Part shown: one piece after another, positions 1 through 64,000 of the stretch | Numbering within the stretch: position 1 is the first letter of the stretch | Layout: every line of letters begins with the position of its first letter | Assembly: GCA_045600585.1 (NCBI GenBank) | Contig: JAZRYE010000003.1 | Location: 772-64,771, forward strand | DNA: 64,000 nucleotides | Direction: 5' to 3' | DNA from: Bacilli bacterium | Lineage (GTDB): Bacteria; Bacillota_I; Bacilli_A; RFN20; CAG-826 | Made by a program: the position numbers and the translations under genes | The notes under the pieces: model-generated | Databases searched by the model: none | Told to the model about the DNA's origin: nothing | What the model saw: only the letters and a program-made list of their open reading frames with translations

Positions 1-43
1 CAATATAGATGTCTTTAGACATGTTTGAACTCCGGATGTATTA

Positions 44-799
44 TTAAAGAATATTCTTTAATAAACCTTCGTATGAATCGATTTTGAGTGAAGCACCACC
101 AACTAAAGCACCATCAACATCTGGGCATGATAAATATGCTTTAACGTTTTCTGGTTTGACAGAGCCACCATAGAGGATTCTGATTTTGCTTGCTGATTTG
201 CCAACAATTTTCTTTAATTCTTTTCTAATGAATTTGCAAATGTCTTCTGCAATTTCAGTTGAAGCATTTTTGCCTGTACCGATAGACCAAACTGGTTCAT
301 AAGCAACAACAAAGTTCTTTGCTTGTTCTTCAGTAATGCCTTCGAAACCTTTTCTAATTTGTTCACCAACAACTTCTTTTGTTGCGCCAGCTTCATATTG
401 TTCGAGTGTTTCACCAACACAATAAACTGGAATCATGTTGTTAGCGACTAATGCTTTCATTTTAAGGTTGCACTTTTCACTTGTTTCATTATCATAAGCT
501 CTTCTTTCAGAGTGGCCTAAGATAACCCAGTTAATTCCAAATTCTTTTAACATTGGGATAGAAACTTCACCTGTGAAAGCACCTTTTTCATTGAAGTGAA
601 CGTTTTGAGCTGCAACGATCATGTTCTTTGAAGCGTATTTTTTAGCAGCTGCTAATGATAAATATGTTGGAGCAACACCTAAATCAATACGGTTTGCTCT
701 AGCTAACTTGACTAATGGTTTTGCTGCAATTGCAAATTCCTTTGCTTCAGCAGCAGTTTTATTCATTTTCCAGTTGCCTAATAATAATTTTTTTCTCAT
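44..799 (-). CDS. tpiA: Triosephosphate isomerase
   Basis: 251-aa ORF with TIM hallmarks visible in the translation (NWKMN near the N-terminus, GHSERR, AYEPVWSIGTG, GGASLK). It sits directly downstream of pgk and gap in the classic gap-pgk-tpi order. Confidence 0.9.
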   Translation of the reverse strand: MRKKLLLGNWKMNKTAAEAKEFAIAAKPLVKLARANRIDLGVAPTYLSLAAAKKYASKNMIVAAQNVHFNEKGAFTGEVSIPMLKEFGINWVILGHSERRAYDNETSEKCNLKMKALVANNMIPVYCVGETLEQYEAGATKEVVGEQIRKGFEGITEEQAKNFVVAYEPVWSIGTGKNASTEIAEDICKFIRKELKKIVGKSASKIRILYGGSVKPENVKAYLSCPDVDGALVGGASLKIDSYEGLLKNIL

Positions 800-815
800 T
801 TTTTATACCTCTTAA

Positions 816-2018
816 TTATGCGAGAACATCGATACCAGGTAAGTGGCCATCGTTTTCAATCATTTCTAAGGAAGCACCGCCACCTGTAGAAACGTGAGAG
901 AATTTGCTCTTGAAGCCAAGTTTCTTAGCAGCAGAAGCAGAGTCACCACCACCGATAACTGTGAATGCATCTTTTAATTCAGCACAGGCTGTACAAACAG
1001 CGACTGTACCTGCAGCAAATTGATCTTGTTCAAAAACACCCATTGGACCATTCCAGAACACTGTTTTAGCACCTGCAATAGCGTTAACATAAAGTTCTCT
1101 TGTTTTTGGACCAATATCCATGCCTTGGAAACCGTCTGGGATAGAATCTACGATTCTAACATCTGTTGGGTTTTCGAAATCGTTTGCAACGACTGCGTCG
1201 ACTGGTAACAAGACTTTACCAGATTCATACATTCTCTTTGCGTATTCAACAAAGTCTGGTTCGAACGGAGAATTGCCAACTGGTCTTCCTAATGCAACTA
1301 AGAATGTGTATGCCATAGCACCACCAATAATGACCTTGTCGCATTTCTTTAATAAAGATTCAATGACTTTGATTTTATCAGAAACTTTGAAACCGCCTAA
1401 AATAGCAACATATGGATGTCTGTCTTCTGGGACAACAACGCATTTTGTTAAGTTAGAAACTTCTTTTTCAACTAAATAGCCTAAAGCAACTTGTTTGCCT
1501 TCTGCTTTTAAGATTTCAGGAATGCCATATGTGGAAGCGTGAGCTCTGTGTGCAGAACCGAAAGCATCCATGACGAATGCGTCTGCTAAAGAAGCCCATT
1601 CTTTGCTTAATTCTGGATCATTCTTTTCTTCGCCTTTTTCATAACGCGTGTTTTGAACTAATAAGATTTCACCATTGTTTAAAGCTGCAACAGCGTTCTT
1701 TAATTCTTCACCACGAGTTGCTGGACAGAATGTAACTTTTGTAGGAGCAACTAATTTTGCGAGTTCATCTGCAACTGGAGCCATGTTGTTTTTAGCTTTA
1801 GCTGCTTCAACTTCTTCAGGAGTTAATTTGTGTTTGATTTTGCCTAAGTGAGACATTAAAACTACTTTGGCACCTTTTGCTACTAATTCTTTGATTGTAG
1901 GAAGAGCAGCAACGATACGGTTGTTATCGGAAATAACACCATTCTTTTGTGGAACGTTGAAGTCAACTCTAACGATGACGACTTTGCCTTCAGCGTTTAA
2001 TTCTTTAACTGTTAACAT
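816..2018 (-). CDS. pgk: Phosphoglycerate kinase
   Basis: 400-aa ORF. Overall PGK architecture is present (N-terminal RVDFNVP substrate-binding region, C-terminal GGGDSA/GGGASLE nucleotide-binding region). Position between gap and tpiA supports the call. Confidence 0.9.
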   Translation of the reverse strand: MLTVKELNAEGKVVIVRVDFNVPQKNGVISDNNRIVAALPTIKELVAKGAKVVLMSHLGKIKHKLTPEEVEAAKAKNNMAPVADELAKLVAPTKVTFCPATRGEELKNAVAALNNGEILLVQNTRYEKGEEKNDPELSKEWASLADAFVMDAFGSAHRAHASTYGIPEILKAEGKQVALGYLVEKEVSNLTKCVVVPEDRHPYVAILGGFKVSDKIKVIESLLKKCDKVIIGGAMAYTFLVALGRPVGNSPFEPDFVEYAKRMYESGKVLLPVDAVVANDFENPTDVRIVDSIPDGFQGMDIGPKTRELYVNAIAGAKTVFWNGPMGVFEQDQFAAGTVAVCTACAELKDAFTVIGGGDSASAAKKLGFKSKFSHVSTGGGASLEMIENDGHLPGIDVLA

Positions 2019-2051
2019 AGTTAAATTTCCTTTCTTTTCTTAAAAATAATG

Positions 2052-2075
2052 GCACCCATGAAGTCACGGGTGCCA
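2052..2075 (-). terminator. Rho-independent terminator downstream of gap
   Basis: Inverted repeat GGCACCC-N10-GGGTGCC, followed on the minus strand by a T-rich run (ATTATTTTTAAG). Confidence 0.5.
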
Positions 2076-2123
2076 ATAATTAGTGTGTTATCACTGGGTA
2101 TTAGCTACCCAACAATTAAACAA

Positions 2124-3197
2124 TTATGCTAATTCAGCGAAGTATTTAATTGTACGAACCATTTGGCTTGTGTATGAGTTTTCATTGTCATACCAAGAAA
2201 CGACTTGTACTTGATATGTTCCTTCTGCGACTTTGCTAACCATTGTTTGTGTAGCATCGAATAAGGAACCGAATCTCATACCGACAACGTCAGAAGAAAC
2301 GATTGGATCTTCGTTGTAGCCATATGATTGTGTTGCAGCAGCTTTCATAGCAGCGTTAACAACTTCAGCTGTTAATTCGCCGTCATATTTGACAACTGCG
2401 ACTAAAATTGTTGTAGAACCTGTTGCAACAGGAACACGTTGTGCAGAACCAATGAGTTTGCCATTTAATTCTGGGATAACTAAACCGATTGCTTTAGCAG
2501 CACCTGTTGAGTTAGGAACAATGTTAGCTGCACCAGCACGAGCTCTTCTTAAGTCACCTTTTCTGTGTGGACCATCAAGAATCATTTGGTCACCAGTATA
2601 AGCGTGAATTGTGCTCATGATACCAGATTGAATTGGAGCTAAATCGTTTAATGCTTTAGCCATTGGAGCTAAGCAGTTTGTTGTACAAGAAGCTGCAGAA
2701 ATAACTGTATCTTCTTTTGTTAATGTGCCTTCGTTAACACCGAAGACGATTGTTGGTAAATCTTTACCTGCAGGAGCAGAGATAACGACTTTCTTTGCAC
2801 CAGCTTTGACGTGTGCGCTTGCCTTTTCTTTTGAGCAGTAGAAACCTGTACATTCTAAGACAACATCAACGCCAATTTTGCCCCAAGGGAGATTTTCAGC
2901 TTTTGGTTCAGCGTAAATTGTGATTTCTTTACCATCAACTGTGATACTACCTGGAGTAACAACTGTTTTTCCATCTTCTGCAAAAACTGGTTCTTTAGAA
3001 GCGATTGTGTGTAAGTTTTCACCAATTCTACCTGTGTAACCACCTTGTGCAGTATCGTATTTTAATAAGTTAGCCAACATCTTTGGAGAAGTTAAATCGT
3101 TAATTGCGACGACTTCATAACCTTCTGCGCCAAACATTTGTCTAAATGCTAAACGGCCGATACGACCGAATCCGTTAATTGCAACTTTAACTGACAT
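2124..3197 (-). CDS. gap: Glyceraldehyde-3-phosphate dehydrogenase
   Basis: 357-aa ORF with NGFGRIGR Rossmann start and the catalytic [10 protein letters not shown] motif. A GGAGG RBS lies upstream. Confidence 0.92.
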
Positions 3198-3266
3198 GTA
3201 ATAATGTCCTCCTTATGTTTTGCGTATATAGTTTAAACTATATTATTTATTTTTTACAAGAAAAAA

Positions 3267-3298
3267 GCATAAAAAGTATTACAACTCATTATGCTTTG
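3267..3298 (-). terminator. Terminator of the uvrA...whiA-XRE operon
   Basis: Inverted repeat AAGCATAA-N16-TTATGCTT, followed on the minus strand by TTTTTTCTTG. Confidence 0.45.
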
Positions 3299-3313
3299 AT
3301 TATTTTTATGATT

Positions 3314-3532
3314 TTAGAAGGACTCTAATCCTTGGCAAAGGACGGATAATGTTATGCCAAAAGCATTAGAAATTCGTTCAAGAACTTTGATTGTTGGATT
3401 TCTCGTACCTCTTTCTAAATCACTTATATAATTCTTATTTATATTAGCTTCTAGAGCGAGATCTTCTTGACTCCACTTCTTTTGCTTTCTAAGATAAGCA
3501 ATTCTCATGCCTAACTGCTTTTCGATTGTCAT
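3314..3532 (-). CDS. XRE-family HTH transcriptional regulator (72 aa)
   Basis: HTH_XRE-type helix-turn-helix (SQEDLALEANINKNYISDLERG). Overlaps whiA by 4 bp. Confidence 0.6.
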   Translation of the reverse strand: MTIEKQLGMRIAYLRKQKKWSQEDLALEANINKNYISDLERGTRNPTIKVLERISNAFGITLSVLCQGLESF

Positions 3533-4482
3533 TTTGGTAGCCTCTCATATAAAACATGAATTGCTCTAAACAAATGATTGATATTAGATTTTGTGATTGT
3601 AGTTCCTAATTCTTCAGACATTAGATCCGCTAATTCTTGAAGAGAGGCTTGTTCGTTTCTCAAGCGTAATTCACAAAGTTTTCTTTGTTTTTGGTTTGAA
3701 ATATTATCAATTCCGAGTTTTTCATCGATGTGCTTTATTTCTTTTAATTGTCTTAAGCCTGTTTCATATGTCTTTTTGAAGTTAGCGGTATCAATATTTG
3801 TTAAACGATTAGCACTATTAACAAAATCGCGATTAGCTCTTACATCTTCAAATTCCAAGCATCCAGAAACTGCACCTATCATAATTAGGAAATTAGCAAT
3901 TTGATCACTTTTCTTAAAATAAATGATATATCTATCTCTTCTAGCAGCAACTTTTGGTTCAATGTTGCTATTTTTGTATTTACCAAATAATTTAGAAAGC
4001 CATTTAGCGTAGTTTTCACTATTACAAGATATTTCTAAATGATAATTGCTTGTTTCTGGTGAATTAACACTACCACTAGCAAGAAAAGCACCAGCTAAAT
4101 AGCCAGATATCGTATCATCATTTCTAACAATGTTTTTACTTATCTTACCTTCAAGGAAAGAAATGTCTAAATCTTCAATAATAGCTTCACTAGCTTCATC
4201 AACAGTAATTGTATAGACATTTGATTTTGATAAATTTGATTTTGTATGAATAGATAAATGAGCATGGCAATCATAAATGTCATTTAATGTTTGATATATG
4301 AACTTACCAATTTTGGCATTTTCGGTAGTTAAAGTTAGATAAGTACTTCTATCGCGTATAACCAAAGAACCGTTAATACGGATATATGCAGCAAGAAGTG
4401 CTCTTAAACGGTCGCCACTAGGATATTCGTTTGTCGCAAGTTCTTCTTTTATTCTTGATGTAAAAGATTCTTTAGTTTTCAT
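3529..4482 (-). CDS. whiA: WhiA-family sporulation/cell-division regulator homolog
   Basis: 317 aa. N-terminal LAGLIDADG-like region (YLAGAFLASGSVNSP) and C-terminal HTH, consistent with the WhiA/YvcL family. The trxB neighbour matches Firmicutes synteny. Confidence 0.75.
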   Translation of the reverse strand: MKTKESFTSRIKEELATNEYPSGDRLRALLAAYIRINGSLVIRDRSTYLTLTTENAKIGKFIYQTLNDIYDCHAHLSIHTKSNLSKSNVYTITVDEASEAIIEDLDISFLEGKISKNIVRNDDTISGYLAGAFLASGSVNSPETSNYHLEISCNSENYAKWLSKLFGKYKNSNIEPKVAARRDRYIIYFKKSDQIANFLIMIGAVSGCLEFEDVRANRDFVNSANRLTNIDTANFKKTYETGLRQLKEIKHIDEKLGIDNISNQKQRKLCELRLRNEQASLQELADLMSEELGTTITKSNINHLFRAIHVLYERLPK

Positions 4483-5398
4483 TTTCTTTATTTAAATATT
4501 CAATAATTGAGTTAGCGGCTTTTTTGCCATCTAATTCCGCTAAATAGATTTGTCTTAATTCACGAGGTAAGACATCGCCTCCAGCATATAGACCAGGAAT
4601 GCACGTTTCCATATTTTTATTAACAGGAATAAAGCCATTATTGTCTAAAACTTTATCGATGTTCATAAATATAGTATTTGGAATAACTCCAATCAATGGA
4701 AATATTCCATTTGTAGGAATTACGATTTCTTCGTTTGTTTTTAAATTTAGTAGTTTAACGCCTTTTACTATGTCTTCTGCAATAATTTCTTTAATAATAT
4801 ATGGATTTAGAATATTTGTATTATCTTTTGATAAATACTCTTCAAGTAATTTTTTTGAACAATTTATTTCTATTTTTGAATCGATAAATGTTACTTTGCT
4901 AGCTAAAGAAGATAAATAAATAGCTTCTTTAATAGCGTGTTCATCTCCTCCGATAACAATGACCTCTTTTTTTCTAAAGAAGTGGCCATCGCAAACAGCA
5001 CAGTAGGAAAGGCCAAGGCCAAGAAGTTCATCTTCTTTTTCTAAACCAAGTTTCTTTTCTCTACATCCACTTGCAACTAATACCGTTTTAGCAAAGTAAG
5101 TAGAATTTTCTCCCTTTAGTTTAAAAATATTTTCTTCTTTGGTTAATGAGATGACTTTATCTGGAATAACTTCAATCTTATTATCCAAAACTCTTTTATA
5201 TAAAGAATATGCTAATGAAGGACCTAATACTTTATCGAATCCAGGATAATTATCAACTCTAGGAGTAATATTTACTTTTCCTCCAGGAGTGGAGCCTTCT
5301 ATAATTGCAATTCTTTTTCCAGCGTTTTTCAAAATCAAAGAAGATCCAATGCCACAAGGACCGCACCCAATAATTAATGTATCGTAAGGATTAAGCAT
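4472..5398 (-). CDS. trxB: Thioredoxin-disulfide reductase-like flavoprotein
   Basis: 308 aa. FAD-binding GxGxxG (IIGCGPCG), redox-active CAVCDG dithiol (TrxB CATCDG-like), second dinucleotide-binding fold (VIGGDEHAIKEAIYL). Confidence 0.7.
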   Translation of the reverse strand: MLNPYDTLIIGCGPCGIGSSLILKNAGKRIAIIEGSTPGGKVNITPRVDNYPGFDKVLGPSLAYSLYKRVLDNKIEVIPDKVISLTKEENIFKLKGENSTYFAKTVLVASGCREKKLGLEKEDELLGLGLSYCAVCDGHFFRKKEVIVIGGDEHAIKEAIYLSSLASKVTFIDSKIEINCSKKLLEEYLSKDNTNILNPYIIKEIIAEDIVKGVKLLNLKTNEEIVIPTNGIFPLIGVIPNTIFMNIDKVLDNNGFIPVNKNMETCIPGLYAGGDVLPRELRQIYLAELDGKKAANSIIEYLNKENEN

Positions 5399-6038
5399 TT
5401 AAGATCTTCTCCGTTAGTTCTTCAAATGTATCTGCTTTAATTGCAGGTTCATAAATAATATCAACTGGATTAGGGCCCCATGTTACTAACGCACAGTCGA
5501 TGCCAGCATTTTTAGCTGTCAATAGATCTGTCGTATTGTCTCCGATATATAAAACCTCTTCCGGATTAGTAATGTTTAATTTTTTCATAGCCGATAAGCA
5601 GCCTTCTCCATCAGGCTTTGCAACTTTTACATCATCCGCTGCTACAAAGAATTCTACGATGTCATTCAATTTCAAAGCATCAATATAACTTTGAGTCGGT
5701 TTATGGAATTTATTTGTGATAATCACAATATGCATTCCACTTTCTTTAAGTCTTCCAAGTGACTCTATGGCCCCATCATATGTAATCAAAGTTTTACTTA
5801 AAGAAGATATAGCAATTTCTATATATTCATTAGCTAATTTAATTGGATCTTGATTTGGAAATTCTTTCGCCATTGTTTCAGTTACTGGAGGTCCAGAAAA
5901 AGAAGCGAGCTTGGCTTTGGAAGGTAATTTACCATTGCCATATTTTTTATAGAGCACTTCCATTGTTTGAATAAGACAAGGAATTGTGTCAACAATAGTC
6001 CCATCTAGATCAAATAAGAGTAAAGAGTATTTACTCAT
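5391..6038 (-). CDS. HAD-superfamily hydrolase (PpaX/phosphatase-like)
   Basis: Begins with the DxDGT HAD motif I (LLFDLDGTIVDT) and carries a C-terminal GDNTTDLLTAKNAG motif IV. Placement next to lgt mirrors B. subtilis lgt-yvoD-ppaX. Confidence 0.6.
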   Translation of the reverse strand: MSKYSLLLFDLDGTIVDTIPCLIQTMEVLYKKYGNGKLPSKAKLASFSGPPVTETMAKEFPNQDPIKLANEYIEIAISSLSKTLITYDGAIESLGRLKESGMHIVIITNKFHKPTQSYIDALKLNDIVEFFVAADDVKVAKPDGEGCLSAMKKLNITNPEEVLYIGDNTTDLLTAKNAGIDCALVTWGPNPVDIIYEPAIKADTFEELTEKILNA

Positions 6039-7395
6039 TAGTACTACCCTCTTGAGTATCTACTACTTTTGTTTCTTCTATTTGAGTTTTGTTATGTTTT
6101 GAAATAATGTATCTAATTACGTGGTTCCCAATGATAGCAAGTACACCAGCAGCAATGAAAACAAATGACCAGATCCAACTCCAGTTACCATCGTTTCCCA
6201 TGTTATAAGTTGGGTCTCTTAATGGTTCCATGATAGCACGAGTTAAACCATACCAAACAATATAGCCAAAACCAATATCAAGAGGCTTTTTCCATTTCTT
6301 CAAAGCATGTTCAACAAAATGTGCAAGGAAGAAATATCCAAATAAATTTACAAATCCCTCAATTAAGAATAATGGGACATACATTTGACCTGCTGGAGTA
6401 GGAACACCACTGCCATTGAAATGGCAGTTATTAAAAATGACTCTAGGTAACCATGCAAATAATTTGTCATCAACTAATTGACCATAAACTTCAATATTAA
6501 AGAAGTTGCCCCATCTACCGATTGCTTGTGCAATTAAAATAGATGGAATAGCAATATCAGCTACTTTGATAATGCTGTAGCCTTTTCCTTTGTGCCTCCA
6601 AATAAACCAAAGAACACCGACGACGATACCAGTAGGAGCACCACCCATAATAGTTAATCCACCTTCATGGATTGAACACATAGATACAAATGATTCCCAT
6701 GGTTGACCAGGAATAATAAAGCTATCTAATTCACCAAGAACATAGAAAATTCTTGCGCCAATAATTCCGGCAGGAAGAGCAATCAAGAATGTGGATTCTA
6801 ATAATCCATGTTTTCCATATTCAAGATACATTTTATGGTCGCACAAGAAATAAACAAGAACCGCACCAGAAAGGATGCAAATTGCATACCAAGCAATGCT
6901 AGGTGAAGTTCCGCTACCAGGGTATACTAAGCCTTCTTTGAAATTGATACCATTATATAAAGGATAATGCATATATTCTGCAAATCCATCACTCATAACA
7001 AAAAAGAAAACAAGAGATAAAGTAAAGGCAATAATCATCCCTCTAAAAAGCCACTTATCAAGCTTTTCAGGAATGTTTTTGCCATAATAATGAAGAATAA
7101 AAGCATTAACTGCTCCCATAAATAGACTAGAGAATAGTAAACTTCCAATAACACCTAAAGCAATTTCACCACCTTTTGGTGAAACATCTTTCCACCAATA
7201 GATGGACACCATCATCATAGTGAAAGTAATTGCTAAAGCACCAAGAAGAATGCCTTCTTTTTTTATTACTTGAACATAATCAATTTTTGCTTGTAAAGAT
7301 TTAACAGTAGCGCGTGATTTGACAACCATTAATGTGCCAAGCACTACAGTTGCAATTGCAAATATAATAAATAAAACCATTCCCATTTTAATCAC
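6031..7395 (-). CDS. lgt: Prolipoprotein diacylglyceryl transferase with a ~180-aa N-terminal polytopic extension
   Basis: 454 aa. The C-terminal ~270 aa carry Lgt-like features (HEGGLTIMGG, GRWGNFFN). The N-terminal third is extra TM helices. Overlaps the HAD gene by 8 bp and abuts uvrA. Confidence 0.65.
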   Translation of the reverse strand: MIKMGMVLFIIFAIATVVLGTLMVVKSRATVKSLQAKIDYVQVIKKEGILLGALAITFTMMMVSIYWWKDVSPKGGEIALGVIGSLLFSSLFMGAVNAFILHYYGKNIPEKLDKWLFRGMIIAFTLSLVFFFVMSDGFAEYMHYPLYNGINFKEGLVYPGSGTSPSIAWYAICILSGAVLVYFLCDHKMYLEYGKHGLLESTFLIALPAGIIGARIFYVLGELDSFIIPGQPWESFVSMCSIHEGGLTIMGGAPTGIVVGVLWFIWRHKGKGYSIIKVADIAIPSILIAQAIGRWGNFFNIEVYGQLVDDKLFAWLPRVIFNNCHFNGSGVPTPAGQMYVPLFLIEGFVNLFGYFFLAHFVEHALKKWKKPLDIGFGYIVWYGLTRAIMEPLRDPTYNMGNDGNWSWIWSFVFIAAGVLAIIGNHVIRYIISKHNKTQIEETKVVDTQEGSTNE

Positions 7396-10236
7396 CTAGC
7401 AATAATGCCCTTTCTCTAATATTTCTTTTAAATATTGTCCAGTGTATGACTTTTTAACCTTAACAATATCTTCAGGAGTTCCCTTGGCAACTAAAGTTCC
7501 ACCTTTATCGCCGCCTTCAGGTCCTAAATCAATAATATAATCGCTAACTTTAATAACATCTAAATTATGTTCAATAACTAAAACCGAATCGCCATTATCA
7601 ACAATTCTTTGTAAAATCTTAATTAATCTAGATACATCATCTGTATGTAAACCAGTTGTAGGTTCATCTAATATGTATAAAGTTTTGCCAGTTGCTTTTC
7701 TTTGAAGTTCGCTAGCAAGTTTAACTCTTTGAGCTTCTCCACCAGAAAGAGTAGTCGCTGATTGACCTAATTTAATATAGCCTAAGCCGACATCATATAA
7801 TGTTTGAATTTTCTTCTTTAAAGATGGTCTATTTTCAAAGAACTTAAGAGCATCTTCAATAGTCATTTCTAAAACATCGTAAATAGTCTTACCTTTATAT
7901 GTAACTTGTAAAGTTTCTTCGTTATATCTTTTACCTTGGCAAGATTCACATTTTACATAGACATTAGGCAGGAAATTCATTGGAATACATGTAACACCTG
8001 CACCTTGGCATTCTTCACATCTACCTCCAACATTGTTAAAGGAGAATCTACCTTTATCAAAGCCTCTTGATTTGGCTTCAACAGTTTCTGCGAATATATC
8101 ACGAATATCATCAAATAATTTGACATATGTAGCTGGGTTACTTCTTGGTGTTCTTCCAATAGGTTCTTGAGTAATATTAATAACCTTATCAATGTTTTCT
8201 ACACCTAAAATTTGATCAACTTGACCAACAGGAATAGTTTTTGTTTTTGATAAAGCATTTTGTAAATAAGGATATAAAGTTTGATTAACTAAAGAAGATT
8301 TACCACTACCGGATACGCCTGTGATGGATACTAAACATCCTAAAGGAATATCAATATTAGTTTTCTTTAAGTTATTGCATCTAGCGCCTCTAATAGAAAA
8401 AAATTTGCCATTACCAGTTTTTCTATTTTTTGGAATTGGAATGAATTTCCTGCCAGAAAGATAAGCGCCTGTTAAAGAAGCTTCATTTTCTTCAATTTCT
8501 TTTGGAGATCCGGCAGCAACAACTTCTCCGCCATGCACTCCAGCGCCAGGCCCAATATCAACAATATAGTCCGCGCTTCTAATTGTTTCTTCATCGTGTT
8601 CGACAACAATTAGAGTATTGCCTAAATCTCTCATTGTTTTCATTGTTTTAATAAGCTTTTCGCTATCTCTACTATGCAAGCCAATAGATGGTTCGTCCAT
8701 AACATATAAAACGCCTGTTAATTTAGAACCAATTTGAGTGGCTAATCTAATTCTTTGTGATTCACCACCGCTAAGAGTCATAGCCATACGTGACAATGTT
8801 AAATATTCAAGACCGACATCGCATAAGAATGTTGTTCTATTATCAATTTCTTTTAAAACTAATTCGCCAATATTTTTTTGTGTTGTCGTTAATTTATTAG
8901 GTAAAGTTCTAACCCATTCTCTTAAATCTTTGAGTTGCATGCTAGTAACTTCATATATATTTTTATTATCAATTAAAACAGATAATGCCGCTTCACTTAA
9001 TCTCGCACCATTACATGTTGTACAAATTGTGTCATGTAAGAAAGTTTCATAATACTCTCTCATGAAATCGGAAGAGGTTTCATTATATAAACGTTCAATT
9101 TTAGTTTTAATGCCTTCAATATAGCCGATTCTATTCATCGTATTGCCGCTTGAAGATTTAAGTGTATATTTATGAATTTCTGGAGAACCATTTAATAAAA
9201 TAGTTTTTTTCTTTTCTGGTATATCTTTGTATGGAATTGTTGTATCAATTTTATATAAAGTGCAAAGCATCTTAAATTCTTGCCATTCAAGATTTTGCGA
9301 GCCAACAGTATTTTTAAAATATCTTATTGCTCCTTGATCGATGGATAATGTATCATCAAGGACTAATAGGTTAGGGTCAACTTCTCTTTTGATTCCTAAG
9401 CCTTTGCAGTCTGGGCAGCATCCTAAAGGTGAATTAAAAGAAAATAATCTTGGTTCAACCTTTGGAATAGAGAAACCACATTGTGGGCAAGTATGTTTAT
9501 CAGAAAGAATCTTTTCTTCGATATCAGAAAGGATAATTAATAAACCACGAGACCAGTTAATAGCGGTCTCAATTGATTCATAAACTCTACTTCTACTTTC
9601 TTTTTTAACAATGATTCTATCAACGACAATATCGATATTGTGTTTTTTATTTTTTTCTAACTCCTTAACGTCAAAAGTTGAAAGCATTTCTCCATCAATT
9701 CTGACACGAGAAAAACCACCTACTCTAATCTTATCAATAATATCTTTATGAGTTCCTTTTTCTTGATGAACAATAGGAGCAAGTAACTGCACTTTTGTTC
9801 CTTCTGGATAATTCATAACTATATCAGTCATCATCGTTACAGAAAAAGAAATAATTGGCTCGTGATGTTTTGGACAATATGGAATACCAATACGACCAAA
9901 TAATAATCTTAAATAATCGTAAATTTCTGTAACCGTTCCAACTGTTGAACGAGGATTATGAGAAACAGATTTTTGATCAATTGCAATAGCAGGAGATAAT
10001 CCTTCTATAGAATCAACATCAGGTTTATTAAAGTTGCCTAAAAATTGTCTAGCATAACTAGATAATGATTCCATATATCTTCTTTGACCTTCAGCATAAA
10101 TAGTATCGAATGCTAATGTTGATTTGCCACTTCCTGATAAACCAGTAAAAACAACTAAAGATTCCTTAGGAACGCTAACATTAACATTCTTAAGATTATT
10201 CTCTCTAGCTCCTGTAATAATAATTTTCTTTCCCAT
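7396..10236 (-). CDS. uvrA: Excinuclease ABC subunit A
   Basis: 946 aa. Two ABC ATPase modules (GLSGSGKSTLA and GVSGSGKSSLV Walker A; two LSGGE signatures) plus CxxC zinc-finger modules (CPQCG, CEECQG...CESCQG). Confidence 0.95.
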   Translation of the reverse strand: MGKKIIITGARENNLKNVNVSVPKESLVVFTGLSGSGKSTLAFDTIYAEGQRRYMESLSSYARQFLGNFNKPDVDSIEGLSPAIAIDQKSVSHNPRSTVGTVTEIYDYLRLLFGRIGIPYCPKHHEPIISFSVTMMTDIVMNYPEGTKVQLLAPIVHQEKGTHKDIIDKIRVGGFSRVRIDGEMLSTFDVKELEKNKKHNIDIVVDRIIVKKESRSRVYESIETAINWSRGLLIILSDIEEKILSDKHTCPQCGFSIPKVEPRLFSFNSPLGCCPDCKGLGIKREVDPNLLVLDDTLSIDQGAIRYFKNTVGSQNLEWQEFKMLCTLYKIDTTIPYKDIPEKKKTILLNGSPEIHKYTLKSSSGNTMNRIGYIEGIKTKIERLYNETSSDFMREYYETFLHDTICTTCNGARLSEAALSVLIDNKNIYEVTSMQLKDLREWVRTLPNKLTTTQKNIGELVLKEIDNRTTFLCDVGLEYLTLSRMAMTLSGGESQRIRLATQIGSKLTGVLYVMDEPSIGLHSRDSEKLIKTMKTMRDLGNTLIVVEHDEETIRSADYIVDIGPGAGVHGGEVVAAGSPKEIEENEASLTGAYLSGRKFIPIPKNRKTGNGKFFSIRGARCNNLKKTNIDIPLGCLVSITGVSGSGKSSLVNQTLYPYLQNALSKTKTIPVGQVDQILGVENIDKVINITQEPIGRTPRSNPATYVKLFDDIRDIFAETVEAKSRGFDKGRFSFNNVGGRCEECQGAGVTCIPMNFLPNVYVKCESCQGKRYNEETLQVTYKGKTIYDVLEMTIEDALKFFENRPSLKKKIQTLYDVGLGYIKLGQSATTLSGGEAQRVKLASELQRKATGKTLYILDEPTTGLHTDDVSRLIKILQRIVDNGDSVLVIEHNLDVIKVSDYIIDLGPEGGDKGGTLVAKGTPEDIVKVKKSYTGQYLKEILEKGHYC

Positions 10237-10288
10237 AATTTCTTCTTTCGAATTATTCTAACAAATAATTAGAAAAATAGATATGAAA

Positions 10289-10302
10289 ACACTTTAAAGT
10301 GT
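10289..10302. promoter_or_regulatory. Perfect 14-bp palindrome ACACTTTAAAGTGT in the uvrA upstream region
   Basis: Seen in sequence about 55 bp upstream of the uvrA start. It is not a Cheo-type (CGAAC-N4-GTTCG) LexA box. Confidence 0.3.
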
Positions 10303-10321
10303 ATTTACACGTAAAAAGAAA

Positions 10322-10336
10322 AGCATCAGTGATGCT
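10322..10336 (-). terminator. Terminator downstream of the P-loop kinase gene
   Basis: Hairpin AGCATC-AGT-GATGCT immediately after the stop, followed on the minus strand by TTTTCTTTTT. Confidence 0.45.
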
Positions 10337-10337
10337 A

Positions 10338-10871
10338 TTATTTATCAAAAGCAATTGAATTAACAATAGAAGCTATATCATTACTTTCAACAATCCAAAT
10401 GTTATCAAAGAATTCTTTATCAATTTCATTTGGCGTTTCAAATCTTTCAATAAGGTCTTTCAATGCATCAGTAGGAATAGGCCAATCTCTTTGTAAATTT
10501 TGATTTAATACAGTGGTTTTATCCAATTTAAAAGAAACTAAATCTATTTCATTAAAATATAATTTTAAAGGTTTAACTGAATCAACACGATAGTTTGTTG
10601 TGGAATTAGTTGAATCAAGAACAACAATTCCATCAGGATCTTTTGAATAAGCTTTTGCTAATTCATAATACATTTCCCATACAACTTTATCGTGGCTTAA
10701 ATCTTGTTGATTTCCACAAAGCATAGCCCTTATTTGATCAGAAGATACAATATAAACATGTCTACCTTTTATTCTTTTCAATGTGTTTGAGAAATAACTT
10801 TTCCCACTTCCAGGAACACCAGACATTACAACTAATTTATTCATAAAAGTATGATAACAAATTTGCATCAA
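10338..10871 (-). CDS. P-loop NTPase / kinase-like protein (AAA_33/zeta-toxin/PNK-like)
   Basis: Walker A GVPGSGKS near the N-terminus. The true start is probably the MNKLVVMSG Met at about 10844. No other recognisable domain. Confidence 0.5.
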   Translation of the reverse strand: MMQICYHTFMNKLVVMSGVPGSGKSYFSNTLKRIKGRHVYIVSSDQIRAMLCGNQQDLSHDKVVWEMYYELAKAYSKDPDGIVVLDSTNSTTNYRVDSVKPLKLYFNEIDLVSFKLDKTTVLNQNLQRDWPIPTDALKDLIERFETPNEIDKEFFDNIWIVESNDIASIVNSIAFDK

Positions 10872-10917
10872 AATACGAAGAACAAAGAATGTCCTTGGCG
10901 CACATAGTCTAGATTAA

Positions 10918-12105
10918 TTAGAAAACAAAGGAATATAGCTCGTTATTATAAAGAAGTTTTGATTCTTTAGAACGAATGTCCTCATGGATGAATGATGATA
11001 TATATATTTCAAAATATTCATCTCTCTTTTCTATTCCTAATGAATAGGAGCAAGAATCTAAAGTAAAGTATTCTAATGAACTACCAACAAATTTGAATAA
11101 ATAAAAATTAGATAATAAATCGTATTTACCTTTATCTTTAGGAGAAAATCTATTTATTGATTCAACTTGATAAGTAATATAGATATCCTTTGTATCGACG
11201 CAAATAATGGATTTATTTATATGTCCTACATTTGGATAATATTTTTTATCTAAAGTTAAATCAAAAATACAATCGCCAATATGCAATTTATCATTATCAA
11301 AAAAGATTTTATCGCCGGTTTCAACTTCGCTAAGAAAAGAGTCGATAGAAGCTGTATTAGTAGTTTCATCAAGAACAATGTAACAGTTATTTATTAACAC
11401 GCATAATTTACCATTTTTAATCAAAATAGGTTCAAAAAAATGATTCAAACTTATATATTCTTGATCAAATAAACTTCTGACATTGTTTTCGAAATACAAA
11501 TTCTTATTATTTATAAAGTTAAAGTAACAATCATACCAAGCTAAAGAAACTACTGGTATCTCATTAATAGTGTTTAATGCATAAAAATAAAAGCAATTAT
11601 TATAATCAGCAACTCCACAAAAAGATAAATTTGCAACATATATTTCATCTTCATGAAAGACGTTTTCTAAAGTTAGTATTTGAGTATTGAGATCATAAAT
11701 TGTTGCAGAATATCCATCAACGAAAACAAACGAATTGTTTTTGCAGCAAACATTGAATGAATTTAAACAATATTCAGAATACTTAGATTTATATTGAAAA
11801 CCATAGTCATCAAATAAATATGTATCGTTATTATTCTTAGAATAAGAGATTGGCTGAATCGTATTATCTTTTTTCACATATACATAATTCTTTGCCAAAA
11901 CATTATCAATATAATTTGAATAGTCTTTGGTTTCAAAAAAACAAGATTTTCTATCAATATTTCTAAATTGAAAAGAGTCGCTTTTTTGAAAACAATCACT
12001 AAAAAAATCAAAATATTCAAGACTTTTGTTAACATTAAAACACGAGGAGACAAAACAAAGAGATATAGCACCAAGGCCTTTAAATAATATTTTCAAGAAT
12101 GTCAT
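10918..12105 (-). CDS. Hypothetical lipoprotein, Cys/Asn/Tyr/Phe-rich
   Basis: Signal peptide with lipobox (LCFVSSC). Very AT-rich coding DNA. No recognisable catalytic motif. Overlaps the next gene by 26 bp. Confidence 0.45.
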   Translation of the reverse strand: MTFLKILFKGLGAISLCFVSSCFNVNKSLEYFDFFSDCFQKSDSFQFRNIDRKSCFFETKDYSNYIDNVLAKNYVYVKKDNTIQPISYSKNNNDTYLFDDYGFQYKSKYSEYCLNSFNVCCKNNSFVFVDGYSATIYDLNTQILTLENVFHEDEIYVANLSFCGVADYNNCFYFYALNTINEIPVVSLAWYDCYFNFINNKNLYFENNVRSLFDQEYISLNHFFEPILIKNGKLCVLINNCYIVLDETTNTASIDSFLSEVETGDKIFFDNDKLHIGDCIFDLTLDKKYYPNVGHINKSIICVDTKDIYITYQVESINRFSPKDKGKYDLLSNFYLFKFVGSSLEYFTLDSCSYSLGIEKRDEYFEIYISSFIHEDIRSKESKLLYNNELYSFVF

Positions 12106-13630
12106 CGATTGCCTCCGGGTACATTGTCTCCAAATTATGAGGAACGGCAGGCATATTTGGATTTGCTAACAAAAATTTATTCGAGTTAATGAACTGCACA
12201 CTTACCATATATTCTAAAGGTATATAAAATGTTTTAGTCGATGTTGTATCAAGTTGAGAATTTGCAACAGAATGATTAAAAGTAATTAAAGGTATATCTA
12301 GAAAGTTATTACAAGCAGTACTACTATAATTATATAATTTGCCATTAGCATTGCCTTCACCAACCAGACCATCAAATCCTAAATTTACATAATGTATGAT
12401 TTTAATTTTCTTAAAAAGAATTGTAATAAATGATTCGTATGTGATAGTCATACCAAAACCATATGTTCTAAAATTAATAGAAGAATTTGTATTATTCCAA
12501 CTATTCCTATATGAATCTAAAAGCATCACATTAGATAAATCCGTATAGGCATCGCAGTATGCCAAGGCTGTCCTATCTAAATATTCATTTAAAAAACCTA
12601 AATTACTACTTAAAAGTCTTAACTGCAAAATAGTTTCAAAAATCGATAGTTCTGGAGAAAAATATGGGGTTCCCAAACTAATCATATTCTTAAACCAAGT
12701 TGGATGTTGAGTAGCAAGTTTTAAATTTATTAGTCCTCCTCTACTATGCCCATACAAACTAATTTTCCCGCCATTAATCTTATTATGAAGACTAGCGCAA
12801 AATGCATTGAACGGAGTATAGAAATTAGAGTTAAACGAATTGTTATTCAAATTATCTTGATAAATAATGATGTCGGTATTTTTTAAGTCGGTATTTGAAA
12901 ATGAAGTTAATGAATCAAAATAATTTAATCTTGCTTTTCCGATTTTAGCTTGTCCATTAACATACTCGCCAATCCAAATATTAGAATTATATTTACGCGA
13001 TAATTTTACAGGTAATGATTCTTCTTGCAACTTGAAAGAGCAAGAAGAAGACCCATCGTTTGTCCAATCAGTTGCATTTCCGCCGATTCCATGAACAAGA
13101 ACATGAACATTTTTGGCGCTAGGTATCCAAGGTACGTTTTTAACTTCATAAGTACATTCTTCGTGCTGAAAAGAAGACAATTCGTCAGGAACCCAAACAT
13201 TTTTCATCCGATTAATTTTAGAATCTAAAGAGTCATATGAATCATCACTCATGATGTCAATGAACGAATTGGCGTCAATTGTTACACAATCAGAATCGTT
13301 TTCATCAAAATTATTTAAATAACTAAAATGTTGTGATGTATTGTCATAAACATTAGCTAATTCCAAAATACGATTGCCAATCACTTCGACTTCTGAATAG
13401 TCATAGGGATCTTTATCGGACAAATATGGAAGTAAAGGATCAATTGGTATAATAGGCTCACCTGGATCAATTGGTGGATTGATTGGTGGCGGATTAATAA
13501 TAATGTTTAGTTTTTCCTTTGCGTATTGAGAGAACGAATGAATAATTTTATAATCATTTGAAACAGTAAATAAATAACATGAGCACATCAATGCAATAGT
13601 AGTCAATTTTATTTTAACGTTTTTTCCCAT
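12080..13630 (-). CDS. Secreted alpha/beta-hydrolase (lipase/esterase-like) with Pro-rich linker
   Basis: N-terminal signal sequence, a PPINPPIDPGEPIIPIDP linker, HGIGGN oxyanion-like motif and a GHSRGG nucleophile-elbow (GxSxG). Confidence 0.5.
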   Translation of the reverse strand: MGKNVKIKLTTIALMCSCYLFTVSNDYKIIHSFSQYAKEKLNIIINPPPINPPIDPGEPIIPIDPLLPYLSDKDPYDYSEVEVIGNRILELANVYDNTSQHFSYLNNFDENDSDCVTIDANSFIDIMSDDSYDSLDSKINRMKNVWVPDELSSFQHEECTYEVKNVPWIPSAKNVHVLVHGIGGNATDWTNDGSSSCSFKLQEESLPVKLSRKYNSNIWIGEYVNGQAKIGKARLNYFDSLTSFSNTDLKNTDIIIYQDNLNNNSFNSNFYTPFNAFCASLHNKINGGKISLYGHSRGGLINLKLATQHPTWFKNMISLGTPYFSPELSIFETILQLRLLSSNLGFLNEYLDRTALAYCDAYTDLSNVMLLDSYRNSWNNTNSSINFRTYGFGMTITYESFITILFKKIKIIHYVNLGFDGLVGEGNANGKLYNYSSTACNNFLDIPLITFNHSVANSQLDTTSTKTFYIPLEYMVSVQFINSNKFLLANPNMPAVPHNLETMYPEAIDDILENII

Positions 13631-13637
13631 AAAATTA

Positions 13638-14027
13638 TTATGCTCCGACTTTAGCTTGTGCTAATTCGTAGACATCTTCGCCATTTAATGCTGCTTGTTT
13701 AAGTTCTTCAACATCTTGTTCATTTAATACTTCAGCTTTAGCTAATTGTCTTGTTAATTTAGCTAAATCTTTTTTAACTTCTTTTAAATGAGCTTCGTTT
13801 TCTTTTCTAACAGCAATTTTTCTTCTAATACCAGGAAGCTTTGCTTCAGGAACATAATCGGAAATAATTTTGTTTCCTTCTCTCCACTGACGATAATAAT
13901 AAGTATGTCCAGAGATTTGTTTAACTGAAATATATCCGACTGGTAACGCCTCAATATTTTTAGAAATTTGTGCAAATTCATCTAATAAATCAGCTAATGC
14001 TTCAACTTGTCTTAATTCTTTATTCAT
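13638..14027 (-). CDS. Hypothetical coiled-coil protein (129 aa)
   Basis: ORF with a GGAG-type RBS. Lys/Glu-rich predicted coiled coil. No motif recognised. Confidence 0.4.
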   Translation of the reverse strand: MNKELRQVEALADLLDEFAQISKNIEALPVGYISVKQISGHTYYYRQWREGNKIISDYVPEAKLPGIRRKIAVRKENEAHLKEVKKDLAKLTRQLAKAEVLNEQDVEELKQAALNGEDVYELAQAKVGA

Positions 14028-14110
14028 AACTCAATCTCCTTAACCTACCAACATATTATAGAAAACAAGCAAATAATGCAACTACTTTATTATATAAAAT
14101 GATTAAAAAA

Positions 14111-14137
14111 ACAGGTAATGGATTAACCACTACCTGT
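14111..14137 (-). terminator. Terminator downstream of the PFOR gene
   Basis: ACAGGTA-N13-TACCTGT hairpin, followed on the minus strand by TTTTTTTAATC. Confidence 0.5.
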
Positions 14138-14156
14138 ATTTTATTTTAGTTAAGAA

Positions 14157-17100
14157 TTAAAGACCAAATTTCTTAATTCTTTCCCAACGATCTTGAGCAC
14201 ACTTTTCAGATTTTGCTAGTAATTCTTCAGCATGAGCAGGATTAACTCTTGGTAATTGTGAGTATCTTGTTTCTGTCATGATGAATTCTCTGAACTTGCT
14301 GAAGTCTGGTTGGTAACCATCAGCTGCTTTATAAGCATCAATAGTTAATCCTGGTTTACCAGCTGCAACATTTCTTGGATCATATCTGAAGATTGGGAAA
14401 TAACCACATTCAACAGCTAATCTTTCTTGTCTCATTGAGTTAGCAAGACCGCCTTTAATACCATGGTTAGCACAAGGTGCATAGCAGATAATTAATGATG
14501 GTCCATCATAGCTTTCAGCTTCTTTTAAAGCCTTAATTGCTGCAACAGGGTTAGCGCCTAATGAGATTTGAGCAACATAGACTGTACCATAGCTCATTGC
14601 GATTAATGCTAAGTTCTTCTTTGCAGATGTTTTACCTGAAGCTGTGAATTTAGCAATAGAACCTGTTTGTGACGATTTAGAAGATTGACCACCAGTATTT
14701 GAGTAAACTTCTGTATCAAGTAATAAGACGTTAACGTCTTCGTCATTAGCTAAGACGTGATCTAAGCCGCCGTAACCAATGTCGTAGCCCCAACCGTCAC
14801 CACCGACGATCCATACTGATTTATCTTGTAAATCTCTTTCATATGCTAAGACTGCTTTGACTTGTTCATCTTTAGATGCCTTGACTAAGCCAGCGAGTTT
14901 AGGAGCAATTGTTCTCATTGCTTGTCTATTCTTGATGTTTTCGAAGTATTCATCAATGCAAGCTTTGAGTTCTTCTTCAACTGTATCTCTTTCTTTAGCA
15001 GCAGATAAGATTTCAACGATTGCTTTGAGTTTTGTGTCAGTTGCAATTCTCATACCATAACCATATTCTGCATTATCTTCGAATAATGAGTTAGCCCAAG
15101 CAACACCTTGGCCTTCTTTATCTGTACAGAATGGAGTTAATGGAGTTGAACCGGAATAGATGGAGGAACATCCAGTAGCGTTTGCTACTAACATATCTTT
15201 ACCAAATAATTGAGAAACTAAACGATAGTAAGGAGTTTCACCACAACCAGCACATGCGCCAGATACTTCCATATATGGCATCATGAAGCCAACACCTTTG
15301 ACAGTTGCTTGCATTGCTGCAGGTAATCTATCAGCTTTGTATGAAACGTGTTTGTATAAGTAGTCAGCTGCTTCTTCTTGTGAGAATTGAGACTTAGCTT
15401 CAACCATTTCAAGGACTTTCTTGCCTTGTTTATTTGCTAAACATTCAGAAACGCATAAGCCACAACCAACACAGTTACGTGGAGAAACTTGGATACGGAA
15501 TTTTAATCCTTGTAAGCCAGGACCCATAGCATTGAGTGCTTCTTTTGCATTTTCAGGTGCTTCTGCATATTCTTTTTCATCCATTAAGATTGGTCTTAAT
15601 GTTGCGTGAGGACATACGAATGCACATTGGTTACATTGGATACAGCCATCTGCATGCCATAATGGAACCTTGTCAGCAATAGAACGTTTTTCACGGAATG
15701 TGATATCGTTTTGCATTGTGCCATCTAATAATTCATATTCCATGAATTTAGAAACTGGGAGATCATCACCACCTAAGTTACCCATAATAGCAACATAGGA
15801 ATCGAAATAATCATCACCTGTTAATTTGTTTTCAACTTTTGGAGAGAGTTTTGCCCATTCAGGATCAACTTTGACTTCTCTTAAGCCTTCTGTACCAGCA
15901 TCGATTGCTTTCCAGTTGAGTTCAACGACGTCTTGACCTTTTTTAGCATAGCTCTTTTCAGCAAATTTCTTCATCCAGTGATTTGCTTCTTCGTATGGCA
16001 TAATGCCTTGGTTGAGATAGAAGAATGAAGCTTGGAGAATAGTATTTGTGTGTCTGCCCATACCGATTTCGCCAGCAATCTTGTTAGCATCGATAACATA
16101 GAATTTTGCATTCTTTGTTGCTAATTGATATTTGACACGGTTTGGCATTGTTCTGACTAATTCTTCATCAGTTAAGTCAGTATTTAATAAGAATGTACCA
16201 CCGACTTTTAAGTTCTTGATCATATCAAACTTGTATAAGTATGAATCGAGTGAGCAAGAAACGAAGTCTGCGTTTTGTACATAATATGTACTTCTAATTG
16301 GTTTTTTACCAAATCTTAAGTGAGAACGTGTAACACCACCAGCTTTACGTGAGTCATATGCGAAATATGCTTGAGCGTATTGGTGAGTTGCATCACCGAT
16401 AATCTTAACAGAAGATTTGTTAGCAGAAACTGTACCATCTGAACCTAAACCATAGAATAAGCAAGATGTATAGTCTGCTTTGACGTGGAAGTTTTCGTCA
16501 ACTGGGATAGATAAATGAGTGACATCATCGTTGATAGAAACTGTGAAACCGTTCCATGGTTTTTCAGTTGCTAAGAAATCGAAGACAGCCTTCATATCTT
16601 TTGGTTGTGTATCTTTTGAAGATAAACCATAACGTCCACCAATAACTTCGATATTGCTTAAGCCAGCTTGTGATAAAACTGTAATAACATCTTGATACAA
16701 TGGTTCGCCAGCTGCACCAGCTTCTTTAGTTCTATCTAAGACAGCAATTCTCTTAACTGACTTAGGTAATACTTCTAATAAGTGCTTTGCAGAGAACGGA
16801 CGATATAAATGAACTTTGATTAAGCCAATCTTTTGATCTTTAAGTTCATCGATAACTTCTTTGATTGTTTCTGTAACAGAACCCATTGCAACAATGACTC
16901 TTTCAGCATCTGGTGCACCATAATATGTGAATGGAGCGTATTCACGGCCTGTTAATCTAGATGTTTCTTTGAAGTATTTAACAGCTGTTTCTAATACTTC
17001 ATCAACTTTTAAGTTTTGTGCTTCACGTGCTTGGAAGTAGATGTCGTCGTTTTCAGCACCACCTCTTGTGACAGCGTGAGTGTGTGGGTTTAAGGCACGA

Positions 17101-17726
17101 GCTCTGAAGAGTTCAACCTTATCCATTGGTAATAATTTCTTCCATTCGTTTTCATCAACGAATTCGACATTTTGAACTTCATGTGATGTTCTGAAACCAT
17201 CGAAGAAGTGACATACAGGATATTGAGCATCAATAGCTAATAAGTGAGCCATTGGAGCTAAGTCAGCAACTTCTTGAACACTATGTGCACAAACCATTGC
17301 AATACCTGTTTGACGAATAGCATAGATATCTTGTTGATCACCGAAGATTGATAAGCTTCTTGTTGCTAAGCTTCTAGCAGAGACATGTAAGACTGCTGGT
17401 AAAAGTTCACCGACCCACTTATAAATATTTGGGATCATTAATAATAAACCTTGGCTAGCGGTATAAGTAGCAGCTAAAGCGCCGCCTTGTAAAGCACCGT
17501 GGACTGTACCAGAAGCACCAGCTTCAGATTGCATTTCACTGACCTTTACGACAGAACCAAAAAAGTTCTTTTTGTTTTGGCTGGCATATACATCAACATT
17601 TTCCGCCATTGGGGAAGATGGAGTAATTGGATAGATACCAGCAACTTCAATAAAGTTATAAGATCCTAATGCAGCAGCGGTATTACCGTCGACTGATAGC
17701 ATCGTTTTCTTTACATCAGACATATT
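14157..17726 (-). CDS. nifJ: Pyruvate:ferredoxin (flavodoxin) oxidoreductase, single-polypeptide NifJ/PorA type
   Basis: About 1190 aa. Two 4Fe-4S ferredoxin CxxCxxCxxxCP motifs (CIQCNQCAFVCP, CVGCGLCVSECL) and the TPP-binding GDGW/GGDG region. The ORF-track start at 17780 is a non-coding extension. The real start, MSDVKK, is preceded by AGGAGG. Confidence 0.9.
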   Translation of the reverse strand, partial: NMSDVKKTMLSVDGNTAAALGSYNFIEVAGIYPITPSSPMAENVDVYASQNKKNFFGSVVKVSEMQSEAGASGTVHGALQGGALAATYTASQGLLLMIPNIYKWVGELLPAVLHVSARSLATRSLSIFGDQQDIYAIRQTGIAMVCAHSVQEVADLAPMAHLLAIDAQYPVCHFFDGFRTSHEVQNVEFVDENEWKKLLPMDKVELFRARALNPHTHAVTRGGAENDDIYFQAREAQNLKVDEVLETAVKYFKETSRLTGREYAPFTYYGAPDAERVIVAMGSVTETIKEVIDELKDQKIGLIKVHLYRPFSAKHLLEVLPKSVKRIAVLDRTKEAGAAGEPLYQDVITVLSQAGLSNIEVIGGRYGLSSKDTQPKDMKAVFDFLATEKPWNGFTVSINDDVTHLSIPVDENFHVKADYTSCLFYGLGSDGTVSANKSSVKIIGDATHQYAQAYFAYDSRKAGGVTRSHLRFGKKPIRSTYYVQNADFVSCSLDSYLYKFDMIKNLKVGGTFLLNTDLTDEELVRTMPNRVKYQLATKNAKFYVIDANKIAGEIGMGRHTNTILQASFFYLNQGIMPYEEANHWMKKFAEKSYAKKGQDVVELNWKAIDAGTEGLREVKVDPEWAKLSPKVENKLTGDDYFDSYVAIMGNLGGDDLPVSKFMEYELLDGTMQNDITFREKRSIADKVPLWHADGCIQCNQCAFVCPHATLRPILMDEKEYAEAPENAKEALNAMGPGLQGLKFRIQVSPRNCVGCGLCVSECLANKQGKKVLEMVEAKSQFSQEEAADYLYKHVSYKADRLPAAMQATVKGVGFMMPYMEVSGACAGCGETPYYRLVSQLFGKDMLVANATGCSSIYSGSTPLTPFCTDKEGQGVAWANSLFEDNAEYGYGMRIATDTKLKAIVEILSAAKERDTVEEELKACIDEYFENIKNRQAMRTIAPKLAGLVKASKDEQVKAVLAYERDLQDKSVWIVGGDGWGYDIGYGGLDHVLANDEDVNVLLLDTEVYSNTGGQSSKSSQTGSIAKFTASGKTSAKKNLALIAMSYGTVYVAQISLGANPVAAIKALKEAESYDGPSLIICYAPCANHGIKGGLANSMRQERLAVECGYFPIFRYDPRNVAAGKPGLTIDAYKAADGYQPDFSKFREFIMTETRYSQLPRVNPAHAEELLAKSEKCAQDRWERIKKFGL

Positions 17727-17751
17727 TTTTCCTCCTAAAAAGTCCGTATTA

Positions 17752-17767
17752 AGTATATAGATACTTA
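17752..17767. promoter_or_regulatory. Palindrome AAGTAT-ATAG-ATACTT in the PFOR/phosphatase divergent promoter region
   Basis: Seen in sequence 26 bp upstream of the PFOR start codon, within the 100-bp divergent intergenic region. Confidence 0.3.
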
Positions 17768-17829
17768 TAAAGATTATCAAGTAATTATATATAAATTTAT
17801 GTTATATTTAGGAAGCAGGAGACCATTAT

Positions 17830-18945
17830 ATGAACAAAATCAAGGTACTACGAATTTTATCTTTGGGTTTAATAACTGCCCAAATAAGTGCATGTGGAGA
17901 GCCATACATTAAAGTTAATTTAAATAAATTAGGTAGTAATATTTCTATTCATACTGAAAAGCAAAATCAATATATAAACGATGCCTATGACAGTTTCATA
18001 AAATACGCGAATGGAGTAGATGAATCATCTAGACCAAATCCTATTAAGTTAGTTTATAAAACTAAAAGTAATCAAAAGACCATACAATATAAGATAAAAG
18101 TATGGGAAAAAGAAGAAGCGGAAAATGTATGGAGTTTTACAACAAATAAGACTTCTTTTGACTTATACAATTGTAAAATAAATACAACATATAATTGGCA
18201 AGTTATTGCTTCTAATGGAACTATAGAACAGGAATCAGAAATCGGTGAATTTACTACTGAAAACAGCATCATTAGAAACATTTATATTGATGGCGTTACA
18301 AATGTTCGAGATATCGGAGGATTTGTAACTTCTTCAGGAAAAATAGTTAAACAAGGACTAATTTATAGAAGTGCAGCATTTAATGATTCCACTACTGCAC
18401 TAACCACTCCAGTTTCTTATATTACTGAAACAGGAAAAGGAACTGTTATTGAACAATTAAAAATCAAAACCGAAATCGATTTAAGAAAAGTTGAAAATAA
18501 TGAAATCGGTGGTTTAACGAATAAATCAGTCATTAGTGATGAAATAAATTATGTTCAATTACCAATGATTTATGAAGGAAAAGATGTCTTATTGAATAAT
18601 AAAGAGAATGTTAAAGCTCTATTTGAAATGTTTGCGGATTCAAATAACTATCCAATCAATTTCCATTGTACATGGGGAAGAGATAGAACAGGAGCGATTG
18701 CATTTGCATTAGAGGCGTTATTAGGAGTAAAAGAAGAAGATATCTATAAAGACTACTTCTTCTCGCAATTCTCTTCTCAAAAGGGCTATATATTCTCAAA
18801 AGACGCGATAAATAAATTACATTTTAAATTCATCAAAGATTATGAAGGCGATAGTCTACAAGAAAAAGCATACAATCTTTTAAAAAATGAAGAGGGAATA
18901 AGTGAAGAAACATTAAATCAAATTATTGATAACTTGCTTGAATAA
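17830..18945 (+). CDS. Lipoprotein with C-terminal CX5R protein-tyrosine/dual-specificity phosphatase domain
   Basis: Signal peptide with lipobox (ITAQISACG). PTP P-loop HCTWGRDRTGA (C-X5-R followed by T/G). The N-terminal ~150 aa is a beta-rich domain. Confidence 0.65.
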   Translation: MNKIKVLRILSLGLITAQISACGEPYIKVNLNKLGSNISIHTEKQNQYINDAYDSFIKYANGVDESSRPNPIKLVYKTKSNQKTIQYKIKVWEKEEAENVWSFTTNKTSFDLYNCKINTTYNWQVIASNGTIEQESEIGEFTTENSIIRNIYIDGVTNVRDIGGFVTSSGKIVKQGLIYRSAAFNDSTTALTTPVSYITETGKGTVIEQLKIKTEIDLRKVENNEIGGLTNKSVISDEINYVQLPMIYEGKDVLLNNKENVKALFEMFADSNNYPINFHCTWGRDRTGAIAFALEALLGVKEEDIYKDYFFSQFSSQKGYIFSKDAINKLHFKFIKDYEGDSLQEKAYNLLKNEEGISEETLNQIIDNLLE

Positions 18946-18951
18946 AAAAAT

Positions 18952-18968
18952 AGGAGCGAATCCTATTT
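18952..18968. terminator. Bidirectional terminator between convergent genes
   Basis: ATAGGA-GCGAA-TCCTAT hairpin flanked by A-runs on one side and T-runs on the other. Confidence 0.5.
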
Positions 18969-19385
18969 TTTCTTTCTTTTTGCTTGTTCTTCGTTTACCA
19001 ATCTTTTTAAGATTCGTAAGTCCGTATCACTAAGTTCAGCATTCTTGTTAACAATACCGCCAGCAATAGTTAGTTTTTTATAAATGAAATCAGCAACCGA
19101 ATCATATTCATCTAATGTCTTCTTTGTAACGGATGGTTTATGAACAGGTTTAATTTTATTTTCTTCTTGATCAACAATATATTTTTTCATTGGTTGAACA
19201 AGTTCTAATAGGTTATATTCAGGGTCCATATTAAGAAGCGGATCAAAATAGCTTAAAGTTTCTTGGATGATATCAGGATAAATTCCAACAAATTTCGACA
19301 ATTTTTCTGGAGTGATATATTTAGCTTTAATTTTAGAAATAGCGGTTAAATATTTCTTAATTGTTGTGACACTTGGTTGCTTCAT
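18963..19385 (-). CDS. Hypothetical protein (140 aa), Lys-rich C-terminus
   Basis: Low-GC ORF; nothing recognised. Confidence 0.35.
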   Translation of the reverse strand: MKQPSVTTIKKYLTAISKIKAKYITPEKLSKFVGIYPDIIQETLSYFDPLLNMDPEYNLLELVQPMKKYIVDQEENKIKPVHKPSVTKKTLDEYDSVADFIYKKLTIAGGIVNKNAELSDTDLRILKRLVNEEQAKRKKK

Positions 19386-19852
19386 AAGTAGTACTTCCTT
19401 ATTTATATTTTAATATATAGAGATCATTTAACAACATTAAATATTTAAAAGAAAAAAACACGACTTTCATCGTGTTTTACATTCAATGTCTTTGTTGAAT
19501 ACAAATAATACATACTTTTTGCAAAAAGTGAATGGAACCAATACATAAAATCAGTGATTTTCGGTAGTTCGATTCTGCTTATATGGCAAATTCAACAAGG
19601 TTTTGAGGTCTCTTTTAAAGGACAGAGACCGTGACCTATTCGGTAGCCTCCGAATAAGCGTACGGCTATCTATTACGGCCCATAGGTACTTGAATGCCGG
19701 ACATCACCATAACTTAGTGTCATCTGGGAAGCGCTCTAGAATCGCTTGCCCTTATTATATATTAAAGGAAAGAGGAAAGACACATTTATTCAGAATTAAC
19801 TACACTTTCCGTCCTTTCAGAGTGATAGATACTAGGGAAAGGAGGGATGAAT

Positions 19853-20149
19853 ATGCTGAAACCAGGCGGAAAGAAGAAACCAAAAATCGAACCGATCCCA
19901 AGGGCGTGGCTCATCGAGTCAAGAACGGCCAAGGGGTTGACGCCGCATGATGCAGCTGAGAAGCTAGGTATGAGGCCAAACTGGTACTACCAATTGGAAA
20001 ACGGAAAGGCCGGAAGGAACCTGTCCGCATTGCAACTCAAAGACCTATCCACGGTTCTGGATATCCCGATAGAGGACGTCGTCAGGGCCGAGTGCAACTA
20101 CCTCGCTTCCATCAGAAAGAAGCAAGATGAGCGCAGGGAGAAGGCCTAA
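19853..20149 (+). CDS. XRE-family HTH regulator (island, GC-rich)
   Basis: AGGAGGG RBS, then MLKPGG... HTH region (TPHDAAEKLGMRPNWYYQLENG). First gene of the high-GC block. Confidence 0.55.
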   Translation: MLKPGGKKKPKIEPIPRAWLIESRTAKGLTPHDAAEKLGMRPNWYYQLENGKAGRNLSALQLKDLSTVLDIPIEDVVRAECNYLASIRKKQDERREKA

Positions 20150-20459
20150 GGCAAGAATCATAATGAGAAGGCTGTACCTATCGAACCTCAGGTGCGAAAG
20201 GGACATGTCCCAAAAACAGGTCGCAAGCCTCGCGGGCATGGAAACGTTCGTCTACTGCCAGATAGAATGCGGCAAACGCGGTAATTTGATGACCGCAAAG
20301 AAGCTGAAGCTGTTAGCCGAGGCGTTCAGAATCCCGGTCGAGAGGATGATAGACCTGGAAGTCAAATACACCGATGACCTTGACGCGCTCAGGGAATCGG
20401 GCTTAGACCCGGAGGCATTGAATAGAATGCACGCCAGGGTGGTAACCACAATCAAATAA
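20127..20459 (+). CDS. XRE-family HTH regulator (second, overlapping)
   Basis: HTH (SQKQVASLAGMETFVYCQIECG). Likely start at the MRRLYL Met (about 20163). Terminator follows. Confidence 0.5.
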   Translation: MSAGRRPKARIIMRRLYLSNLRCERDMSQKQVASLAGMETFVYCQIECGKRGNLMTAKKLKLLAEAFRIPVERMIDLEVKYTDDLDALRESGLDPEALNRMHARVVTTIK

Positions 20460-20473
20460 GCCAAACAAAAAGA

Positions 20474-20503
20474 CCCCCGGTTCATTGAACCGAGGGTTTT
20501 CTT
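20474..20503. terminator. Bidirectional Rho-independent terminator
   Basis: GC-rich hairpin (CCCGGTT-CATTG-AACCGAGGG) followed by TTTTCTT, between the convergent XRE and holin genes. Confidence 0.55.
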
Positions 20504-20879
20504 AATTCTTCAATTCGTCTATCGTGGACTCGATTTGGACGTCGACCCAGCCGTTGAAGTCGCCATAGGTTGTGGCTATGTATGACCTAAGATCATCGCC
20601 GATCTGGGATAGGACTATTCCCTTCGCCTGCGCGAATGCCACCGCCTGGGCTTCCTTGTCGAACTTGCCAGCCTTCTTCAAGGCGTCGACGTAGGTTTGG
20701 AACACGACCCTGACGGCGTTAGTCACGATGCCGGTCGCGAGGGTTAGGTACTCGGCGGCCTTCTCGTTTTTGGTCTTGGCCTTGATCAGTTTTATCAATT
20801 CGGTCCCTCCCCAGGTGATGAGAGGGATGATGACGCACGTGCATAACGCGCTGATTACGTTTAAGAGGATATCGTTCAT
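20502..20879 (-). CDS. Putative phage holin-like protein
   Basis: 125 aa. Single N-terminal TM (LLNVISALCTCVIIPLITWGG) then an amphipathic Ala/Lys-rich tail. Last gene of a leftward phage-like module. No endolysin follows. Confidence 0.4.
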   Translation of the reverse strand: MNDILLNVISALCTCVIIPLITWGGTELIKLIKAKTKNEKAAEYLTLATGIVTNAVRVVFQTYVDALKKAGKFDKEAQAVAFAQAKGIVLSQIGDDLRSYIATTYGDFNGWVDVQIESTIDELKN

Positions 20880-21649
20880 TTGCTTGCTCCTTGTACTTTA
20901 TGGATCGCTTTGTTCTTGATGTGGGCGTCTAGTTCGGTCTCCACCTTCACTACCCTTTCGGATAGCAATGCGTAGTTCTGCTCTAGCTTGTCTAGGGATT
21001 TCTCGATCCTGTCGATGCTGGATTTGATGTATCCGATGTCGGATAGGAGAACCCCTTCGTTCTTCCCTTCGCTCCTTCTGTCGTTCTTCTCGTTTGGATT
21101 GTAGACGTTGCCTTCGATCGTCAGCTTTATAGGGACCGACCTGGAGGATAGGTTCTCCACCTCCACCGTCCCGTTGAACGAGATGGCGTACGTGTAAGGG
21201 TAAGTGTATGGGTATATCTTCCCATCGTCGGTCCTCGTCACGTTGATGACCGCGCTTTTGTTGACCAGCCAAAGCGATAGGCATTCGAGCTCTACGTTGC
21301 TTCGCAGTATGCCTGCCTCGAGCTGCGTCTTGGAGCTGGACTTGACGTTCACGTAGCAGTACTTCGTGTCCTTTAGACTATAAAATAGTCTGAGCGATTT
21401 GCTCTTGGTCACGAATTCCCTCCACTTAGTGAACCCGTCATAGCCTTCGTAAAACACAAGAGCCATCGATATGGTCTTCTGCGGTATCGTCCTTTTTATT
21501 TCGACGAACCTCGCGTCGAACTCATGGTATTCGATGTCGAATTCGAACCCAAGGTTATCGAGTGACTCTATGTCTGTCTTGTTCCTCCCGTAGCCCGTCA
21601 GCATGAAGGTGTTCTCGTTTTCGTTCACTAAATAGAATTTGCGAATCAT
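20876..21649 (-). CDS. Phage-related hypothetical protein (tail/lysis-module neighbour)
   Basis: 257 aa, GC-rich. C-terminal coiled coil (IDRIEKSLDKLEQNYALLSERVVKVETEL) like XkdW/X-type proteins that precede holins. Overlaps the holin gene by 4 bp. Confidence 0.35.
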   Translation of the reverse strand: MIRKFYLVNENENTFMLTGYGRNKTDIESLDNLGFEFDIEYHEFDARFVEIKRTIPQKTISMALVFYEGYDGFTKWREFVTKSKSLRLFYSLKDTKYCYVNVKSSSKTQLEAGILRSNVELECLSLWLVNKSAVINVTRTDDGKIYPYTYPYTYAISFNGTVEVENLSSRSVPIKLTIEGNVYNPNEKNDRRSEGKNEGVLLSDIGYIKSSIDRIEKSLDKLEQNYALLSERVVKVETELDAHIKNKAIHKVQGASK

Positions 21650-21713
21650 TAATAGGCACCTCCTAATGCGGCGTTAATCGAATCAATGTCGACATCGCCG
21701 TTCGTGTTGATGG

Positions 21714-22058
21714 TCACGTTGTTCGTGGTTTGAGAGTTATCTCGTCGATCGTCCCGTTCTCGAATAGGGTCTTAGCGTATTCGCATGACTCCTTCTCGCT
21801 CCAACCGAGCGACTTCTTGTAGTATTCGATGAGCATGTTTATGCCCTCTATGCTCGTTTGGGTCTTTTCAGAAAGCTCGAACACCTTGTTTCTTTCCTCG
21901 GGCAACAGCTCATATTTATCTGTTTCGGGGATGATTGCGCATCCTCCCCAGGTCCCGTGCATCTGGCCGATGTCGTCGACGAAGATGACCTTGCCGATCT
22001 TGCCTTCGTACTGAGGCTCCCCTTCCATGGATATGATTCTGACGTATCTTCCGACCAT
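21714..22058 (-). CDS. Phage-related hypothetical protein (about 114 aa)
   Basis: GGGAGG RBS 8 nt upstream of the MVGRYVRI start. No motif recognised. Confidence 0.35.
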   Translation of the reverse strand: MVGRYVRIISMEGEPQYEGKIGKVIFVDDIGQMHGTWGGCAIIPETDKYELLPEERNKVFELSEKTQTSIEGINMLIEYYKKSLGWSEKESCEYAKTLFENGTIDEITLKPRTT

Positions 22059-22105
22059 CCTCATTCCTCCCATGGCTAGGTCGAAAGGCCATACGACGTC
22101 TCTTT

Positions 22106-22160
22106 CCCCTAATACTAAGTATTATCTATTCTTGGAATTAAGTAACTTGAATTATTTCTT
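22106..22160 (-). promoter_or_regulatory. Repeat-element copy A (TAATACTAAGTATTA palindrome + conserved TTAAGTAAC...ATTATTTC arm)
   Basis: One of four copies of a ~55-65-bp conserved element, all in the same orientation. The palindrome is at 22110-22124, about 35 bp upstream of the 114-aa gene. Confidence 0.5.
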
Positions 22161-22262
22161 CTTCATATTAGGCGCGTTTCGCCAGGCACCAGAAAGGAAT
22201 CCGGGATAAGCCGTCTCAGAAGCCTTCCCGATGCCCGGCGGACGAAATCACGCCCAATGCCG

Positions 22263-22658
22263 TCAGGCGTCTATATGCGTCTGTTTTCCATCGTAATGGG
22301 CATTGATCCTCTCCCTGCACCACTCGAGGTTCGCGTCGTCGCACATCCTGGCGTATTCCTCCATCAGATGGTAGAGGGTGAGCATGTTGGCGTTCTCCTT
22401 TGCCCTCTCGAACCATTCGTGGCCCTTCTTGGGGTTCCTCTTCACCACCGCTCCGTGGAAATAGATGACTCCCAGGTCGAAGGCCATTATCGGCGTCGCG
22501 AGCTCATCGCCTGCGATCTCCTCTAGTCTATTGAGGGTTCCCTTTCCGCCCTTCCCTTCGTAAAGGGACAGTATGAGGTCGTAGAACTCGTGGGTGAGCT
22601 TCAGCTTCCTCATGTCTTCTTCGCTTAGGTGGAATGGCATCGTTGCTTTCTCGTCCAT
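22263..22658 (-). CDS. Sel1-like/TPR repeat protein (131 aa)
   Basis: Real start MDEKAT with an AGGAGG RBS; the longer ORF-track N-terminus is spurious. Sel1-like repeat (GHEWFERAKENANM...). Confidence 0.5.
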   Translation of the reverse strand: MDEKATMPFHLSEEDMRKLKLTHEFYDLILSLYEGKGGKGTLNRLEEIAGDELATPIMAFDLGVIYFHGAVVKRNPKKGHEWFERAKENANMLTLYHLMEEYARMCDDANLEWCRERINAHYDGKQTHIDA

Positions 22659-22674
22659 AGTCGGTTCCTCCTTT

Positions 22675-22688
22675 CGTGTATATACACG
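22675..22688. promoter_or_regulatory. Perfect 14-bp palindrome CGTGTATATACACG between the Sel1 paralogs
   Basis: Seen in sequence. No loop, so it is not terminator-like. Candidate operator. Confidence 0.3.
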
Positions 22689-22720
22689 CTCTAAAGGAAA
22701 GGAAAGTCCAGATGCATGTG

Positions 22721-23164
22721 CTAAGCCTGCGGATATTCCCTTACGAATGGGTGCTCTTCCATCTCCTTGAGCATCCTTGCGGCGAGCTTGCTCCCATGCC
22801 ATTTCGCTCTTCTTAAACAAGAGATGGATTCCTCCTCGTCCTCCAATGAGGCATAGATGTAAGAAAGCCGCAGGCAAGCGATGTGGTTGCCGTGCTTCTT
22901 TGCCTTCTGGAACCACTCCTCCGCGATCATCCTGTTCGGCTTGGTGCAGATGCCGTTTAGGTAGCATTCCCCGATGATTATCTCGTAAAGCGGAGCCGTG
23001 TAGATGGATCTTGCTATCTGAAGCATCCTGCCAAATTCATCTGATGTTCCTTTCCCAGACATGACTTTCTTAGCCAATCCGTCGAACTCCTCCATCAGCC
23101 TGAAGAGCTCTTTCTGGTAGGCTTTGGACCCTACCCTGTGTGCCTTTATTTCTGTCGTTTTCAT
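22721..23164 (-). CDS. Sel1-like repeat protein (147 aa), paralog of 22263..22658
   Basis: AGGAGG RBS. Sel1 motif (AEEWFQKAKKHGNHIACLRLSYIY). Shares architecture with the adjacent 131-aa gene. Confidence 0.55.
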   Translation of the reverse strand: MKTTEIKAHRVGSKAYQKELFRLMEEFDGLAKKVMSGKGTSDEFGRMLQIARSIYTAPLYEIIIGECYLNGICTKPNRMIAEEWFQKAKKHGNHIACLRLSYIYASLEDEEESISCLRRAKWHGSKLAARMLKEMEEHPFVREYPQA

Positions 23165-23188
23165 AAAAGGTCCTCCTACTATATATAA

Positions 23189-23207
23189 GGAGATACTATG
23201 TATCTCC
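23189..23207. promoter_or_regulatory. Palindrome GGAGATAC-TAT-GTATCTCC (repeat-family copy E)
   Basis: Perfect 8-bp arms around TAT. Shares the ATACTATGTAT core with copies B and D. Sits 25 bp upstream of the Sel1 gene start, at a GC-composition junction. Confidence 0.45.
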
Positions 23208-23364
23208 GTAGTGCCATTTTCCGATTTTTTACCAAAGAATTTTTCTATAAACTTTTTAATTATCTTTGATAATTACTTTTACTATAAATTTTTGAGATTG
23301 TGTCTGAGACGCAGTATCCGGCGGTACAATACGACATCTTTTTCCAAACAAAAAAGCGGCCAGA

Positions 23365-23381
23365 ATGACCGCTACGAATAT
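23365..23381 (-). terminator. Terminator downstream of the 75-aa gene
   Basis: AGCGG-N7-CCGCT hairpin followed on the minus strand by TTTTTTGTTTGG. Confidence 0.4.
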
Positions 23382-23389
23382 TGATGTGA

Positions 23390-23617
23390 TTAGTATTCGC
23401 CTCTGCAATATGCAGCCAATTCTTCATCACTCATTTCATTTGGATCGCCTAAAATAGAACCGGTAATTTCTCTTTTTCGATTATTGAGTGCATCAATTAT
23501 GCGGCTATATTCAGAACCAATGAGTCTCGATGAATCAATACCGAACCCAATGCTGTTTAATTCTCTAACATCATCGCAGTTCTTAATTTGTTCCAAAAGA
23601 TCCCAGTAATAGCTCAT
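23390..23617 (-). CDS. Hypothetical protein (75 aa)
   Basis: AGGAGG RBS at correct spacing. Acidic. No motif recognised. Confidence 0.4.
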   Translation of the reverse strand: MSYYWDLLEQIKNCDDVRELNSIGFGIDSSRLIGSEYSRIIDALNNRKREITGSILGDPNEMSDEELAAYCRGEY

Positions 23618-23749
23618 TCCAATTATCCTCCTATGCGCTTATAGTCTTTCTCAATAATCGATTTGTTAAATGGATAATCATTTGAGAAAAAGCATGACAA
23701 TTCTTAGGCAAAAGAAAAGCACCTCTTTTCATTTAAGAGATGCGATTTT

Positions 23750-23808
23750 CCTTTAATACTATGTATTAACCCTATTAAGAAATCAAATAACAGGGATTAT
23801 TTCAGGTT
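23750..23808 (-). promoter_or_regulatory. Repeat-element copy B (TAATACTATGTATTA)
   Basis: Palindrome at 23754-23768 plus the conserved downstream arm (…ATTATTTCAGGTT). Lies between the lipoprotein gene stop and the 75-aa gene. Confidence 0.5.
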
Positions 23809-23821
23809 AATACAGGGCATT

Positions 23822-24064
23822 CTAAATCCAAGGCAAATCGGTGTAGCTCGACGATGTCGATTCCGAATCTTCGGATGAATCATTGGATTCCTGCCCGATG
23901 CCGCTTTCCTCAAATGACGACTCGCGTTCCTCAGAATCCATGCTATCTGATGTATCAAAATCCGAATTCTTAATCGCGGTATCGCCTTGCTTGCAACCGT
24001 ATCCGCACGATGTCAACACCACCGTCAATAAGCAAATGAATATCTTTGAATATCTATTTTTCAT
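23822..24064 (-). CDS. Small acidic Ser/Asp/Glu-rich lipoprotein
   Basis: Likely start MKNRYSKIFICLLTVVLTSCG (lipobox LTSC). The mature part is highly acidic (DSMDSEERESSFEESGIGQESNDSSEDSES). Confidence 0.4.
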   Translation of the reverse strand: MKNRYSKIFICLLTVVLTSCGYGCKQGDTAIKNSDFDTSDSMDSEERESSFEESGIGQESNDSSEDSESTSSSYTDLPWI

Positions 24065-24126
24065 GTCCATGAATAGCAAAAAGCGATAACCCTTTATTGG
24101 AATTATCGCTTCTATAAACCTCAATT

Positions 24127-24270
24127 AATTGTTGTACCAGTTGTCGTAATCTTTGTCCCAGATTCCGTCCATATCGAATTCTTGGGTTCCGCTAGTGGCG
24201 ATTACGTCATGACTTTCGACGGCGATGATCTCAATTGAAGGCAATTTGAATTGTTTCTTTTCTTCCATGG
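24127..24270 (-). CDS. Small ORF (47 aa) with strong RBS
   Basis: GGAGGAACGACC ATG. Peptide MEEKKQFKLPSIEIIAVESHDVIATSGTQEFDMDGIWDKDYDNWYNN. Sits between the 699-aa secreted protein gene and the acidic lipoprotein gene. Confidence 0.35.
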
Positions 24271-24282
24271 TCGTTCCTCCGA

Positions 24283-26382
24283 TTAATCAATGTATCCTAA
24301 GGTTGTTAAGTAGTCGTATAACGGCTCGACGAGTTCGGATATTCCATCCATCTCGTGATAGGTTTTAACCAAATCTACAACACTTGATTCTTTTGTCTTA
24401 GTTGAATAGAACGTCTTTCCACCGGAAACAGCATAAGCTCTAATTGTGAATGTTTCAGTCAATCTTGCAGGATTTGCGAATACATCGCCCAATCCGATAA
24501 CGATATATTGTTTGTTGGTGCTCTCGTCAACATATGTATTAGCGTTGTATTGGTATGCCTTTGTTCTGGAACCAGTTGCCACTTCAATGCCGTAAGATGT
24601 TGGCGAATAAGCGGAGGCAAACTCATCCATGTTGTCCGTAGCCATTCTTAATCTGAAGTCAACATCCTCAATACCGCCAGCACCATATTCGATAACAAAT
24701 GAAGCGATATATTTAATTGTTGTGGATGATGTTAAAATTGCAGAGCCATCTTTCAATTCTACGCTGATTCCATTTATTTCCTCGCCAGAATCTTTATATG
24801 CTGTTACTGAGAATACCGATGTACCAGCTCCAGAGGAAATTGTTAAAGATGCACCTTTATACAATCTGAAGTCATCTTGCTTTAGCCACCAGGCTGTGCT
24901 TGTTCCACTATTCCAGGAAAAATCGATACCGGAATCATTAGCAAACGCATCATTCAAGCTCTTCGCGGTGTTGTTTGCCACAGAGTAGTTTTCATCTGTA
25001 ATTTCACCCATCGACACTTCCGTTTCATGGTTCTCTCTAGTATCTGTGTATCTATAAGAAAGGGACATCCAGGAATTAATGAGGTCTAGATCGTTTTGTA
25101 AAGAAACATCAGCCTCGCTATTCCAAACGGCTGTGAGAATCATGCTTTCGGAAACTTGATCTGCACCAAAATCCCACAAAGTTCCATTTTCTGTTTCCCA
25201 TCCAACAAAGGAATATCCTGTTTTTGTTGGTTCAGAAGGCTCGGCAAGATAACTTCCTTCAAGAACCTCAACATCGTCTCCGTATTGAGAACCATCATTC
25301 TCGTACATAACGGTATAAAATTCCTTGCAAACAGCGCCAGAAGCGAATTGAGGAGTGTCGCCTTTATAGTTAACGAGATAACCATCGATTTGGATTTTAG
25401 CGCCTTCAGCAATTTCATGTGTTGCAGCAGCCCTGTAACAGCTGATAATATCAGCTTCATCATCAATTAAATCGAATGAAAAATTTCCGTATTGTTCAGA
25501 ATATGGGGTTGTCACTTCACCAACTTCACCGATAACCTTATATCTATATGGAGAATTGCTAGTCCCAGTTAATTCACAAACGTCCAAAGCAACAGCAGCT
25601 GAAACAGGGTCAATATTACTTGGATAAACTTTGATTGTGATTTCGTTAGATGTCTCACCCGCTGAATTTGTAGCTGCTATTGTGACTGCACCATATTTTG
25701 TTGCGGTAAACTTGTTATCAACAACTGAACCAAACCCATCTGTAACATACCAGGACAAACCATCAATTGATCCTGATGCCGTCAAATTGACAGTTTCACC
25801 AAGCATAACAACATTGGTGTCTACCGAAATTTCAAGATCATTGTCATCTGTTGCCACGGTGTAGAAAACCAAATTTCTAGCACTTCCGTCATAGTTTGTA
25901 GCGGTATCGGAATTGTAATTTCTCCAATCAGCAGCATTATAGACACCAAGATATCTATTGTTAGCATTCTTTAATGAATTATTTTCCGTATAAGTCCAAG
26001 TTTGCTTTGTTGAACTAACCCTAGTTCCGTTATTAGCTGTTGTGCCATTCAAATAATCGCCATTATCATTTTGAATATAATAAGAAGAGCCGCTTTGAGT
26101 CACCGTCCACAAATTAGACGCATCAATGCTTGAAACATCTGTGAATTCGTGAGCAACAGGACATGCACTTGTCGAAGCTTCGGTTCCTAAATAATAGGTT
26201 TTGTTCTTGTAAGTTGTTGTAATAAGCAATTTGCCAACACCAAAATCACATTCCTGATAATCAGCGCCCTCAGCTTTAACAATTTGAGGATTTTTAAGCT
26301 CAAAAAAACGACTGCCAGTGTATCCTATGGCACCGAAAGCCATGAACGCTGCAGCAGTCACAAGTAATAATTTTTTCTTCAT
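24283..26382 (-). CDS. Secreted 699-aa surface protein with Listeria-Bacteroides (flg_new) repeat domain
   Basis: N-terminal signal/TM. A YSFVGWETENGTLWDFGADQVSESMILTAVW segment matches the GYtFxGW...LyAkW repeat. The rest is beta-rich, Thr/Ser/Asn-rich. Confidence 0.55.
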   Translation of the reverse strand: MKKKLLLVTAAAFMAFGAIGYTGSRFFELKNPQIVKAEGADYQECDFGVGKLLITTTYKNKTYYLGTEASTSACPVAHEFTDVSSIDASNLWTVTQSGSSYYIQNDNGDYLNGTTANNGTRVSSTKQTWTYTENNSLKNANNRYLGVYNAADWRNYNSDTATNYDGSARNLVFYTVATDDNDLEISVDTNVVMLGETVNLTASGSIDGLSWYVTDGFGSVVDNKFTATKYGAVTIAATNSAGETSNEITIKVYPSNIDPVSAAVALDVCELTGTSNSPYRYKVIGEVGEVTTPYSEQYGNFSFDLIDDEADIISCYRAAATHEIAEGAKIQIDGYLVNYKGDTPQFASGAVCKEFYTVMYENDGSQYGDDVEVLEGSYLAEPSEPTKTGYSFVGWETENGTLWDFGADQVSESMILTAVWNSEADVSLQNDLDLINSWMSLSYRYTDTRENHETEVSMGEITDENYSVANNTAKSLNDAFANDSGIDFSWNSGTSTAWWLKQDDFRLYKGASLTISSGAGTSVFSVTAYKDSGEEINGISVELKDGSAILTSSTTIKYIASFVIEYGAGGIEDVDFRLRMATDNMDEFASAYSPTSYGIEVATGSRTKAYQYNANTYVDESTNKQYIVIGLGDVFANPARLTETFTIRAYAVSGGKTFYSTKTKESSVVDLVKTYHEMDGISELVEPLYDYLTTLGYID

Positions 26383-26597
26383 AAATTACCCCTTTCGATA
26401 AAAACAGGCAGTAATCTATTGTCGCTTTGTTAATCGACTAGCATAGTGCGGACTTCTGGGCGCCGCGTAGAGACTCATCAACCTCTGTTACTGATGGATA
26501 TACGCCTGTACAACCACAATATACGCGCATTTTCGTTGCTGCACAAAACATTTTTTATAATTTGTTTCGATAGAATCCGCATTTTTTGACAATTGAG

Positions 26598-26637
26598 ACA
26601 TCAAAAAAATCTAGAGTGGGCCACGCTTTTTTGATGT
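26598..26637 (-). terminator. Nested inverted repeat / terminator downstream of the zinc-ribbon gene
   Basis: Outer arms ACATCAAAAAA / TTTTTTGATGT enclose the inner palindrome GTGGGCCAC. A T-run follows on the minus strand. Confidence 0.4.
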
Positions 26638-26660
26638 TTTGTGTCCCATCTAGATCGTTT

Positions 26661-27638
26661 TCATTTTTTTGTTTCTGTAACACGTCTGCGACCGTACTTA
26701 GGCCTCTTGAAGCAGACAGGGCATTTCATCATGCCCCTCGATCTCGTCCTTATCTCGCATGACCATTCCGCACCGCACGTTGGGCATTTCCAGAAAGCGA
26801 TCTTCATGCTTCCTGATCTTAGCTTTTCAGGATATAAGCCGATGGCGGCGTTCTTCTCGAAGTCCCACTCCCCCATCAGCTCCGGATGCTCGGTCCTGAA
26901 ATCGTTCATGCCGGTGAGTGTCTTGGTGTTCTTCTTCGAGCAATATGGGCAATTTACGCCTTTCTTCCTCTTTGACATCGTGCACAGGAAGCTATGGCCT
27001 TTCCTGCATGTCCACCACCTTGGGATATGGACGTCCTTGTTGTAAGGGACCTCGGATGCCTTCATTCCGTTTTTGACCGCATCGAATTCCCTGGCCAGCT
27101 TCTTATTTACGTCGGCCAGCGTGAATATTGGCCTAGGCGGCTTTTTCACTTGAATAGCCCTCTGCCCTTTGGCTGCGCGCCTTTTCGCGGTCTCCGCCTT
27201 CTGGGCCTCCATCTTGCATTTCCAGCATGTTAGATGCGTGACGAACTCCTTCGGCATCTCCCTGAGCTCATGGCCGTGCTTGCACCTGAAATAGAACCTC
27301 TGCGTCGAATTTGCGAGGACATGGGACGCGTCGATCCCGTTCTTCTCCTCGTCGAACATCTCCGCCATCTCAGGCGAAACGGTCTTTATGTCGTTGTAGC
27401 CAGGCCACACCTTCTTGTTGAGGCAATACGGGCATTCGCTGACATGTCCGTTCTTGACCCTGTTGCAGACCTGGACCCTCCAGGTATGCCCGTTCTTGCA
27501 TCTCCACCACACGTATCTGGAGCTGCCCAAAGTCAGAGTATCCAAGTCGATATCCTTATTTAATGCGCGATCAAATTCGTCGAGAAGCCTTTCGTTGTGG
27601 CTCTCTATGCACCAGTCCTTGAATAGAATCTTATCCAT
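26661..27638 (-). CDS. Multi-zinc-ribbon (treble-clef, DUF4379-like) protein
   Basis: 325 aa, GC-rich. At least four repeats of W/F-x-C-K/R-x-G-H-x-W/F ... CPYC/CWKC/CPVC modules. Confidence 0.55.
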   Translation of the reverse strand: MDKILFKDWCIESHNERLLDEFDRALNKDIDLDTLTLGSSRYVWWRCKNGHTWRVQVCNRVKNGHVSECPYCLNKKVWPGYNDIKTVSPEMAEMFDEEKNGIDASHVLANSTQRFYFRCKHGHELREMPKEFVTHLTCWKCKMEAQKAETAKRRAAKGQRAIQVKKPPRPIFTLADVNKKLAREFDAVKNGMKASEVPYNKDVHIPRWWTCRKGHSFLCTMSKRKKGVNCPYCSKKNTKTLTGMNDFRTEHPELMGEWDFEKNAAIGLYPEKLRSGSMKIAFWKCPTCGAEWSCEIRTRSRGMMKCPVCFKRPKYGRRRVTETKK

Positions 27639-27720
27639 ATGTCTATTATAGGATTTTTGCGTTTTCGGAGTACAAGCGTTTTTTTAAAACTTATCCGGAG
27701 CCTTTGCCTTCCAAAATAAA

Positions 27721-27744
27721 AGACCAGATTTTGTCTTCTGGTCT
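27721..27744 (-). terminator. Terminator of the defence operon
   Basis: AGACCAGA-N8-TCTGGTCT hairpin followed on the minus strand by TTTTATTTTGG. Confidence 0.5.
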
Positions 27745-27808
27745 TTAATACATAGTATTAATTATCTCTTGAACTTAAATAACTACTATTATTTCAGGTT
27801 TATTTGTC
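27745..27808 (-). promoter_or_regulatory. Repeat-element copy C (TAATACATAGTATTA)
   Basis: Palindrome at 27746-27760 plus the conserved arm (CTTGAACTTAAATAACT...ATTATTTCAGGTT). Lies between the GIY-YIG gene stop and the operon terminator. Confidence 0.5.
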
Positions 27809-28645
27809 GTTTGTAGAATCAATATCCTTTAGTTTGATTCCATCTTTATTTTCCCACTTATCATTTCCGCTTGAAGGTGTTCCTAAAACAATCGAAGCTG
27901 CTGCTGACGGGGATTTGAACTCGTAGTTTTTAGTAAACTTGTGATCGACAATTGTTCCATCGCTTTCCAGCAACTTGCGAAGAACAGGCCAACCTGGGAC
28001 GTTGGTTTCAAAAGAAGGCGTCGTGTCTTCAGATGTAATTGATCCCTTTGTGACCGTGAATCCGTTATCTGATGGGTAACCAGATGCATTAGCCTTACGT
28101 CCTTTGCAAAAAAGAAGTTTTGACTCATCAACGCTATTAGTTTTTTCTTCAAGAAAAGTGTATCCCAATGCCTTTAGAATCAACTTCATGTTTTCAATGA
28201 ATACATCGAGCATTGCTAATTCAGATTTCTTTAAGGAGAAGTTCTTATCGACTGATTTTGTGTGAAGAACAATGTCTCCATTTTTCTTCATTACGTTATA
28301 CGAATAACTTTCGATGTATTTTGCGTATGTTTCATTAAATTTTGAGTTACCAAAACAGATAGCCGTAGCCCAGTAAAAATCTTCTTTTCTCTTTTTTGAG
28401 TTATAGTCGCTTATATGAACGAGCAATCTGTCTTTAATGTTTTTAGATTCTCCGACATAAACGCCACCATCTTCGCAAAGCAAAAAATACACTCCGCACC
28501 AAGATATTTCGGGAATATCCGAATCTTTTATTTTAATACGAGGGATGCGTATCGTTTTAGTATCCCAGTTTGAAAGATCTAACGTGAGGATTCCGTCAGC
28601 TTCACCGTCTTCGAGAAACAACTCTATAGTTTTTCCGTGAGCCAT
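27800..28645 (-). CDS. GIY-YIG nuclease-domain protein with C-terminal DUF4357
   Basis: GIY-YIG core (GVYFLL...GVYVGESKNIKDRLLVH) and a C-terminal SPSAAASIVLG...W segment typical of DUF4357. Confidence 0.65.
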   Translation of the reverse strand: MAHGKTIELFLEDGEADGILTLDLSNWDTKTIRIPRIKIKDSDIPEISWCGVYFLLCEDGGVYVGESKNIKDRLLVHISDYNSKKRKEDFYWATAICFGNSKFNETYAKYIESYSYNVMKKNGDIVLHTKSVDKNFSLKKSELAMLDVFIENMKLILKALGYTFLEEKTNSVDESKLLFCKGRKANASGYPSDNGFTVTKGSITSEDTTPSFETNVPGWPVLRKLLESDGTIVDHKFTKNYEFKSPSAAASIVLGTPSSGNDKWENKDGIKLKDIDSTNDK

Positions 28646-28661
28646 AAATATTCCTCATTTA

Positions 28662-30227
28662 TTAGATAAGAACAACACTGCCAAATGGGAATGTTGTACG
28701 AATAATGTTAGCAATTTGTTTTTGTCTAGTTTCGACATATGCCTTTCTATCGGTTTCAAATTTTGCGAAATCAACAGTGTTCATGGTTGTTCTTAAAAGA
28801 GCGTCCTTTGCAATAATTGTTGTGTACTTAGGAAGTTTGACCGTGAGATAGTTGTTTGAAATGGATTTGTTAACTGATTCACAAAGTAAGAATTGATTAC
28901 CGATATTATTAATAATTTCTTTTTGGTCGGCGGTATTTGTTGGCCATCCGTTTGTAGCCCAAACCGGTTTAGGTGTTTGTGGATAAACATGTTCGAGATT
29001 AACCTTTGAAATATTGATCGTTCCAGAAGTGTTGCAAATAATAGCATCCATAACAAGTAAAGCTTTTCTAATTCCTGGAGTTGCATTTCCGGTTCCACCA
29101 ATGCTGTTAACAAAGTCAGAATATGCCATTTTGCATGAGCTAGCATTATTGTTGATATATGTTGCAATCGCTAACGAAATATCATCAGCACTTTTTCCTT
29201 GATTAATTAAATTAATCACGTCGTTCATGAGATACTTTAATAAACTTGGTAATCCACCGGTAAGACTTAATACTACACTTAACATGCACAATGGGAGTAC
29301 AACCTTTTCTAAATATTCCCTGTTTGTTGTAGTATCAATTCCTTTCATTGCTAAAACATTAAGAACATCATAAAGCGAAGTTCTATTTATATAGCAGAAC
29401 ACGGATGTGATAGGATTCTTTTCGAGTAGCGACAAAGTGTTGAGCGTTGTAACGAATTTGCTAAACTCAACACTCGATTTAGTAATGTGATCTCTCAAGA
29501 AAGTGATAATGCCAATGTTATCAAAATTCTTTGAAGCATCACCAGTTATATACTTGTAGTAACTAACTACTGCCATTTTTATATCTTTTACTTTGGCAGA
29601 GATAGGTATGTTGTAAATCTTAGAATATTGTTTAATTGCAGTTTGAATGATTTCATCTTTTGTTAATGGTTTTCCACCAGTATTTATTTGTTGGAAAATA
29701 ACGAAAGCGTCGTCAGCATTCTGACATTTTTTTAAATAAACAAAGAGATTATTTTTGAGAACATCAATGATATCACTCAATATCCCAGAATTAGTGTCAA
29801 TCCATTCTTTGAAGTGCAAATAGATGGTCTTAAATGGAGCACAAACATAATTTGTAAAATTGCATTGATACTTTGCATTGTTGTCAGCGATATCATATTC
29901 AATATCAAAGAGGTCTAGTTTAGCTAAGGGAAGAGATTTTTCGTCTATGTAATCATTGATTGCTTTAAACAAATTATTTAAAGTGACGATTCTTTGTTGG
30001 CCGTCAGCGAACATGTATTTAACGCCATCTTCATAATAAATAAAGTCGAGTAAATATAACTCCTTAGTCTTGTCGTTAACAACATCAATGATGTCCAATA
30101 ACATCTGAGTTGTTTGTGTTGGCTTCCAATCATAAAAACGTTGGAAAATTGGAATGCCGATTTTGTGTGTTGTGAGCGAATAGATATTTACATAGCTAAA
30201 TCCAACACTGCTTTTTTCAATTATCAT
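28662..30227 (-). CDS. DUF262/DUF1524 two-domain nuclease (GmrSD / SspE / BrxU-like type IV restriction family)
   Basis: N-terminal DUF262/ParB-like signature (GIPIFQRFYDWK). C-terminal DUF1524 His-Me-finger-like motifs (LEHVYPQ ... NQFLLCESVNKSISNN). Confidence 0.7.
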   Translation of the reverse strand: MIIEKSSVGFSYVNIYSLTTHKIGIPIFQRFYDWKPTQTTQMLLDIIDVVNDKTKELYLLDFIYYEDGVKYMFADGQQRIVTLNNLFKAINDYIDEKSLPLAKLDLFDIEYDIADNNAKYQCNFTNYVCAPFKTIYLHFKEWIDTNSGILSDIIDVLKNNLFVYLKKCQNADDAFVIFQQINTGGKPLTKDEIIQTAIKQYSKIYNIPISAKVKDIKMAVVSYYKYITGDASKNFDNIGIITFLRDHITKSSVEFSKFVTTLNTLSLLEKNPITSVFCYINRTSLYDVLNVLAMKGIDTTTNREYLEKVVLPLCMLSVVLSLTGGLPSLLKYLMNDVINLINQGKSADDISLAIATYINNNASSCKMAYSDFVNSIGGTGNATPGIRKALLVMDAIICNTSGTINISKVNLEHVYPQTPKPVWATNGWPTNTADQKEIINNIGNQFLLCESVNKSISNNYLTVKLPKYTTIIAKDALLRTTMNTVDFAKFETDRKAYVETRQKQIANIIRTTFPFGSVVLI

Positions 30228-30229
30228 AA

Positions 30230-30613
30230 TTATTTCCTTCCCGAATATACGATTCTTTCGCCTTTTTTAGATTCATTAATTTCAGAATATGCATCTATTC
30301 CTTTTTGATTTGCCAAGCCATCTGGATGAAAAGCATTGCTTGACCACATATTTCTATTGAGTACCCTGTATCGCTCCTGCTTATTGCTCGGTAGCTTTTG
30401 AACATAATAAGGGGGTAATTTGTCTTCATTCTCATTGAGAATTTCATAATAAACGCCTATAGCTGTGTCGCTATCGACTCTTGATGGATAAACACTCTTG
30501 ATGTCTTCAACGGCGATGTCACGCAAAATTATCCAAAAAGTATCAACATCACTTTTCTTCTCCGATGCGTTTGACAATCTCCCTATATTTTTTCTTAAAA
30601 CGTCTCCAAACAT
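30230..30613 (-). CDS. Hypothetical protein (127 aa) inside the defence operon
   Basis: Tightly packed (2-5 bp gaps) between the methyltransferase and DUF262 genes. No motif recognised. Confidence 0.4.
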   Translation of the reverse strand: MFGDVLRKNIGRLSNASEKKSDVDTFWIILRDIAVEDIKSVYPSRVDSDTAIGVYYEILNENEDKLPPYYVQKLPSNKQERYRVLNRNMWSSNAFHPDGLANQKGIDAYSEINESKKGERIVYSGRK

Positions 30614-30618
30614 AACTA

Positions 30619-31725
30619 CTATCCATCCTTTCTAAGTAAAAATAAGTATTCTGTTACATGAATATCTCTATCTCTTAAGTTTCGGCAACCCCTGAAAACA
30701 TTATAATTCTGGTCGAACACGCGGACATATCCAAGCTCATCCAGCATATTAACCATTTCGTCAAAGGTTATAAATCCTTCAGAATTGTAAGAAATCAAAA
30801 CATATGTGGCATTAACATTTCTGCAAACATCAGCTAATGCATTTAAGGCTTCTGTCTTTTTGTTATATGAAGATTTATTCCACCCAACAGGAATACCGGA
30901 AACATTAGATATCTCAGCTGGTTCTTCATAATTGGTGAGAAGATTTAGCATAAAATAATTGGAACTATAAGGATGCTGGTTATATGGAGGGTCCATATAA
31001 GCAAGATCCACGTGAGGAATCTGTCTGCAAACTTGATTTGAGTCACCCTGTAAAACGTGAACTTCGCTACTATTCATACTCAAAATCGGTTTCTTTACCT
31101 CAATATCAGCAAGGATTCTTTTGAGCGCATTACGGCCGTCACCGCCAAACTGCCCTATTTTAGTTTGTGAGTTTTTATAAAAGCCTTTGAAAACACCAGA
31201 TGTGTTATTTTTTGTAGAAGCTTCATATAAAAGAGGTGCCAACAAAAGTGTCTTATATGGTTCAGGAACTTCATCTAAATATTGTCTTGCAGTATCTAAA
31301 TATTTTGCGTTTCTGCTTGTATAGAAAACCCTTTCTCCAGCCTGGATGTTTTCATCATCTTGAGGAGCATAGAGTCTGTAAATAAATCCATTCTCATAAA
31401 GGGGTTCATTATCCAATCTGTTCTTTAGATAATTGAACCAATACTCCAACTCTTGTTGATTGATTTCGTTTTCATTTGTCAAATAACATTTATTGATTAC
31501 GCAACAATAATCTTCTAGATCGTTTGTGTACAATACTGAAGAGTGCTGTTTTAAATAACGAGAAACAACTCCAGAGCCAGCAAAAACATCAAAAGAAGTA
31601 AGACGTTCGACGCCCAATTCTTCTTTCACTAAAGATACGGCATTATCTATAAAGTCCAATAAAGATCTTTTGTTTCCTAGATAGGTAATTATTTGGTCAG
31701 TTAAAAATTCTTTTCTTTCAGCCAT
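30619..31725 (-). CDS. Dam-family (D12 class, alpha-type) N6-adenine DNA methyltransferase
   Basis: YLGNKRSLLDFI (Dam motif X, cf. WAGGKYPLLDDI), FAGSG (motif I), DPPY (motif IV). The motif order is alpha-class. Confidence 0.75.
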   Translation of the reverse strand: MAERKEFLTDQIITYLGNKRSLLDFIDNAVSLVKEELGVERLTSFDVFAGSGVVSRYLKQHSSVLYTNDLEDYCCVINKCYLTNENEINQQELEYWFNYLKNRLDNEPLYENGFIYRLYAPQDDENIQAGERVFYTSRNAKYLDTARQYLDEVPEPYKTLLLAPLLYEASTKNNTSGVFKGFYKNSQTKIGQFGGDGRNALKRILADIEVKKPILSMNSSEVHVLQGDSNQVCRQIPHVDLAYMDPPYNQHPYSSNYFMLNLLTNYEEPAEISNVSGIPVGWNKSSYNKKTEALNALADVCRNVNATYVLISYNSEGFITFDEMVNMLDELGYVRVFDQNYNVFRGCRNLRDRDIHVTEYLFLLRKDG

Positions 31726-31918
31726 TTTTTGTTACCTCCTCTAATCCCGCTTCTTTAAAAAGTTCTCTTAATTTTCTTTTTGATTTCATCGTTGGTTCAA
31801 ATAACCCTTGTTCCCAGCGGTTGACGCTTGCAAAAGAAACGCCGAGTTTTTTTGCCAATTCCTCTTGGGTACAAAGAACGATTTCACGATATTTCTTAAT
31901 CATCTCTGGATAATTCAT
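31718..31918 (-). CDS. Controller (C-protein-like) XRE HTH regulator
   Basis: Real start MNYPEM, 5 nt downstream of an AGGTGAG RBS; the ORF-track N-terminus is a non-coding leader. HTH (TQEELAKKLGVSFASVNRWEQG). Overlaps the methyltransferase start by 8 bp. Confidence 0.6.
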   Translation of the reverse strand: MNYPEMIKKYREIVLCTQEELAKKLGVSFASVNRWEQGLFEPTMKSKRKLRELFKEAGLEEVTKNG

Positions 31919-31939
31919 ATGTCTCACCTTGGATATATC

Positions 31940-31985
31940 TACACAATTATAACACTTTCTTACACAATTTACTATGTAAATAGAA
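31940..31985 (-). promoter_or_regulatory. Defence-operon promoter with C-box-like palindrome (repeat-family copy F)
   Basis: Sense strand shows an extended -10 TGTTATAAT. The palindrome TTTACATAGTAAA (31968-31980) overlaps the -35 region. This is the classic controller-protein autoregulation layout. Confidence 0.5.
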
Positions 31986-32007
31986 AAATTAAAGGGAAGC
32001 GGACGAA

Positions 32008-32436
32008 TTATGTCCTGTCTTCCCACTTCTTATTAATTCTATTAATAATCTGACTTATGTATTGCTGGCTGACTCCTGACTCAAACGCTATGTCATCCTG
32101 GGTCTTGTCCCTGAAATAGTACATAACGAAAACAGAGGACTCCCTATCCGTAAGGGAATCCTTGAATGCGACTAGGACTTTTTCTGATTCCTCCACCGCC
32201 TTTATCTTATTCTGGATTTTCATCTCCCTATCCATGAGGCCAGGCATCTTGTCGTGCCACTCATGGCGTCCGGGGATGCCGCCGTATACAGGCCCTGGGA
32301 TTGCGATCATCAATCTTCTGACTTCGGATAGGTCCTCTTCCAACCTTCTGAGCCTTACCTTGTTGAATCTCACGAAACGGGCGAATTCCTCAAGGCTACA
32401 GGCCCCAGGAATCGAATAGTCTTTCCATTCTCTCAT
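32008..32436 (-). CDS. Phage late-transcription regulator-like protein (sigma-70 region-4 / ArpU/RinA-like)
   Basis: C-terminal region-4-like HTH (SVFVMYYFRDKTQDDIAFESGVSQQYISQIINR). GC-rich. Its 3' end overlaps the start of the low-GC C-protein gene. Confidence 0.45.
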   Translation of the reverse strand: MREWKDYSIPGACSLEEFARFVRFNKVRLRRLEEDLSEVRRLMIAIPGPVYGGIPGRHEWHDKMPGLMDREMKIQNKIKAVEESEKVLVAFKDSLTDRESSVFVMYYFRDKTQDDIAFESGVSQQYISQIINRINKKWEDRT

Positions 32437-33319
32437 CGTACCCCTCCATCTGCTTCAGGTTGTCCCTATAGGCCGCCATGAAATACTCGGGGACCGACGC
32501 TATCGTCTTCTTGTTTTCCACCACCCTGGCCCTCACGTACTTGAAGACCCTCATCGATAGTTCTCTCTCATAGCATCTGTCCACTTCCATAAAAAGCTCG
32601 TTGAGCTCATCGATCCTAGGCTCATAGATATCCAGGACACGGTCATGGAGAAGGCAAGCTAGATAATAATGCGCCTCGAATGGGAGTCCCCCTTTATCGT
32701 ATTTATCTTCTTTATCAGCTTTTACTTTACCTTTTACTTTTACTTTTACTTTGTGTACCTCTGCTGACATAAATGCACCTTGAGCAGGATTATTGTCTGC
32801 ATTTATTCCGCTGAGCGGTATTTCTGTCGGCATTAACTCCCCCTGAGCGGGATTATCGTCGACATTTATCCCCTTCGATGTTTTTTCGCCCGAACCGTAT
32901 GTTTTGTATACCGATTCCTCGTCTTCCGGGGTCAATATCCAGTGCGGGCGCTCCCTCTGCTTCCTCCTTTGGGTGCTGGCCAGGAACTGCTTCTGGATTC
33001 CCTTTGAGGTGATTATCCCCTTATCCAGCGACAATGAATCTATGATGTCGAGCTTCACGAAATCCCTCAGAATCCTATAGACGTAATCCAGGTCCTTGTT
33101 CGCTTCCTTGAACCTGATGTCGTATGAGATGAGATACGCCATCCTCTCCAAATCGCACTCCAAAAAATACCCGCTGTCATAGACCTTCGCGAGCAGCATG
33201 AAATAAACCATCACCGCGTCAGGGCCATGGTCGTACATGAGCCTCACTATCTTGGGGTCGCTGAACACCTTCACGTCCACCGGAAAATAATCGAGCCCTT
33301 CCTTCAATCTTCTGGGCAT
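32396..33319 (-). CDS. Phage replisome-organizer N-terminal domain protein (Lin1244/DUF4373-like)
   Basis: N-terminal FPVDVKVFSDPKIVRLMYDHGPDAVMVYFMLLAKVYDSGYF matches the phage replisome-organizer N-terminal family. Confidence 0.5.
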   Translation of the reverse strand: MPRRLKEGLDYFPVDVKVFSDPKIVRLMYDHGPDAVMVYFMLLAKVYDSGYFLECDLERMAYLISYDIRFKEANKDLDYVYRILRDFVKLDIIDSLSLDKGIITSKGIQKQFLASTQRRKQRERPHWILTPEDEESVYKTYGSGEKTSKGINVDDNPAQGELMPTEIPLSGINADNNPAQGAFMSAEVHKVKVKVKGKVKADKEDKYDKGGLPFEAHYYLACLLHDRVLDIYEPRIDELNELFMEVDRCYERELSMRVFKYVRARVVENKKTIASVPEYFMAAYRDNLKQMEGYDERMERLFDSWGL

Positions 33320-33351
33320 GGCCTTTCCTCCTTTCTTGTAAGAGGGATGGA

Positions 33352-33415
33352 AACCTAAATACTATGTATTAGACATTGTCTCCATCCCCTTGGACTTAAG
33401 TAACTGACATTATTT
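33352..33415 (-). promoter_or_regulatory. Repeat-element copy D (AATACTATGTATT)
   Basis: Palindrome at 33358-33370 plus the conserved arm (CTTGGACTTAAGTAACTGACATTATTTGC), 35 bp upstream of the replisome-organizer start. Confidence 0.5.
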
Positions 33416-33551
33416 GCTCTTGTTTTTTAAGAGGTCTTTCCTGATGAACGCGTCCACTTCGGATTGCTTGAATCTGTATGTGGTGCCCTTGGCTGGGTGA
33501 AGGTTCACGGGAACTATCTTCCCCTCCTTGATGAACGCCGTCATCCTCTTT
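33412..33551 (-). pseudogene. Excisionase-family HTH fragment (wing half only) fused out of frame to the integrase fragment
   Basis: Frame +1 relative to the integrase encodes MTAFIKEGKIVPVNLHPAKGTTYRFKQSEVDAFIRKDLL (Xis/AlpA-like wing). The N-terminal helix is absent. Confidence 0.4.
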
Positions 33552-34109
33552 CTTGCCTCTGATGTAGACGTAGGTCTTCCCGCTTAGGCTTAGGAAATCC
33601 TGGACTTCCATGTTCGCTATCTCAATGGTCCTAAGGCCCATAGTGACAGCGGTGACGAGCATCGCGTAGTCCCTCTTCTCGATGAGTCCGCCTTTTTCGG
33701 CTCTCCCCCTCGCATATGCTAGAAGCCTTCTTGCGTCGGGCGCTTCCAAAGGGACCCTCTTGAAAAGGTTGTCGATGTGCTCGCTTCTGAGCGTGCTAGC
33801 GATGTTCGGGTAATAGTCGAGTTCGTACGCCCATTTGTATAGGCCCCTGACTATGACCTTGCACTTCTGCGCCATCGTGAGGTGCGTTTCTCCCGGCTTG
33901 ATGCACTTGATGAATTCGATGAAAGCGATGACGTTTTCTTCTAATGGTTTTTCAATGTTTCTGTCCTTGAGGTACTTCCCGTATCTTCTAAGAATCTCGC
34001 TATATGTCTTCTTCTTGTGCTCGCTGCCGGACAAGCACATGATGTACTTCTCGATGAGCTCGTCGTGCGGAAGAGCGTCTTCCAGCAGTTCTTTTCTTGT
34101 TATCTTCAT
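33540..34109 (-). pseudogene. Truncated tyrosine integrase (N-terminal SAM-like domain + box I only)
   Basis: About 190 aa covering the SAM-like domain and the R-box (AMLVTAVTMGLRTIEIANMEVQDF). The HxxR and catalytic Tyr region are missing. The frame switches to the Xis-like fragment after VYIRGK. Confidence 0.6.
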
Positions 34110-35742
34110 GGTTATGTCTCCTCAAGAAAAGAATTGGATTCAAGAACATGATAGACGACGCGGTCGCCGGCAAGATAGACCTCATCCTGGTCAAGTCGAT
34201 AAGCAGATTCGCGAGGAACACCGTGGACTGCCTGAAGACAATCAGGACGCTAAGGAGCTGCAACGTCGAGGTCTTCTTCGACAAGGAGAACCTATCGACC
34301 AACGACACGAAGGTAGACATCATCCTCACCTTCTTCGCCTCGTTCGCCCAAGAGGAATCCAAATCCATAAGCGAGAACGTCAAATGGGGCGTCAGGAAGA
34401 GGATGCTCAAGGGCCAAAGGAAAATGTCCACGAAGACGCTTATCGGCTACACAGAGGACGAAAATGGGAACATCATCATCAAAGATGACGAGGCCAAAAC
34501 GATAAGGGACATATTCAAGAGGCGAGGAGCGTCAGCCAGAACGTGAGCTGGAGGAACGACAAGAACAGAATGGTCGGAAGATACTACCTCCCCGCAAAGC
34601 AGATGGTCGGCTTCGACTTCGACGAGAGCGGCGATGTGATAGTCAACGAGAAAGAGGCCGTATACATCAACAAGCTCTACGACATGTACCTAGAAGGCGT
34701 CTCCTTCCCGGACATGTGCAAGATGATGAACGAAAGCGGGATAAGCACGGTCACAGGCGGCCCATGGGTCCCCGTCTCGATCAGATGCATTCTAAAGAAT
34801 GAGAAGTACTGCGGAGACTGCATCATGCAGAAGGAATACGTGGAGGACTTCAAGACCCACAAAAGGGTCAGGAACTACGGCGAAAGGAACATGATCTACG
34901 TCCAGGACGGCCACCCGGCAATAGTCTCCAGGGACAAATGGAGAATGGTCCAGGAAAGGATGAGGCAGAACCGTGCGAGGTACTGCAGCAGGACGATGTA
35001 CGACGGGGTTCAGCCAAACGCCCCTACCACGCCTTTCACCAAGTTCTTTTACTGCCCTTACTGCGGCCACAACTACCAGATCAAGACGAACAAGCACAGC
35101 GAATACAGCACCGCCCACAATCACGAGAGGAAATTCATAGTCTGCGGCTCCAACGTAAGGAAGAAGCAATGCACGGAAAGCACATCCATATTCCTGGAAA
35201 CCGTAACGGAGGCAATAAAGGCGCAGCTGGATATTCTTAAGAATAACCTATCGCCTTTGAAAGAATTCATCACGGATGGTTTGTCCGAAATCAACGTCCA
35301 CGAAATCAATGATGAGATTGTCGTCCTTGACTCCAAAATCGATAAGCTGAGAGGCAAATACGACTCCATCAGGCAAAAGTATGACGAGTTCTCAATTGCA
35401 TTGAAAACGCACATAAAAAACGAAATCCATGCACTAACCAAGGATAAAATAAGAAAGCAAACCGCTCTCTTATCCTCAGAAGAGGCGTCCTTCAGGGCCA
35501 ACGACATAATCAAGGCCATCAAAAAAATGCCTGCAGTCATTGACGACTTGCAGGACATCGATTTCAGGTCCGTGTTCTCAAGATGCATTGTAAAAGACAA
35601 GAAAACACTTATATTTGTTATTGGTAACGAGGATGTTTCAGGGATTAGGCTTAACTCTAAAACCTCATTCAATGGAAGAGTTGAATACAAAATAAGAGCC
35701 ACTACTAACTATTTGGAATTCGGATTGATCATAGCGAAATAA
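34097..35742 (+). pseudogene. Large serine recombinase, N-terminally truncated and frame-broken
   Basis: Begins mid-resolvase domain (LILVKSISRFARNTVDCLKTIR...FAQEESKSISENV); the catalytic Ser region is absent. The frame breaks at about 34546. The linker motif is duplicated (IIIKDDEAKTIRDIF / VIVNEKEAVYINKLY). Recombinase domain, zinc ribbon (CPYCGHNY...CGS) and coiled coil follow. Confidence 0.65.
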
Positions 35743-35751
35743 ATAAAATTA

Positions 35752-35802
35752 CATAGTTCGTGTCGTATTAACCCTTAACTGATATTCGAACTATGTTTTT
35801 TT
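35752..35802 (+). terminator. Terminator-like hairpin after the recombinase pseudogene
   Basis: CATAGTTCG-N26-CGAACTATG followed by TTTTTTT. Confidence 0.4.
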
Positions 35803-35932
35803 ATGCTCTAAACCGACTAGAGAGTTCTATCCAAGTTCAAATTCATCGGTTCGAACCCTTAAATATGCAAAAATAGTCCTTAAAAGCACGAAAAAAGGGA
35901 CAATACCACGTATTATCCCTATTTCACATTAA

Positions 35933-36008
35933 TGGTACCCCCTTAGGGACTCGAACCCTAGACCCACTGATTAAGAGTCAGTTGCTCTACCAACTGAGCT
36001 AAGGGGAT
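35933..36008 (-). tRNA. tRNA-Lys (anticodon CUU)
   Basis: 76-nt cloverleaf read by hand: acceptor ATCCCCT/AGGGGGT, D-arm GCTCAGTTGGTAGAGC, anticodon stem ACTGA/TCAGT with loop CTCTTAA (CUU), T-arm TAGGG-TTCGAGT-CCCTA, encoded CCA. Confidence 0.85.
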
Positions 36009-36067
36009 ATTTATGCTCGTTTATTGTATATCAAACTATTATTCGTATCAAGAGGAAAATATAAGAA

Positions 36068-36093
36068 AAGAGGCCACAAAATCATGGCCTCTT
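36068..36093. terminator. Bidirectional terminator
   Basis: AAGAGGCC-N10-GGCCTCTT hairpin with flanking T-runs, downstream of the lipoprotein gene. Confidence 0.5.
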
Positions 36094-36112
36094 TTAATTA
36101 TATTAATTAATA

Positions 36113-37297
36113 TTAAGCGACATATGTAACTGTGATACTAGCAATAGATGCATTATACCAAGTTGCTTCACCTTTACTGCTAACACCTTGAACACAAGAA
36201 ACAGCAAAGTATGTCGCATTAATTCCTGCTACATAAGCAGATAATGTAGCTTCAGATCCACCAGTAGCGCCACCAGTCAAAGAGGTTGAACTTAAAGCAG
36301 AGGTTCCAAAATCAACGATGATTGGTGCCAAAGCAGAAACAGAACCAGAAGTTTTTTCTTTAGGCATTTTAACTTCAATTTTAACAATCTTTCCAGGAAT
36401 TGCTGTCTTATTAGCAAACGAAGCAACAGAGGAAGCACCTTTAGCACATAATCCTAAGTATCCTGTTTCAACGTAATTGGAAGCCACATGAGCAATAGCA
36501 TTTTTGAAATTGAATTCGTAATTGTTTACAGTAGCTACACCTGACGCTTGAGGTTTTGATGATGATGTTGCAGTAATACCAGCTATTGTTCCACCTGTGA
36601 AATCAAAAGATAAAGTTTGAGCATTTGCTGGAATGGTACCAGTTGTACTAGCATTTTTGCCTGCAATACCACTTGAAGAATCGCCTGTATCACCACCAGT
36701 ATCTCCTCCAGTTGAAGAACCTCCTCCTTGGTTTCCTCCAGTGATACTTATAATTGTTGGATTGTATTTTTTACCATTAGGAGACAAATCAGCTTTTAAA
36801 TATGGAAGTTCATAAATCTTTTTACCGTCTTGATTTACATAGAGTTCTAAATAACCTTTAGCAACAACTGTAGCACCTGCCATCACGTTAGCAGCTGTGT
36901 AGTCGCCTGTAATAGAAGCATCTAATACAGCCGAGTATAGTTGGACTGGTTGGCTATCAGCTTTCATGTGGTTTTGGAAATAAGCAGTATATTGTTTGTA
37001 TTGGGAATTATAAGAAGAATCGCCTAATACACCAGTCACATAATATTCTTTATCGCTAATTTGATTAGCAGAATAATTAGACATAAATGAAATTAATTCT
37101 TCTACTGTAAATGCATCAGAAGCAGTTAATCCACTATGACCAGTTGATGTATGTTCGCTTTCAGAATTGCTGTTTGATTCAGTAGTTTGAGTATCTTCTT
37201 TAGAATCAGCACTAGTATTATTATTACCATTTCCTTTATTGCCACACGCAACAAGACTCAAAAGTAATAATGGGGTTATAAGTAATTGTTTTTTCAT
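36113..37297 (-). CDS. Lipoprotein (394 aa), Ser/Thr/Gly-rich
   Basis: Lipobox LSLVACG. Low-complexity N-terminal linker. No catalytic motif. Confidence 0.5.
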   Translation of the reverse strand: MKKQLLITPLLLLSLVACGNKGNGNNNTSADSKEDTQTTESNSNSESEHTSTGHSGLTASDAFTVEELISFMSNYSANQISDKEYYVTGVLGDSSYNSQYKQYTAYFQNHMKADSQPVQLYSAVLDASITGDYTAANVMAGATVVAKGYLELYVNQDGKKIYELPYLKADLSPNGKKYNPTIISITGGNQGGGSSTGGDTGGDTGDSSSGIAGKNASTTGTIPANAQTLSFDFTGGTIAGITATSSSKPQASGVATVNNYEFNFKNAIAHVASNYVETGYLGLCAKGASSVASFANKTAIPGKIVKIEVKMPKEKTSGSVSALAPIIVDFGTSALSSTSLTGGATGGSEATLSAYVAGINATYFAVSCVQGVSSKGEATWYNASIASITVTYVA

Positions 37298-37403
37298 ATT
37301 GTTTACCTCTTTTTTATATTAAATAAAAAGCTCTTAAATGTATATATAAAAATAAAACCCTAAAGATTTCTCTCTAGGGTAATATTCAATAATTAACAAA
37401 TTA

Positions 37404-38891
37404 TTAGCGGTTTAAAGTAACTGATTCAACACAAATAACGCCGTTTGCTGTTGCACCATTTGTAATGTTGAAGAATACTTGGTAATAAGTATTAGCTGGG
37501 AAGGCAGTTGTTGGAGTTAATGTAAATTCACCAGCTGAATTTGTGATTTCTTCTGTACCAATAACTTCACCAATTTTTGTTTCTAAAGTAGCATCAGAGT
37601 AAGCTCTAACACCATAAGAATTTAATTTCATATCATCTTTTGATAAAGAACCAGAAACAAGTTTAATTGTAACGCTAGCGACTGCTTCTGTTGCTGCGAC
37701 TTTAGTTTGAATTGATGAATCTAGATCTGTAACACTCTTCTTACCTAACTTAACGAATGCCCATCCAGCGCCGTTATTAGCGCCGCCAGTGACTGACCAT
37801 TTGTCATTATAATCCCATGTACCAGAATAACTTGTATTTGAAGCTTCTTTATTTGCAAAGTTACATTTCATAACATATGGAGCTGGATTAACAGTTACAT
37901 CTAATGCTTCTGAAACAATTTCACCAACTTTAGCAACAACAGTAGTTGAACCTTGAGCAACGCCTGTTAATTTGCCGTTTGCATCAATTGTTGCTACAGC
38001 TGTATTTGCAACTTCCCAAGTAATTGTTCCGACAGAATGTAATGGAGTTAATCTAGCTTTTAATGTAACGCTAGAACCTTCATCAATGGTTGGAGCGTTT
38101 GAAATAATTTTAACGCCAGTTGCAGCTTCTGTTGGAGCTGTTAATAATTTAATTTCTGGAACGATTGTGTCTTCACCAACAGTTCTTTTTGTGAATTCGA
38201 AATTAGTGTTATTGTAGTTTTGCATATAGCCACAAATAACAGCTTTATAACCAACAAGTACATCTTCTTTAGTCAAATCTAAAGAACCTTTAACTTCATC
38301 AGAAACAGTGACACCATATAATTGTACACCATAGTCTTTATTTGTAGTTTGGAAATAACCATTTACTGTTTTTCCAGAAGCATACCATGATGATGTATAG
38401 ATAATGCCTTCAGCCCAGACAACTTCTTCTGTATAACCACCAGCATCAACTGTTTGACATAATGCATATGCCTCGTCTGCTGTTAATGGTGTTTCTTCGG
38501 AACCATAATTTTTAGCGCCATTGACTGTTATTGTACATAAAGCTGTAAATCCACCATCAACTGATGTAGCTGTAACTGTTGCAGTACCAGCAGCAATTGC
38601 TGTAACTCTGCCTTTTTCAACAGTAGCAACTTCTGGATGATCAACAGACCATGTAACTGATTTGTTGGTTGCGTTTGTAGGAGTAACACTAGCAGTTAAT
38701 GTAACGTTTTCACCAATTTCTAATGTTGCTTCTGTTTTGTTTAATGTGATACCAGTAACAGCGACAGTTTCAACTTCACTAGTTGTAGTATCATGTGTTT
38801 CTGAAGTTGTTCCGCTAGTTTTACCGCCATTGCCACACGCAGAAAGTAAAAGTAAAACTGCTGGAATTAAAACTAAAGATTTTTTGTTCAT
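37404..38891 (-). CDS. Lipoprotein with bacterial Ig-like (Big_2) domains
   Basis: Lipobox LLLSACG. Two segments of the VxVTGITLNKTEATLEIGENVTLTASVTPTNATNKSVTWS type typical of Big_2. Confidence 0.55.
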   Translation of the reverse strand: MNKKSLVLIPAVLLLLSACGNGGKTSGTTSETHDTTTSEVETVAVTGITLNKTEATLEIGENVTLTASVTPTNATNKSVTWSVDHPEVATVEKGRVTAIAAGTATVTATSVDGGFTALCTITVNGAKNYGSEETPLTADEAYALCQTVDAGGYTEEVVWAEGIIYTSSWYASGKTVNGYFQTTNKDYGVQLYGVTVSDEVKGSLDLTKEDVLVGYKAVICGYMQNYNNTNFEFTKRTVGEDTIVPEIKLLTAPTEAATGVKIISNAPTIDEGSSVTLKARLTPLHSVGTITWEVANTAVATIDANGKLTGVAQGSTTVVAKVGEIVSEALDVTVNPAPYVMKCNFANKEASNTSYSGTWDYNDKWSVTGGANNGAGWAFVKLGKKSVTDLDSSIQTKVAATEAVASVTIKLVSGSLSKDDMKLNSYGVRAYSDATLETKIGEVIGTEEITNSAGEFTLTPTTAFPANTYYQVFFNITNGATANGVICVESVTLNR

Positions 38892-39007
38892 TGTTTTTCT
38901 CCTTGTATTATTAATACACTTTCATTATATTCTAATCATTTTTCAATGAAAAGACCGATTTAAGAATAACAAAGCCTCCCAATGTTTACTAAAGGAAGGC
39001 ATTGTAA

Positions 39008-40162
39008 TTAAGCTGCGAATTGGAAACAATCTGCTGCAGTAGCAGTTTCCCAAGTTACGCATGGAGCAAGTTGTACCTTGTTATACCAAGATAAGTTGCC
39101 AATAAATGTGAATTTTTTATTTAAATTTGCTAATAATTTATCTTTAAGAGCCTGTTGAGAATCTTTACCAATATGGTAGTTAACACTCATTTGAACTGTT
39201 GTTGATCCAACTTTAGCATCGAAGGTCCAGTGTTCACCTACTTTTAGTCCTTCGATTGTCGCTTGGTCACTTGCAAGAGTCATATTTTCAACCTTTACCA
39301 TATTACCTGTATTAAATACTTTTGCATTTTTAATATCTGCTTCAGTATAAACATTAAGTTCAGGCTGACTGATTGTATTATCAATAATATCAACAGCGAT
39401 GCCGTTGTTAACTGGCTTTGCTTCAATCAATCCATTGTATGGTGATAATGTTGCAGAAACCTGGACTAAAGAACCGATTTCTAAATCATTAACATAGTTA
39501 CTTAAAGAACCGGCATAGAGCATCATTCCATCAGTGCCATCAGCAATATAAACACCTGTATAGAAGTTAGCTGTAGATTTTTCTAACCAACCGCAAACAT
39601 ATCCTCTAGTGATAATTAAATCACCTTCATTTTTCTTTTTAGCATCGGCAATTTTTAAGACAACTGGTCTAGTTTCCATTGCGTTAACTCTCATATTCCA
39701 ATTTTGAGAGCCAAAAGATTGGCCAACATATTTAGAATAATCATCTTTTTTATCACCAACATAGCCTTGGAATGTAGCGTTACCAGTTAATGTATATGCT
39801 GCATATTCTTTATAGCCGTCAGGTAGTTCCCAAATTTCAGGAATAATAACATCTAAATAATAGCCAGTTTCATTAATTTTGACATATTCAGTATCATATT
39901 CTTTTTGAGCAGTAACTGAATATGTATAGGAAAACTTGAATCCATCAACTGTAATAGCTTCTCTACTAAGTTTTTCACCACACATCGACAAACCATCAGT
40001 TGTTGCAAATGATCTATACGAAACAGCAACTTGAGAGAACGCTAACTTAGCTTGTTTGTTTAAGACTTCGTCATAATTAACTGTGTTTTTATTGCCACAG
40101 CCAGCAAGAGCAGCAATTGCTAAAGCGGAAAGAAGTCCAGAAGTTAATAATCTTTTTTTCAT
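39008..40162 (-). CDS. Lipoprotein (about 384 aa)
   Basis: Likely start MKKRLLTSGLLSALAIAALAGCG (lipobox). Beta-rich; nothing else recognised. Confidence 0.45.
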   Translation of the reverse strand: MKKRLLTSGLLSALAIAALAGCGNKNTVNYDEVLNKQAKLAFSQVAVSYRSFATTDGLSMCGEKLSREAITVDGFKFSYTYSVTAQKEYDTEYVKINETGYYLDVIIPEIWELPDGYKEYAAYTLTGNATFQGYVGDKKDDYSKYVGQSFGSQNWNMRVNAMETRPVVLKIADAKKKNEGDLIITRGYVCGWLEKSTANFYTGVYIADGTDGMMLYAGSLSNYVNDLEIGSLVQVSATLSPYNGLIEAKPVNNGIAVDIIDNTISQPELNVYTEADIKNAKVFNTGNMVKVENMTLASDQATIEGLKVGEHWTFDAKVGSTTVQMSVNYHIGKDSQQALKDKLLANLNKKFTFIGNLSWYNKVQLAPCVTWETATAADCFQFAA

Positions 40163-40178
40163 TTTCAATCTCCTTTTA

Positions 40179-41588
40179 TTAATAATAAACAACATCGTTT
40201 TTGTTACAGAGAGTTAATTGATAATAAGCTTTTGTAGAAGAGCCACCTTCTTCATCAGAGCCAGCAGCTGGATCATAGATAGCAATAGCGGCAGTAAGGT
40301 CGATATAGTATTTATAATTACCTGCTTCATCTTTTTCTGATAAATAAGTATATGTTGTGACACGGTCTAAAGATGTTCCGCCTTTTTTCATTAAGAAAAC
40401 ATTCTTAGGAACACGTAATGTCATCTTATTGCCATGATCATCTTCTAATTCAATATTCATAGCGCCACTCTTAACTTGAGTAGTTTTATCAATTGCATCA
40501 TAGCCTTTACCAGTAGCATGTAAATGTTTAAATTGACCAACTAAGTTAATATATTCACGTTTACCATCTACTTGGTTGAATGTCATTTCAGGATATGGAA
40601 CTTCAACGCCTTTTCTATTAATTACCATGTCATCTTTAGATGGTAAATATGGATTATAAGAAACGGATGTAATTTGTGGATTGCCATATCTAACTGTAAA
40701 AGTGCCAACGATTGTTAAGTCATTACCAACACCATGTAAGCATTCATAGAATTTATAACCAGCAAAGATAAAAATACCATATCTTTCGAGTTCGCCAGTT
40801 TCTTCGTTTTCAAAATCTTGAACTACGTATGCATCATCATCAACTACTTTAGCAACAATGCCTGTAATTTTTACTTTCTTGCCTTCAAATTTTGGACAAG
40901 AGCCTTTATTTTCAACGAATTCATCTACCAATTCTTTGATTGATGTATTAAGAGCGTCACCTTTATAGAAGTCAGGATCTTCACCAGACCATTGGCCTTT
41001 TTTAAGATCTTGAGCTTGAAGGTCAGCAGAATTGAAATAAGAAGCAAGAGGGCAATCAGCAACACCCTTACCGTTTGAATATCCTTCTTGAACAATCATA
41101 AGGTTTAAACATTTAAATGCATCAAGAGGAGCGTTTTGTTCATCAGCAATCCAGACTAATGCTTTAAAACGAGTGCCAGTACTATCATAAGTAGCAGCAG
41201 TCTCAGTTAAATCGCCATTAGTTAGAAGAATAGAACCTGCATTTTTTAATGCATCAGTAGTAAATTTAGATGCTTTCTTACCCCAAGGTTCGATTTGACC
41301 TGTTGATTCAGGAGTATCGATGCCGTAGAAACGAACTTTAACTAATCTAGCGTTATTTTCTACTTGATAAAAGTGAGCAGTATCACCATCAACTGGGTTA
41401 TATAAAGTAACAGCACCAATACCACCATCTAAGAAATTTTTATTCTCATAAGAAGAGAAATATGATGTAAGTTTAGCTTGGCTTGCGTAATCAACGAATT
41501 TTTCTCCACCATTCTTTTGATTGCAGGCAGAAACTGTTGAAATAGCTAAAGCGGCAACTATAGAAGCTAATAATCTACGAAATTTCAT
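40179..41588 (-). CDS. Lipoprotein with staphylococcal-nuclease (thermonuclease, SNc)-like domain
   Basis: Likely start MKFRRLLASIVAALAISTVSAC. SNase motif VRFYGIDTPESTGQIEPWGKKAS. Confidence 0.55.
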   Translation of the reverse strand: MKFRRLLASIVAALAISTVSACNQKNGGEKFVDYASQAKLTSYFSSYENKNFLDGGIGAVTLYNPVDGDTAHFYQVENNARLVKVRFYGIDTPESTGQIEPWGKKASKFTTDALKNAGSILLTNGDLTETAATYDSTGTRFKALVWIADEQNAPLDAFKCLNLMIVQEGYSNGKGVADCPLASYFNSADLQAQDLKKGQWSGEDPDFYKGDALNTSIKELVDEFVENKGSCPKFEGKKVKITGIVAKVVDDDAYVVQDFENEETGELERYGIFIFAGYKFYECLHGVGNDLTIVGTFTVRYGNPQITSVSYNPYLPSKDDMVINRKGVEVPYPEMTFNQVDGKREYINLVGQFKHLHATGKGYDAIDKTTQVKSGAMNIELEDDHGNKMTLRVPKNVFLMKKGGTSLDRVTTYTYLSEKDEAGNYKYYIDLTAAIAIYDPAAGSDEEGGSSTKAYYQLTLCNKNDVVYY

Positions 41589-41599
41589 ATATTTAGCTC

Positions 41600-42922
41600 C
41601 TACATAATGCATTTTGCGATGGCTTGATCAAAGATTTCATCAATCTTGTCATCTAATGCCTTACCACTTAAATTCTTTAATAATAATACTTGAGAAACGA
41701 TACCACCAACTTCATCACGAGCAATTGCTGAACCATCAAAAACAGGAGAATAGAAATATCTATTTGCATAGTTTTCCTTTGTGCACATTGCAGCAGCAGC
41801 TAATAAATTTCTAGTTGTTCCGTCTTGTTCATATGCGGTTGCTAAATGAGCTGTGTATTGAGGACAGTTATAAGAAGAAGTTCTGACTGGTTCATAGCCT
41901 GTAGCGATTGCAAATGCAGCAGAGTTATCAGTTGAAGTAATATGCTTATAGAATTTCCAAGCTGCAATTTTTTCTTGAGATGTTGCTCTCTTGAACAAGC
42001 AAATTGATGGGCCTTGAGAAACAACATGTCCATTTAAAGTTCCTGAAGGAATTGGAGCAACGCCAACTTCAAAGTTAAGAGATTTGTTATATGTTGTACC
42101 ACCAGTAGAACCTATAGACATCAATAATTCTTGGTTAGTGAACTTAGTAGATGTATATGTTGCATTTGGTTGAGTGCCTTTTGTGAAGAAATGTTTAGCA
42201 TCATAATGTTCCTTGAACATCTTGACCATTGCCTTAGTTTCAGCATTATTGAACGCAAAATGTTCACCAGTTTGCGAGGTGTAGTTATATCCGTTTTGTT
42301 CGCACCAAGTAATGAAGAGGTTTGAATCTGAATCGTATCCTAATGGGATAATTTGAGGATATTTAGCAACAATCTCGCTACACAATGTCCACATTTGTTC
42401 CCAAGTTGTAGGAATAGTCCAACCATTTTCAGCAAAGACAGTTTTGTTATAGAAAATAGCTTCAGTAGATTTTGCATATGGAACAGAATAAACACCACTT
42501 TGTGCATAATTTGTTCCCTCATCCCAATAAGATTTAACAAAATCAGCTTTATCTTCAGCTGATAAACCATATTCTTCATTATCAACATATGGTGTTAAAT
42601 CTTCAATCGCACCAGCTGTCATATAGTTAGCAACGTTATCAGGATAGCAGAATGACATTGTAGGAGTAGTACCTGCAGGGATTGCATCGCCAATCTTGCC
42701 AGCAATATCGCTATAACCACCTTGCGAATATGCTTCAATTTTGACATCTGGATTTGCTTCTTCAAATTCAGCAATCATTCTATCAAGCATAGCTTGGTTT
42801 GCTTGGCCCATTGTGTGCCAGAATTTAACATGGACTTTACCATCACCTGTTTTGCCACAAGCAGCCAAGCCACCCATAGCTAATAAACCAGCTGATAAAG
42901 TTAAAAGTAATTTTTTATTCAT
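41600..42922 (-). CDS. Sugar ABC transporter substrate-binding lipoprotein (family 1 SBP), copy 1
   Basis: Lipobox LAACG. HVKFWHTMGQANQAMLDRMIAEFEEANPDVKIE is typical of MalE/UgpB-like SBPs. Confidence 0.7.
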   Translation of the reverse strand: MNKKLLLTLSAGLLAMGGLAACGKTGDGKVHVKFWHTMGQANQAMLDRMIAEFEEANPDVKIEAYSQGGYSDIAGKIGDAIPAGTTPTMSFCYPDNVANYMTAGAIEDLTPYVDNEEYGLSAEDKADFVKSYWDEGTNYAQSGVYSVPYAKSTEAIFYNKTVFAENGWTIPTTWEQMWTLCSEIVAKYPQIIPLGYDSDSNLFITWCEQNGYNYTSQTGEHFAFNNAETKAMVKMFKEHYDAKHFFTKGTQPNATYTSTKFTNQELLMSIGSTGGTTYNKSLNFEVGVAPIPSGTLNGHVVSQGPSICLFKRATSQEKIAAWKFYKHITSTDNSAAFAIATGYEPVRTSSYNCPQYTAHLATAYEQDGTTRNLLAAAAMCTKENYANRYFYSPVFDGSAIARDEVGGIVSQVLLLKNLSGKALDDKIDEIFDQAIAKCIM

Positions 42923-42939
42923 TTAGATAGCCTCCAAAA

Positions 42940-44313
42940 TTATCCTGCGAATAAGCAGTTTGTCATCGCATCAGAGAAAGCTTGATCAATTGTTTTAGTA
43001 CCTAAGAATACGTTAGCTAAAATACCATCCATCTCTTTACGAGCAGTAGAGCTGCCTTTAAAAGCAGGAGAAACGAAGAATTTAGAAGTTAAAGATTGGT
43101 TAAATGCTAATGTTTTTTGAATCAAAGCTTCTTTACCAGTTTTATCTTTAGCGCTTGTGTAATTCTTAAAAATATCACAAGTGAATGATGATTTTCTAAC
43201 AGGAGCATAGCCAGTTAAAACAGAATATGTAGCTGAGTTATTTGTATTGGAAATGAACTTATAGAATAACCAAGCAGCGTATTTTTCAGCTTGAGTTGCC
43301 CTAGCAAAGAAACAAATTGATGGTCCTTGAGAAATAACGTGATCATTTAATGTTCCACCTGGAATAGGAGCAACACCAGTTTCAAAGTTATCAGTATAGT
43401 TATATGATGTACCACCAGTAGAACCAATTGTCATAACTGTTTTTGGTTCTGCTTCACCAACAAACATATTAGAAGTATAACTATTATTTGCGGAAGAACC
43501 AGATGTGATAAGGTATCCCTTGTCATACCATTCTTTCATTTCTGCAACTAAAGCTTTAGCTCTATCGTTTTCAAACAAGAAATGATTATCAGCATCAGCA
43601 GAAGTATAAGGAATGCCTTCTTGTTCCATTCTAGTGATCAATAAATTAGCATCACTATCATAGCCTAAAGCTGTATAGCCTAATTCTTTAATTTTTGGCA
43701 TTAATGTAGCCATTTCAGTCCAAGTTGTTGGGACTTCTAAATGGTTTTCAGTGAAGAAGTTCTTGTTATAGAACATAACTTCTGTTGATTTAGAAAATGG
43801 AACAGAATAAACAGAACCAGCATCACCAAATTCATCACCATATGATTTTCCTTCTTCCCAGAAAGAATCAACGAAGTCGTTAACACCTTGTGAATCGTGA
43901 GCCTCTTTGCCTAAGCCGATAACACTATCATTAATATAACCATCTAGATTTTCAACAGCACCTGCTGACATATATTCAGCAACGTGGTCTGGATAACAGT
44001 AAGCCATTGTTGGAGTTGTACCTGCTGGAATAGCAGCAGAAATTTTATCCTTAATGTCATCGTATCCACCTTGAGCAGCATGTTCGATTTTAATATTTGG
44101 GTAAATAGCATTAAACGCTTCAATCATACGATTTAAAGTATCTTGGTTTGCTTGACCCATTGTGTGCCAGAATGTAACGGTTGTTGTCAAATCTTTTGGA
44201 TCACCAGAAAATGGAACATATTCACCACGATTATTGTTTACACCACATCCTGTAACACCAGCTGCCATAGCTAAGACAGCCAATGAAATTAAAATTCTTT
44301 TTTTGGATTTCAT
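42940..44313 (-). CDS. Sugar ABC transporter substrate-binding lipoprotein, paralogous copy 2
   Basis: Lipobox VTGCG. Clear paralog of the adjacent SBP (TVTFWHTMGQANQDTLNRMIEAFNAIYPNIKIE). Confidence 0.7.
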   Translation of the reverse strand: MKSKKRILISLAVLAMAAGVTGCGVNNNRGEYVPFSGDPKDLTTTVTFWHTMGQANQDTLNRMIEAFNAIYPNIKIEHAAQGGYDDIKDKISAAIPAGTTPTMAYCYPDHVAEYMSAGAVENLDGYINDSVIGLGKEAHDSQGVNDFVDSFWEEGKSYGDEFGDAGSVYSVPFSKSTEVMFYNKNFFTENHLEVPTTWTEMATLMPKIKELGYTALGYDSDANLLITRMEQEGIPYTSADADNHFLFENDRAKALVAEMKEWYDKGYLITSGSSANNSYTSNMFVGEAEPKTVMTIGSTGGTSYNYTDNFETGVAPIPGGTLNDHVISQGPSICFFARATQAEKYAAWLFYKFISNTNNSATYSVLTGYAPVRKSSFTCDIFKNYTSAKDKTGKEALIQKTLAFNQSLTSKFFVSPAFKGSSTARKEMDGILANVFLGTKTIDQAFSDAMTNCLFAG

Positions 44314-44386
44314 ATTTTTTCCTTTCATGACATTTACGCGGTCATACGCGATATATAACGCTCACGCGCAATTATAATAATAATGT

Positions 44387-45343
44387 TTAGCCTTTAATAC
44401 CTGCTCTACCTACACCTTTCATGATGTACTTTCTAAAGAAGATAAATAGCAATAATAAAGGTACTGTTACTAAAACAGTAGCAGCCATTTGTAAACCATA
44501 TTGTGGTTCGCCAGCAGTAGTTGTAAATGAAGAACGTAAACCATTTGTAATCAAACGGAATTGTTGCTTGTTTGCAACTAGGTTAGGCCAAACATATGAG
44601 TTCCATGAACCCATAAGTTTTAAAATGAAAATAGAAATCAATGTTGGAGCACTGAGTGGCACCATGACTTTCCATAAGTATGTCCAGTCACTCTTACCAT
44701 CAACTTTTGCTGCAAGATAAAGTTCATTAGGGATTTGCATAAAGTTTTGTCTTAATAAATAAATGTAGAAGACAGATACCCAGAATGGAACAATCATAGC
44801 AGTGTATGCACCAATTCTTGTGTCGTTAAGCCAACCGAAGTTAGCAACAGTGATATAGTTTGTAATAACCATCATTTCACCAGGAATCATCATTGTTGCA
44901 AGAAGAATCATAAACATGATGTTTTTGCCTTTGAACTGTAATCTTGCAAAAGCAAATGCAGCAAAGATTGTTGTAACAAGAGTTCCTAAAGTAGAAATAA
45001 TGCCAACGATTAAGGTATTAATTAAGTAAGTCACGAAGTCGAATTGTCTAAAGACTTCAACATAGTTGGACCACATAACTGTGGCAGGGAAGAAAGTTTG
45101 GTTAGTTGCACGAATTTCAGAAGTTGTTTTTAAAGAAGTGATAACCATCCAATAGAATGGGAGGAGCACTACTAATGCCATAACAACTAAGAAAGCATAC
45201 ATGATAACGAGAGAAATAACTTTCATTACCTTTTGAATTTTTTCAAGCTTCTCGACAGAATGAGAACCTTCTTTAATCACTAAAACTAGATCTTCTGTTG
45301 GAACATCTTTGTATGAGGAATATTTGAATTCATTTTTTCTCAT
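44387..45343 (-). CDS. Sugar ABC transporter permease (UgpE/MalG-like)
   Basis: Polytopic membrane protein with the EAA-like loop region. Position within the ABC operon. Confidence 0.65.
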   Translation of the reverse strand: MRKNEFKYSSYKDVPTEDLVLVIKEGSHSVEKLEKIQKVMKVISLVIMYAFLVVMALVVLLPFYWMVITSLKTTSEIRATNQTFFPATVMWSNYVEVFRQFDFVTYLINTLIVGIISTLGTLVTTIFAAFAFARLQFKGKNIMFMILLATMMIPGEMMVITNYITVANFGWLNDTRIGAYTAMIVPFWVSVFYIYLLRQNFMQIPNELYLAAKVDGKSDWTYLWKVMVPLSAPTLISIFILKLMGSWNSYVWPNLVANKQQFRLITNGLRSSFTTTAGEPQYGLQMAATVLVTVPLLLLFIFFRKYIMKGVGRAGIKG

Positions 45344-45354
45344 ATAAATACCTC

Positions 45355-46275
45355 CTAATAGTGAACTCTAGTCTTAGAGACTTTGAATTGAATAGCAGTA
45401 AAGATCATGATGACTGCAAATAGCATAACTGCAGCTGCAGCACCTAATTGAACTGAGTCTTTACCAATCATGTCATAAATGTAATAAACAATTGTGTACA
45501 TGTTGTTCAATCCATTAACAGTACCACTCTTACCGAGTAAGCCAACAACTGAGGAATACTCTTTGAACGCACCAATAAATGATGTAATCATGATGTACAA
45601 AATTTGTGGTGATAATAATGGAACTGTAACGTTCATAAATGTTTTAAATTTTCCAGCGGCGTCAATTTGTGCAGCTTGATAATATTGTTTATCAATATTT
45701 TGTAAGCCAGATAAGAGAATTAAAATCTTATATGGTAAAGCATGCCAAACAATATAGATGCATAATGCGAGCATTGCTTTTGATTGAGGAGCACCAACGT
45801 CCAACCAATAAGTTGGGATTGCTAAATTAAATAAATGGTTCCAAATACCGAATCCATCAAAGATAACAGAGAAGACCATGCCAACTGCGATAGCATTAGT
45901 AACATATGGCATAAAGAAGATTGTTTGAAACAATTTCTTCATCCAAGGAATGGAATTCAAACCGACTGCAATCAATAATGAAATAACGATAGAAGCAGGA
46001 ACTGTTACGAAAACAACAATCATCGTATTTGGAATTGCATACTTGATAACGTCAGTAAAGTAATAAGTTTTATCACCGGATTTTTTACCGATGAGACCTA
46101 AAACATAACCGAAGTTATCTAAAGTAAATCCCTTATTTGTTCCAGTTAAATATTTGTAATCTTTTAAGAAAGCAATACCAAAGGTATTAATTAAAGGATA
46201 GAAGGTAAAAACCGCTAGAAGAATAATTACTGGTGCAAGATATAACCAAGCGCGCCAATCATTTTTCTTAATCAT
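45355..46275 (-). CDS. Sugar ABC transporter permease (UgpA/MalF-like)
   Basis: Polytopic membrane protein; operon context. Confidence 0.65.
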   Translation of the reverse strand: MIKKNDWRAWLYLAPVIILLAVFTFYPLINTFGIAFLKDYKYLTGTNKGFTLDNFGYVLGLIGKKSGDKTYYFTDVIKYAIPNTMIVVFVTVPASIVISLLIAVGLNSIPWMKKLFQTIFFMPYVTNAIAVGMVFSVIFDGFGIWNHLFNLAIPTYWLDVGAPQSKAMLALCIYIVWHALPYKILILLSGLQNIDKQYYQAAQIDAAGKFKTFMNVTVPLLSPQILYIMITSFIGAFKEYSSVVGLLGKSGTVNGLNNMYTIVYYIYDMIGKDSVQLGAAAAVMLFAVIMIFTAIQFKVSKTRVHY

Positions 46276-46277
46276 AA

Positions 46278-47465
46278 TTACCAAATCCTTTCTTCTGTTT
46301 CCTTATTGAAAATGAAACATTTGTGAGATTTGACATTTAAAGCGACAACGCCAGGCTCAATTTTGTTATCAGCATCAACAATGACTTTAACAATTGGGCG
46401 TTCGCTTAAAGGATGAGCAGCACATACCGTGATATCTCTACCTAATGTTTCAATGTATTTGCATTCTAAATGAAGTGCGCCATTTTTGCTGACTTCAAAT
46501 CCTTCAGGACGAATGCCTACTGTAACTTCTTGATCTGCAATGTTTTCAACATCTAAAATCTTTTCTTCGCCAATATAAAGTTGATTATTTACGACCTTAC
46601 CAGCAAAGAAGTTGATTGGAGGAGTACCTAAGAAGTTAGCAACGAATTTGTTGCATGGATTATTGTAAACTTCTTGAGGATGAGCTCTTTGTTGTTCAAC
46701 ACCGAGTTTCATAACAACAATTTCATCTGAAATAGACATAGCTTCTTCTTGGTCATGAGTAACGAAAATAGTTGTAATTCCAGTACGTAATTGTAAACGT
46801 CTAATTTCTTCACGAGTTGCTAAACGTAAACGAGCATCTAAGTTTGATAAAGGTTCATCTAAGAGTAAAACTCTAGGTGATTTTGCTAATGCACGTGCGA
46901 TAGCAACACGTTGTTGTTGACCGCCAGATAATTGGCTAGGTTTTCTTTCTAAGAATTGATCGATTTGAACAAGTTCAGCCGTCTTACGAACAATCGAATC
47001 AATTTCTTCAACTGTTAATTTACGTTTCACTTTAACTGGATTACCAAATTCATCAACCACCACTTCACCAGCGTGATGAGCAACACCGTTTTTATCAACT
47101 GTGTCTTTTTTGTAAACTTTGTCTTCTTCAACTCTTAAATTTGTAAGAGGAAAGGCAACGTTTTTGTAAATGGTCATATGTGGATATAAAGCGTAGTTTT
47201 GGAAAACTAATCCAATGCCACGTTTATCCGGTGAAAGACGAGTGACTTCTTCATCACCAAACCAGATTTCTCCGCTGGTAGGTTCAAGAAGGCCCGCAAT
47301 CATGTAAAGGGTTGTGGATTTACCACATCCAGAAGGTCCCAAAAGACCGATAAGCTTTCCATCAGGAATAGTGATATCTAAATTATTTACTGCATATGTA
47401 TCAGGAATATTTTTCTTTTCATTTCCTGGGAAAATCTTGGTTAGATTTTTTAATCTAATTTCCAT
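46278..47465 (-). CDS. Sugar ABC transporter ATP-binding protein (MsmK/UgpC/MalK-like)
   Basis: Walker A GPSGCGKST, LSGGQQQR signature, Walker B LLLDEPLSNLD, and a C-terminal MalK-type regulatory domain. Confidence 0.85.
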   Translation of the reverse strand: MEIRLKNLTKIFPGNEKKNIPDTYAVNNLDITIPDGKLIGLLGPSGCGKSTTLYMIAGLLEPTSGEIWFGDEEVTRLSPDKRGIGLVFQNYALYPHMTIYKNVAFPLTNLRVEEDKVYKKDTVDKNGVAHHAGEVVVDEFGNPVKVKRKLTVEEIDSIVRKTAELVQIDQFLERKPSQLSGGQQQRVAIARALAKSPRVLLLDEPLSNLDARLRLATREEIRRLQLRTGITTIFVTHDQEEAMSISDEIVVMKLGVEQQRAHPQEVYNNPCNKFVANFLGTPPINFFAGKVVNNQLYIGEEKILDVENIADQEVTVGIRPEGFEVSKNGALHLECKYIETLGRDITVCAAHPLSERPIVKVIVDADNKIEPGVVALNVKSHKCFIFNKETEERIW

Positions 47466-47490
47466 GACTATTCTCCTTAATTCTGCACTT

Positions 47491-47520
47491 ATTATAAATC
47501 ACATAGTTTTATAGTTTCAA
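47491..47520 (-). promoter_or_regulatory. Sigma-A-type promoter of the ABC transporter operon
   Basis: Sense strand TTGAAA-N18-TATAAT about 30 bp upstream of the ATPase start. Confidence 0.55.
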
Positions 47521-47610
47521 TAACCAATAATCTATGATTAAATACATTTCCCAAATAATGCAACTATTTAATATTGTTTTGTACTTGTTCAAAACAAAGG
47601 AAAAAATAAA

Positions 47611-47637
47611 AGCACCGCTATTTCAGCAGTGCCTTAA
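47611..47637 (-). terminator. Terminator downstream of the zinc-ribbon membrane protein gene
   Basis: Imperfect GC hairpin (GCACCGC...GCAGTGC) followed on the minus strand by TTTTATTTTTT. Confidence 0.4.
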
Positions 47638-47663
47638 TTCGATTTGAAATGTTTAACCTATTT

Positions 47664-48125
47664 TTATCTTCTTCCTTGGTCTAAAGAATGAGCAGATAAA
47701 TGAACATATTTACCAGTTTGAACCGCGGATAAAGCTCTTCTAATTTCTTTTTGAATAATTAATTTTTCAATGATTAATCTAACAACACCAATAACTAATA
47801 ATGTTGCGCCACCAATAAGCCCAGCTAAAGAAACATAGAATTCAAAACAGGTAAATGATAATTGCTTTGTTGGTGACGAAGCAGTTGGATATTTAAAAGC
47901 CAATGCAAAGAATAAAATTCCAATGATTAAAAGAGTTGATCCTAAGACAATAAATGTCATTGCATTATCAACTTTTTCTCTAGAATTATTTTCACGTGTA
48001 TGAAGGGCTTTATTTAAAGTTCTAGTTTCTTCTTTATCTAATTCATGATCAACTAATCTATGTCCACAATATTCACAGCGACCGACTAAATTCTTGGATT
48101 CTTTACCACAGCGAATGCAATACAT
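47664..48125 (-). CDS. Zinc-ribbon membrane protein (153 aa)
   Basis: N-terminal CxxC...CxxC (CIRCG...CEYCG) followed by two TM helices. Confidence 0.45.
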   Translation of the reverse strand: MYCIRCGKESKNLVGRCEYCGHRLVDHELDKEETRTLNKALHTRENNSREKVDNAMTFIVLGSTLLIIGILFFALAFKYPTASSPTKQLSFTCFEFYVSLAGLIGGATLLVIGVVRLIIEKLIIQKEIRRALSAVQTGKYVHLSAHSLDQGRR

Positions 48126-48142
48126 GTCAAGTTAACCTCCAA

Positions 48143-48529
48143 TTACATTAATGTTGGTCCGTATTTCTTAACGCGTTCAGCATCAGAAATATGGAAGATA
48201 ATAGCAACTATTGTTCCTAAAGCAGCGACGATAGAACCAATAAACATCCAAGGTGAGAAATACTTTTCAACAGCAACACCTTTTAAGAAAACGATTAAGA
48301 TAGAAAAAACAACACCACCAATATCTAAGCCAAAGCCTAAATATGCGAGTAAATTCTTTTTTATAGAAAGAGCAGCTCCAGAGGCAATAATAATTCCGCC
48401 TAGAACACCCCACACCCAATCGTAATCTTTAAAATTACCTTCTGGCGCAGACATGTTCCAAAACAAACCGCCTAATAAAACTACATATGCTCCAACGAAT
48501 AATAAGATGATACCTAATTTCTTGTTCAT
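48143..48529 (-). CDS. Small integral membrane protein (about 128 aa)
   Basis: Likely start MNKKLGIILL. Four hydrophobic helices. Confidence 0.4.
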   Translation of the reverse strand: MNKKLGIILLFVGAYVVLLGGLFWNMSAPEGNFKDYDWVWGVLGGIIIASGAALSIKKNLLAYLGFGLDIGGVVFSILIVFLKGVAVEKYFSPWMFIGSIVAALGTIVAIIFHISDAERVKKYGPTLM

Positions 48530-48579
48530 TTTATCGTCCTCTTTATTTATATGCATTATAACATAACTATTAAAAATAA

Positions 48580-49749
48580 TTAATAGTTGAAGTTTGGATC
48601 CTTCTCACCATGAATTTTAATGCCCAAGTTTTCAGCGCGAATTTCAGCATTTCTCATGAAATTTGTATAAGTTAATTTCTTGTAATACATTGTATCGCTA
48701 ATTAAACTATCGTTCGCAAAATATAGCCAAGCATAACCCTCACGAACCATTTCAAAGTTTAGCATTGTATAATCTGATGGTTTTGGATTTTCAACATTTG
48801 AATACCAGACGTATGCAAGCATACGTCCATATGCCTCTCTCAATTGTGAAGATGTTGATGTTTGAATAGCAAATGCTTTCGCGTTATTAATAATTTTATT
48901 GTTATAGTCTTGAGCAGCATAACCCCATGGTTGAGCTTGAATATTTGTATGTTGAGTTTCAGGCGTATTAATGCCTAAATATCTAACTCTTTCATATGAC
49001 TGAATATAGGGAGATGTAACATTTGAGAAATAGAATTGAGTAGTATCTCCGTCTCCTTTATATTTCAAAGTGACAGGAACTGCACCTCCACCACAGCTAC
49101 CATCTGAATTGACTAATGGCTTATTAAAGTCTTCGCTTGTCAATTTCGGACCTTCCAAAAGTTCTTTTTCACTTAAAGTGGTTTCTATAGTTCCAAGATG
49201 AGAATAATCGTCTTTCGAATATCTTATCCAATCGTATGAATAAAATACTGTTCTTCCAATCAAGAATTCTCTTTTTCTAGCTAGATCAAGCTGACGTCCA
49301 TAATTATTTTGATAACCGATTCTTCCAAGTACATCACAAACAACATTACCTCTTTTTAGACTAATAGGCCAAGTACCGTCAATAATTAAGTCATTTGAAA
49401 TTAGATTAGCTTTATTTTTAAGTTCGTCATTAGATTCGCTAAAAACTATTACATAAGTTGAATTGGATGACAAAGTTCCAGATAAATTAATAATCTTATA
49501 TGGAGTAACATTAGACTTTTCATATATTTCTATTGAATAGTTATTAAGAGATATATCGGATTCGGATTTGTTAAAAATTTCAAGAGCCCGATTTTGCAAA
49601 GAACTACCAATTTGTATTTCCGAGAAAATTAATTCTGAATCAGTTTCCTTGCCTTCTTGAAAAACATCAATTTTAGATTCTCCATTTGAGCATGAAAGTA
49701 AACTAAAAACCAAAAAGAAAAGAGGCCATTTCTTATTCATAATGGACAT
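48580..49749 (-). CDS. Second thermonuclease (SNc)-like lipoprotein
   Basis: Lipobox LLSCS. SNase motif VRYLGINTPETQHTNIQAQPWG. Overlaps the next gene by 17 bp. Confidence 0.55.
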   Translation of the reverse strand: MSIMNKKWPLFFLVFSLLSCSNGESKIDVFQEGKETDSELIFSEIQIGSSLQNRALEIFNKSESDISLNNYSIEIYEKSNVTPYKIINLSGTLSSNSTYVIVFSESNDELKNKANLISNDLIIDGTWPISLKRGNVVCDVLGRIGYQNNYGRQLDLARKREFLIGRTVFYSYDWIRYSKDDYSHLGTIETTLSEKELLEGPKLTSEDFNKPLVNSDGSCGGGAVPVTLKYKGDGDTTQFYFSNVTSPYIQSYERVRYLGINTPETQHTNIQAQPWGYAAQDYNNKIINNAKAFAIQTSTSSQLREAYGRMLAYVWYSNVENPKPSDYTMLNFEMVREGYAWLYFANDSLISDTMYYKKLTYTNFMRNAEIRAENLGIKIHGEKDPNFNY

Positions 49750-50698
49750 CCTCTTTATTTAATACAAACTTAGAATCTTTAGTTTGTTTATTAATCATTT
49801 CTTCTTTTGTTATGCAAATAGATTTCCATGGAGCTTCAACAACATAAGTATTTGTCACATAATCATGGAATGACTGTCCACGTTTAGAGAACACAAACAT
49901 AGAGAAGCTAATAATAACAGGAATCATGAATGTAACAACAGATAATAGAAGTTCAAGAAGAACGAGTCCAAATCTAGCCAAAAAGCGTGGATATCTAGGA
50001 GAAAGAGCGTGGACATCAATAACAGCTAATTTAAACGCCAATTTACCTAGAGTCTTTTTTCCTCTAAATAAGCAAGTAGGAATTATTAATTCATAGACAA
50101 TAATTGAAACGACTACAGGAACTAATAAGATAAGGAAAATGAATGATAAAGAAATTATTTTACTATTAGAAATATAATCATTTGAATTATTTAAATGTTG
50201 AAGTGCTTTGCCATTCATTGCATTGCAATAAAAATCATAGAGCTCTTTTGTTGTCGCAGTGCTTTTTGCAACAATCGTTGTATGAGAGCTGTCTTCATAG
50301 ATAAATAAATCACTAGAAGAACCATTAGGTATTTTTTGAATGTTATATAAATATAATCCATCCTTTGGATCAGTTTGATCAAAGAAAGCAGGGTCAGAAT
50401 AGAAAAGAGTTAATGCGTTATCAAACTTAGTATTGAGTTCTTTCATTTCTTCTTCATTATTTGCAATATAAAAATCAGACATTATTGTCGCTATACCTTT
50501 ATCGTTTTCGACATACAAATGAGAAGCTAGCTGAATGTTATTAATGTTTTGGTTAGCTTCTTTATAAAAAGAAGAATTAGACACAATTTGTCTACTTCCA
50601 AGCATCAATAAAAGAGTTGTAATAAGCATTAAAAGAAAATCTAATGCAAATGCAAACAAGCGAGTAGAATACTTAGCCTTTGAATAAGTAACTTCCAC
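49733..50698 (-). CDS. RDD-family-like membrane protein
   Basis: N-terminal RLFAFALDFLLMLITTLLL and C-terminal TM pair (RDD-like). Confidence 0.4.
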   Translation of the reverse strand: MEVTYSKAKYSTRLFAFALDFLLMLITTLLLMLGSRQIVSNSSFYKEANQNINNIQLASHLYVENDKGIATIMSDFYIANNEEEMKELNTKFDNALTLFYSDPAFFDQTDPKDGLYLYNIQKIPNGSSSDLFIYEDSSHTTIVAKSTATTKELYDFYCNAMNGKALQHLNNSNDYISNSKIISLSFIFLILLVPVVVSIIVYELIIPTCLFRGKKTLGKLAFKLAVIDVHALSPRYPRFLARFGLVLLELLLSVVTFMIPVIISFSMFVFSKRGQSFHDYVTNTYVVEAPWKSICITKEEMINKQTKDSKFVLNKEDVHYE

Positions 50699-51852
50699 TA
50701 TTGTTCATCTCCTTTATTTACAATGTTCTGTTCTTCAGGATCAAAATATACTGGATCTTCTTTAAGAACCAATAAGCGGGATAATTTATCATGTAATGCA
50801 GTTTTTTCTGAAGAAATAGATAGATATATATAAGATATAATACAAAGTATAAATGATACTAAGGCTACTGGAATGAAATAGAATGGTTTATCACCAATAA
50901 AGAATAAAGGCATTCTAATAATACCTGGACCGATTTGGAAAAGCGGGATCAATAAAGCAAAGAATAAATAGAAAATATATTGGAGTAGCCACCTTGCAAA
51001 TAATCTTCCTGGAGTAACCATTTTATTATCTTTAAAGAAAACACCAATATGAAGCATCTTCTTTGCAAATGTTTGTCCCTTTTTTAGACATAATGGGACA
51101 ATAAAATAATAAAGGAAGAATAATATCGTATATGTTATTAAAGAGCTAACAGCAACGAGATTATATAGTTTATTTGCAGAATTAATAAATAAATGAGATG
51201 CTTCGTTATATTCATTAGAAGTTAAAAGAACTTCGGATGCTTTATTTCTTTCTTCAGAGAATAATTTCATTGCATAGTTATAATATTCTTCACTTTTAGA
51301 ATTTATATCTTCATCAAAGTATTGAGTTAAATAGTTTTTAGCATCTTCTTTTAATATCAACGGCTTATTTATATCGTTATCTTTTTTATCAAAGAGAATA
51401 TTATCCTCGCTTTCAGAACGATAAACATTTTCATTAACCCAAGATATGGAATATGAAATCGCTTCTTTAAAATGTAATGTTGGAATAGTTTCTAAATAGA
51501 AATGATAGAAAATATCATTAAACTTATTTTCATCATCAAGAAGTGAATCAGCAATAAAATGTTTCAATATATCGTTTGCATAGGTTTGATAATCAGTTTC
51601 ATTACCTTCACCATCAGTTTTTACTAAACGCGCATCTTCTGTAAGTTTTAAAACAATATTGTAATTCTCGTCTTGAGTAACACTATTGCTCTTATACGAT
51701 GGAAGAGAAGAAATAATAGGTACAACCGCCAAAGAAAATAGCATTATCGATGTAACTAAAAAGATTATTGCATCAGCAAGAAAAGCTCCTAATCTACGAA
51801 AAGGACTAATTAAATTAGGGTTATATTTTTTTGTTTCGTTTCTAGTATTCAT
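50698..51852 (-). CDS. RDD-family-like membrane protein, paralog
   Basis: RRLGAFLADAIIFLVTSIMLF; same architecture as the neighbour. Start and stop overlap by 1 nt. Confidence 0.4.
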   Translation of the reverse strand: MNTRNETKKYNPNLISPFRRLGAFLADAIIFLVTSIMLFSLAVVPIISSLPSYKSNSVTQDENYNIVLKLTEDARLVKTDGEGNETDYQTYANDILKHFIADSLLDDENKFNDIFYHFYLETIPTLHFKEAISYSISWVNENVYRSESEDNILFDKKDNDINKPLILKEDAKNYLTQYFDEDINSKSEEYYNYAMKLFSEERNKASEVLLTSNEYNEASHLFINSANKLYNLVAVSSLITYTILFFLYYFIVPLCLKKGQTFAKKMLHIGVFFKDNKMVTPGRLFARWLLQYIFYLFFALLIPLFQIGPGIIRMPLFFIGDKPFYFIPVALVSFILCIISYIYLSISSEKTALHDKLSRLLVLKEDPVYFDPEEQNIVNKGDEQ

Positions 51853-51897
51853 AATATAAAAATCCGTTAATACAAACGGATTATAGTTATCAAAAAA

Positions 51898-52509
51898 TTA
51901 ACGTGTTTCTGGAGTTTTAATAATAGTTAAAGCACTTGCTGTAGCAGCGCCAACGCCAAGTAAGCCAGCTAGGATAGAACCAAATGCACTATGACCATTA
52001 ATATATCCATAAGGATAAATGCTATGAGCAGTGTCAAATCTAGTAGAGGCAACAATAGGATTTACCATATAGAACCAAATAGGTGCAAATAGAATAATTA
52101 AGGCGCCTAAAATAAAACCGGCAAGGATTATCTTATTAAATACGTTATTTACGTCTAAAATGAGCAAAATAGCCATTCCAACAGAAGAAGCAATCATGAA
52201 GATTACACCGATTAATAATGGAATATTAAAAGCTAACTTTTCAACTTGTTCAGAAGCAGTTGTTCCACTAGCAATCCAGACACTATATGAACCAACTCCG
52301 AATAGTAAGTTTGATCCACCAATAATTTGTTTATATGAAGCCATTGCTTCAGGAATAGTATAGGATGGATTAGCCATTGCTGATTTAGCGTCAGGTGTTA
52401 AATCAATTCTTACAGCAGGTAATAAAATAAAAAGTAAGACAGATAAAACGCCAAGACAAATAGCAACTAAAGAACAAATATTTATCTTATTAAAAAACGA
52501 TTTCTTCAT
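51898..52509 (-). CDS. Integral membrane protein (203 aa)
   Basis: Five to six hydrophobic helices; nothing else recognised. Confidence 0.4.
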   Translation of the reverse strand: MKKSFFNKINICSLVAICLGVLSVLLFILLPAVRIDLTPDAKSAMANPSYTIPEAMASYKQIIGGSNLLFGVGSYSVWIASGTTASEQVEKLAFNIPLLIGVIFMIASSVGMAILLILDVNNVFNKIILAGFILGALIILFAPIWFYMVNPIVASTRFDTAHSIYPYGYINGHSAFGSILAGLLGVGAATASALTIIKTPETR

Positions 52510-52597
52510 TATATTTACCTCTATGTTTTTATTTTACAATAAATATCCTTATTTTCAATAAACAATATGTATACACAATAAGCCAATGTGCAAAGAA

Positions 52598-52622
52598 AAA
52601 CCCGCCGAATGAAGCGGGTTAT
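52598..52622 (-). terminator. tuf terminator
   Basis: AACCCGC-N8-GCGGGTT hairpin followed on the minus strand by TTTTTCTTTG. Confidence 0.6.
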
Positions 52623-52648
52623 CTTTATTAAATGAATTAGCTAGATAA

Positions 52649-53833
52649 TTATTTAATGATTTCGTTGACTGTACCAGCACCAACTGTACGACCACCTTCA
52701 CGGATGGAGAATTTTGTACCTTTTTCCATAGCGATTGGGTGAATGAGTTCGACTGTTAATTCAACGTTATCACCAGGCATAACCATATCTACACCAGCAG
52801 GGAGTGTGATGACACCTGTGACGTCTGTTGTACGGAAGTAGAATTGTGGTCTGTAGTTGCTTAAGAAAGCTGTATGACGGCCACCTTCTTCTTTAGTTAA
52901 GACGTAAACAGAACCTTTGAATAATTTGTGAGGAGTAACTGAACCTGGTTTTGCTAAGACTTGACCACGTTGTACTTGATCACGGTTGATACCTCTTAAT
53001 AAGACACCGACGTTGTCACCTGATTGGACATAGTCACATGTTTTACGGAAAGATTCAAGACCTGTAATAACAGATGTTTGTGTATCTTTAATACCGACGA
53101 TTTCAACTGTATCGCCTAATTTTGCTGAACCACGTTCGACACGGCCTGTAACGACTGTACCACGGCCAGAAATTGTCATAACGTCTTCGATAGCTAATAA
53201 GAATGGCTTATCCATTTCTCTAGCTGGAGCTGGGATGTATTTATCAACAGCATCCATTAATTCTAAGATTGCTTTTTGTGCTTCTGGATCACCGTCTAAT
53301 GCTTTTCTAGCAGAACCACGGATGACTGGAGTTTCATCACCAGGGAATCCGTAAGAATTGAGTAATTCACGAACATCCATTTCAACTAAGTCTAATAATT
53401 CTGGATCATCGACTAAGTCTGTTTTGTTGATGAAGACAACGATATATGGAACACCAACTTGTCTTGCTAATAAGATGTGTTCACGAGTTTGTGGCATAAC
53501 ACCATCAGTACCTGCAACGACTAAGATACCACCATCCATTTGAGCAGCACCTGTGATCATGTTTTTAACATAGTCAGCGTGGCCTGGGCAGTCAACGTGA
53601 GCATAGTGTCTTGTTGCTGTTTGATATTCGATGTGTGCTGTGTTAATTGTAATACCACGAGCTTTTTCTTCTGGTGCAGAGTCGATTTGATCATAAGCTG
53701 TTGCGACAGCACCGCCTTGTTTTGCTAAGACAGATGTAATTGCAGCTGTTAATGTTGTTTTACCATGGTCGACGTGGCCGATAGTACCAATGTTAACGTG
53801 TTCTTTGGATCTGTCAAATTTTTCTTTTGCCAT
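52649..53833 (-). CDS. tuf: Elongation factor Tu
   Basis: 394 aa. [24 protein letters not shown]-binding motifs. Confidence 0.97.
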
Positions 53834-53937
53834 AAATTTTTAAATTCCTTTCATTTTTGTGTTTCAATCGATTTTGAACGATTAAATAATATAGCAATTA
53901 ATATTTATAATCAATACCAATGGTATTAAATTACGAT

Positions 53938-56013
53938 TTAGCGGTTGCTAACACCGCTGTTTTTAACGATTTCGTCTTGGACGTAACGTGGGCATTCACC
54001 ATAATGATCAAATTGCATTACGTAGTTACCACGTCCTTGAGTCATAGAACGAAGGTCTGTAACATAACCGAACATTTCGGATAATGGTACTTCTGCTTCA
54101 ATGATCTTAGCGTTAGCTCTTTGAGATTCGCCTGTAACTGAACCTCTTCTTCTAGAGATATCACCAATGACATCACCATAATATTGTTCAGGAACTGTAA
54201 CTTCAATCTTCATGATTGGTTCAAGAATGACTGGTTGACATTTCTTAGCAGCTTCTTTTAAAGCCATAGATGCAGCGATCTTATAAGCAGCTTCAGAGGA
54301 GTCGACATCGTGGTAAGAACCATCGAATAATGTAGCTTTGATGTCCATGACTTCGAAGCCAGCGAGCATACCTCTCTTTAATGAATCTCTTAAGCCATCA
54401 TCTGTTGGTTTGATGTATTCTCTAGGAACTGTACCACCAACGATAGCATCGACGAATTCATAGCCTTTGCCTGGGTTTGGTTCAAATTTGATCCAAACGT
54501 GACCATATTGACCACGACCACCAGATTGCTTAATGTATTTACCTTCGCAATCAGCAGCAGATCTAATTGTTTCTTTGTATTCAACCTGAGGAGCACCAAC
54601 GTTAACTTGAACGCCGAATTCTCTCTTCATACGGTCGACAATAATGTCTAAGTGTAATTCACCGACACCAGCAATAATTGTTTGGCCTGTTTCAGCATTT
54701 GTTCTGACACGGAATGTTGGGTCTTCTTCAGCTAATTTTTGTAAAGCAAGAGCCATCTTTTCTTGGTCAGCTTTTGTTTTTGGTTCAACAGCTTCTTCAA
54801 TAACTGGATCTGGGAATTCCATTCTTTCAAGAATGACTTCAGTCTTTTCATCACAGAGTGTATCACCAGTTGTTGTGTTCTTTAAACCAACAACAGCACC
54901 GATGTCACCGGCGTGGAGTTCATCGACTTCTTCTCTGTGGTTAGAGTGCATTAAGACAACACGAGCAATTCTTTCTTTTGTACCTTTTGTTGAGTTAAGG
55001 ACATAAGAACCTGATTTTAATGTACCGCTATAAACACGGACATATGCAAGTCTACCAATGAATGGGTCTGTTGCAATCTTGAATGCGAGAGCAGCGAGAG
55101 GAGCATCATCGCTTGGTTCGCAGATTTTTTCTTTACCGAATTCATCTTCGCCTTTTGCAGGTGGGATGTCTAATGGAGATGGTAAGTAATCAACAACACC
55201 ATCTAATAATTTTTGAATGTTCTTATTCTTATAAGCAGAACCGCAGAATACTGGGTGGAATTCACCTGTTAAAACAGCTTGACGAATAACTTTCTTTGTT
55301 GTTTCAACGTCTGGTTCCATACCTTCGAGAACCATCATTAAGATGTCTTCATTGAAGTTACTTAATGCTTCGAATAATTTTTCTCTACATTCAGCAACTT
55401 TTGCTTTGTATTCTTCTGGGATTGGTTCTTCATGTGGTTCTTTTTCATCTTTAGCATATACCCATGCTTTTTGTTCGATAATATCGATACAACCATTTAA
55501 TGATGATTCGATACCTATTGGGTATTGAACTGCAGCTGCATTAGCACCTAAACGTTCATGTAAAGATCTGACACACATGTCGAAGTCAGCACCAATAGCG
55601 TCTAATTTGTTAACGAAAACAATTCTAGGAACGCCATATTTAGAACCTTGTCTCCAAACTGTTTCAGTTTGTGGTTCAACACCGTTCTTACCATCAAGAA
55701 CTGTGACAGCACCATCAAGAACACGTAATGAACGTTCAACTTCAACTGTGAAGTCAACGTGGCCAGGAGTGTCGATGATGTTGATACGATTGCCCTTCCA
55801 GAATGCTGTTGTAGCAGCGGAAGTAATTGTAATACCTCTTTCTTGTTCTTGTGCCATCCAGTCCATTGTTGCAGCACCTTCGTGAACTTCACCAATTTTA
55901 TGGATCTTACCTGTAAAGTAGAGGATTCTTTCAGTAGTAGTTGTTTTACCAGCATCAATGTGAGCCATGATACCGATGTTACGTGTATGTGCTAAATCAT
56001 ATTCACGAGCCAT
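53938..56013 (-). CDS. fusA: Elongation factor G
   Basis: 691 aa. [21 protein letters not shown] motifs. Confidence 0.97.
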
Positions 56014-56037
56014 ATATTATTCTCCCTACTGATAAGA

Positions 56038-56505
56038 TTACCAACGATAATGTGCATAAGCTTTGTTTGCTTCTGCCATTTTGTGTGTATCTTCTCTTTT
56101 CTTAACGGAAGCGCCTGTTCCATTAGCAGCATCGATGATTTCGTTTGCTAATCTATCTTCCATTGTCTTTTCGTTTCTTAAACGAGAATAGTTAACTAAC
56201 CAACGTAAACCTAAAGTAACTTTTCTTTCTGGTGAAACTTCAGTTGGAACTTGGTAGTTAGCACCACCAACACGGCGCATTCTTAATTCAACTTCAGGCA
56301 TAATGTTGTTTAATGCTGTAGCGAATACATCCATTGCTGGTTTGCTGGTTTTTGCTTCGATTTTATTGAAGGCAGAGTAGAGAATGTTTTGAGCTGTTCC
56401 CTTTTTACCATCAAGCATAATCTTGTTAATTAAACGTGTAACTAATTTACTGTTATAAATTGGATCTGGTAAAACGTCACGTTTTGTTGCATTACCTTTA
56501 CGCAT
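56038..56505 (-). CDS. rpsG: 30S ribosomal protein S7
   Basis: 155 aa. Start of the mature protein at PRKG; S7 family composition and length. Position in the str operon. Confidence 0.9.
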
Positions 56506-56525
56506 AATGTTTATCTCCTTTCAAA

Positions 56526-56945
56526 TTAATCTGCAGATTTTGGTCTCTTAGTACCGTATAAGCTTCTGCCTTGTCTTCTTTTTTCAATACCTGCACAGTC
56601 GAGTGTACCACGGATAATGTGATAACGAACACCAGGTAAGTCCTTAACACGGCCGCCTCTAATCATGACGGTTGAGTGTTCTTGTAAGTTGTGGCCTTCA
56701 CCACCGATATAAGCTGTAACTTCGTATCCGTTTGATAATCTAACACGGGCGTACTTTCTTAAAGCTGAGTTAGGCTTCTTTGGGGTCATGGTTCCAACAC
56801 GGGTGCAAACACCACGCTTTTGTGAAGCTGGTTGGCTTGCTTGTTTTTTCTTCAATGAGTTCCATCTTGATCCTAAAGCTGGAGATTTAGATTTCCATGC
56901 TTTGTTTTGGCGACCTTCACGAACTAATTGGTTAATTGTTGGCAT
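56526..56945 (-). CDS. rpsL: 30S ribosomal protein S12
   Basis: Real start MPTINQLVR (the ORF-track N-terminus is a leader). [10 protein letters not shown] motif. Confidence 0.9.
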
Positions 56946-57147
56946 ATAATTGCTCCTTTCAATTTCCTTTTTTAGATACATGTATTAGTATCCACAGTAC
57001 CGGGTGTGTCATACATTTCCTTAAAAAATGCGCCACAAACGGCAGACGTGTCTACTAGTTACACACGCTTATATATAATATAGTGTTAAAAATTGTGACG
57101 CAAGTAAAAAATATTATTTTATTCAAAAAAGATTAAAATAAGAAAAA

Positions 57148-57169
57148 TCACTGCCGTATTTGACAGTGA
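57148..57169 (-). terminator. acpP terminator
   Basis: TCACTG-N10-CAGTGA hairpin followed on the minus strand by TTTTTCTTATTTT. Confidence 0.5.
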
Positions 57170-57186
57170 ATTTCATAGTTTTAAGC

Positions 57187-57411
57187 TTATTTCTTTAAAG
57201 TTTCTAAGAATTTGATAACATCACCAACTGTACCGAAGTTCATTGGTTCATCAAATTGCATATTATATTCATCTTCGATAGCCATTGCTAACATCATTGT
57301 AGCAAGTGAATCAAAGTGTAAGTCTTCTACTAAACGAGTTTCTAATGTGACAGAACTCATGTCAACATCTGGGACGACATTTGCCATCATTTCTTTTAAT
57401 TTTTCTAACAT
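57187..57411 (-). CDS. acpP: Acyl carrier protein
   Basis: 74 aa. Phosphopantetheine attachment site LHFDSL (DSL motif). Confidence 0.85.
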   Translation of the reverse strand: MLEKLKEMMANVVPDVDMSSVTLETRLVEDLHFDSLATMMLAMAIEDEYNMQFDEPMNFGTVGDVIKFLETLKK

Positions 57412-57428
57412 AATAATTCTCCTTGAAA

Positions 57429-58547
57429 TTATATTTTCTTAAGGTACGAACGTCTTCTTTTATGATTAACAGAATCAAAGTATTTCCAGTTAGCCATAAT
57501 TTTTTCGTTGTATTCTAGATTAAGATTAGTTTCGCAGTATTCGATGCCTTTGTCAAATAAAGACATAATATAAGTGTAAATCATTGCTGAAACACCACTG
57601 TTTTGATACTCAGGTAATAGACCTACTAAACCTAAGTCCATAACTTTAGGGTGTTTTACTGTGTGAAGCAATTTACAAAGTGCTACTGGATATAGATGTC
57701 CACCACTCTTTTGAATAGAAGGACCAATTGCAGGGAAGCATAAACCAAAAGCAACAATTCTTTCATTTTTATCTGCAACGCATGTAATGAAATCTTTGTT
57801 AAGAACAGGCATAAATTGATTTAATAAATCTCTTTTTACTTTTTCATTAGAAGGGACAACACCATATAGATGTTTATAGGTTTCATCTAATACATCGAAG
57901 AATCCTTGTTTGATTCGGTTGATATATTGTCTTTTAGTGCCTTTTTTCGAAACGTAATGAAGATTCAATTCTTTCATTGCTCTTTCTTCTATTTTTCGAA
58001 TGACAACTTTATCTTCTTTTGGCCTACGTAGACGGAATTCAAGCCAATCAACTTCTTTTTCAAATCCATATCCCTCAATTAGCTTTGGATAATATTCATA
58101 GTTGTATTGTTCTTCAAAAGTTTGGGTTTGATCAAATCCTTGAATCAACAAGCCTTCTCTTTCCAAATCGCTATAGCCTAATGGACCACATATTATATCC
58201 ATTCCTTGTGATTTGCCCCAACTTGATGCAGCTTCAAATAAAGCATTTGCAACTTCTTGATCATCAATAGAATCGAATCTTGTAAATCTCATTCTCTTCT
58301 CGTTATGAATTTCATTATATTGAAGTTGAATAATGCCTTGAATTCTTCCGACAACTTTTCCATCTTTTTTTGCAATAAAGAAAATAGATTTACTTACTTC
58401 CACATATGGATTTTTAGAAGTGAAAAGTTTCAATTCATCCCCATATAAACATGGAACATAATAAGGATTATTTTTATAAAGTTTTAACGGGAAGTTGACA
58501 AATAGTTTTTGTTCTTTTCTTGTTTTAACTTCTATTATTTGAACCAT
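57429..58547 (-). CDS. Uncharacterised GNAT-fold-like (acyl)transferase-like protein
   Basis: 372 aa, wedged between plsX and acpP with 17-18 bp gaps. No canonical motif that I can name. The fold assignment is tentative. Confidence 0.35.
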   Translation of the reverse strand: MVQIIEVKTRKEQKLFVNFPLKLYKNNPYYVPCLYGDELKLFTSKNPYVEVSKSIFFIAKKDGKVVGRIQGIIQLQYNEIHNEKRMRFTRFDSIDDQEVANALFEAASSWGKSQGMDIICGPLGYSDLEREGLLIQGFDQTQTFEEQYNYEYYPKLIEGYGFEKEVDWLEFRLRRPKEDKVVIRKIEERAMKELNLHYVSKKGTKRQYINRIKQGFFDVLDETYKHLYGVVPSNEKVKRDLLNQFMPVLNKDFITCVADKNERIVAFGLCFPAIGPSIQKSGGHLYPVALCKLLHTVKHPKVMDLGLVGLLPEYQNSGVSAMIYTYIMSLFDKGIEYCETNLNLEYNEKIMANWKYFDSVNHKRRRSYLKKI

Positions 58548-58564
58548 TTTATTTTTTCTCTTGT

Positions 58565-59545
58565 TTATTCTAAATCGAAAATAGAATCTCCACTTACATA
58601 CTTAGTTAAAATGCCACATGTTGAAACAATTGAATTTTCATCACAGTTGCCATGGCATTTGATAATAGGCTTTTTAGTTCCCAAAACAATCGCTCCACCT
58701 AGGGAAGTGAAATCATATTTACGCATTAAATAGCCGACAGCTTCCATTACTTCTGGTTTGCCTGCTTTTTTAGAATATACAACAAGATCTTTGATAAGCA
58801 TCTTAGCCATGCCTTCAGAGTTCTTTAAAACTTGGTTACCGGCAAAGCCATCGCAAACTAAGACATCACATTCGCCTGAAAGAGTTTTATTTCCTTCGAT
58901 ATTTCCAACAAAGTTAATAGTTTCATCATTTTCTAAGATAGGATATGTTTCTTTAACTAAATGATTACCTTTAGTCTTTTCTGCCCCATTAGATAATAAT
59001 CCAACACGAGGATTTTCAATTTTATATAATCTTCTCATTAAATCCACGCCTAAACGGGCAAATTCATGTAATTGTGATGGAGTGCAGTCAATAGTTGCAC
59101 CTGTATCAACAATGCCAACATAACCACCTTGTGCATGTGGTAAGATTGCCGATAAACAAGGTCTTGTCTTTTTGTCATCGCTTAAGAATCTAAATGAGCA
59201 CATCAATAAAGCTCCAGATGCTCCAGCGGTAATCATACCAATATAACCATCATGTTCTTTGGTAAATTTCATTGCTTTAATAATTGAAGCGTTTGGTTTA
59301 GCAAAAATACCAGTTGTAGGATTATCGTAATTTGTAATTGTTTCTTTCGCATCGACAATTTCAACACGATTTTCATCCATATTTAACTCAGTCATTTTAG
59401 ATTTAATTAAATTTTCATCACCAACAAGAGCAACTTTAATATTTGGATATGTATTTAATGCCATAGAGGCACCTAAAATTACTGTTTCTGCTCCTTTGTC
59501 ACTGCCTAATGTATCAATGACAATTCCGATTTTATTATCTGCCAT
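58565..59545 (-). CDS. plsX: Phosphate acyltransferase PlsX
   Basis: 326 aa. N-terminal IVIDTLGSDKGAETVI and central GNIEG matching the PlsX family. Confidence 0.85.
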   Translation of the reverse strand: MADNKIGIVIDTLGSDKGAETVILGASMALNTYPNIKVALVGDENLIKSKMTELNMDENRVEIVDAKETITNYDNPTTGIFAKPNASIIKAMKFTKEHDGYIGMITAGASGALLMCSFRFLSDDKKTRPCLSAILPHAQGGYVGIVDTGATIDCTPSQLHEFARLGVDLMRRLYKIENPRVGLLSNGAEKTKGNHLVKETYPILENDETINFVGNIEGNKTLSGECDVLVCDGFAGNQVLKNSEGMAKMLIKDLVVYSKKAGKPEVMEAVGYLMRKYDFTSLGGAIVLGTKKPIIKCHGNCDENSIVSTCGILTKYVSGDSIFDLE

Positions 59546-59652
59546 ATGAAAATTTCCTTTCGATTGGTCTTTATTATAATAACTAGATTTCTTTTATAAG
59601 TCTATTTATATAAAAACTATCGTTACACTTGTAACAAGGAGTAATCAAAATA

Positions 59653-61251
59653 CTAAGCAACTTTGCTAAAGCTAATTTCTATTTTGTCTGAATGAAGGGA
59701 AGTAATTTTAAAAGTAAAGCCTAAAGAATAATGATTTCCATTTTCATCAGTTTTATTAGAAGTAAAAGTATTGAATGTATCTAATCCAAACGAATCATTT
59801 AATCTAAATAATGTTTTATTAGATGCAGCGTTTCCACTTGCAAATGAATTATTGCCATCTTTTTCTAATAAATGAACAAGTACTTCACTTGATGCATTTT
59901 TTGCATTTTCATTGCCATGGGCTAATCCAACACAATAAGAAGTTATACCTTCAAGTTTTTCTTGTGCTTTTGGATCTTCGATATAAGCAATGACGTTATT
60001 CACTCCACCATTAACAATCTTTTTTGTGAGATATGCAGCGCGAGCGTCGATATGATAGACTCTTAATCCATGATAACTAGGATATGTAAATACGCCTTTC
60101 GTTCCATCAGTTTTTGAATATTCGTATGAGGCATTTTCAACTTCGTTTAATCCAACTGGAGTGAAGTATTCTAATAATAAAAATTCATCATAAGGTGTGC
60201 CGTTATAGTTACCTAACGGGATAAGAACAAGGTCACCACTTTTTGTGAATGATTTTAATGTTATTGAACAACTATTCTTAATAACATAAGGAGTTACCCA
60301 GTTTAAAATCATTTTAGAAAAGCCACAATGATCGCCTAAATTTGAATCCATTGTGTCAAATGAACCAGTTGGTTGAAACATATAAGAACTGTAATAATCG
60401 GATAAACCAAATATATGGCCTACTTCATGAATATAAGTATTTCGATAGGCAACATTTTCTTTTTCATAAGCGAAGTCAACGCTGCTCCATGAATATGTAC
60501 ACGCATATGGAGCGGTGTTATTTATTCCATACTCACCTTGTTTTGTGTGACTTGTAAAAGCCCAGTAAATAGAATCACTATGTCTTTTATCATATGGAGC
60601 ATCATAAATTAAATAAATGCCATCGATATAGTCATCATTATCATTATCATATTCTTCTAGGCTAATGGCTTTTCCTTTATATTCTTCGCTTCTAAGCCAA
60701 TCTAAAGCATTCGAAGCAACTGTTTTAGTTATTTGGCCATATCCAGTTAAATCATCATAACGAGAATATTCCATTTCATACCAGTCGGTAACTTCGCCAG
60801 TTAAAGATAATTGTCCATAGCTAGATTTGTTATAGAAAGAAGATACCGATTCAAAACCTGTTTTATCTGGATCACCAAAAAAAGCATTTTGAATCATGAT
60901 TGTTTTTTCTTTTCTAGAAGCTATATCACGTTCACTATTTTCACCTTTGAAATACACTGGTATAACTAAAAGCTTTTGTTTTCCTAAGGATGCTTCATTT
61001 AAGAATTTATTATGCAAATTATCGCTAGAATATAAATCTCTATAAGAAGAAATTTCTTTTGTTTCTCCTTCCATATCAACATAGGACATAGTTTTGTAAT
61101 TGCTAAACTTATAGTAATTATCAGTTTCTATATCATTTTTGACATTTTGAGGGGACATTTCGTTAATGTATGGATAAAATACTATCTCAACCTCTTTTGT
61201 GCAGGAAATAGCTAATAAAGGAATAAATAACAAAGATAAATATCTTTTTTT
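59653..61251 (-). CDS. Lipoprotein zinc metalloprotease, M6 (immune inhibitor A)-like
   Basis: Likely start MKKRYLSLLFIPLLAISC (lipobox). Zincin motif HEVGHIFGLSDYY (HExxHxxGLxDxY, as in InhA). Confidence 0.6.
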   Translation of the reverse strand, partial: KKRYLSLLFIPLLAISCTKEVEIVFYPYINEMSPQNVKNDIETDNYYKFSNYKTMSYVDMEGETKEISSYRDLYSSDNLHNKFLNEASLGKQKLLVIPVYFKGENSERDIASRKEKTIMIQNAFFGDPDKTGFESVSSFYNKSSYGQLSLTGEVTDWYEMEYSRYDDLTGYGQITKTVASNALDWLRSEEYKGKAISLEEYDNDNDDYIDGIYLIYDAPYDKRHSDSIYWAFTSHTKQGEYGINNTAPYACTYSWSSVDFAYEKENVAYRNTYIHEVGHIFGLSDYYSSYMFQPTGSFDTMDSNLGDHCGFSKMILNWVTPYVIKNSCSITLKSFTKSGDLVLIPLGNYNGTPYDEFLLLEYFTPVGLNEVENASYEYSKTDGTKGVFTYPSYHGLRVYHIDARAAYLTKKIVNGGVNNVIAYIEDPKAQEKLEGITSYCVGLAHGNENAKNASSEVLVHLLEKDGNNSFASGNAASNKTLFRLNDSFGLDTFNTFTSNKTDENGNHYSLGFTFKITSLHSDKIEISFSKVA

Positions 61252-61336
61252 CATAAGACAAATATAAGTGAAAAAACACATTTTGTAAACAAACTAAAAA
61301 GGACGATTGCTCGTCCTTAGTAGAATTTAAGATTAA

Positions 61337-62920
61337 TTAATTTAATGGAGTGATTGTGAATGTAGCACTTTCATTGCCATTAATTTGGTCAATGGAAATA
61401 GAATAGCCAAATGGAACATCCCATTTACCAGCGTTACCGTGAACTTGGAAATCGCTATAAACGCCACTAGCAGAATTGAAGACTTGGCCTTGTTGCCATA
61501 AGTATGTATTATCTGCTTTATTTTGTGGTTTGCCACCAGCAGTGCTAATAGCCTTACCAGTTGCAGGAATTACTTCAAGAAGTTTGAAATTCTTATAACA
61601 GGATCTAGAAGCTGTGTTATCGCAAGCGAATCCAACATACATTTGAGAACCTGAACCAATATGAATTGTGAAGTTAGAGAATTCCCAACCCTTATTGCTA
61701 ATGTATCTCCAAATGCCTAATCTAGCATCAACAAGAGTGATACGAACACCAGCAATGCCATAGTAAAGTGGAGAACCACTAGCTAATCTTTCTTTACCAT
61801 CTTTTTCAGCAACACCGGTTGGAGTTAAGAATTCAACCATCATATATTGGTCTAATGCTGTGGTATATTTCTTACCTTTGACTGGAATAACAAAGTATTC
61901 GCCAGTATCAGTTGTTGAATTAATTGTAATCTTTGTCTTCTTTTCTGGAATAACATATGGTTCAGACCATCCATATAATGTTTTAGAGAAAATATTGTGG
62001 TCACCAATATTCATATCCATAAAGTCTAAACCACCTAAACCAGAATAGTCGCCAGAAGCATAGTCTGTAACGTAATAGTCTGGAAGAGATAATACGTGGC
62101 CGAATTCGTGGCAGAGTGTATGTGGGTCAGGTTTTACTGCACCACTCTTAATATCTGAATCTTTAGCACCTTCAAAGAAGAATTTATAAGATGCCCAGAA
62201 GAAACGATAGAATGATGGCTTATTGACATCAGTAGCACCACTATTGAAGCTAGAACAGAAAGCCCACCACAATTCACCGGTAGTTGTAATGTTTGGTGTG
62301 TAAATCATAATGAGAGAATCGATAGTACCATCACCATTTTTATCGAAATCTTTCATGTTATAAGTGCCTTTACCAGCACCTTCTGTGTAATATTCATAGA
62401 TTTGACGACCAACTTCATCAGCGCCATCTGTTGAATATGTCTTAGCAAATTCTGTTGAGTTTGCATTGACTTTAAACCAAGGTGTAACAACGCCAGTAAT
62501 GTTGCATTGTCCAAAACTTGATTTGTTATAGAAACTCTTTAATGATTCCCAGCCAGTTTCTTTTCCGTCACCAAAGATCGCATCTTCAATGTCTTTTCTT
62601 GATCCTTCAGATCCTTTAGGAAGAGAGGAAGAAGGGAAATCATTGAATTCAACTGGAACTACGAATGCACCAACATCAGAAACAACATATTTTGTTTGTT
62701 GAGTTTCAAGTGGAGTTCCTTCATCAATTTTTCTAATTTGTTTGCAAAAAGGTTCGGTTCTCATGCCATAACCAAGAATTCTTAAATCGCGATAATTGGA
62801 TGTGTAATCAAATCCATTGTATTTAAGTGAATTCTTATCAACATCGCCTTTACCACAACCAGCTGTACAAGCGATTAAACCTGCAAGGATTGTAGTAGTT
62901 AATAACCTTTTAATTTTCAT
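61337..62920 (-). CDS. Lipoprotein zinc metalloprotease, M6-like, tandem paralog
   Basis: Lipobox LIACTAGCG. HEFGHVLSLPDYY motif. Same architecture as the neighbour. Confidence 0.6.
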   Translation of the reverse strand: MKIKRLLTTTILAGLIACTAGCGKGDVDKNSLKYNGFDYTSNYRDLRILGYGMRTEPFCKQIRKIDEGTPLETQQTKYVVSDVGAFVVPVEFNDFPSSSLPKGSEGSRKDIEDAIFGDGKETGWESLKSFYNKSSFGQCNITGVVTPWFKVNANSTEFAKTYSTDGADEVGRQIYEYYTEGAGKGTYNMKDFDKNGDGTIDSLIMIYTPNITTTGELWWAFCSSFNSGATDVNKPSFYRFFWASYKFFFEGAKDSDIKSGAVKPDPHTLCHEFGHVLSLPDYYVTDYASGDYSGLGGLDFMDMNIGDHNIFSKTLYGWSEPYVIPEKKTKITINSTTDTGEYFVIPVKGKKYTTALDQYMMVEFLTPTGVAEKDGKERLASGSPLYYGIAGVRITLVDARLGIWRYISNKGWEFSNFTIHIGSGSQMYVGFACDNTASRSCYKNFKLLEVIPATGKAISTAGGKPQNKADNTYLWQQGQVFNSASGVYSDFQVHGNAGKWDVPFGYSISIDQINGNESATFTITPLN

Positions 62921-63028
62921 AACTGCCTCCTTCTCCTATGTGCTTTCGAAATGAATAGTCATAGGTAAATATTTAATTGTGCATGCATTATAACAACTTT
63001 TTATAAAAAGTGATAGAAAAATTAAAAA

Positions 63029-63048
63029 CCCTCAGATTTCTCCGAGGG
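63029..63048 (-). terminator. rpoC terminator
   Basis: CCCTC-N10-GAGGG hairpin followed on the minus strand by TTTTTAATTTTTC. Confidence 0.5.
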
Positions 63049-63066
63049 TTAATAATCTAAGAAGAA

Positions 63067-64000
63067 CTATTTCTTTTCTGAATCAAGTTCAGCGATTCTG
63101 TCATGTAATTTACTTACAGCACGATCATGTTCTTCAACATAATTATCGCTAACTTCTTTCATTGTTCCTTCAACAGTGAAGTCCTTAACTGCAGCTTCCT
63201 CTTCTTCTTCGCTTGCAAGACCACGTCCAGCTGGGATTAAGTGACCAGTAATGACGTTTTCTTTTAAGCCGTGTAAGTAGTCAACTTTGCCTTTGATAGC
63301 AGCGTCTGTTAAGACTCTAGTTGTTTCTTGGAAGGATGCTGCTGATAAGAATGAATCAGTTTCAAGAGCAGCCTTAGTAATTCCTAAGATAAGAGGTTGA
63401 GCAACAGCTGGGTGTCCACCTGTAGTTAATGCTTCAACGTTCTTAGCTGTGAAGTTATTGACGGATACACGTGTACCAGAGAGCATATCTGTAGAACCGC
63501 CATCGATGACGAATACTTTTCTGAGCATTTGTCTAACGATAACTTCAATGTGTTTATCGGAAATACCAATAGATTGAGCAGAATAAACTTTTTGAACTTC
63601 TTTTAAGATGTAGTTTTCAACAGCAGTTACATCAGCATATTCGAGTAATTTCTTAGGAGAAATTGCACCTTCAGTGATCTTACCACCATTCTTGACTTCA
63701 TCACCTTCATGGACTCTTAAGTGAGCACCATAATTTGTTTGATAGACCTTTTCTTCAAGATCGTTAGTAACTGTAACAACGAAGTAGTCACCTTTTTCTT
63801 CAACCTTAGTAACTTTACCAGAGATTTCAGAGATGAGAGCTTCACCCTTAGGGTTACGAGCTTCGAACAATTCTTGAACACGAGGTAAACCTTGAGTAAT
63901 ATCGCTACCAGCAACACCACCAGTGTGGAAAGTTCTCATTGTTAATTGAGTACCAGGTTCACCAATGGATTGAGCAGCCATAATACCAACAGCTTCACCA
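63067..64000 (-). CDS. rpoC: DNA-directed RNA polymerase subunit beta' (3' portion; gene continues beyond the window)
   Basis: C-terminal beta' sequence ([21 protein letters not shown]...). The ORF is open to the window edge. Confidence 0.9.

Follow-up and report, generated by a model that had tools for sequence, protein, structure and literature searches.

Cryptic or 'grounded' prophages are found next to tRNA genes, as is the case of Rac, e14, and CP4-57 in E. coli (reviewed in PMC6379469). The locus described here resembles them in that excision and morphogenesis functions have been deleted while regulators and host-beneficial cargo (e.g., defence) stay, and also in its compositional contrast and tRNA adjacency. 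It differs from them in deriving from a not yet described phage family of uncultured gut Bacilli and in the destruction of three recombinase genes instead of one. In addition, the phage is inserted exactly behind the CCA, and no duplicated segment of the tRNA is obvious.

Siphoviruses of Firmicutes that use large serine recombinases (LSRs), such as A118, TP901-1, SPbeta, and the two-LSR streptococcal prophages, share with our locus ∼550-aa LSRs with Resolvase, Recombinase, and zinc-ribbon domains encoded at the prophage end. Such phages are the best phage-database matches of LSR2, the last recombinase of the locus (28–35% identity), and several of their genomes contain two to four LSR matches. 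To the best of our knowledge, known LSR phages integrate in protein-coding genes or intergenic sites and not at tRNA ends. Integrative and mobilizable elements (IMEs) with LSRs are likewise not found at tRNA ends (reviewed in PMC5704250). Unlike the LSR siphoviruses, the family studied here also has a conserved Xer-sized tyrosine recombinase and an excisionase (xis). When compared by layout, it may be likened to the SCC elements (CcrA/CcrB), with two tandem LSR genes, presumably used together, and a conserved housekeeping gene whose extreme 3′ terminus is the integration site, although the targets are tRNA genes of diverse identity instead of rlmH, and the element is a phage. Integration at tRNA 3′ ends, including tRNA-Lys in Firmicutes, has been tabulated for tyrosine-integrase elements (PMC5704250). 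NBU1, IME_Sag2603_tRNAlys, and phage mv4 resemble our family in this type of integration and in the presence of an integrase and a HTH_17 excisionase, but each of them has a single tRNA target and brings a copy of its 3′ segment, whereas in our family the shared core is at most ∼4 bp, the same phage is found at different tRNAs, and the tyrosine recombinase lies 4.5–5 kb from the junction, behind the two LSR genes.

Here we demonstrate the anatomy, homologies, deletion junctions, insertion relative to related genomes, and exact right-hand boundary of a 16.4-kb block (∼19485–35932) in a 64,000-nucleotide window of a Bacilli contig. The block very probably is what remains of a single temperate prophage of siphovirus type from an uncultured gut/rumen Bacilli lineage, placed directly after the CCA of tRNA-Lys(CUU).

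Results

The block has a mean GC content of 0.429 (composition computed on the window), compared to 0.333 in the left flank (positions 1–19484) and 0.346 in the right one (35933–64000). It is a mosaic of ∼50% and 35–39% GC segments in a genome of 33–35% (Table 1), in agreement with a preliminary description of this DNA, which had reported a GC-mosaic prophage remnant abutting tRNA-Lys(CUU). That description had also put the changes in composition at ∼19.59 and 35.62 kb, and neither position is a border with host DNA. On the right side the fall in GC is gradual and starts at ∼35.25 kb, and a relative (L082) is 94–96% identical over the low-GC end of LSR2 and the 190 bp that follow, up to the tRNA. 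The right end is exactly at 35932/35933, at the CCA of tRNA-Lys: identity to L082 is 96–98% up to ...CATTAA, and beyond this point both sequences split into different tRNAs. On the left side the phage arm continues ∼100 bp beyond the GC jump and is conserved in L092 and, recognisably, in L094, a divergent phage with another host context. The left end would be at ∼19485, with the exact junction probably within 19474–19490, a position based on just two left-end sequences. Judged by these homologies, both low-GC ends (19485–19594 and 35251–35932) are phage DNA and not host DNA. The GGTCTCT/AGAGACC hairpin described near the left end is indeed present, with a spacer of 10 and not 9 nucleotides and not at 19598–19622 but slightly downstream; no T-run follows it on either strand. 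No att direct repeat between the two ends reached statistical significance; these have in common only a 4-bp core or, allowing one indel, a 13/14 match that scores below the shuffle background.

The 3′ end of tRNA-Lys points into the block. The 140-aa gene and the gene for pyruvate:ferredoxin oxidoreductase (PFOR) lie just downstream of tRNA-Lys(CTT) in 23 related species. Being a conserved neighbour of both the tRNA and PFOR, the 140-aa gene marks the left host flank. These species provide the empty-site comparison that had been proposed: none of them has island genes at this site, and in seven of the 23 the gap between the tRNA and the start of the 140-aa gene is 59–146 bp. This shared neighbourhood argues for an insertion and against a misassembly. 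In relatives a terminator is found 10–35 nt past the CCA and, according to the position of the corresponding hairpin in the window, the prophage probably now separates tRNA-Lys from its original host terminator.

At least six assemblies from independent metagenomes (sources: Logan, ENA, JGI, and IMG/VR) contain intact versions of the phage, in which the gene order is xis, antirepressor, tyrosine recombinase, two divergent HTH genes, a small ORF, LSR1, LSR2, and tRNA. A block in this order was present in L083, L088, L089, L096, L098–L101, and L176, where LSR2 is only 33–68% identical. L092 and L185 have a complete siphovirus morphogenesis module, and an IMG/VR contig unites Sel1, DUF4314, terminase, and Dit. 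This common module order corroborates the identification of a prophage remnant at the tRNA-Lys 3′ end. Further blocks colinear with the window are L176 1694–3244, L092 14392–14746, and L185 19447–20089.

When compared to these relatives, the window shows six sharp deletions of 1.3–13.1 kb (∼23 kb in total) with 0–7 bp of microhomology at junctions checked base by base. Lost through them were the catalytic portions of the three recombinases, one half of xis, the lysogeny switch, and nearly all the morphogenesis genes, and these sharp breakpoints are in line with the proposed immobilisation by deletion. As the intact relatives are 84–96% identical, and not identical, deletion is deduced from truncated ORFs and not from a direct ancestor. 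The tight clustering of the six deletions is unusual, with three of them in the ∼1 kb of recombinase sequence that has been retained.

The tyrosine integrase ends after box I (positions 8–65 of 172 in the Pfam profile), so that the box I arginine is the only catalytic residue left. Both this truncation and the fusion to half of the excisionase HTH, as described previously, are verified by a homologue of 315 aa that is intact and has 96% identity over residues 1–190. The adjacent large serine recombinase had been reported to lack its catalytic N-terminus and to contain a frame break. Both features were observed (two frames), but this 'one' recombinase corresponds to two tandem LSR genes, so that three recombinases, and not two, are inactivated. 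The ORF originated by a 1.48-kb internal deletion that fused LSR1 to LSR2 and another deletion that trimmed the 5′ end. Over its whole length, the LSR2 ORF of the window is 96% identical to an intact 551-aa protein (P0005).

The reported gene content was matched by Pfam, PHROGs, and PADLOC, and the low-GC cargo, which includes defence genes, occupies slots that are variable among family members. At the position of cargo slot 1, the intact L185 has a MatE gene and a P-type ATPase fragment (GC 0.32–0.46), and slot 2 holds other restriction–modification genes in relatives (HsdM in L176; an HNH gene and two methyltransferases in L089). The ORFs that are still intact encode mainly regulators, the holin, Sel1 proteins, the secreted and lipoprotein cargo, and the defence cluster (methyltransferase, GmrSD, and PDC-S14). 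A bipartite motif is repeated in the block. Its first half occurs four times vs. 0.03 expected, and its palindrome three times exactly and once nearly so; with one mismatch allowed, the palindrome has six matches across the whole window vs. 0.29 expected. The motif is also present in the intact L176, L083, and L185, and the position of copy 4 is common to L176 and L083. It is probably the promoter/operator of the family, as judged from this distribution.

Table 1. Features and composition of the prophage remnant and its borders (positions in the window).
Feature	Position	Strand	Remarks
Host gene, 140 aa	18963–19385	-	left host flank; homologues beside PFOR gene in 62 related loci
Probable original host terminator of tRNA-Lys	19453–19480	-	hairpin and T-run; read from sequence
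Low-GC left arm	19485–19594	.	GC 0.29; 94% identical to end of intact phage contig L092 as far as 19523, where L092 stops
Predicted attR core AATG	19485–19488		
tRNA-like T-arm/acceptor fragment	19561–19590	+	in left arm
Segment	19595–23100		GC 0.50
Hairpin GGTCTCT-N10-AGAGACC	19607–19630	.	phage DNA; stem conserved in L092, loop differs
Two overlapping XRE-type HTH regulator genes	19847–20459 (19847–20149, 20127–20459)	+	Pfam HTH_3; second 76% identical to L092 counterpart
Holin gene, intact	20502–20879	-	phrog_13712, E = 4.4e-30; 90% identical to L092
Fusion ORF: distal tail protein (Dit) residues 1–185 in frame with C-terminus of 101-aa downstream gene	20876–21649	-	Pfam Dit_N; intact Dit proteins 274–277 aa
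Deletion A, 2.80 kb	junction 21095/21096		inside Dit fusion ORF; L092 9912–10554 = window 21738–21096, L092 13355–14312 = window 21095–20138
Tape-measure gene, last ∼89 bp, and deletion B junction	21650–21744	-	
Deletion B, 13.1 kb			lost: HNH, TerS-like, LRR protein genes, TerL, portal, protease, capsid, connector, tail genes, most of tape-measure gene (content from L092 and L185); L185 6327–19446 missing; window 21744 = L185 6326, homology restarts at window 21738 = L185 19447
DUF4314 gene, 3′ end fused into tape-measure remnant	21714–22077	-	Pfam
Deletion C, 2.78 kb	junction 22076/22077		lost: 162-aa gene, ParB-N/N6_N4 methyltransferase gene, 87-aa and 146-aa genes; L185 5993–6326 = window 22077–21744, L185 3124–3209 = window 22160–22076
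Motif copy 1, AAATAAT-N4-GTTAYTTRA and palindrome TAATAC-N3-GTATTA	22110–22157	-	intergenic
Two overlapping Sel1-repeat ORFs	22263–23164 (22263–22967, 22721–23164)	-	Pfam Sel1; 147-aa ORF 88% identical to gene in intact phage L185
Segment	23101–26650		GC 0.39
Cargo slot 1	23390–26382	-	∼39% GC; 75-aa acidic ORF, motif copy 2, acidic lipoprotein, 699-aa protein
Motif copy 2	23754–23802	-	in cargo slot 1
Acidic lipoprotein	23822–24124	-	cargo slot 1
699-aa secreted Flg_new/PKD protein	24283–26382	-	cargo slot 1
Segment	26651–27640		GC 0.51
Protein with four DUF4379 treble-clef zinc fingers	26661–27638	-	backbone gene, 51% GC; Pfam DUF4379 E = 3.8e-45; PHROG 559, HNH-endonuclease-like
Segment	27641–32010		GC 0.35
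Motif copy 3	27746–27794	-	
Cargo slot 2, defence cluster	27800–32026	-	∼35% GC; Pfam, PADLOC
PDC-S14 (GIY-YIG/DUF4357)	27800–28645	-	PADLOC 2.7e-69
GmrSD/HEC-06 type IV restriction enzyme	28662–30227	-	PADLOC HEC-06 4.4e-27
127-aa ORF	30230–30613	-	cargo slot 2
D12 type II methyltransferase	30619–31725	-	PADLOC MTase_II 4.8e-116
XRE/C-protein-like regulator	31718–32026	-	cargo slot 2
Sigma-70 region-4 regulator, looks intact	32008–32436	-	86% identical to L176 142-aa protein
Segment	32011–35250		GC 0.49
Lin1244_N replisome organiser, looks intact	32396–33319	-	90% identical to L176 309-aa protein; PHROG replication-initiation family
Motif copy 4	33357–33415	-	ancestral position, between xis and replisome organiser gene
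HTH_17 excisionase (xis), 3′ half	33410–33552	-	fragment protein 93% identical to L083 xis
Deletion 1, 1.26 kb	junction 33552/33553		lost: integrase C-terminus, Bro-N/ANT antirepressor gene, xis 5′ half; L083 4878–5040 = window 33391–33553 (94%), L083 6301–6869 = window 33553–34121
Tyrosine recombinase, 5′ 60% (aa 1–186 of 315) and 13 bp upstream	33553–34122	-	92.5% DNA identity to L001, L083, L176
LSR1 internal fragment (aa 78–212 of 564), without catalytic serine region	34116–34521	+	L082 394–798 = window 34116–34521, 95%; Resolvase profile positions 47–144 only
Deletion 2, ∼1.68 kb	junction 34116–34122		lost: both HTH genes, 70-aa ORF, LSR1 residues 1–77
LSR2, residue 144 to natural stop	34517–35742	+	Recombinase domain, zinc ribbon, C-terminal region; L082 2278–3717 = window 34517–35956, 94%
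Deletion 3, 1.48 kb	junction 34517–34521		fused LSR1 and LSR2
Segment	35251–35932		GC 0.38
Low-GC right arm	35743–35932	.	last 200 bp 96% identical to L082, divergence begins at tRNA
T-loop-like boxes	35835–35858		in right arm
Phage-supplied terminator for tRNA	35891–35919	-	in right arm
Predicted attL core AATG	35931–35934		
Host tRNA-Lys(CTT), intact	35933–36008	-	encoded CCA touching prophage end; Rfam 67.6 bits; 100% identical to tRNA-Lys of L005

Discussion

According to the comparison with intact relatives, the ancestor of this prophage would have been ∼39–40 kb long, with LSR2, LSR1, the small ORF, and a cI-like HTH gene from the tRNA inward, followed by the diverging cro-like HTH gene, tyrosine recombinase, antirepressor, and xis. 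The replisome organiser, the sigma-like regulator, the defence-cargo slot, further early genes, and the second cargo slot would come next, and the far part would comprise terminase through tail genes, the holin, and the XRE pair. Six separate deletions would then have hit the element after integration, leaving a remnant that should no longer be able to excise, to replicate as a phage, or to lyse the cell. Its cargo, especially the defence genes, could be useful, and we infer that this is why it has been kept.

It has to be considered whether the block could instead be a streamlined satellite or defence island that is still mobilisable, being excised in trans by a co-infecting intact relative. 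Both terminal arms are kept and are 94–96% identical to those of intact phages, the replisome organiser, the sigma-like regulator, the XRE genes, and the defence genes look intact, and the promoter/operator motif has been retained four times. However, the many fragmented genes and the ORFs fused in frame (Dit::gp101, DUF4314::tape-measure, int::xis, and LSR1::LSR2) are typical of random deletion and not of a designed satellite, an intact recombinase is missing from the island, as are a small terminase and a gene for capsid remodelling, and the fused Dit ORF (100% identical, 257 aa) was found on a single 124-kb NCBI contig, presumably the window's own, and in no other assembly, all of which makes this explanation improbable. 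Even less probable is the sequence of events put forward in the preliminary description, in which at least two unrelated elements, one with a tyrosine integrase and one with a serine recombinase, integrated one by one at tRNA-Lys and then decayed. The mosaic composition and the adjacency of two recombinase classes in divergent orientation would fit with it, but the xis-to-LSR2 block recurs intact beside a tRNA in relatives, with the recombinases and xis as neighbours in the same order (L083, L088, L089, L096, and L176), which makes them parts of one element. Furthermore, there is no att-like boundary between the tyrosine-recombinase and LSR blocks, and the structural-gene fragments come from the same phage, judged by the IMG/VR contig, so that this proposal is already largely refuted. 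Finally, the least likely explanation is a misassembly, in which a phage contig of ∼50% GC was wrongly joined to a genome of 33% GC and the internal joins are chimeric, as the metagenome-assembled origin of the contig and the large GC contrast could suggest, because both flanks are syntenic neighbours in the 23 related species, both ends have the junction layout of the family (phage-supplied terminator and then TTAA/TGG of the tRNA), the microhomology at the internal joins, all of them colinear and co-oriented, is far under any assembler k-mer, and intact relatives also reside in low-GC hosts (L094 flank GC 0.23–0.35).

The remnant of a single prophage, then, has lost its recombinases and particle genes while retaining mostly regulators and anti-phage defence, which is an ordinary prophage fate. 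The 48–50% GC of the phage backbone may indicate that its lineage circulates in hosts of higher GC as well. With respect to the enzyme acting at the tRNA end, the chances that the paired LSRs, and not the tyrosine recombinase, carry out integration seem to us roughly even, the tyrosine recombinase being a plausible but less favoured candidate. The phage family itself is more unusual: its members are inserted at the extreme end of a variety of tRNA genes, adjoining the CCA end of at least 11, and one phage, 100% identical over the last 1.8 kb, is present at two different tRNA genes.

Insertion between ancestral neighbours

The compositional block noticed in the preliminary description is genuine, as flanks of 33-35% GC enclose a mosaic spanning 19595-35250, and nearly every gene listed for it was recovered by domain searches. 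The hairpin at its left edge is present too, a few bases from where it had been placed and with a longer spacer (GGTCTCT-N10-AGAGACC at 19607-19630). The only tRNA gene in the window, tRNA-Lys(CTT) (35933-36008, minus strand), faces the block with its 3' end. Separately, GC falls to 0.25-0.29 at 10500-12500 and 50000-52000, against a background of 0.33-0.35. Megablast of the whole island found no counterpart among GenBank phages or PLSDB plasmids. The flanking genes, the int::xis ORF and the replisome organiser had no exact-protein entry on record, and scans of IMG/VR with single proteins, namely the fragment of the large serine recombinase (LSR) and the replisome organiser, were likewise without match.

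The flanking pyruvate:ferredoxin oxidoreductase (PFOR) gene has its best match (88% amino acid identity) in a 'Bacilli bacterium' metagenome-assembled genome, which points to an uncultured rumen or gut Bacilli as the host. tRNA-Lys(CTT) lies upstream of PFOR and in the same orientation in 23 of the 42 related loci examined (23 related species), at a distance of 59 bp to about 5 kb. A gene of 140 aa (window 18963-19385) sits between the two in most of these 23 species; it starts 59-146 bp past tRNA-Lys in 7 species and has a homologue in 62 of the related loci. No island protein is encoded in any of the 80 loci compared, and in the 23 species the homologous site is free of the island. As tRNA-Lys and the PFOR-side genes are neighbours in relatives that lack the island, the 16.4 kb are an insertion between ancestral neighbours, and a simple misassembly is therefore unlikely. 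A tyrosine-phosphatase-family gene at 17830-18945 (plus strand; Y_phosphatase3 and a weak fn3 match), between PFOR and the 140-aa gene, occurs at that position in none of the related loci, and distant homologues are found elsewhere in a few.

A phage reduced by six deletions

The body of the island derives from a tailed phage whose intact relatives are L092 (ENA) and L182/L185 (a 36.3-kb IMG/VR contig, IMGVR_UViG_3300014203_002962). These encode terminase, portal, S78 protease, HK97-type capsid, connectors, tape measure and distal tail protein (Dit), followed by three more tail genes and the holin. The Dit_N ORF, holin and tape-measure remnant of the window share 84-96% DNA identity with them, and the holin-bearing segment 83.5%. 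The Dit_N ORF matches the intact Dit proteins of 274-277 aa only over its first 185 residues.

Comparison with intact relatives resolved six deletion junctions (see the table), all of them sharp and colinear and with 0-7 bp of microhomology, which is the mark of illegitimate recombination and not of an assembler. The deletions total about 23 kb, so the ancestor had about 39-40 kb. Also lost were one half of the excisionase gene (xis), the two switch regulators and the genes for packaging, head and tail. Since these losses go together with that of every recombinase catalytic centre, the element is fixed in place, and immobilisation by deletion, as first proposed, was borne out. A PICI-like phage satellite is improbable given the truncated recombinases and the Dit and tape-measure debris.

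Within about 2.3 kb (33391-35742), three of the deletions leave islands of only 160-570 bp, and all three struck recombination genes; this clustering might reflect selection against excision or the repair of recombinase-made breaks. Elsewhere, the two Sel1 ORFs at 22263-23164 (minus strand) overlap by 247 bp, the N-terminus of the 234-aa ORF seems non-genic, and about 470 bp of the region are absent from the intact relative L185; it may be a frameshifted or rearranged gene. The locus as such is ordinary prophage decay with defence cargo at a tRNA, a textbook case that requires no new biology. It is, though, a well-resolved example, with six scars mapped to the base against intact relatives, the recombinases lost and the defence cargo kept.

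Features of the island and of related phage loci
Feature	Locus	Position	Detail
About 50% GC segment	window	19595-23100
About 50% GC segment	window	26651-27640
About 50% GC segment	window	32011-35250
35-39% GC segment	window	23101-26650
35-39% GC segment	window	27641-32010
Deletion	window	21095|21096	2.80 kb; makes in-frame Dit::gp101 fusion (gp101, 101-aa downstream gene)
Deletion	window	21738-21744	13.1 kb; last 89 bp of tape-measure gene fused behind DUF4314
Deletion	window	22076|22077	2.78 kb
Deletion	window	33552-33553 (33552|33553)	1.26 kb
Deletion	window	34116-34122	about 1.68 kb
Deletion	window	34517-34521	1.48 kb
T-loop-like box	window	19561-19590 (+)
T-loop-like box	window	35835-35858
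T-loop-like box	L084, L176, L177, L098, L099	right arms
Bipartite motif	window	22110-22157
Bipartite motif	window	23754-23802
Bipartite motif	window	27746-27794
Bipartite motif	window	33357-33415
Bipartite motif	L176	3048-3106
Bipartite motif	L185	757-776
Bipartite motif	L185	3127-3174
Bipartite motif	L185	5203-5217
Junction tRNA	window		Lys-CTT
Junction tRNA	L082		without isotype call
Junction tRNA	L083/L084		Trp
Junction tRNA	L176		His
Junction tRNA	L085		Thr-GGT
Junction tRNA	L086/L087		Glu-CTC
Junction tRNA	L088		without isotype call; distinct from that of L082
Junction tRNA	L089-L091		Leu-TAG
Junction tRNA	L177		Glu-TTC
Junction tRNA	L098		Cys
Junction tRNA	L099/L101		Leu-GAG

One recombinase module

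The tyrosine- and serine-recombinase fragments had been taken for the remains of at least two elements integrated sequentially, which is wrong, as in relatives both blocks belong to one conserved module. The first 190 residues of the tyrosine recombinase ORF are 96% identical to P0001, an intact homologue of 315 aa; only profile positions 8-65 of 172 are kept, so that box I alone remains, and the HxxR and Tyr regions of P0001 fall in the deleted part. The whole 399-aa serine recombinase ORF, low-GC tail included, is 96% identical to P0005, an intact LSR of 551 aa whose contig (L082) carries two tandem LSR genes, LSR1 and LSR2, of 564 and 551 aa. Against L082, window positions 34116-34521 correspond to residues 78-212 of LSR1 and positions 34517-35956 to LSR2 from residue 144, through its stop and 190 bp further downstream. 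The frame-broken serine recombinase thus consists of two paralogues that the 1.48-kb deletion joined. Its LSR1 fragment covers Resolvase profile positions 47-144 only, and the N-terminal Resolvase domain with the nucleophilic serine, present in P0005, P0006 and the 564-aa LSR1, is absent from the window. The 399-aa LSR2 ORF matches Recombinase (PF07508, 2.8e-22) and the zinc ribbon PF13408 (3.2e-06). The earlier count of two inactivated recombinases was right about inactivation and wrong about number, as all three recombinase genes are truncated and no functional integrase is left in the window.

Five relatives (L083, L088, L089, L096 and L176) share the order xis (HTH_17), Bro-N/ANT antirepressor, tyrosine recombinase and HTH (96 aa), with a divergent arm of HTH (about 200 aa), a 70-aa ORF, LSR1, LSR2 and the tRNA. 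The order is kept even at 33% LSR2 identity, and the fragments in the window lie exactly as in the intact relatives. Annotators should be cautious here, as adjoining tyrosine- and serine-recombinase fragments are no proof of two separate elements. The adjacent and overlapping LSR genes (564 and 550/551 aa in relatives, with an 11-bp overlap; fragments of both in the window) resemble CcrAB-type pairs in gene arrangement; the target here is a tRNA end, not rlmH.

Between the window/L082 and L083/L176 lineages, identity is 90-97% for the tyrosine recombinase and LSR1 and only about 60% for LSR2, suggesting that LSR2 and the adjoining att arm may have been exchanged modularly. The LSR2 remnant (34543-35742, plus strand) keeps the Recombinase domain, zinc ribbon and C-terminal region and has lost the catalytic domain; were it expressed, it might sit on att sites and hinder the integration of related phages.

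Boundaries and att sites

The phage sequence ends in ...CATTAA at 35932, and the next base, 35933, opens the TGG complementary to the tRNA-Lys CCA. Identity between window and L082 stays at 96-98% as far as ...CCCTATTTCACATTAA, after which they run on into two different tRNAs, so the low-GC tail that starts inside LSR2 is phage DNA, and the right boundary is 35932|35933. The return of GC at 35.62 kb, formerly read as the edge, is not the host junction, as the intact homologue P0005/L082 shares the LSR2 C-terminus together with its fall in GC. On the tRNA strand, the final 40 bp of phage DNA form a hairpin and T-run, predicted to replace the tRNA's own terminator, and the terminator at 19453-19480 is probably the original one of tRNA-Lys. 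On the left, homology to phages reaches about 100 bp past the GC jump, to at least 19523 (L092), and more weakly to about 19480 in L094, a divergent phage in a different host context.

In a predicted circular form, the right arm (...CCCTATTTCACATT) would join the left arm (AATGTCTTTGTTGAATAC...). All that the putative attL and attR share is CATT, read on the tRNA strand (AATG on the plus strand at 35931-35934 and 19485-19488), or a longer match, TTTyACATT(C)AATG (13/14 with one indel); neither is above shuffle background. The attB predicted for this locus (...GGGGGTACCATTGAATGTAAAACACG...; in the comparison with relatives, CCATTGAATGT...) resembles the empty site found in the closest relative (CCATTGAAGT...). 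No att repeat matching the tRNA 3' end stood out from the shuffled background (20.8 +/- 2.6, maximum 32). The best direct match, 19480-19505 with 35666-35691 (21/26, score 28), was rejected as att repeat because its right copy is inside the LSR2 coding sequence, and a left junction with core CA at 19474/5 because it misfits L094 and tRNAs with other discriminator bases. Scanned by DNA pattern, IMG/VR yielded 0 matches for the left arm and 2 chance matches in coding sequence for the right-arm terminator; attP was not recovered.

Both att arms contain T-loop-like boxes (GTTYRA..., e.g. GGTAGTTCGATTCTGC, GTTCAAATTC and GGTTCGAACC) at 60-250 bp from the junction, of which 20 were counted against about 7 expected from shuffling, palindromes being counted twice. 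They are candidates for arm-type binding sites, tRNA mimics or relics. The tRNA-like fragment among them, in the left arm, is not a displaced host tRNA end, as it points the wrong way and is conserved within the phage DNA of L092 and L094.

A phage family at many tRNA ends

More useful than the decay case itself is the family behind the remnant. Wherever the sequence of a relative extends past the phage, L097 excepted, the CCA complement of a tRNA follows at once (...TTAA|TGG; 35925-35935 in the window) or after 2 nt. At least 11 different tRNA genes are found at these junctions, a count that takes in the tRNAs of L082 and L088, both without isotype call. Furthermore, the last 1.8 kb of phage are 100% identical in L086 and L088 and are followed by different tRNAs. 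These sequences describe an uncharacterised family of temperate phages of gut Bacilli with a conserved three-recombinase module, whose members reside at the CCA end of many different tRNA genes. Other LSR phages from the same scan mostly have no tRNA near the LSR gene; L148, of another clade and without the tyrosine-recombinase module, has a tRNA-Arg about 320 bp downstream of it. The full module is present in L097 (IMG/VR) with no tRNA downstream of LSR2 (11590-12300), which might represent an unintegrated genome, in which case it would show attP, or a non-tRNA site.

A tentative reading, more doubtful than assured, is that the LSR pair inserts at essentially any tRNA gene, either exactly at its CCA end or no more than 2 nt away, perhaps by using the universal T-loop/acceptor segment as attB half-site, and supplies a new terminator. 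It is drawn from the 11 tRNA identities, the occurrence of one phage at two tRNAs, the shared core of at most about 4 bp and the T-loop-like boxes in both arms. The position of the LSR pair, at the att-proximal end and 170-400 bp from the junction, also counts for LSR-driven insertion. The alternative is that the tyrosine recombinase of the family, together with xis, performs the integration: it comes paired with an HTH_17 excisionase, repeated boxes at such distances from the junction are a layout typical of complex attP sites, and tRNA 3' ends are among the classic targets of tyrosine integrases (PMC5704250). The tyrosine recombinase is Xer-sized (304-317 aa), with a SAM-like N-domain and without an arm-binding domain, and is encoded in the early lytic operon, which favours insertion by the LSR pair. 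The searchable literature, the coverage of which is incomplete, yielded no account of serine recombinases integrating at tRNA ends, and novelty is not thereby proven. If integration is the work of the LSR pair, this would be an LSR system found in nature whose target is short, universal and predictable, and it would bear on how phages choose safe harbours and on recombinase engineering.

Cargo slots and a shared putative regulatory motif

The idea of secondary cargo insertions holds in the form of moron/defence hot spots, as the low-GC slots differ between family members. Downstream of the sigma-like/XRE genes, the window carries a C-protein-like regulator, a type II methyltransferase, a 127-aa ORF, GmrSD (HEC-06) and PDC-S14, L176 a type I HsdM, and L089 an HNH protein and two methyltransferases. 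The slot upstream of Sel1 holds the lipoprotein and the 699-aa secreted protein in the window and, in L185, genes of 0.32-0.46 GC for a MatE transporter and an ATPase fragment. In L185 (44-2271), the MatE gene is of efflux type and the ATPase fragment is the C-terminal part of a P-type cation ATPase; such host-like cargo could instead be an IMG/VR boundary problem. The GmrSD ORF combines DUF262 (PF03235, 7.7e-19) and DUF1524 (PF07510, 4.9e-09) in one protein, is recognised by PADLOC as HEC-06 (4.4e-27) and, with both domains present, is a predicted type IV restriction enzyme. The product of the candidate defence gene PDC-S14, with GIY-YIG and DUF4357 domains, matches PDLC04925 over its full length (PADLOC, 2.7e-69), residues 1-276 aligning to profile positions 13-295 of 301. 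We infer that the surviving intact ORFs, above all the defence cluster, are what selection retains.

A purine-riboswitch-like structure with the conserved junction sequences lies directly upstream of the 699-aa gene (26424-26525, minus strand). Its Rfam RF00167 score of 31.5 bits is below the gathering score of 37 and a riboswitch is not claimed; a degenerate or variant aptamer would be one explanation, chance another.

Finally, four leftward transcription units of the island are preceded by a bipartite motif, made up of AAATAAT-N4-GTTAYTTRA and the palindrome TAATAC-N3-GTATTA, which is also found in intact relatives. The first half of the motif occurs in 4 copies, with 0.03 expected. The motif is AT-rich and each half is a small palindrome; it is probably the early promoter/operator of the family, a putative promoter with two operators for phage HTH regulators.

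Follow-up and report, generated by a model that had tools for sequence, protein, structure and literature searches.

We found that four palindromes and their adjoining arms in a degraded prophage are, as judged by comparison with their homologues, copies of a single bipartite junction element of ~65 bp (elements A–D) that is lineage-specific and previously undescribed. An earlier sequence-only reading of the window, by which we mean the whole 64-kb stretch of DNA analysed here, had proposed a cassette-boundary sequence as one explanation, and comparison of about 90 copies supported this, with unrelated cargo, arrays, swapped neighbours and breakpoints inside the arm. We place at an even chance the proposal that this bipartite prophage element of gut Bacilli is a site-specific recombination site for accessory-module exchange.

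Element copies in the prophage

In window order, the prophage starts with a weak, sub-threshold holin-like ORF, a distal tail protein (Dit), DUF4314 and two Sel1 genes, continues through DUF4379, cargo operons, a sigma-70 region-4 protein, Lin1244_N and an integrase-like ORF, and ends at a large serine recombinase adjoining tRNA-Lys. Relative to a related phage, it has lost terS-like and ParB-methyltransferase genes at a deletion junction (22076/22077) just downstream of element A. We use H1 for the arm and H2 for the palindrome of the earlier reading, and the features are as follows.

20000–35742, no strand assigned: degraded prophage carrying elements A–D
22110–22164, minus strand: element A; H1 at ~22132–22164, inverted repeat around T-TCAA-G; H2 TAATACTTAGTATTA at 22110–22124
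23189–23207, minus strand: E, a lone H2-type palindrome, GGAGATAC-ATA-GTATCTCC, without the arm
23258–23274, minus strand: P1, a 7-3-7 palindrome, AATTATC-AAA-GATAATT (gene orientation), upstream of E
23719–23743, minus strand: intrinsic terminator after element B, homologous to the terminator at 9694–9725 of the related locus L002
23754–23809, minus strand: element B; H1 at ~23777–23809, centre CCCT; H2 at 23754–23768
27719–27746, minus strand: intrinsic terminator after element C, directly adjoining it
27746–27801, minus strand: element C; H1 at ~27769–27801, centre AGTA; H2 at 27746–27760
31968–31980, minus strand: F, TTTAC-ATA-GTAAA, overlapping the -35 region of the TGTTATAAT promoter
33357–33422, minus strand: element D; H1 at ~33390–33422, centre GTCA; H2 at 33357–33371

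The four copies named by the earlier reading are real, at counts far above chance: the palindrome TAATACWWWGTATTA with its adjoining arm occurs four times inside the 16-kb prophage, against about 0.1–0.2 expected. Pattern counts over the window gave 5 matches to TAATACWWWGTATTA with at most one mismatch (0.08 expected), 7 to ATACWWWGTAT (0.18 expected; 5 of the 7 in the island) and 5 to the arm core AAATAAT-N4-GTTA (0.19 expected), four of the latter adjoining A–D, all on the minus strand. A whole-element nhmmer profile run on the 64-kb window matched A–D alone, and neither this profile nor the arm-core count revealed a copy of the composite element in the 48 kb of host flank, so that within the window the element is restricted to the island.

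All four copies have the same orientation, as had been noted, and it is also that of the genes. Element C lies between a stop codon and its terminator as described, H1 starting 5 nt past the stop codon of a GIY-YIG/DUF4357 gene and H2 abutting the terminator, and the same arrangement holds for B, which is 3′ of the stop codon of a 100-aa ORF and followed by a terminator. Elements A and D are indeed upstream of leftward genes, their palindromes ending 37–52 bp before the start codons. Element A is 90.7% identical to L002 10535–10620, and in an intact relative its site precedes a terS-like gene. In element D, H1 and the end of the 237-aa integrase-like ORF overlap, the H1–H2 spacer exceeds the usual length by 10–11 bp, H2 carries one mismatch at an outer base, and 38 nt separate H2 from the start of the Lin1244_N gene downstream. 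H1 also occurs without H2, both in L002 (4680–4716), where the orthologue of the element C arm follows a homologous gene, and in L105, a locus syntenic with element D, where it precedes the Lin1244_N gene.

Two broader statements about placement proved too sweeping. Not every cassette junction is marked, since no element accompanies the terminator and promoter present where the sigma-like gene meets the XRE operon, and the junction at 26.4–26.65 kb lacks one too. Copies B and C do sit exactly at switches in GC content, but A and D have ~50% GC on both sides; some copies fall at such switches because AT-rich cargo lies between phage blocks of ~50% GC.

The six palindromes had also been taken as a single family, of which A–D stand as one bipartite element while the two others fare differently. 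E, which stands 13 nt before the first Sel1 gene's ribosome-binding site and is kept with the centre TTT in L002 (9956–9976), is by its sequence a palindrome-only relative of the element. P1 is also conserved in L002, and its ATC/GAT core is the core of the H2 variants in L086, L088 and L114. F has only TAC-TAT-GTA in common with the family, a core that occurs 8 times in the window against 2.7 expected, so F alone is inseparable from chance; we do not count it as a member, and it is probably the own operator of the XRE-led operon downstream of its promoter (XRE, D12 methyltransferase, 127-aa ORF, GmrSD, GIY-YIG).

The other explanation put forward earlier was a dispersed network in which the palindromes serve as operators of an XRE/Cro-type repressor of the island. 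H2 is a 15-bp odd-centred palindrome, typical of helix-turn-helix dimer sites, and two palindromes overlap promoter positions, F at the -35 region of the XRE operon and P1 at a predicted -10 hexamer, GATAAT; for F alone an operator is plausible. As an account of the palindromes in general we consider it quite improbable, and it is not supported for A–D: a promoter-hexamer check found no sigma-70-type promoter overlapping any of the four, -35/-10 overlap being seen, unlike at Cro/CI/XRE operators, which as a rule form clusters at divergent promoters, only at F and P1, and B, C and many homologues stand directly before terminators. Moreover, different H2 half-site variants occur within one phage, a variant with a 4-bp centre recurs, and for many loci with the element the DNA fetched contains no XRE gene.

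Anatomy of the element

Followed in the direction of transcription, the element starts 2–12 nt past the upstream stop codon, or overlaps it, and extends through H2 either to the next gene's ribosome-binding site or to a point just short of an intrinsic terminator. H1 is an imperfect inverted repeat of ~15-4-15 bp around T-N4-G, for example TCAATGAGAAATAAT-CCTT-GTTATGTGTCATAGA. Its inner ATAAT/GTTAT is invariant, an invariance that is partly imposed because the patterns with which copies were gathered fixed AAATAAT-N4-GTTA and ATAC-N3-GTAT, and its 4-bp centre varies in sequence and is fixed in length, being 4 bp long in 91 of 91 sites with other spacings at background level. H2, TAATAC-N3-GTATTA, follows 16–17 bp after H1 (27 bp in two lineages), which places the two centres ~32 bp or 42–43 bp apart, equal to three or four helical turns; GTATTAAAGGAG forms a fixed junction with the Shine-Dalgarno sequence. 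Half-sites of H2 vary (TAATAC, GAGATAC, ATTATC, GATTAC, TAATC), several coexisting within one phage, and the 4-bp-centre variant was seen in L056, L087, L088 and L110.

Within the H1 centre, bases 2 and 3 carry 0.9 bit of information each and their neighbours 0.25–0.35 bit, with C at base 2 in 50 of 64 sites and T or A at base 3. The symmetry centre falls between these two bases, and H1 is palindromic in this register, with 72% of cells paired compared with 36–53% when the register is slid.

A pairing analysis of the aligned copies detected no covariation in H1, and its RNA folds were weak and inconsistent, which favours H1 as a protein-binding site in DNA. We also weighed whether the element works as transcribed RNA, in antitermination, processing or stabilisation, either as a nut-like linear box plus hairpin before terminators or as a 5′ stabiliser hairpin by the Shine-Dalgarno sequence. 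The gene orientation, the position inside operons and just before terminators, and the tolerance of any H2 centre sequence, occasionally of 4 nt, would suit such a role. It is nonetheless unlikely: Rfam yielded no match (only tRNA reached the gathering score, and nothing appeared at the elements with E up to 5), minimum free energies were only -2 to -11 kcal/mol, with A and D no better than shuffled sequences, there were no G-U pairs and no strand-specific signal, and constraints such as the strict centre length of 4 nt and the gap of 16/17 or 27 nt between H1 and H2 are DNA-like.

Homologues and homology breakpoints

The approximately 90 homologous copies are confined to metagenomes, a few viral contigs and MAGs from uncultured gut and rumen members of the Bacilli, Erysipelotrichaceae and Mollicutes. 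The element's carriers are temperate phages of such Bacilli and islands that derive from these phages. A composite pattern scan of species-representative genomes returned 56 loci with ~26 true copies, all from MAGs of Bacilli, Erysipelotrichaceae or Mollicutes, and a scan of metagenomes returned 46 loci; the nhmmer total was 88 copies, 71 of them non-identical. Searches for phage and plasmid matches found none.

The genes flanking the copies are unrelated to each other, including GmrSD, methyltransferases, restriction enzymes, Fic, LRR proteins and lipoproteins, and several loci (L054, L031, L056, L035, L059, L101, L088) contain arrays of the form element-gene-element-(gene)-element-terminator, with element orientation following transcription in all copies. 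No identical centres were found among 20 adjacent pairs within one locus, which is not significant alone, as sharing is expected in ~14–19% of pairs. The centres before terS recur in the order ACAA/ACAG, then CCTT, then TTTA/TCTC/TATA, which may simply reflect common ancestry of the phages. Related phages have the same slots occupied, and many carry a conserved unit of H2, linker and terminator before terS; in 20 kb of an intact relative there are just two copies, each of them upstream of terS, the late genes being free of the element.

Between L012 and L044 the element and terminator are 97% identical and the adjacent chromosomal genes 66–68% identical. Such a difference (97% between genomes with 66% identical adjacent genes), together with the two hairpin-capable modules and the uniform orientation, might point to selfish behaviour, with a REP-, MITE- or PATE-like repeat spreading on its own and merely piling up in non-essential DNA. 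We hold this to be very improbable, because terminal inverted repeats and target-site duplications are not visible, related phages hold the same slots, and those loci that were annotated show no RAYT or TnpA-like gene. Nor, in contrast to REP/BIME sequences, is the element spread through the core chromosome, with the 48 kb of core host DNA in the window free of copies and only two present in 20 kb of the intact phage.

By comparing relatives, we observed downstream units of 97–100% identity behind differing upstream genes, as well as the reverse, and homology of up to 99.5% that ends within H1. Downstream sharing of 125 nt or more was seen in 41 pairs, and in every one of them homology is lost at -16 to 0 relative to AAATAAT, never between H1 and H2. 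The outer left arm of H1 differs in the 28 pairs with downstream-only homology, and the H1 centre and right arm are common to every pair with at least 95% identity downstream. Where homology is upstream only, centre bases 1–3 are common to 7 of 8 pairs and base 4 differs in 5, the right-arm family also switching in 4 of these 5. Both kinds of junction meet at one site in a triad in which L003b matches L106a at 99.5% upstream and L008b at 99.5% downstream (centres ACAG, ACAA and ACAA). The independent exchange events underlying these pairs are few, ~5 with upstream sharing and 10–12 with downstream sharing, and other breakpoints exist at +24 to +30, about +53 and +76. Taken as alignments of homologous loci, these comparisons showed that the element separates exchangeable modules, that inheritance splits H1, the left arm passing on together with the upstream gene and the right arm, like the spacer and H2, together with the downstream gene or terminator, and that the exchange junction maps to the H1 centre. 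By the same alignments it is the arm that matters for exchange, not the palindrome to which the sequence-only reading gave first place.

These breakpoints also bear on a doubtful but possible alternative, in which the element is an expression module, that is, an intercistronic or 5′-UTR signal or protein operator of phage early and cargo operons. Its function would explain the conservation, and modules would be exchanged only incidentally, when short-homology recombination (phage Rad52-like recombinases could perform it) is followed by selection for intact genes. The element spans the interval from stop codon to ribosome-binding site with GTATTAAAGGAG fixed at the Shine-Dalgarno sequence, its orientation is always that of transcription, H2 and its variants retain symmetry, E and a third L002 palindrome precede genes without H1, and the H2-linker-terminator unit before terS is conserved in many phages, all as expected of such a module. 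However, a sigma-70-like promoter is absent, RNA folding is weak (z-scores +1.3 to -2.1) and H1 lacks covariation, and the boundary falls within the inverted repeat rather than at its edge, the outer left arm going with the upstream gene. In 4 of 8 upstream-sharing pairs the junction is between centre bases 3 and 4 with no flanking identity on the right, and H2, although equally conserved (15–22 identical nt), never starts downstream-sharing homology. Crossovers in the ~10–20 nt of near-identity of H1 could likewise arise by relaxed homologous recombination and selection for intact genes.

Known systems and the proposed role

Sites of the pdif/dif type have an 11-bp arm, a 6-bp spacer and an 11-bp arm, with palindromic inner positions (PMC13141974). 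H1 can be laid out as a 28-bp Xer site (ATGAGAAATAA-TCCTTG-TTATGTGTCAT and variants), with the inner ATAA-N6-TTAT in 91 of 91 sites. Manual alignment with the B. subtilis dif sequence (PMC3025954) matched 12–15 of 28 positions, 6–7 of 11 in the right arm and 4 of 11 in the left, with TTATGTAAACT as the XerD arm; the host lineage's own dif may differ from this reference. As in the XerC/XerD-dependent pdif/dif modules of Acinetobacter plasmids and in IMEX elements, these are short arm-spacer-arm sites (...ATAA-N6-TTATGT...) that flank discrete accessory modules, with spacers that vary among the sites of one replicon and no recombinase gene in cis, none being linked to the sites in the annotated loci. 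Both inferred parents share the centre here except for its fourth base. Whereas pdif sites alternate and occur in plasmids, ours are in direct orientation throughout and belong to phages of Bacilli; their arms are longer (~15 bp), the conserved arm is the left and not the XerD-like right, and a second palindrome, H2, is attached. The dif site is single per chromosome and lies at the terminus, whereas several sites per locus are found here.

Integron attC sites are conserved in structure and not in sequence, with boxes RYYYAAC and GTTRRRY and a crossover at G|TT, and attC clusters lacking an integrase exist. The present element resembles them as an imperfect inverted repeat right after each cassette ORF, in co-oriented single-gene cassettes of ORF then site at the array loci, with adaptive or defence genes as cargo and a cassette boundary within the repeat, so that a circular cassette would re-form a whole site. 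In contrast to attC, its sequence is highly conserved, it has AAATAAT on the left and GTTAT(G/T)T on the right in place of the two boxes, the junction is at the fourth centre base or left of it, upstream of G|TT, and a folded single strand finds no support in covariation or RNA folds. Some modules are multi-gene with their own promoter, and intI, attI and Pc were not found in the limited windows around the arrays; within the 8–20 kb covered there, we saw no IntI-like gene and no recurrent tyrosine recombinase. No circular cassette or empty site was observed among the loci compared.

Serine recombinases use sites such as res site I, of 12-4-12 layout, and the att sites of the large enzymes; in these crossover sites an inverted repeat surrounds a central dinucleotide that has to match between the partners, and the flanking half-sites change places. 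Resolvases need both of their sites on a single molecule. Likenesses are the inverted repeat with its 4-bp centre, the best-conserved middle dinucleotide and a possible accessory site nearby; genes for large serine recombinases are present in the window, in L105 and in L116, and a junction after centre base 3 fits. However, a 2-bp overlap would allow the first centre base to differ, yet it is identical in all recent downstream-sharing pairs, and resolvase action would delete cassettes. The recombinase genes themselves are at the island end only, as expected for integration at tRNA-Lys.

Lambdoid phages carry morons and have short conserved module-boundary sequences at mosaic joints. Here too, conserved phage genes have extra genes of foreign base composition between them; some of these, like the XRE-led operon, bring a promoter and a terminator of their own. 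Short conserved intergenic sequences likewise mark mosaic joints. Unlike the lambdoid boundaries, the site is a defined, symmetric one of ~34 bp with a fixed centre length, the same site family occupies several slots in many phages, and breakpoints are confined to a window of 4–15 nt.

In the module-exchange model that we favour, H1 would be the crossover site for a putative site-specific recombinase supplied in trans. Its layout appears to fit a tyrosine/Xer-type core site (11-6-11, ATAA-N6-TTAT) and would fit a serine recombinase site I (12-4-12) less well. Matching centre sequences would set which sites can recombine, so that modules would be swapped between phages slot by slot and neighbours not deleted. 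H2 would be a feature of the downstream unit, as an accessory protein site or a short hairpin near the ribosome-binding site. For the prophages of uncultured gut Bacilli, the element marks where accessory genes, such as those for defence systems and surface proteins, are swapped.

Copies of the element in the window and their prophage

The conserved element described in the sequence-only reading is real for its four copies in the window (A, B, C and D; element length about 65 bp), which have the sequence and positions reported there. In gene orientation, an arm that forms an inverted repeat around an N4 centre (H1) is followed by a palindrome (H2). The sequence TAATACWWWGTATTA, with at most one mismatch, occurs five times in the window against 0.08 expected, ATACWWWGTAT seven times against 0.18 (five of the seven within the prophage island), and the arm core AAATAAT-N4-GTTA five times against 0.19, with four of these matches adjoining A–D, each on the minus strand. 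Across the 64 kb window, a whole-element profile returned A–D only. Two ATACWWWGTAT palindromes outside the island (48685-48695 and 50840-50850) are intragenic, lie without H1 in a low-GC (29-33%) cluster, and are probably chance matches; the fifth arm-core match, at 58526, is intragenic and has no partner motif.

The region at 20-35.7 kb is a decayed prophage adjoining tRNA-Lys. Its genes run on the minus strand throughout, the serine recombinase excepted, and the element is therefore described in gene orientation. The features are:

Minus strand: distal tail protein, weak sub-threshold holin-like ORF, DUF4314, two Sel1 proteins and DUF4379
Minus strand, cargo operon: XRE, D12 methyltransferase, 127-aa ORF, GmrSD and GIY-YIG/DUF4357 protein
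Minus strand, remaining genes: sigma-70 region-4 protein, Lin1244_N and the integrase-like ORF
33396-34109, minus strand: the integrase-like ORF (237 aa), with a weak Phage_integrase match and a homologue at the equivalent position of L105, a homologous locus
34097-35742, plus strand: large serine recombinase, as two overlapping ORFs (34097-34546 and 34543-35742)
23258-23274: a further 7-3-7 palindrome over a predicted -10 hexamer, about 70 nt upstream of palindrome E

The split of the large serine recombinase suggests a frameshift or pseudogene, and the 237-aa ORF may be a genuine family rather than the remnant of an integrase, since L105 has its homologue in the matching place. For a strain-level comparison of the island, five window proteins were looked up by exact sequence, with no match on record.

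The two remaining palindromes of the sequence-only reading fared differently. E is an H2-type palindrome without H1, located 13 nt 5' of the Sel1 ribosome-binding site and retained with a different centre in L002, part of a related viral contig. F overlaps the -35 region of the cargo-operon promoter and is statistically indistinguishable from a chance match.

Two further features of the prophage were observed. At 32008-32050 (minus strand), the sigma-70 region-4 gene ends in an intrinsic-terminator-like hairpin (GGGAAGACAGGAC...GTCCGCTTCCC plus a T run); downstream lies the XRE-led cargo operon with its own TGTTATAAT promoter, where two AATTGTGTA direct repeats stand on either side of the -10 hexamer. 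This combination of a terminator hairpin and an XRE-led operon with its own promoter is the classical moron layout. Separately, a purine-riboswitch-like match (RF00167; 26424-26525, minus strand), spanning the full model length and scoring 31.5 bits against a gathering score of 37 (E = 0.098), lies directly 5' of the gene for a 699-aa List-Bact-repeat/PKD surface protein (24283-26382), and could represent a divergent purine-riboswitch-clan RNA whose context is unusual.

Anatomy, distribution and cargo

An alignment of 26 copies, together with base counts over 64 distinct copies, gave the consensus TYAATGAG-AAATAAT-N4-GTTAYKT..YWAGAAAA-(spacer)-TAATAC-N3-GTATTA-A(A/G) in gene orientation. H1 is an inverted repeat, imperfect, with arms of about 15 bp and a 4-bp centre, alternatively laid out as 11-6-11 with inner ATAA/TTAT. 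The gap from GTTAYK to H2 is 16 or 17 bp and the symmetry centres of H1 and H2 lie about 32 bp apart; D and, independently, the homologous copies L003b and L008b carry an unrelated 10-11 bp insertion that extends this distance to 42-43 bp; in helical turns, the two distances equal three and four. The upstream ORF's stop codon either lies 2-12 nt before the element or is overlapped by it, and the element ends either 0-3 nt before an AAGGAG ribosome-binding site (A, ahead of DUF4314, and D, ahead of Lin1244_N) or 0-25 nt before an intrinsic terminator (B and C). The GIY-YIG homologue in L002 is followed by the same H1 without H2, showing that the two parts are separable.

A close relative, the 36-kb viral contig L001/L002, carries homologues of A and E and a third palindrome after its ParB-methyltransferase gene. 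Alignment by blastn against L002 reveals a deletion in the prophage, with its joint at 22076/22077, immediately 3' of A in gene orientation, where the window lacks 2.8 kb of L002 (10620-13404) containing the terS-like and ParB-methyltransferase genes, and where the sequence after A is fused directly to the DUF4314 ribosome-binding site.

Scanning one genome per species with the composite pattern gave 56 loci, about 26 of which are clear homologues, all of them in MAGs of uncultured gut or rumen bacteria that carry the label Bacilli, Erysipelotrichaceae or Mollicutes; the remaining loci look like chance matches. The genome of the window falls in that same Bacilli bacterium MAG lineage. Loci L003, L081, L104 and L106 stem from rumen and biogas samples. 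A metagenome scan added 46 loci, and nhmmer brought the total to 88 copies (71 non-identical), with the caveat that the search patterns fixed AAATAAT-N4-GTTA and ATAC-N3-GTAT and so impose ascertainment at those positions. In a search for cultured relatives, a family-i copy had no match among 50,697 phage records and 72,556 plasmid records; a viral scan with a looser palindrome returned mostly chance matches, nothing similar is present in Rfam, and a literature search yielded no relevant account of conserved intergenic boundaries between prophage cassettes. We conclude that this is a new, lineage-restricted junction element. It is more conserved than its surroundings, as seen between two chromosomal loci (L012 and L044), where element plus terminator (94 bp) are 97% identical and the adjacent genes 66-68%. 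At these loci and a third (L045), one element family with its terminator lies about 235-630 nt from a convergent tRNA-Ser(GGA) gene in several MAGs, a chromosomal context that is not obviously prophage.

The genes flanking one copy bear no relation to those flanking the next, and they represent typical cargo: three GmrSD kinds, a methyltransferase-like protein, DpnII and PD-(D/E)XK restriction enzymes, an HNH nuclease, Fic, a CdiI immunity protein, BspA-type LRR proteins, List-Bact-repeat lipoproteins, a membrane XRE protein, a Bro/ANT antirepressor, and many proteins without family assignment. Several loci contain arrays of the form element-gene-element-(gene)-element-terminator. In L002, L003, L031 and L041 the last element and terminator stand just 5' of a terS-like and a ParB-methyltransferase gene. 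Over 20 kb of an intact viral contig, two copies occur, both 5' of terS, and the late genes have none. The island's right part shows synteny with L105, where the order is serine recombinases, integrase-like ORF, an inserted antirepressor, H1, Lin1244_N, sigma-like gene, further genes, GmrSD, element and LRR gene. From the arrays, the terS-proximal copies and the L105 synteny, the sites occupy module boundaries in the early and cargo region.

Two other observations concern these loci. The AT-rich segment L002 1-9700 contains a type I restriction-modification locus comprising three hsdS fragments plus a tyrosine recombinase, in a phase-variation shufflon layout, and encodes a P-type ATPase and a MatE transporter, with H1 lacking H2 after both the GIY-YIG and the ATPase genes; the segment may be host DNA or else a cargo array of very large size. 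In several phages (L003/L008, L031, window 22076-22105 and L002 10586-10625), the stretch between the last terminator and terS carries a conserved motif, ACCTCGGTAGTRRCTAGGT or CGACCTAGGTTSAG, that might be a packaging site or late-promoter signal.

Symmetry and homology breakpoints

The palindromic symmetry of H1 is specific to its register: 72% of cells pair, compared to 36-53% when the register is slid. An RNA hairpin would share this symmetry, but covariation in H1 scored equal to shuffled alignments, predicted RNA folds are weak (-2 to -11 kcal/mol), and those of A and D are no better than for shuffled sequences, so this reading was rejected. The 4-bp centre was present in 91/91 sites across 435 kb of loci with other spacings at background, a constancy partly imposed by the search patterns. 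Taken together, the lack of covariation, the weak folds, the fixed centre and the whole-helical-turn spacing favour a protein-bound DNA site over an RNA structure.

H2 keeps its symmetry through two-sided changes (GAGATAC/GTATCTC, AGATAC/GTATCT, GATTAC/GTAATT, TAATC/GATTA and ATTATC/GATAAT), although the variants were picked as palindromes, which inflates this test. Multiple H2 variants occur within one phage and a 4-bp H2 centre recurs, which argues against a single dimeric repressor at H2. The proposal that A–D form an operator network for XRE regulators is not supported, given these variants and a consensus promoter scan. In that check, -35/-10 pairs were sought in both orientations, by hand and by the scan: GTTATK-16/17-TAATAC has the right spacing for a sigma-70 promoter, but both its hexamers are poor and the 27-bp variants misfit, and the sigma-70 reading was rejected. 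The element could possibly serve as a promoter for the phage's own sigma-like protein. Any likeness to a replication-origin nonanucleotide or an N4-type hairpin promoter is presumably superficial. A small ORF or a supply of stop codons was discarded for want of a consistent reading frame, and a MITE or IS end because neither terminal inverted repeats nor duplicated target sites can be seen. The element is unlikely to be a selfish repeat, as there are no terminal repeats, the window's 48 kb of core host DNA has zero copies, and the slots are fixed across related phages.

Positions at which flanking homology is lost are numbered here from the first A of AAATAAT. All 41 pairs sharing at least 125 nt downstream lose homology at -16 to 0, and none breaks between H1 and H2 or at H2. 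In the 28 pairs with zero upstream homology, as defined by blastn, the outer left arm differs, while the centre and right arm are identical whenever downstream identity is at least 95%. Conversely, in the eight pairs sharing upstream sequence only (86-99.5% identity), the outer left arm is common to both members; centre bases 1-3 agree in 7/8, base 4 differs in five, and in four of these five the right arm switches family. A triad at a single site illustrates both sides, with L003b 99.5% identical to L106a upstream and to L008b downstream; the centres in the triad are ACAG, ACAA and ACAA. A cassette of 46-aa and 185-aa ORFs (98-100% identical) stands behind three upstream contexts (L031, L087/L088 and L101), an LRR block (99-100% identical) behind three others, and one methyltransferase gene precedes two distinct downstream units. 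Exceptional breakpoints lie at +24 to +30, about +53 and +76. On these comparisons, the inherited unit comprises the right arm, H2, the ribosome-binding site, the ORF(s), the stop codon and the next left arm, with the module joint falling within the H1 inverted repeat.

The main rival casts the element as an expression module and treats its short conserved sequence as no more than a guide for relaxed homologous recombination. Against it stand the position of the joint inside the inverted repeat, junctions after centre base 3, and the absence of joints at H2 although H2 is equally conserved. The sequence-only reading had also offered a cassette-boundary role for module exchange; the comparative evidence supports that role, with H1 and not the palindrome as the active part.

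H1 as a candidate crossover site

The favoured reading is that H1 serves a trans-acting recombinase as its crossover site. The ATAA-N6-TTATGT layout and the behaviour of the centre resemble pdif, where exchange occurs between identical-spacer sites and one arm-adjacent mismatch is tolerated (PMC13141974; for general dif features, PMC3025954). Two points speak against an Xer-family site: every H1 copy is in direct orientation, and identity to dif is low (12-15/28 positions). A serine-recombinase site is possible: a 12-4-12 layout can be drawn, conservation within the H1 centre peaks at the middle dinucleotide, and three of the phages encode large serine recombinases; the identical first centre base in recent downstream-sharing pairs fits this model more poorly.

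Adjacent sites in one locus share a centre in 0/20 pairs, which is not statistically significant alone, and a recurrent order of centres (ACAA/ACAG, then CCTT, then TTTA/TCTC/TATA) may reflect shared phage ancestry. Distinct centres within a locus would prevent cassette deletion and keep gene order. We raise, as a tentative and rather speculative proposal, that temperate phages of gut Bacilli carry a dedicated module-exchange system built on H1 and addressed by its centres. A few fixed H1 sites would separate modules for lysogeny, replication, cargo and packaging, with a distinct 4-bp centre at every slot (ACAA, CCTT, then TTTA/TCTC/TATA before terS); a site-specific recombinase acting in trans would join only sites with matching centres, and co-resident phages and prophages could thus trade defence and surface-protein cassettes slot by slot with gene order intact. 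To our knowledge, no integron-like cassette systems have been described in Bacilli, and such an addressed system, if true, would be an integron- or pdif-like principle new for phage genomes and for this phylum.

The ~65-bp element provides a sequence tag for metagenomic cargo hot spots, many of which code for proteins of unknown function, and a short, testable DNA substrate for finding the recombinase. Should H1 prove to be a genuine recombination site, it would supply a mechanism by which defence and surface-protein genes turn over in prophages of a large group of uncultured gut and rumen bacteria through defined sites, not random illegitimate recombination, and would extend the integron/pdif principle of cassette exchange to phages and to Bacilli.

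Follow-up and report, generated by a model that had tools for sequence, protein, structure and literature searches.

A conserved module of adenine methylase, small uncharacterised protein and GmrSD-family nuclease as a candidate restriction-modification system in a Bacilli bacterium

Results

Layout and control of the operon

The locus lies in a 64,000-nt stretch of a Bacilli bacterium genome (GCA_045600585.1, JAZRYE010000003.1), hereafter the window, from whose first letter positions are counted. Five consecutive minus-strand ORFs are tightly packed, with an extended -10 promoter ahead of them and a hairpin terminator behind (Table 1). In gene order the junctions are an 8-nt overlap, by which the stop of the HTH ORF runs into the methylase start, and gaps of 5, 2, and 16 nt. 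A ribosome-binding site precedes each gene, that of the HTH ORF (66 aa counted from its ATG) being GGTGA. The operon-like packing proposed in an earlier sequence-only reading is borne out in its ORFs, overlap, gaps, and ribosome-binding sites, and Pfam confirmed the domains assigned there (HTH_3, MethyltransfD12, GmrSD_N with GmrSD_C, and GIY-YIG with DUF4357). The same reading described the cassette as a low-GC "moron" of about 30% GC, a contrast that turned out to be inverted: at 34.5% GC the cassette resembles the host flanks (33.4% and 34.5%), and it is the neighbouring genes of the element, at 47 to 52%, that are the compositional outliers. The mobile context itself is real, since the cassette sits inside a degraded integrated element adjoining tRNA-Lys. 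The neighbourhood also contains a sigma-like gene and one encoding a DUF4379 protein.

Table 1. Features of the five-gene cassette and its control region (positions in the window)
Feature	Position	Strand	Evidence or remark
Promoter and candidate operator	31940..31980	-	Sequence reading and repeat finder; putative function
Weak -35-like TAGTAA	31974-31969	-	17-nt spacing to -10
Extended -10 box TGTTATAAT	31954-31946	-	Sequence reading
9-nt direct repeat AATTGTGTA, two copies	31969-31961 and 31948-31940	-	Repeat finder; 21-nt spacing
Degenerate third repeat copy AAAGTGTTA	31957-31949	-	Between the two AATTGTGTA copies
XRE/HTH_3 regulator, 66 aa, controller-like	31718..31918	-	Pfam HTH_3 9.4e-10; PADLOC Control_protein 1.2e-4
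D12-class N6-adenine DNA methyltransferase, 368 aa	30619..31725	-	Pfam MethyltransfD12 1.3e-21; PADLOC MTase_II 4.8e-116
127-aa protein, small uncharacterised family, module's middle gene	30230..30613	-	Predicted winged-helix-like partner/sensor subunit
GmrSD-family protein, 521 aa, DUF262 NTPase and DUF1524 HNH domains, presumed effector nuclease	28662..30227	-	Pfam GmrSD_N 7.7e-19, GmrSD_C 4.9e-09; PADLOC
GIY-YIG nuclease, 281 aa, C-terminal DUF4357 (possibly RAMA-like) domain (gene 5)	27800..28645	-	Pfam GIY-YIG 8e-07, DUF4357 9e-14
Intrinsic-terminator-like hairpin, then TATTTTGG	27719..27746	-	10 pairs, 4 G-C, loop 8, T-run after

The control region matched its first description in part. 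The extended -10 box and, at the other end, the terminator hairpin with its T-run are present. The palindromic C-box is not: the repeat finder returned no inverted repeats in 31900-32020, and direct repeats occupy the site instead. By eye only, a 5+5 mini-palindrome, TTTAC-ATA-GTAAA, can be picked out at 31980-31968. Neither candidate makes a good -35 box: TAGTAA is weak, and TTTACA lies 23 nt off. The promoter scan gave 13 sites overall compared with 17.9 expected from shuffled sequence, that is, no excess, so that it is position and the TGn motif, not statistics, that argue for the promoter.

The conserved unit comprises three genes

Relatives of the middle gene were drawn from genome and metagenome collections and comprise 57 distinct small-gene DNA sequences. 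Wherever there was room to judge, the small gene has the methylase as its immediate upstream neighbour (60/60 loci) and the GmrSD gene as its immediate downstream neighbour (60/61), the genes being coupled by overlaps or by gaps of 2 to 5 nt. In locus L007, HTH, methylase, small gene, and GmrSD stand alone amid housekeeping genes, with rpsB-tsf-pyrH-frr on one side and rpsO on the other; other module loci are flanked by a resolvase or PcfJ. The module is thus autonomous, and the conserved unit consists of the D12 methylase, the 127-aa protein, and the GmrSD protein. Recurrence in other genomes had been suggested as a check on the five-gene arrangement; what recurs is this three-gene core and not the set of five. 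The HTH regulator is an optional part carried by about half of the loci, being encoded on the same strand in 10 of the 44 related loci, divergently in 11, and going undetected in 23.

Gene 5 has a separate history. Among the 36 loci in which the sequence continues for 1 kb or more downstream, it recurs in only 1, and its closest homologues, at most 54% identical, are solitary (L074-L076). A GIY-YIG/DUF4357 gene beside the module in L011 is convergent and just 28% identical to gene 5, and in L035 the module is followed by a GIY-YIG-helicase. The PADLOC single-gene candidate PDC-S14 matches gene 5 over its full length (2.7e-69, residues 1-276), for which no experimental antiphage test was found in the literature searched. 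Gene 5 is best regarded as a nuclease of the PDC-S14 candidate family that forms a module by itself and has been added to the end of this transcript. Its DUF4357 region, compared with RAMA (PF18755) and the MPND/CcrM C-terminal domain, may be RAMA-like in fold, and gene 5 might sense modified DNA in the manner of a type IV enzyme.

The methylase, the nuclease, and the small protein

The methylase carries the FAGSG and DPPY motifs, of which D245-P246-P247-Y248 and the G-loop residues F48, G50, S51, and G52 are invariant in methylase alignment A2. Its nearest annotated relative (49% identity), encoded on the Paracoccus marcusii plasmid pCP157_17, branches outside the module's methylases, and its stop overlaps the start of the next gene, which Pfam assigns to the EcoRI family of type II restriction enzymes. 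By this comparison the 127-aa and GmrSD proteins occupy the classical restriction-enzyme slot. The earlier description of a controller and a Dam-class methylase forming a restriction-modification (R-M) front end that lacks a classical restriction enzyme holds.

In the GmrSD protein, the motifs FQRxYxW, DGQQR (residues 75-79), QINTGGK, and NLEHxYP (LEHVYP at 411-416) are at least 95% conserved across 46 non-redundant loci. The HEC-06, Orf5, and SspE models of PADLOC match it partially, the best being HEC-06 (4.4e-27, split over two to three partial stretches); against the PDB, SspE gives a marginal match (E about 5e-3). No sspABCD or dndABCDE genes were found, the only related matches being the partial ones of the SspE model to the GmrSD protein. 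A weak match to mad1 of the MADS system (6e-4) falls on the HTH protein, and the remaining four proteins have no mad match.

The 127-aa protein has no match in Pfam, NCBIfam, PADLOC, or PDB, and its family is rare (37 matching clusters among 1.84 billion representative proteins). The predicted structure is a confident model that is weakly winged-helix-like, and we found no nuclease motif or fold. Conservation is highest at R83, R87, N88, S92-N93, and G99-Q103, corresponding to a predicted helix (81-90) and the loop after it, and this putative recognition helix is nearly invariant among relatives. No upstream k-mer is conserved over 42 loci. Two relatives, P0261 and P0264, combine the small domain with an HNH nuclease in one fused protein, and P0261 is encoded immediately after the complete module in L035; the HNH tail resembles type IV methyl-directed enzymes (PADLOC mREase_IV, 3e-08). 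Conversely, L072 and L073 have methylase and small protein without GmrSD, and P0265 seems to join methylase and small protein in one reading frame, a hint that the primary partner of the small protein could be the methylase. Pairwise identity of the small protein tracks that of GmrSD (r = 0.77) more closely than that of the methylase (r = 0.54), values uncorrected for phylogeny and rate differences.

Discussion

Gene order, domain content, the preservation of catalytic motifs, the strict linkage of the three genes, and the optional nature of the HTH gene and gene 5 are observations; the biochemical roles set out below, among them that of the small protein and whether methylation blocks or triggers cleavage, are our inference. 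We consider it somewhat better than an even bet (a probability of roughly 0.55) that the three-gene module and its controller constitute a previously undescribed, methylation-blocked R-M system in which a GmrSD-family nuclease works with a new partner subunit. The methylase would place m6A on the host's own target sites, and the GmrSD-type enzyme would act as the nuclease against unmarked incoming DNA. The winged-helix-like small protein would be the obligatory partner of GmrSD, most likely the subunit that recognises the site on the DNA, or how it is methylated, and so licenses the nuclease; such a role as nuclease partner or reader is supported by the HNH fusions, the conserved helix, and the identity tracking of GmrSD. 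The HTH protein would repress the single operon promoter by acting at the direct repeats, with which the -10 box overlaps. Counting against this explanation, controller, methylase, and nuclease share one transcript, which leaves no obvious delay of the nuclease upon entry into a new host.

Like classical type II R-M systems, such as the P. marcusii pair and controller systems, the module has a homologous methylase first and a coupled gene next, a small XRE-type regulator in front, and a compact, mobile build. It differs in that the restriction slot holds the 127-aa and GmrSD proteins instead of a PD-(D/E)XK enzyme, that a palindromic C-box is absent, and that controller, methylase, and nuclease are placed on one transcript. 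The GmrSD protein itself has the two-domain architecture of the type IV enzymes, with intact DGQQR and EHxxP-type motifs. Characterised GmrSD, BrxU, and HEC-06 enzymes are, however, modification dependent and do not need a methylase (10.1101/2024.01.29.577857, PMC12707154); they act alone on modified DNA, whereas members of the module clade always have genes for an adenine methylase and a small partner beside them. A family precedent in favour of the proposed system is EF_B0059, which proved toxic to E. coli free of methylation (PMC11322646). HEC-06 (Payne et al. 2024) usually occurs as one gene within a Hachiman, type I RM, or BREX locus; the GmrSD gene here is not embedded in Hma and is always accompanied by methylase and small protein.

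Several known systems offer partial parallels. A further family precedent is SspE of the SspABCD-SspE system, a GmrSD-like nuclease whose function is tied to a DNA modification by which the host marks self (reviewed in PMC12707154). The mark here would instead be the m6A of a single methylase and not the SspABCD phosphorothioate, and there is an extra small protein; SspE, at ~770 aa, has its own sensing region. In LlaJI-type systems, as PMC12707154 mentions, McrBC-like restriction proteins cut unmodified sites when accompanied by methylases. Recruitment of a "type IV" NTPase-nuclease into a modification-protected system with cognate methylases would be common to both, but the nucleases are unrelated: AAA+ GTPase and PD-(D/E)XK there, ParB-like DUF262 and HNH here. 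The LlaJI methylases are m5C enzymes. Fusions of a winged-helix or RAMA domain to a nuclease act as type IV enzymes that depend on m6A, as in the DpnI and HhiV4I families, and GIY-YIG-RAMA fusions are also known (PMC11037411). Coupling of a small reader-like domain to HNH or GIY-YIG is seen here too: the domain of the 127-aa protein occurs fused to HNH, and gene 5 joins GIY-YIG to a possibly RAMA-like domain. Gene 5 is also solitary in relatives, as expected of PDC-S14, and is here co-transcribed behind another system. The multi-gene mad set of MADS was not found at this locus.

Among the alternatives, an R-M system in which the 127-aa protein is a regulator or timing device that secures methylation before cleavage, and not a sensor of DNA or methylation, is unlikely. 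An antitoxin-like GmrSD inhibitor, a second controller, and a methylase cofactor are the options here. Because methylase, small protein, and nuclease share one transcript, some post-transcriptional delay would be needed, and with no detectable HTH in 23 of the 44 loci another regulator might be required. The loci that retain methylase and small protein without GmrSD, and the apparent methylase-small fusion, also fit such a role. Against this, the HNH fusions are easier to explain for a targeting or sensor module than for an inhibitor, co-variation of the small protein is stronger with GmrSD than with the methylase, and the near-invariant putative recognition helix has no conserved upstream k-mer to go with it.

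Slightly less likely still, GmrSD and the small protein might be an ordinary modification-dependent type IV enzyme against hypermodified phage DNA, with a methylase that is linked but mechanistically independent (an orphan, an anti-restriction enzyme, or protection against another nuclease). Every biochemically characterised GmrSD/BrxU/HEC-06 relative does cut modified DNA, alone (10.1101/2024.01.29.577857, 10.1101/2025.02.28.640651, PMC12707154). The top PADLOC matches are HEC-06 models, and defence genes cluster in islands anyway. The near-complete adjacency, fixed order, and translational coupling persist, however, over ~40 to 50% protein divergence, which is far tighter than clustering in islands, and among annotated proteins the methylase is closest to the M of a classical M-R pair. 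Control by an HTH protein is usual where a system's nuclease is toxic to its own host, which also speaks against this reading, and the obligate methylase neighbour would seem to argue against GmrSD depending on a local mark.

It is improbable that all five genes form one composite system, as the sequence-only reading had entertained, with the GIY-YIG or the 127-aa protein as methylation-sensitive nuclease and GmrSD as a separate modified-DNA sensor. Co-transcription of the five (last gap 16 nt), the GIY-YIG genes near the module in L011 and L035, and the putative RAMA-like fold of DUF4357, from a domain family associated with adenine methylases, would be in its favour. Yet GmrSD is the invariant partner, the 127-aa protein lacks a nuclease motif or fold, and gene 5, missing from 35 of the 36 loci and represented elsewhere by a distantly related convergent gene or by solitary homologues, is dispensable with a separate history, so that conservation does not support a composite. 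A Pgl-like scheme, in which the methylase does not protect the host but marks replicating phage DNA for m6A-directed recognition and cleavage by the small protein and GmrSD, is very improbable. In its favour, GmrSD relatives are modification dependent, m6A can be read by winged-helix domains in prokaryotes (PMC11037411), and the HNH tail of the small-domain fusion resembles type IV methyl-directed enzymes. A methylase with intact motifs that is co-transcribed constitutively would, however, mark the chromosome of the host too, no switch component is evident, and the sister methylase belongs to a classical type II pair.

More tentatively, and with the odds somewhat against it, the 127-aa protein may represent a new class of subunit, a free-standing reader of methylation state at the methylase's target site that licenses its paired nuclease, be it GmrSD in trans or HNH in cis (P0261, P0264), within a three-component form of R-M beyond types I to IV. 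If so, a "type IV" nuclease family would here have been turned into a modification-blocked restriction enzyme.

A proposed three-gene restriction-modification module within the cassette

The sequence-only reading had described a five-gene defence operon at 27.7 to 32.0 kb, and the ORF list indeed holds five consecutive minus-strand ORFs there whose HTH, D12 methylase, DUF262/DUF1524 (GmrSD), and GIY-YIG/DUF4357 domains are confirmed by Pfam and PADLOC matches (table). For the HTH gene, the ORF list offers a 102-aa form that starts at GTG and overlaps the upstream gene; we adopted the ATG form, which has a GGTGA ribosome-binding site. The junctions in cassette order are an 8-nt overlap followed by gaps of 5, 2, and 16 nt, with a ribosome-binding site at each. 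Membership of the cassette in the MADS, BREX, Ssp, or Dnd systems was ruled out because components are missing.

We consider a methylation-blocked restriction-modification system to be the best-supported reading of a compact module of about 3.3 kb, made up of the D12 methylase, the 127-aa product of the third gene (here, the small protein), and the GmrSD-family protein. As judged from sequence, the GmrSD-family enzyme would be the nuclease, acting together with the small protein as a new subunit, and an HTH controller would be optional.

Genes of the cassette and recombination- or phage-related genes of the surrounding element (window coordinates)
Feature	Position	Strand	Length (aa)	Matches and remarks
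HTH regulator	31718-31918	minus	66	Pfam HTH_3, 9.4e-10
D12-class adenine methylase	30619-31725	minus	368	MethyltransfD12, 1.3e-21; PADLOC MTase_II, 4.8e-116
Small protein	30230-30613	minus	127	no match in Pfam, NCBIfam, PADLOC, or PDB sequences
GmrSD-family protein	28662-30227	minus	521	GmrSD_N, 7.7e-19; GmrSD_C, 4.9e-09
GIY-YIG + DUF4357 protein (gene 5)	27800-28645	minus	281	PADLOC PDC-S14, 2.7e-69, full length
Dit_N distal-tail-protein gene (tail-protein fragment)	20876-21649			in integrated element
Weak tyrosine-integrase-like ORF	33396-34109			in integrated element
Serine-recombinase ORF	34543-35742			Recombinase and Zn-ribbon domains; no Pfam match to catalytic resolvase domain

Transcription signals

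The predicted terminator is present as a 10-pair hairpin with a T-run at 27746-27719. Of the predicted promoter, an extended -10 box (TGTTATAAT, 31954-31946) is found upstream of the HTH gene and a good -35 box is missing. The proposed palindromic C-box did not hold up, as the repeat finder returned no inverted repeat; in its place there is a 9-nt direct repeat, AATTGTGTA, with 21-nt spacing. A third, degenerate copy lies between the two, and all three copies flank or overlap the -10 box, an arrangement that looks like an autorepression operator.

Elsewhere, loci with a divergent HTH gene (L012, L016, and L017) carry repeated operator-like elements, AATCAAGGAAACCTTTG / AATCAAAGAAACCTTGATT, between regulator and methylase, and four loci with a same-strand HTH gene (L031, L055, L056, and L060) carry a GAGAC…GTCTC inverted repeat (GATAC in L060) over its ribosome-binding site. 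Regulatory solutions vary among lineages.

Conservation of the module

Genomic contexts were gathered from exact-protein look-ups, 21 GTDB species genomes, and 34 metagenome contigs, and linkage was counted by running tblastn with the window's proteins on every gathered locus. The small gene has the methylase as its immediate upstream neighbour in all 60 loci with room for one, and GmrSD as its immediate downstream neighbour in 60 of 61; the sole exception is L012, where the N terminus is disrupted. An HTH gene is more variable: among the 44 loci with at least 400 nt upstream (out of 57 with distinct small-gene DNA), a related regulator lies on the same strand in 10 and divergently in 11, and none is detectable in 23. 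In one locus (L007), the HTH, methylase, small, and GmrSD genes stand alone amid housekeeping genes, so the module is autonomous. The three-gene order is kept even in a divergent branch (L070/L071) in which GmrSD is just 22% identical and the tail of the small protein is rich in Cys. Most hosts are Bacillota MAGs from gut and rumen (Bacilli, Erysipelotrichaceae, Acholeplasmatales, Christensenellaceae, and Clostridia). A 4775-nt contig labelled as a Candidatus Peribacteria MAG (L011) consists entirely of the cassette's five gene families, with GIY-YIG/DUF4357 convergent; its label looks odd beside the Bacillota hosts of the other loci, perhaps as a result of faulty binning.

One of the two main rival explanations is that GmrSD acts independently as a type IV enzyme and the methylase is linked to it. 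It accords with the usual view of GmrSD-type enzymes as stand-alone, modification-dependent (type IV) nucleases, to which the one exception known to us is SspE, tied to phosphorothioation. It has to be weighed against the near-invariant gene order. Pairwise-identity correlations across 46 non-redundant loci are highest for the small protein and GmrSD (r = 0.77), followed by methylase and GmrSD (0.67) and methylase and small protein (0.54).

The small protein

PADLOC 2.0, Pfam, and NCBIfam hold no model for the middle gene. Clustering at 90% gave 253 homologues, all unnamed, and when 1.84 billion representative proteins were searched exhaustively by HMM, just 37 clusters matched; an exact-sequence contig look-up with the window's small protein returned no identical copy. 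Its AF2 model is confident (pLDDT, 94.8) and places the invariant residues R83, R87, N88, S92, N93, and G99-Q103 on a predicted helix (81-90) and the following loop. In this model, the helix is consistent with a recognition helix.

The second main rival is that the small protein serves as a regulator or as a methylase cofactor. Against it, the small protein correlates more closely with GmrSD than with the methylase. An operator-binding regulator was rejected, as no common upstream k-mer exceeded shuffled controls over 42 loci and the single enriched 9-mer was confined to the divergent-HTH subgroup. We also ruled out a tiny restriction enzyme, given that there is no nuclease domain or fold, and kinship with the EcoRI-family enzyme beside the sister methylase described below (hhalign probability, 1%).

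In two homologues, P0261 and P0264, the small domain is fused to a C-terminal HNH nuclease. P0261 directly follows a complete methylase-small-GmrSD module in L035, where an operon of six genes with overlapping reading frames (2937-10047) continues with a GIY-YIG protein carrying an Nhi-like/SLFN helicase and with a PDC-S61 protein, so that nucleases are stacked behind a single methylase.

Variants of other kinds were also seen. Two loci, L072 (4804-6305) and L073, pair a methylase with a small protein of divergent sequence (P0252, 41% identity) and lack GmrSD, and a convergent recA begins 43 nt past the small gene; the arrangement represents either a decayed system or an indication that methylase and small protein act together. 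In a 182-aa fragment (P0265), the methylase C terminus runs in frame into the small-protein N terminus (…FLLKKGVNMSFGDVLRKK…), which may be a natural fusion or an assembly artefact. Members of an AT-rich branch (P0262, P0266, and P0267; L070, 1315-1980) are extended at the C terminus by about 90 residues that include CxC…CxxC cysteines, and P0277 (166 aa) of the same branch has a shorter tail with an incomplete motif. P0266 (L070 and L071) still has a D12 methylase on one side and a highly divergent GmrSD on the other.

Methylase and GmrSD nuclease

The methylase belongs to a large family (at least 8000 matches). Its nearest annotated relative, encoded on Paracoccus marcusii plasmid pCP157_17 (49% identity), branches outside the module methylases in an NJ tree; the next gene, whose start overlaps the methylase stop, encodes a type II restriction enzyme of the Pfam EcoRI family. 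The small protein and GmrSD thus occupy the slot that a classical restriction enzyme has beside the sister methylase. Sequence and profile searches found no solved PDB relative of the methylase, and the NCBIfam Dam match was far below cut-off. GATC and CATG, which are adenine-methylation and restriction targets, rank as the two 4-nt palindromes most depleted from the host flanks (1-19900 and 36100-64000; O/E of 0.66 each against second-order expectation), a depletion that is modest and not diagnostic of the module's specificity.

The GmrSD motifs FQRxYxW, DGQQR, QINTGGK, and NLEHxYP are kept in at least 95% of loci. Precedents exist for a GmrSD-type nuclease tied to a self mark (SspE; PMC12707154) and for one acting without modification (EF_B0059, toxic in methylation-free E. 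coli; PMC11322646). An analogous case in a different type IV family is that of the LlaJI-type relatives of McrBC (PMC12707154).

Gene 5, a separate predicted nuclease

Although gene 5 is packed behind the module in the window, the proposal of one composite five-gene system is not borne out: among the 36 loci whose downstream sequence spans 1 kb or more, a GIY-YIG/DUF4357 gene occurs only in L011, where it is convergent and 28% identical. The nearest homologue of gene 5 is just 54% identical, against 91% for the small protein and 84% for the methylase, and close relatives are solitary, beside a type I RM shufflon (L074 and L075) or among housekeeping genes (L076). By its sequence relatives, gene 5 is a single-gene nuclease appended to the module here and unrelated to it. 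The conservation, gene 5, methylase, and nuclease evidence makes a five-gene composite less likely, as it does a Pgl-like logic in which the methylase would mark phage DNA for cutting by the small protein and GmrSD.

The AF2 model of gene 5 (pLDDT, 88.8) matches the GIY-YIG domains of UvrC, T4 EndoII, I-TevI, Eco29kI, and PD-T4-3, and its DUF4357 region gives a weak match to Pfam RAMA (E = 0.11). A published account flags GIY-YIG-RAMA fusions as candidate type IV enzymes, so far uncharacterised, that would read m6A (PMC11037411), and DUF4357 occurs fused to GmrSD and McrB homologues too (PMC4619093, PMC11090510). With its RAMA-like domain, gene 5 is a candidate m6A-related nuclease in its own right.

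A possible carrier element

The cassette lies within a patchwork integrated element (19900-35900) beside tRNA-Lys (35933-36008). The element has 43% GC overall, with blocks of 47 to 52%, in a host of roughly 34%. The cassette had been put at about 30% GC; it measures 34.5%, equal to the host flanks (33.4% and 34.5%), and the adjoining DUF4379, sigma-like, and Lin1244-like genes have 47 to 52%. The region resembles a prophage or integrative element in decay, with a host-like-GC cassette inside. The genes flanking the cassette (26661-27638 and 32008-32436) encode one protein that has four treble-clef zinc fingers of the DUF4379 type and another that resembles sigma-70 region 4. Both families recur beside the module in other contigs (sigma-like, 51% identity, L048, 656-802; DUF4379, 32%, L049, 4988-5608), pointing to a single family of carrier elements as its vehicle. 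A phage- or plasmid-borne module found no support: phage and plasmid collections held no DNA nearly identical to 26000-35000, the small protein had no tblastn match in plasmids or phages, and a viral-contig scan for its relatives found none.

Implications

The three-gene arrangement is undescribed in the literature that we searched on GmrSD with methyltransferases, HEC-06, DUF4357, and PDC-S14; the reviews and primary papers among it present GmrSD-like enzymes as stand-alone or Ssp-linked and do not describe pairing with an m6A methylase. In the module, a GmrSD enzyme is strictly locked to such a methylase and to a new small protein. If our reading is true, classical methylation-based discrimination of self from non-self has co-opted the GmrSD nuclease chassis. 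This would be a new restriction-modification architecture, which current annotation pipelines would break into an "orphan methylase," a "hypothetical protein," and a "type IV enzyme," and the small protein would found a new family whose members probably link the recognition of DNA or of methylation to nucleases. As the module occurs mainly in uncultured gut and rumen Bacillota, it would bear on the genetic tractability of these organisms.
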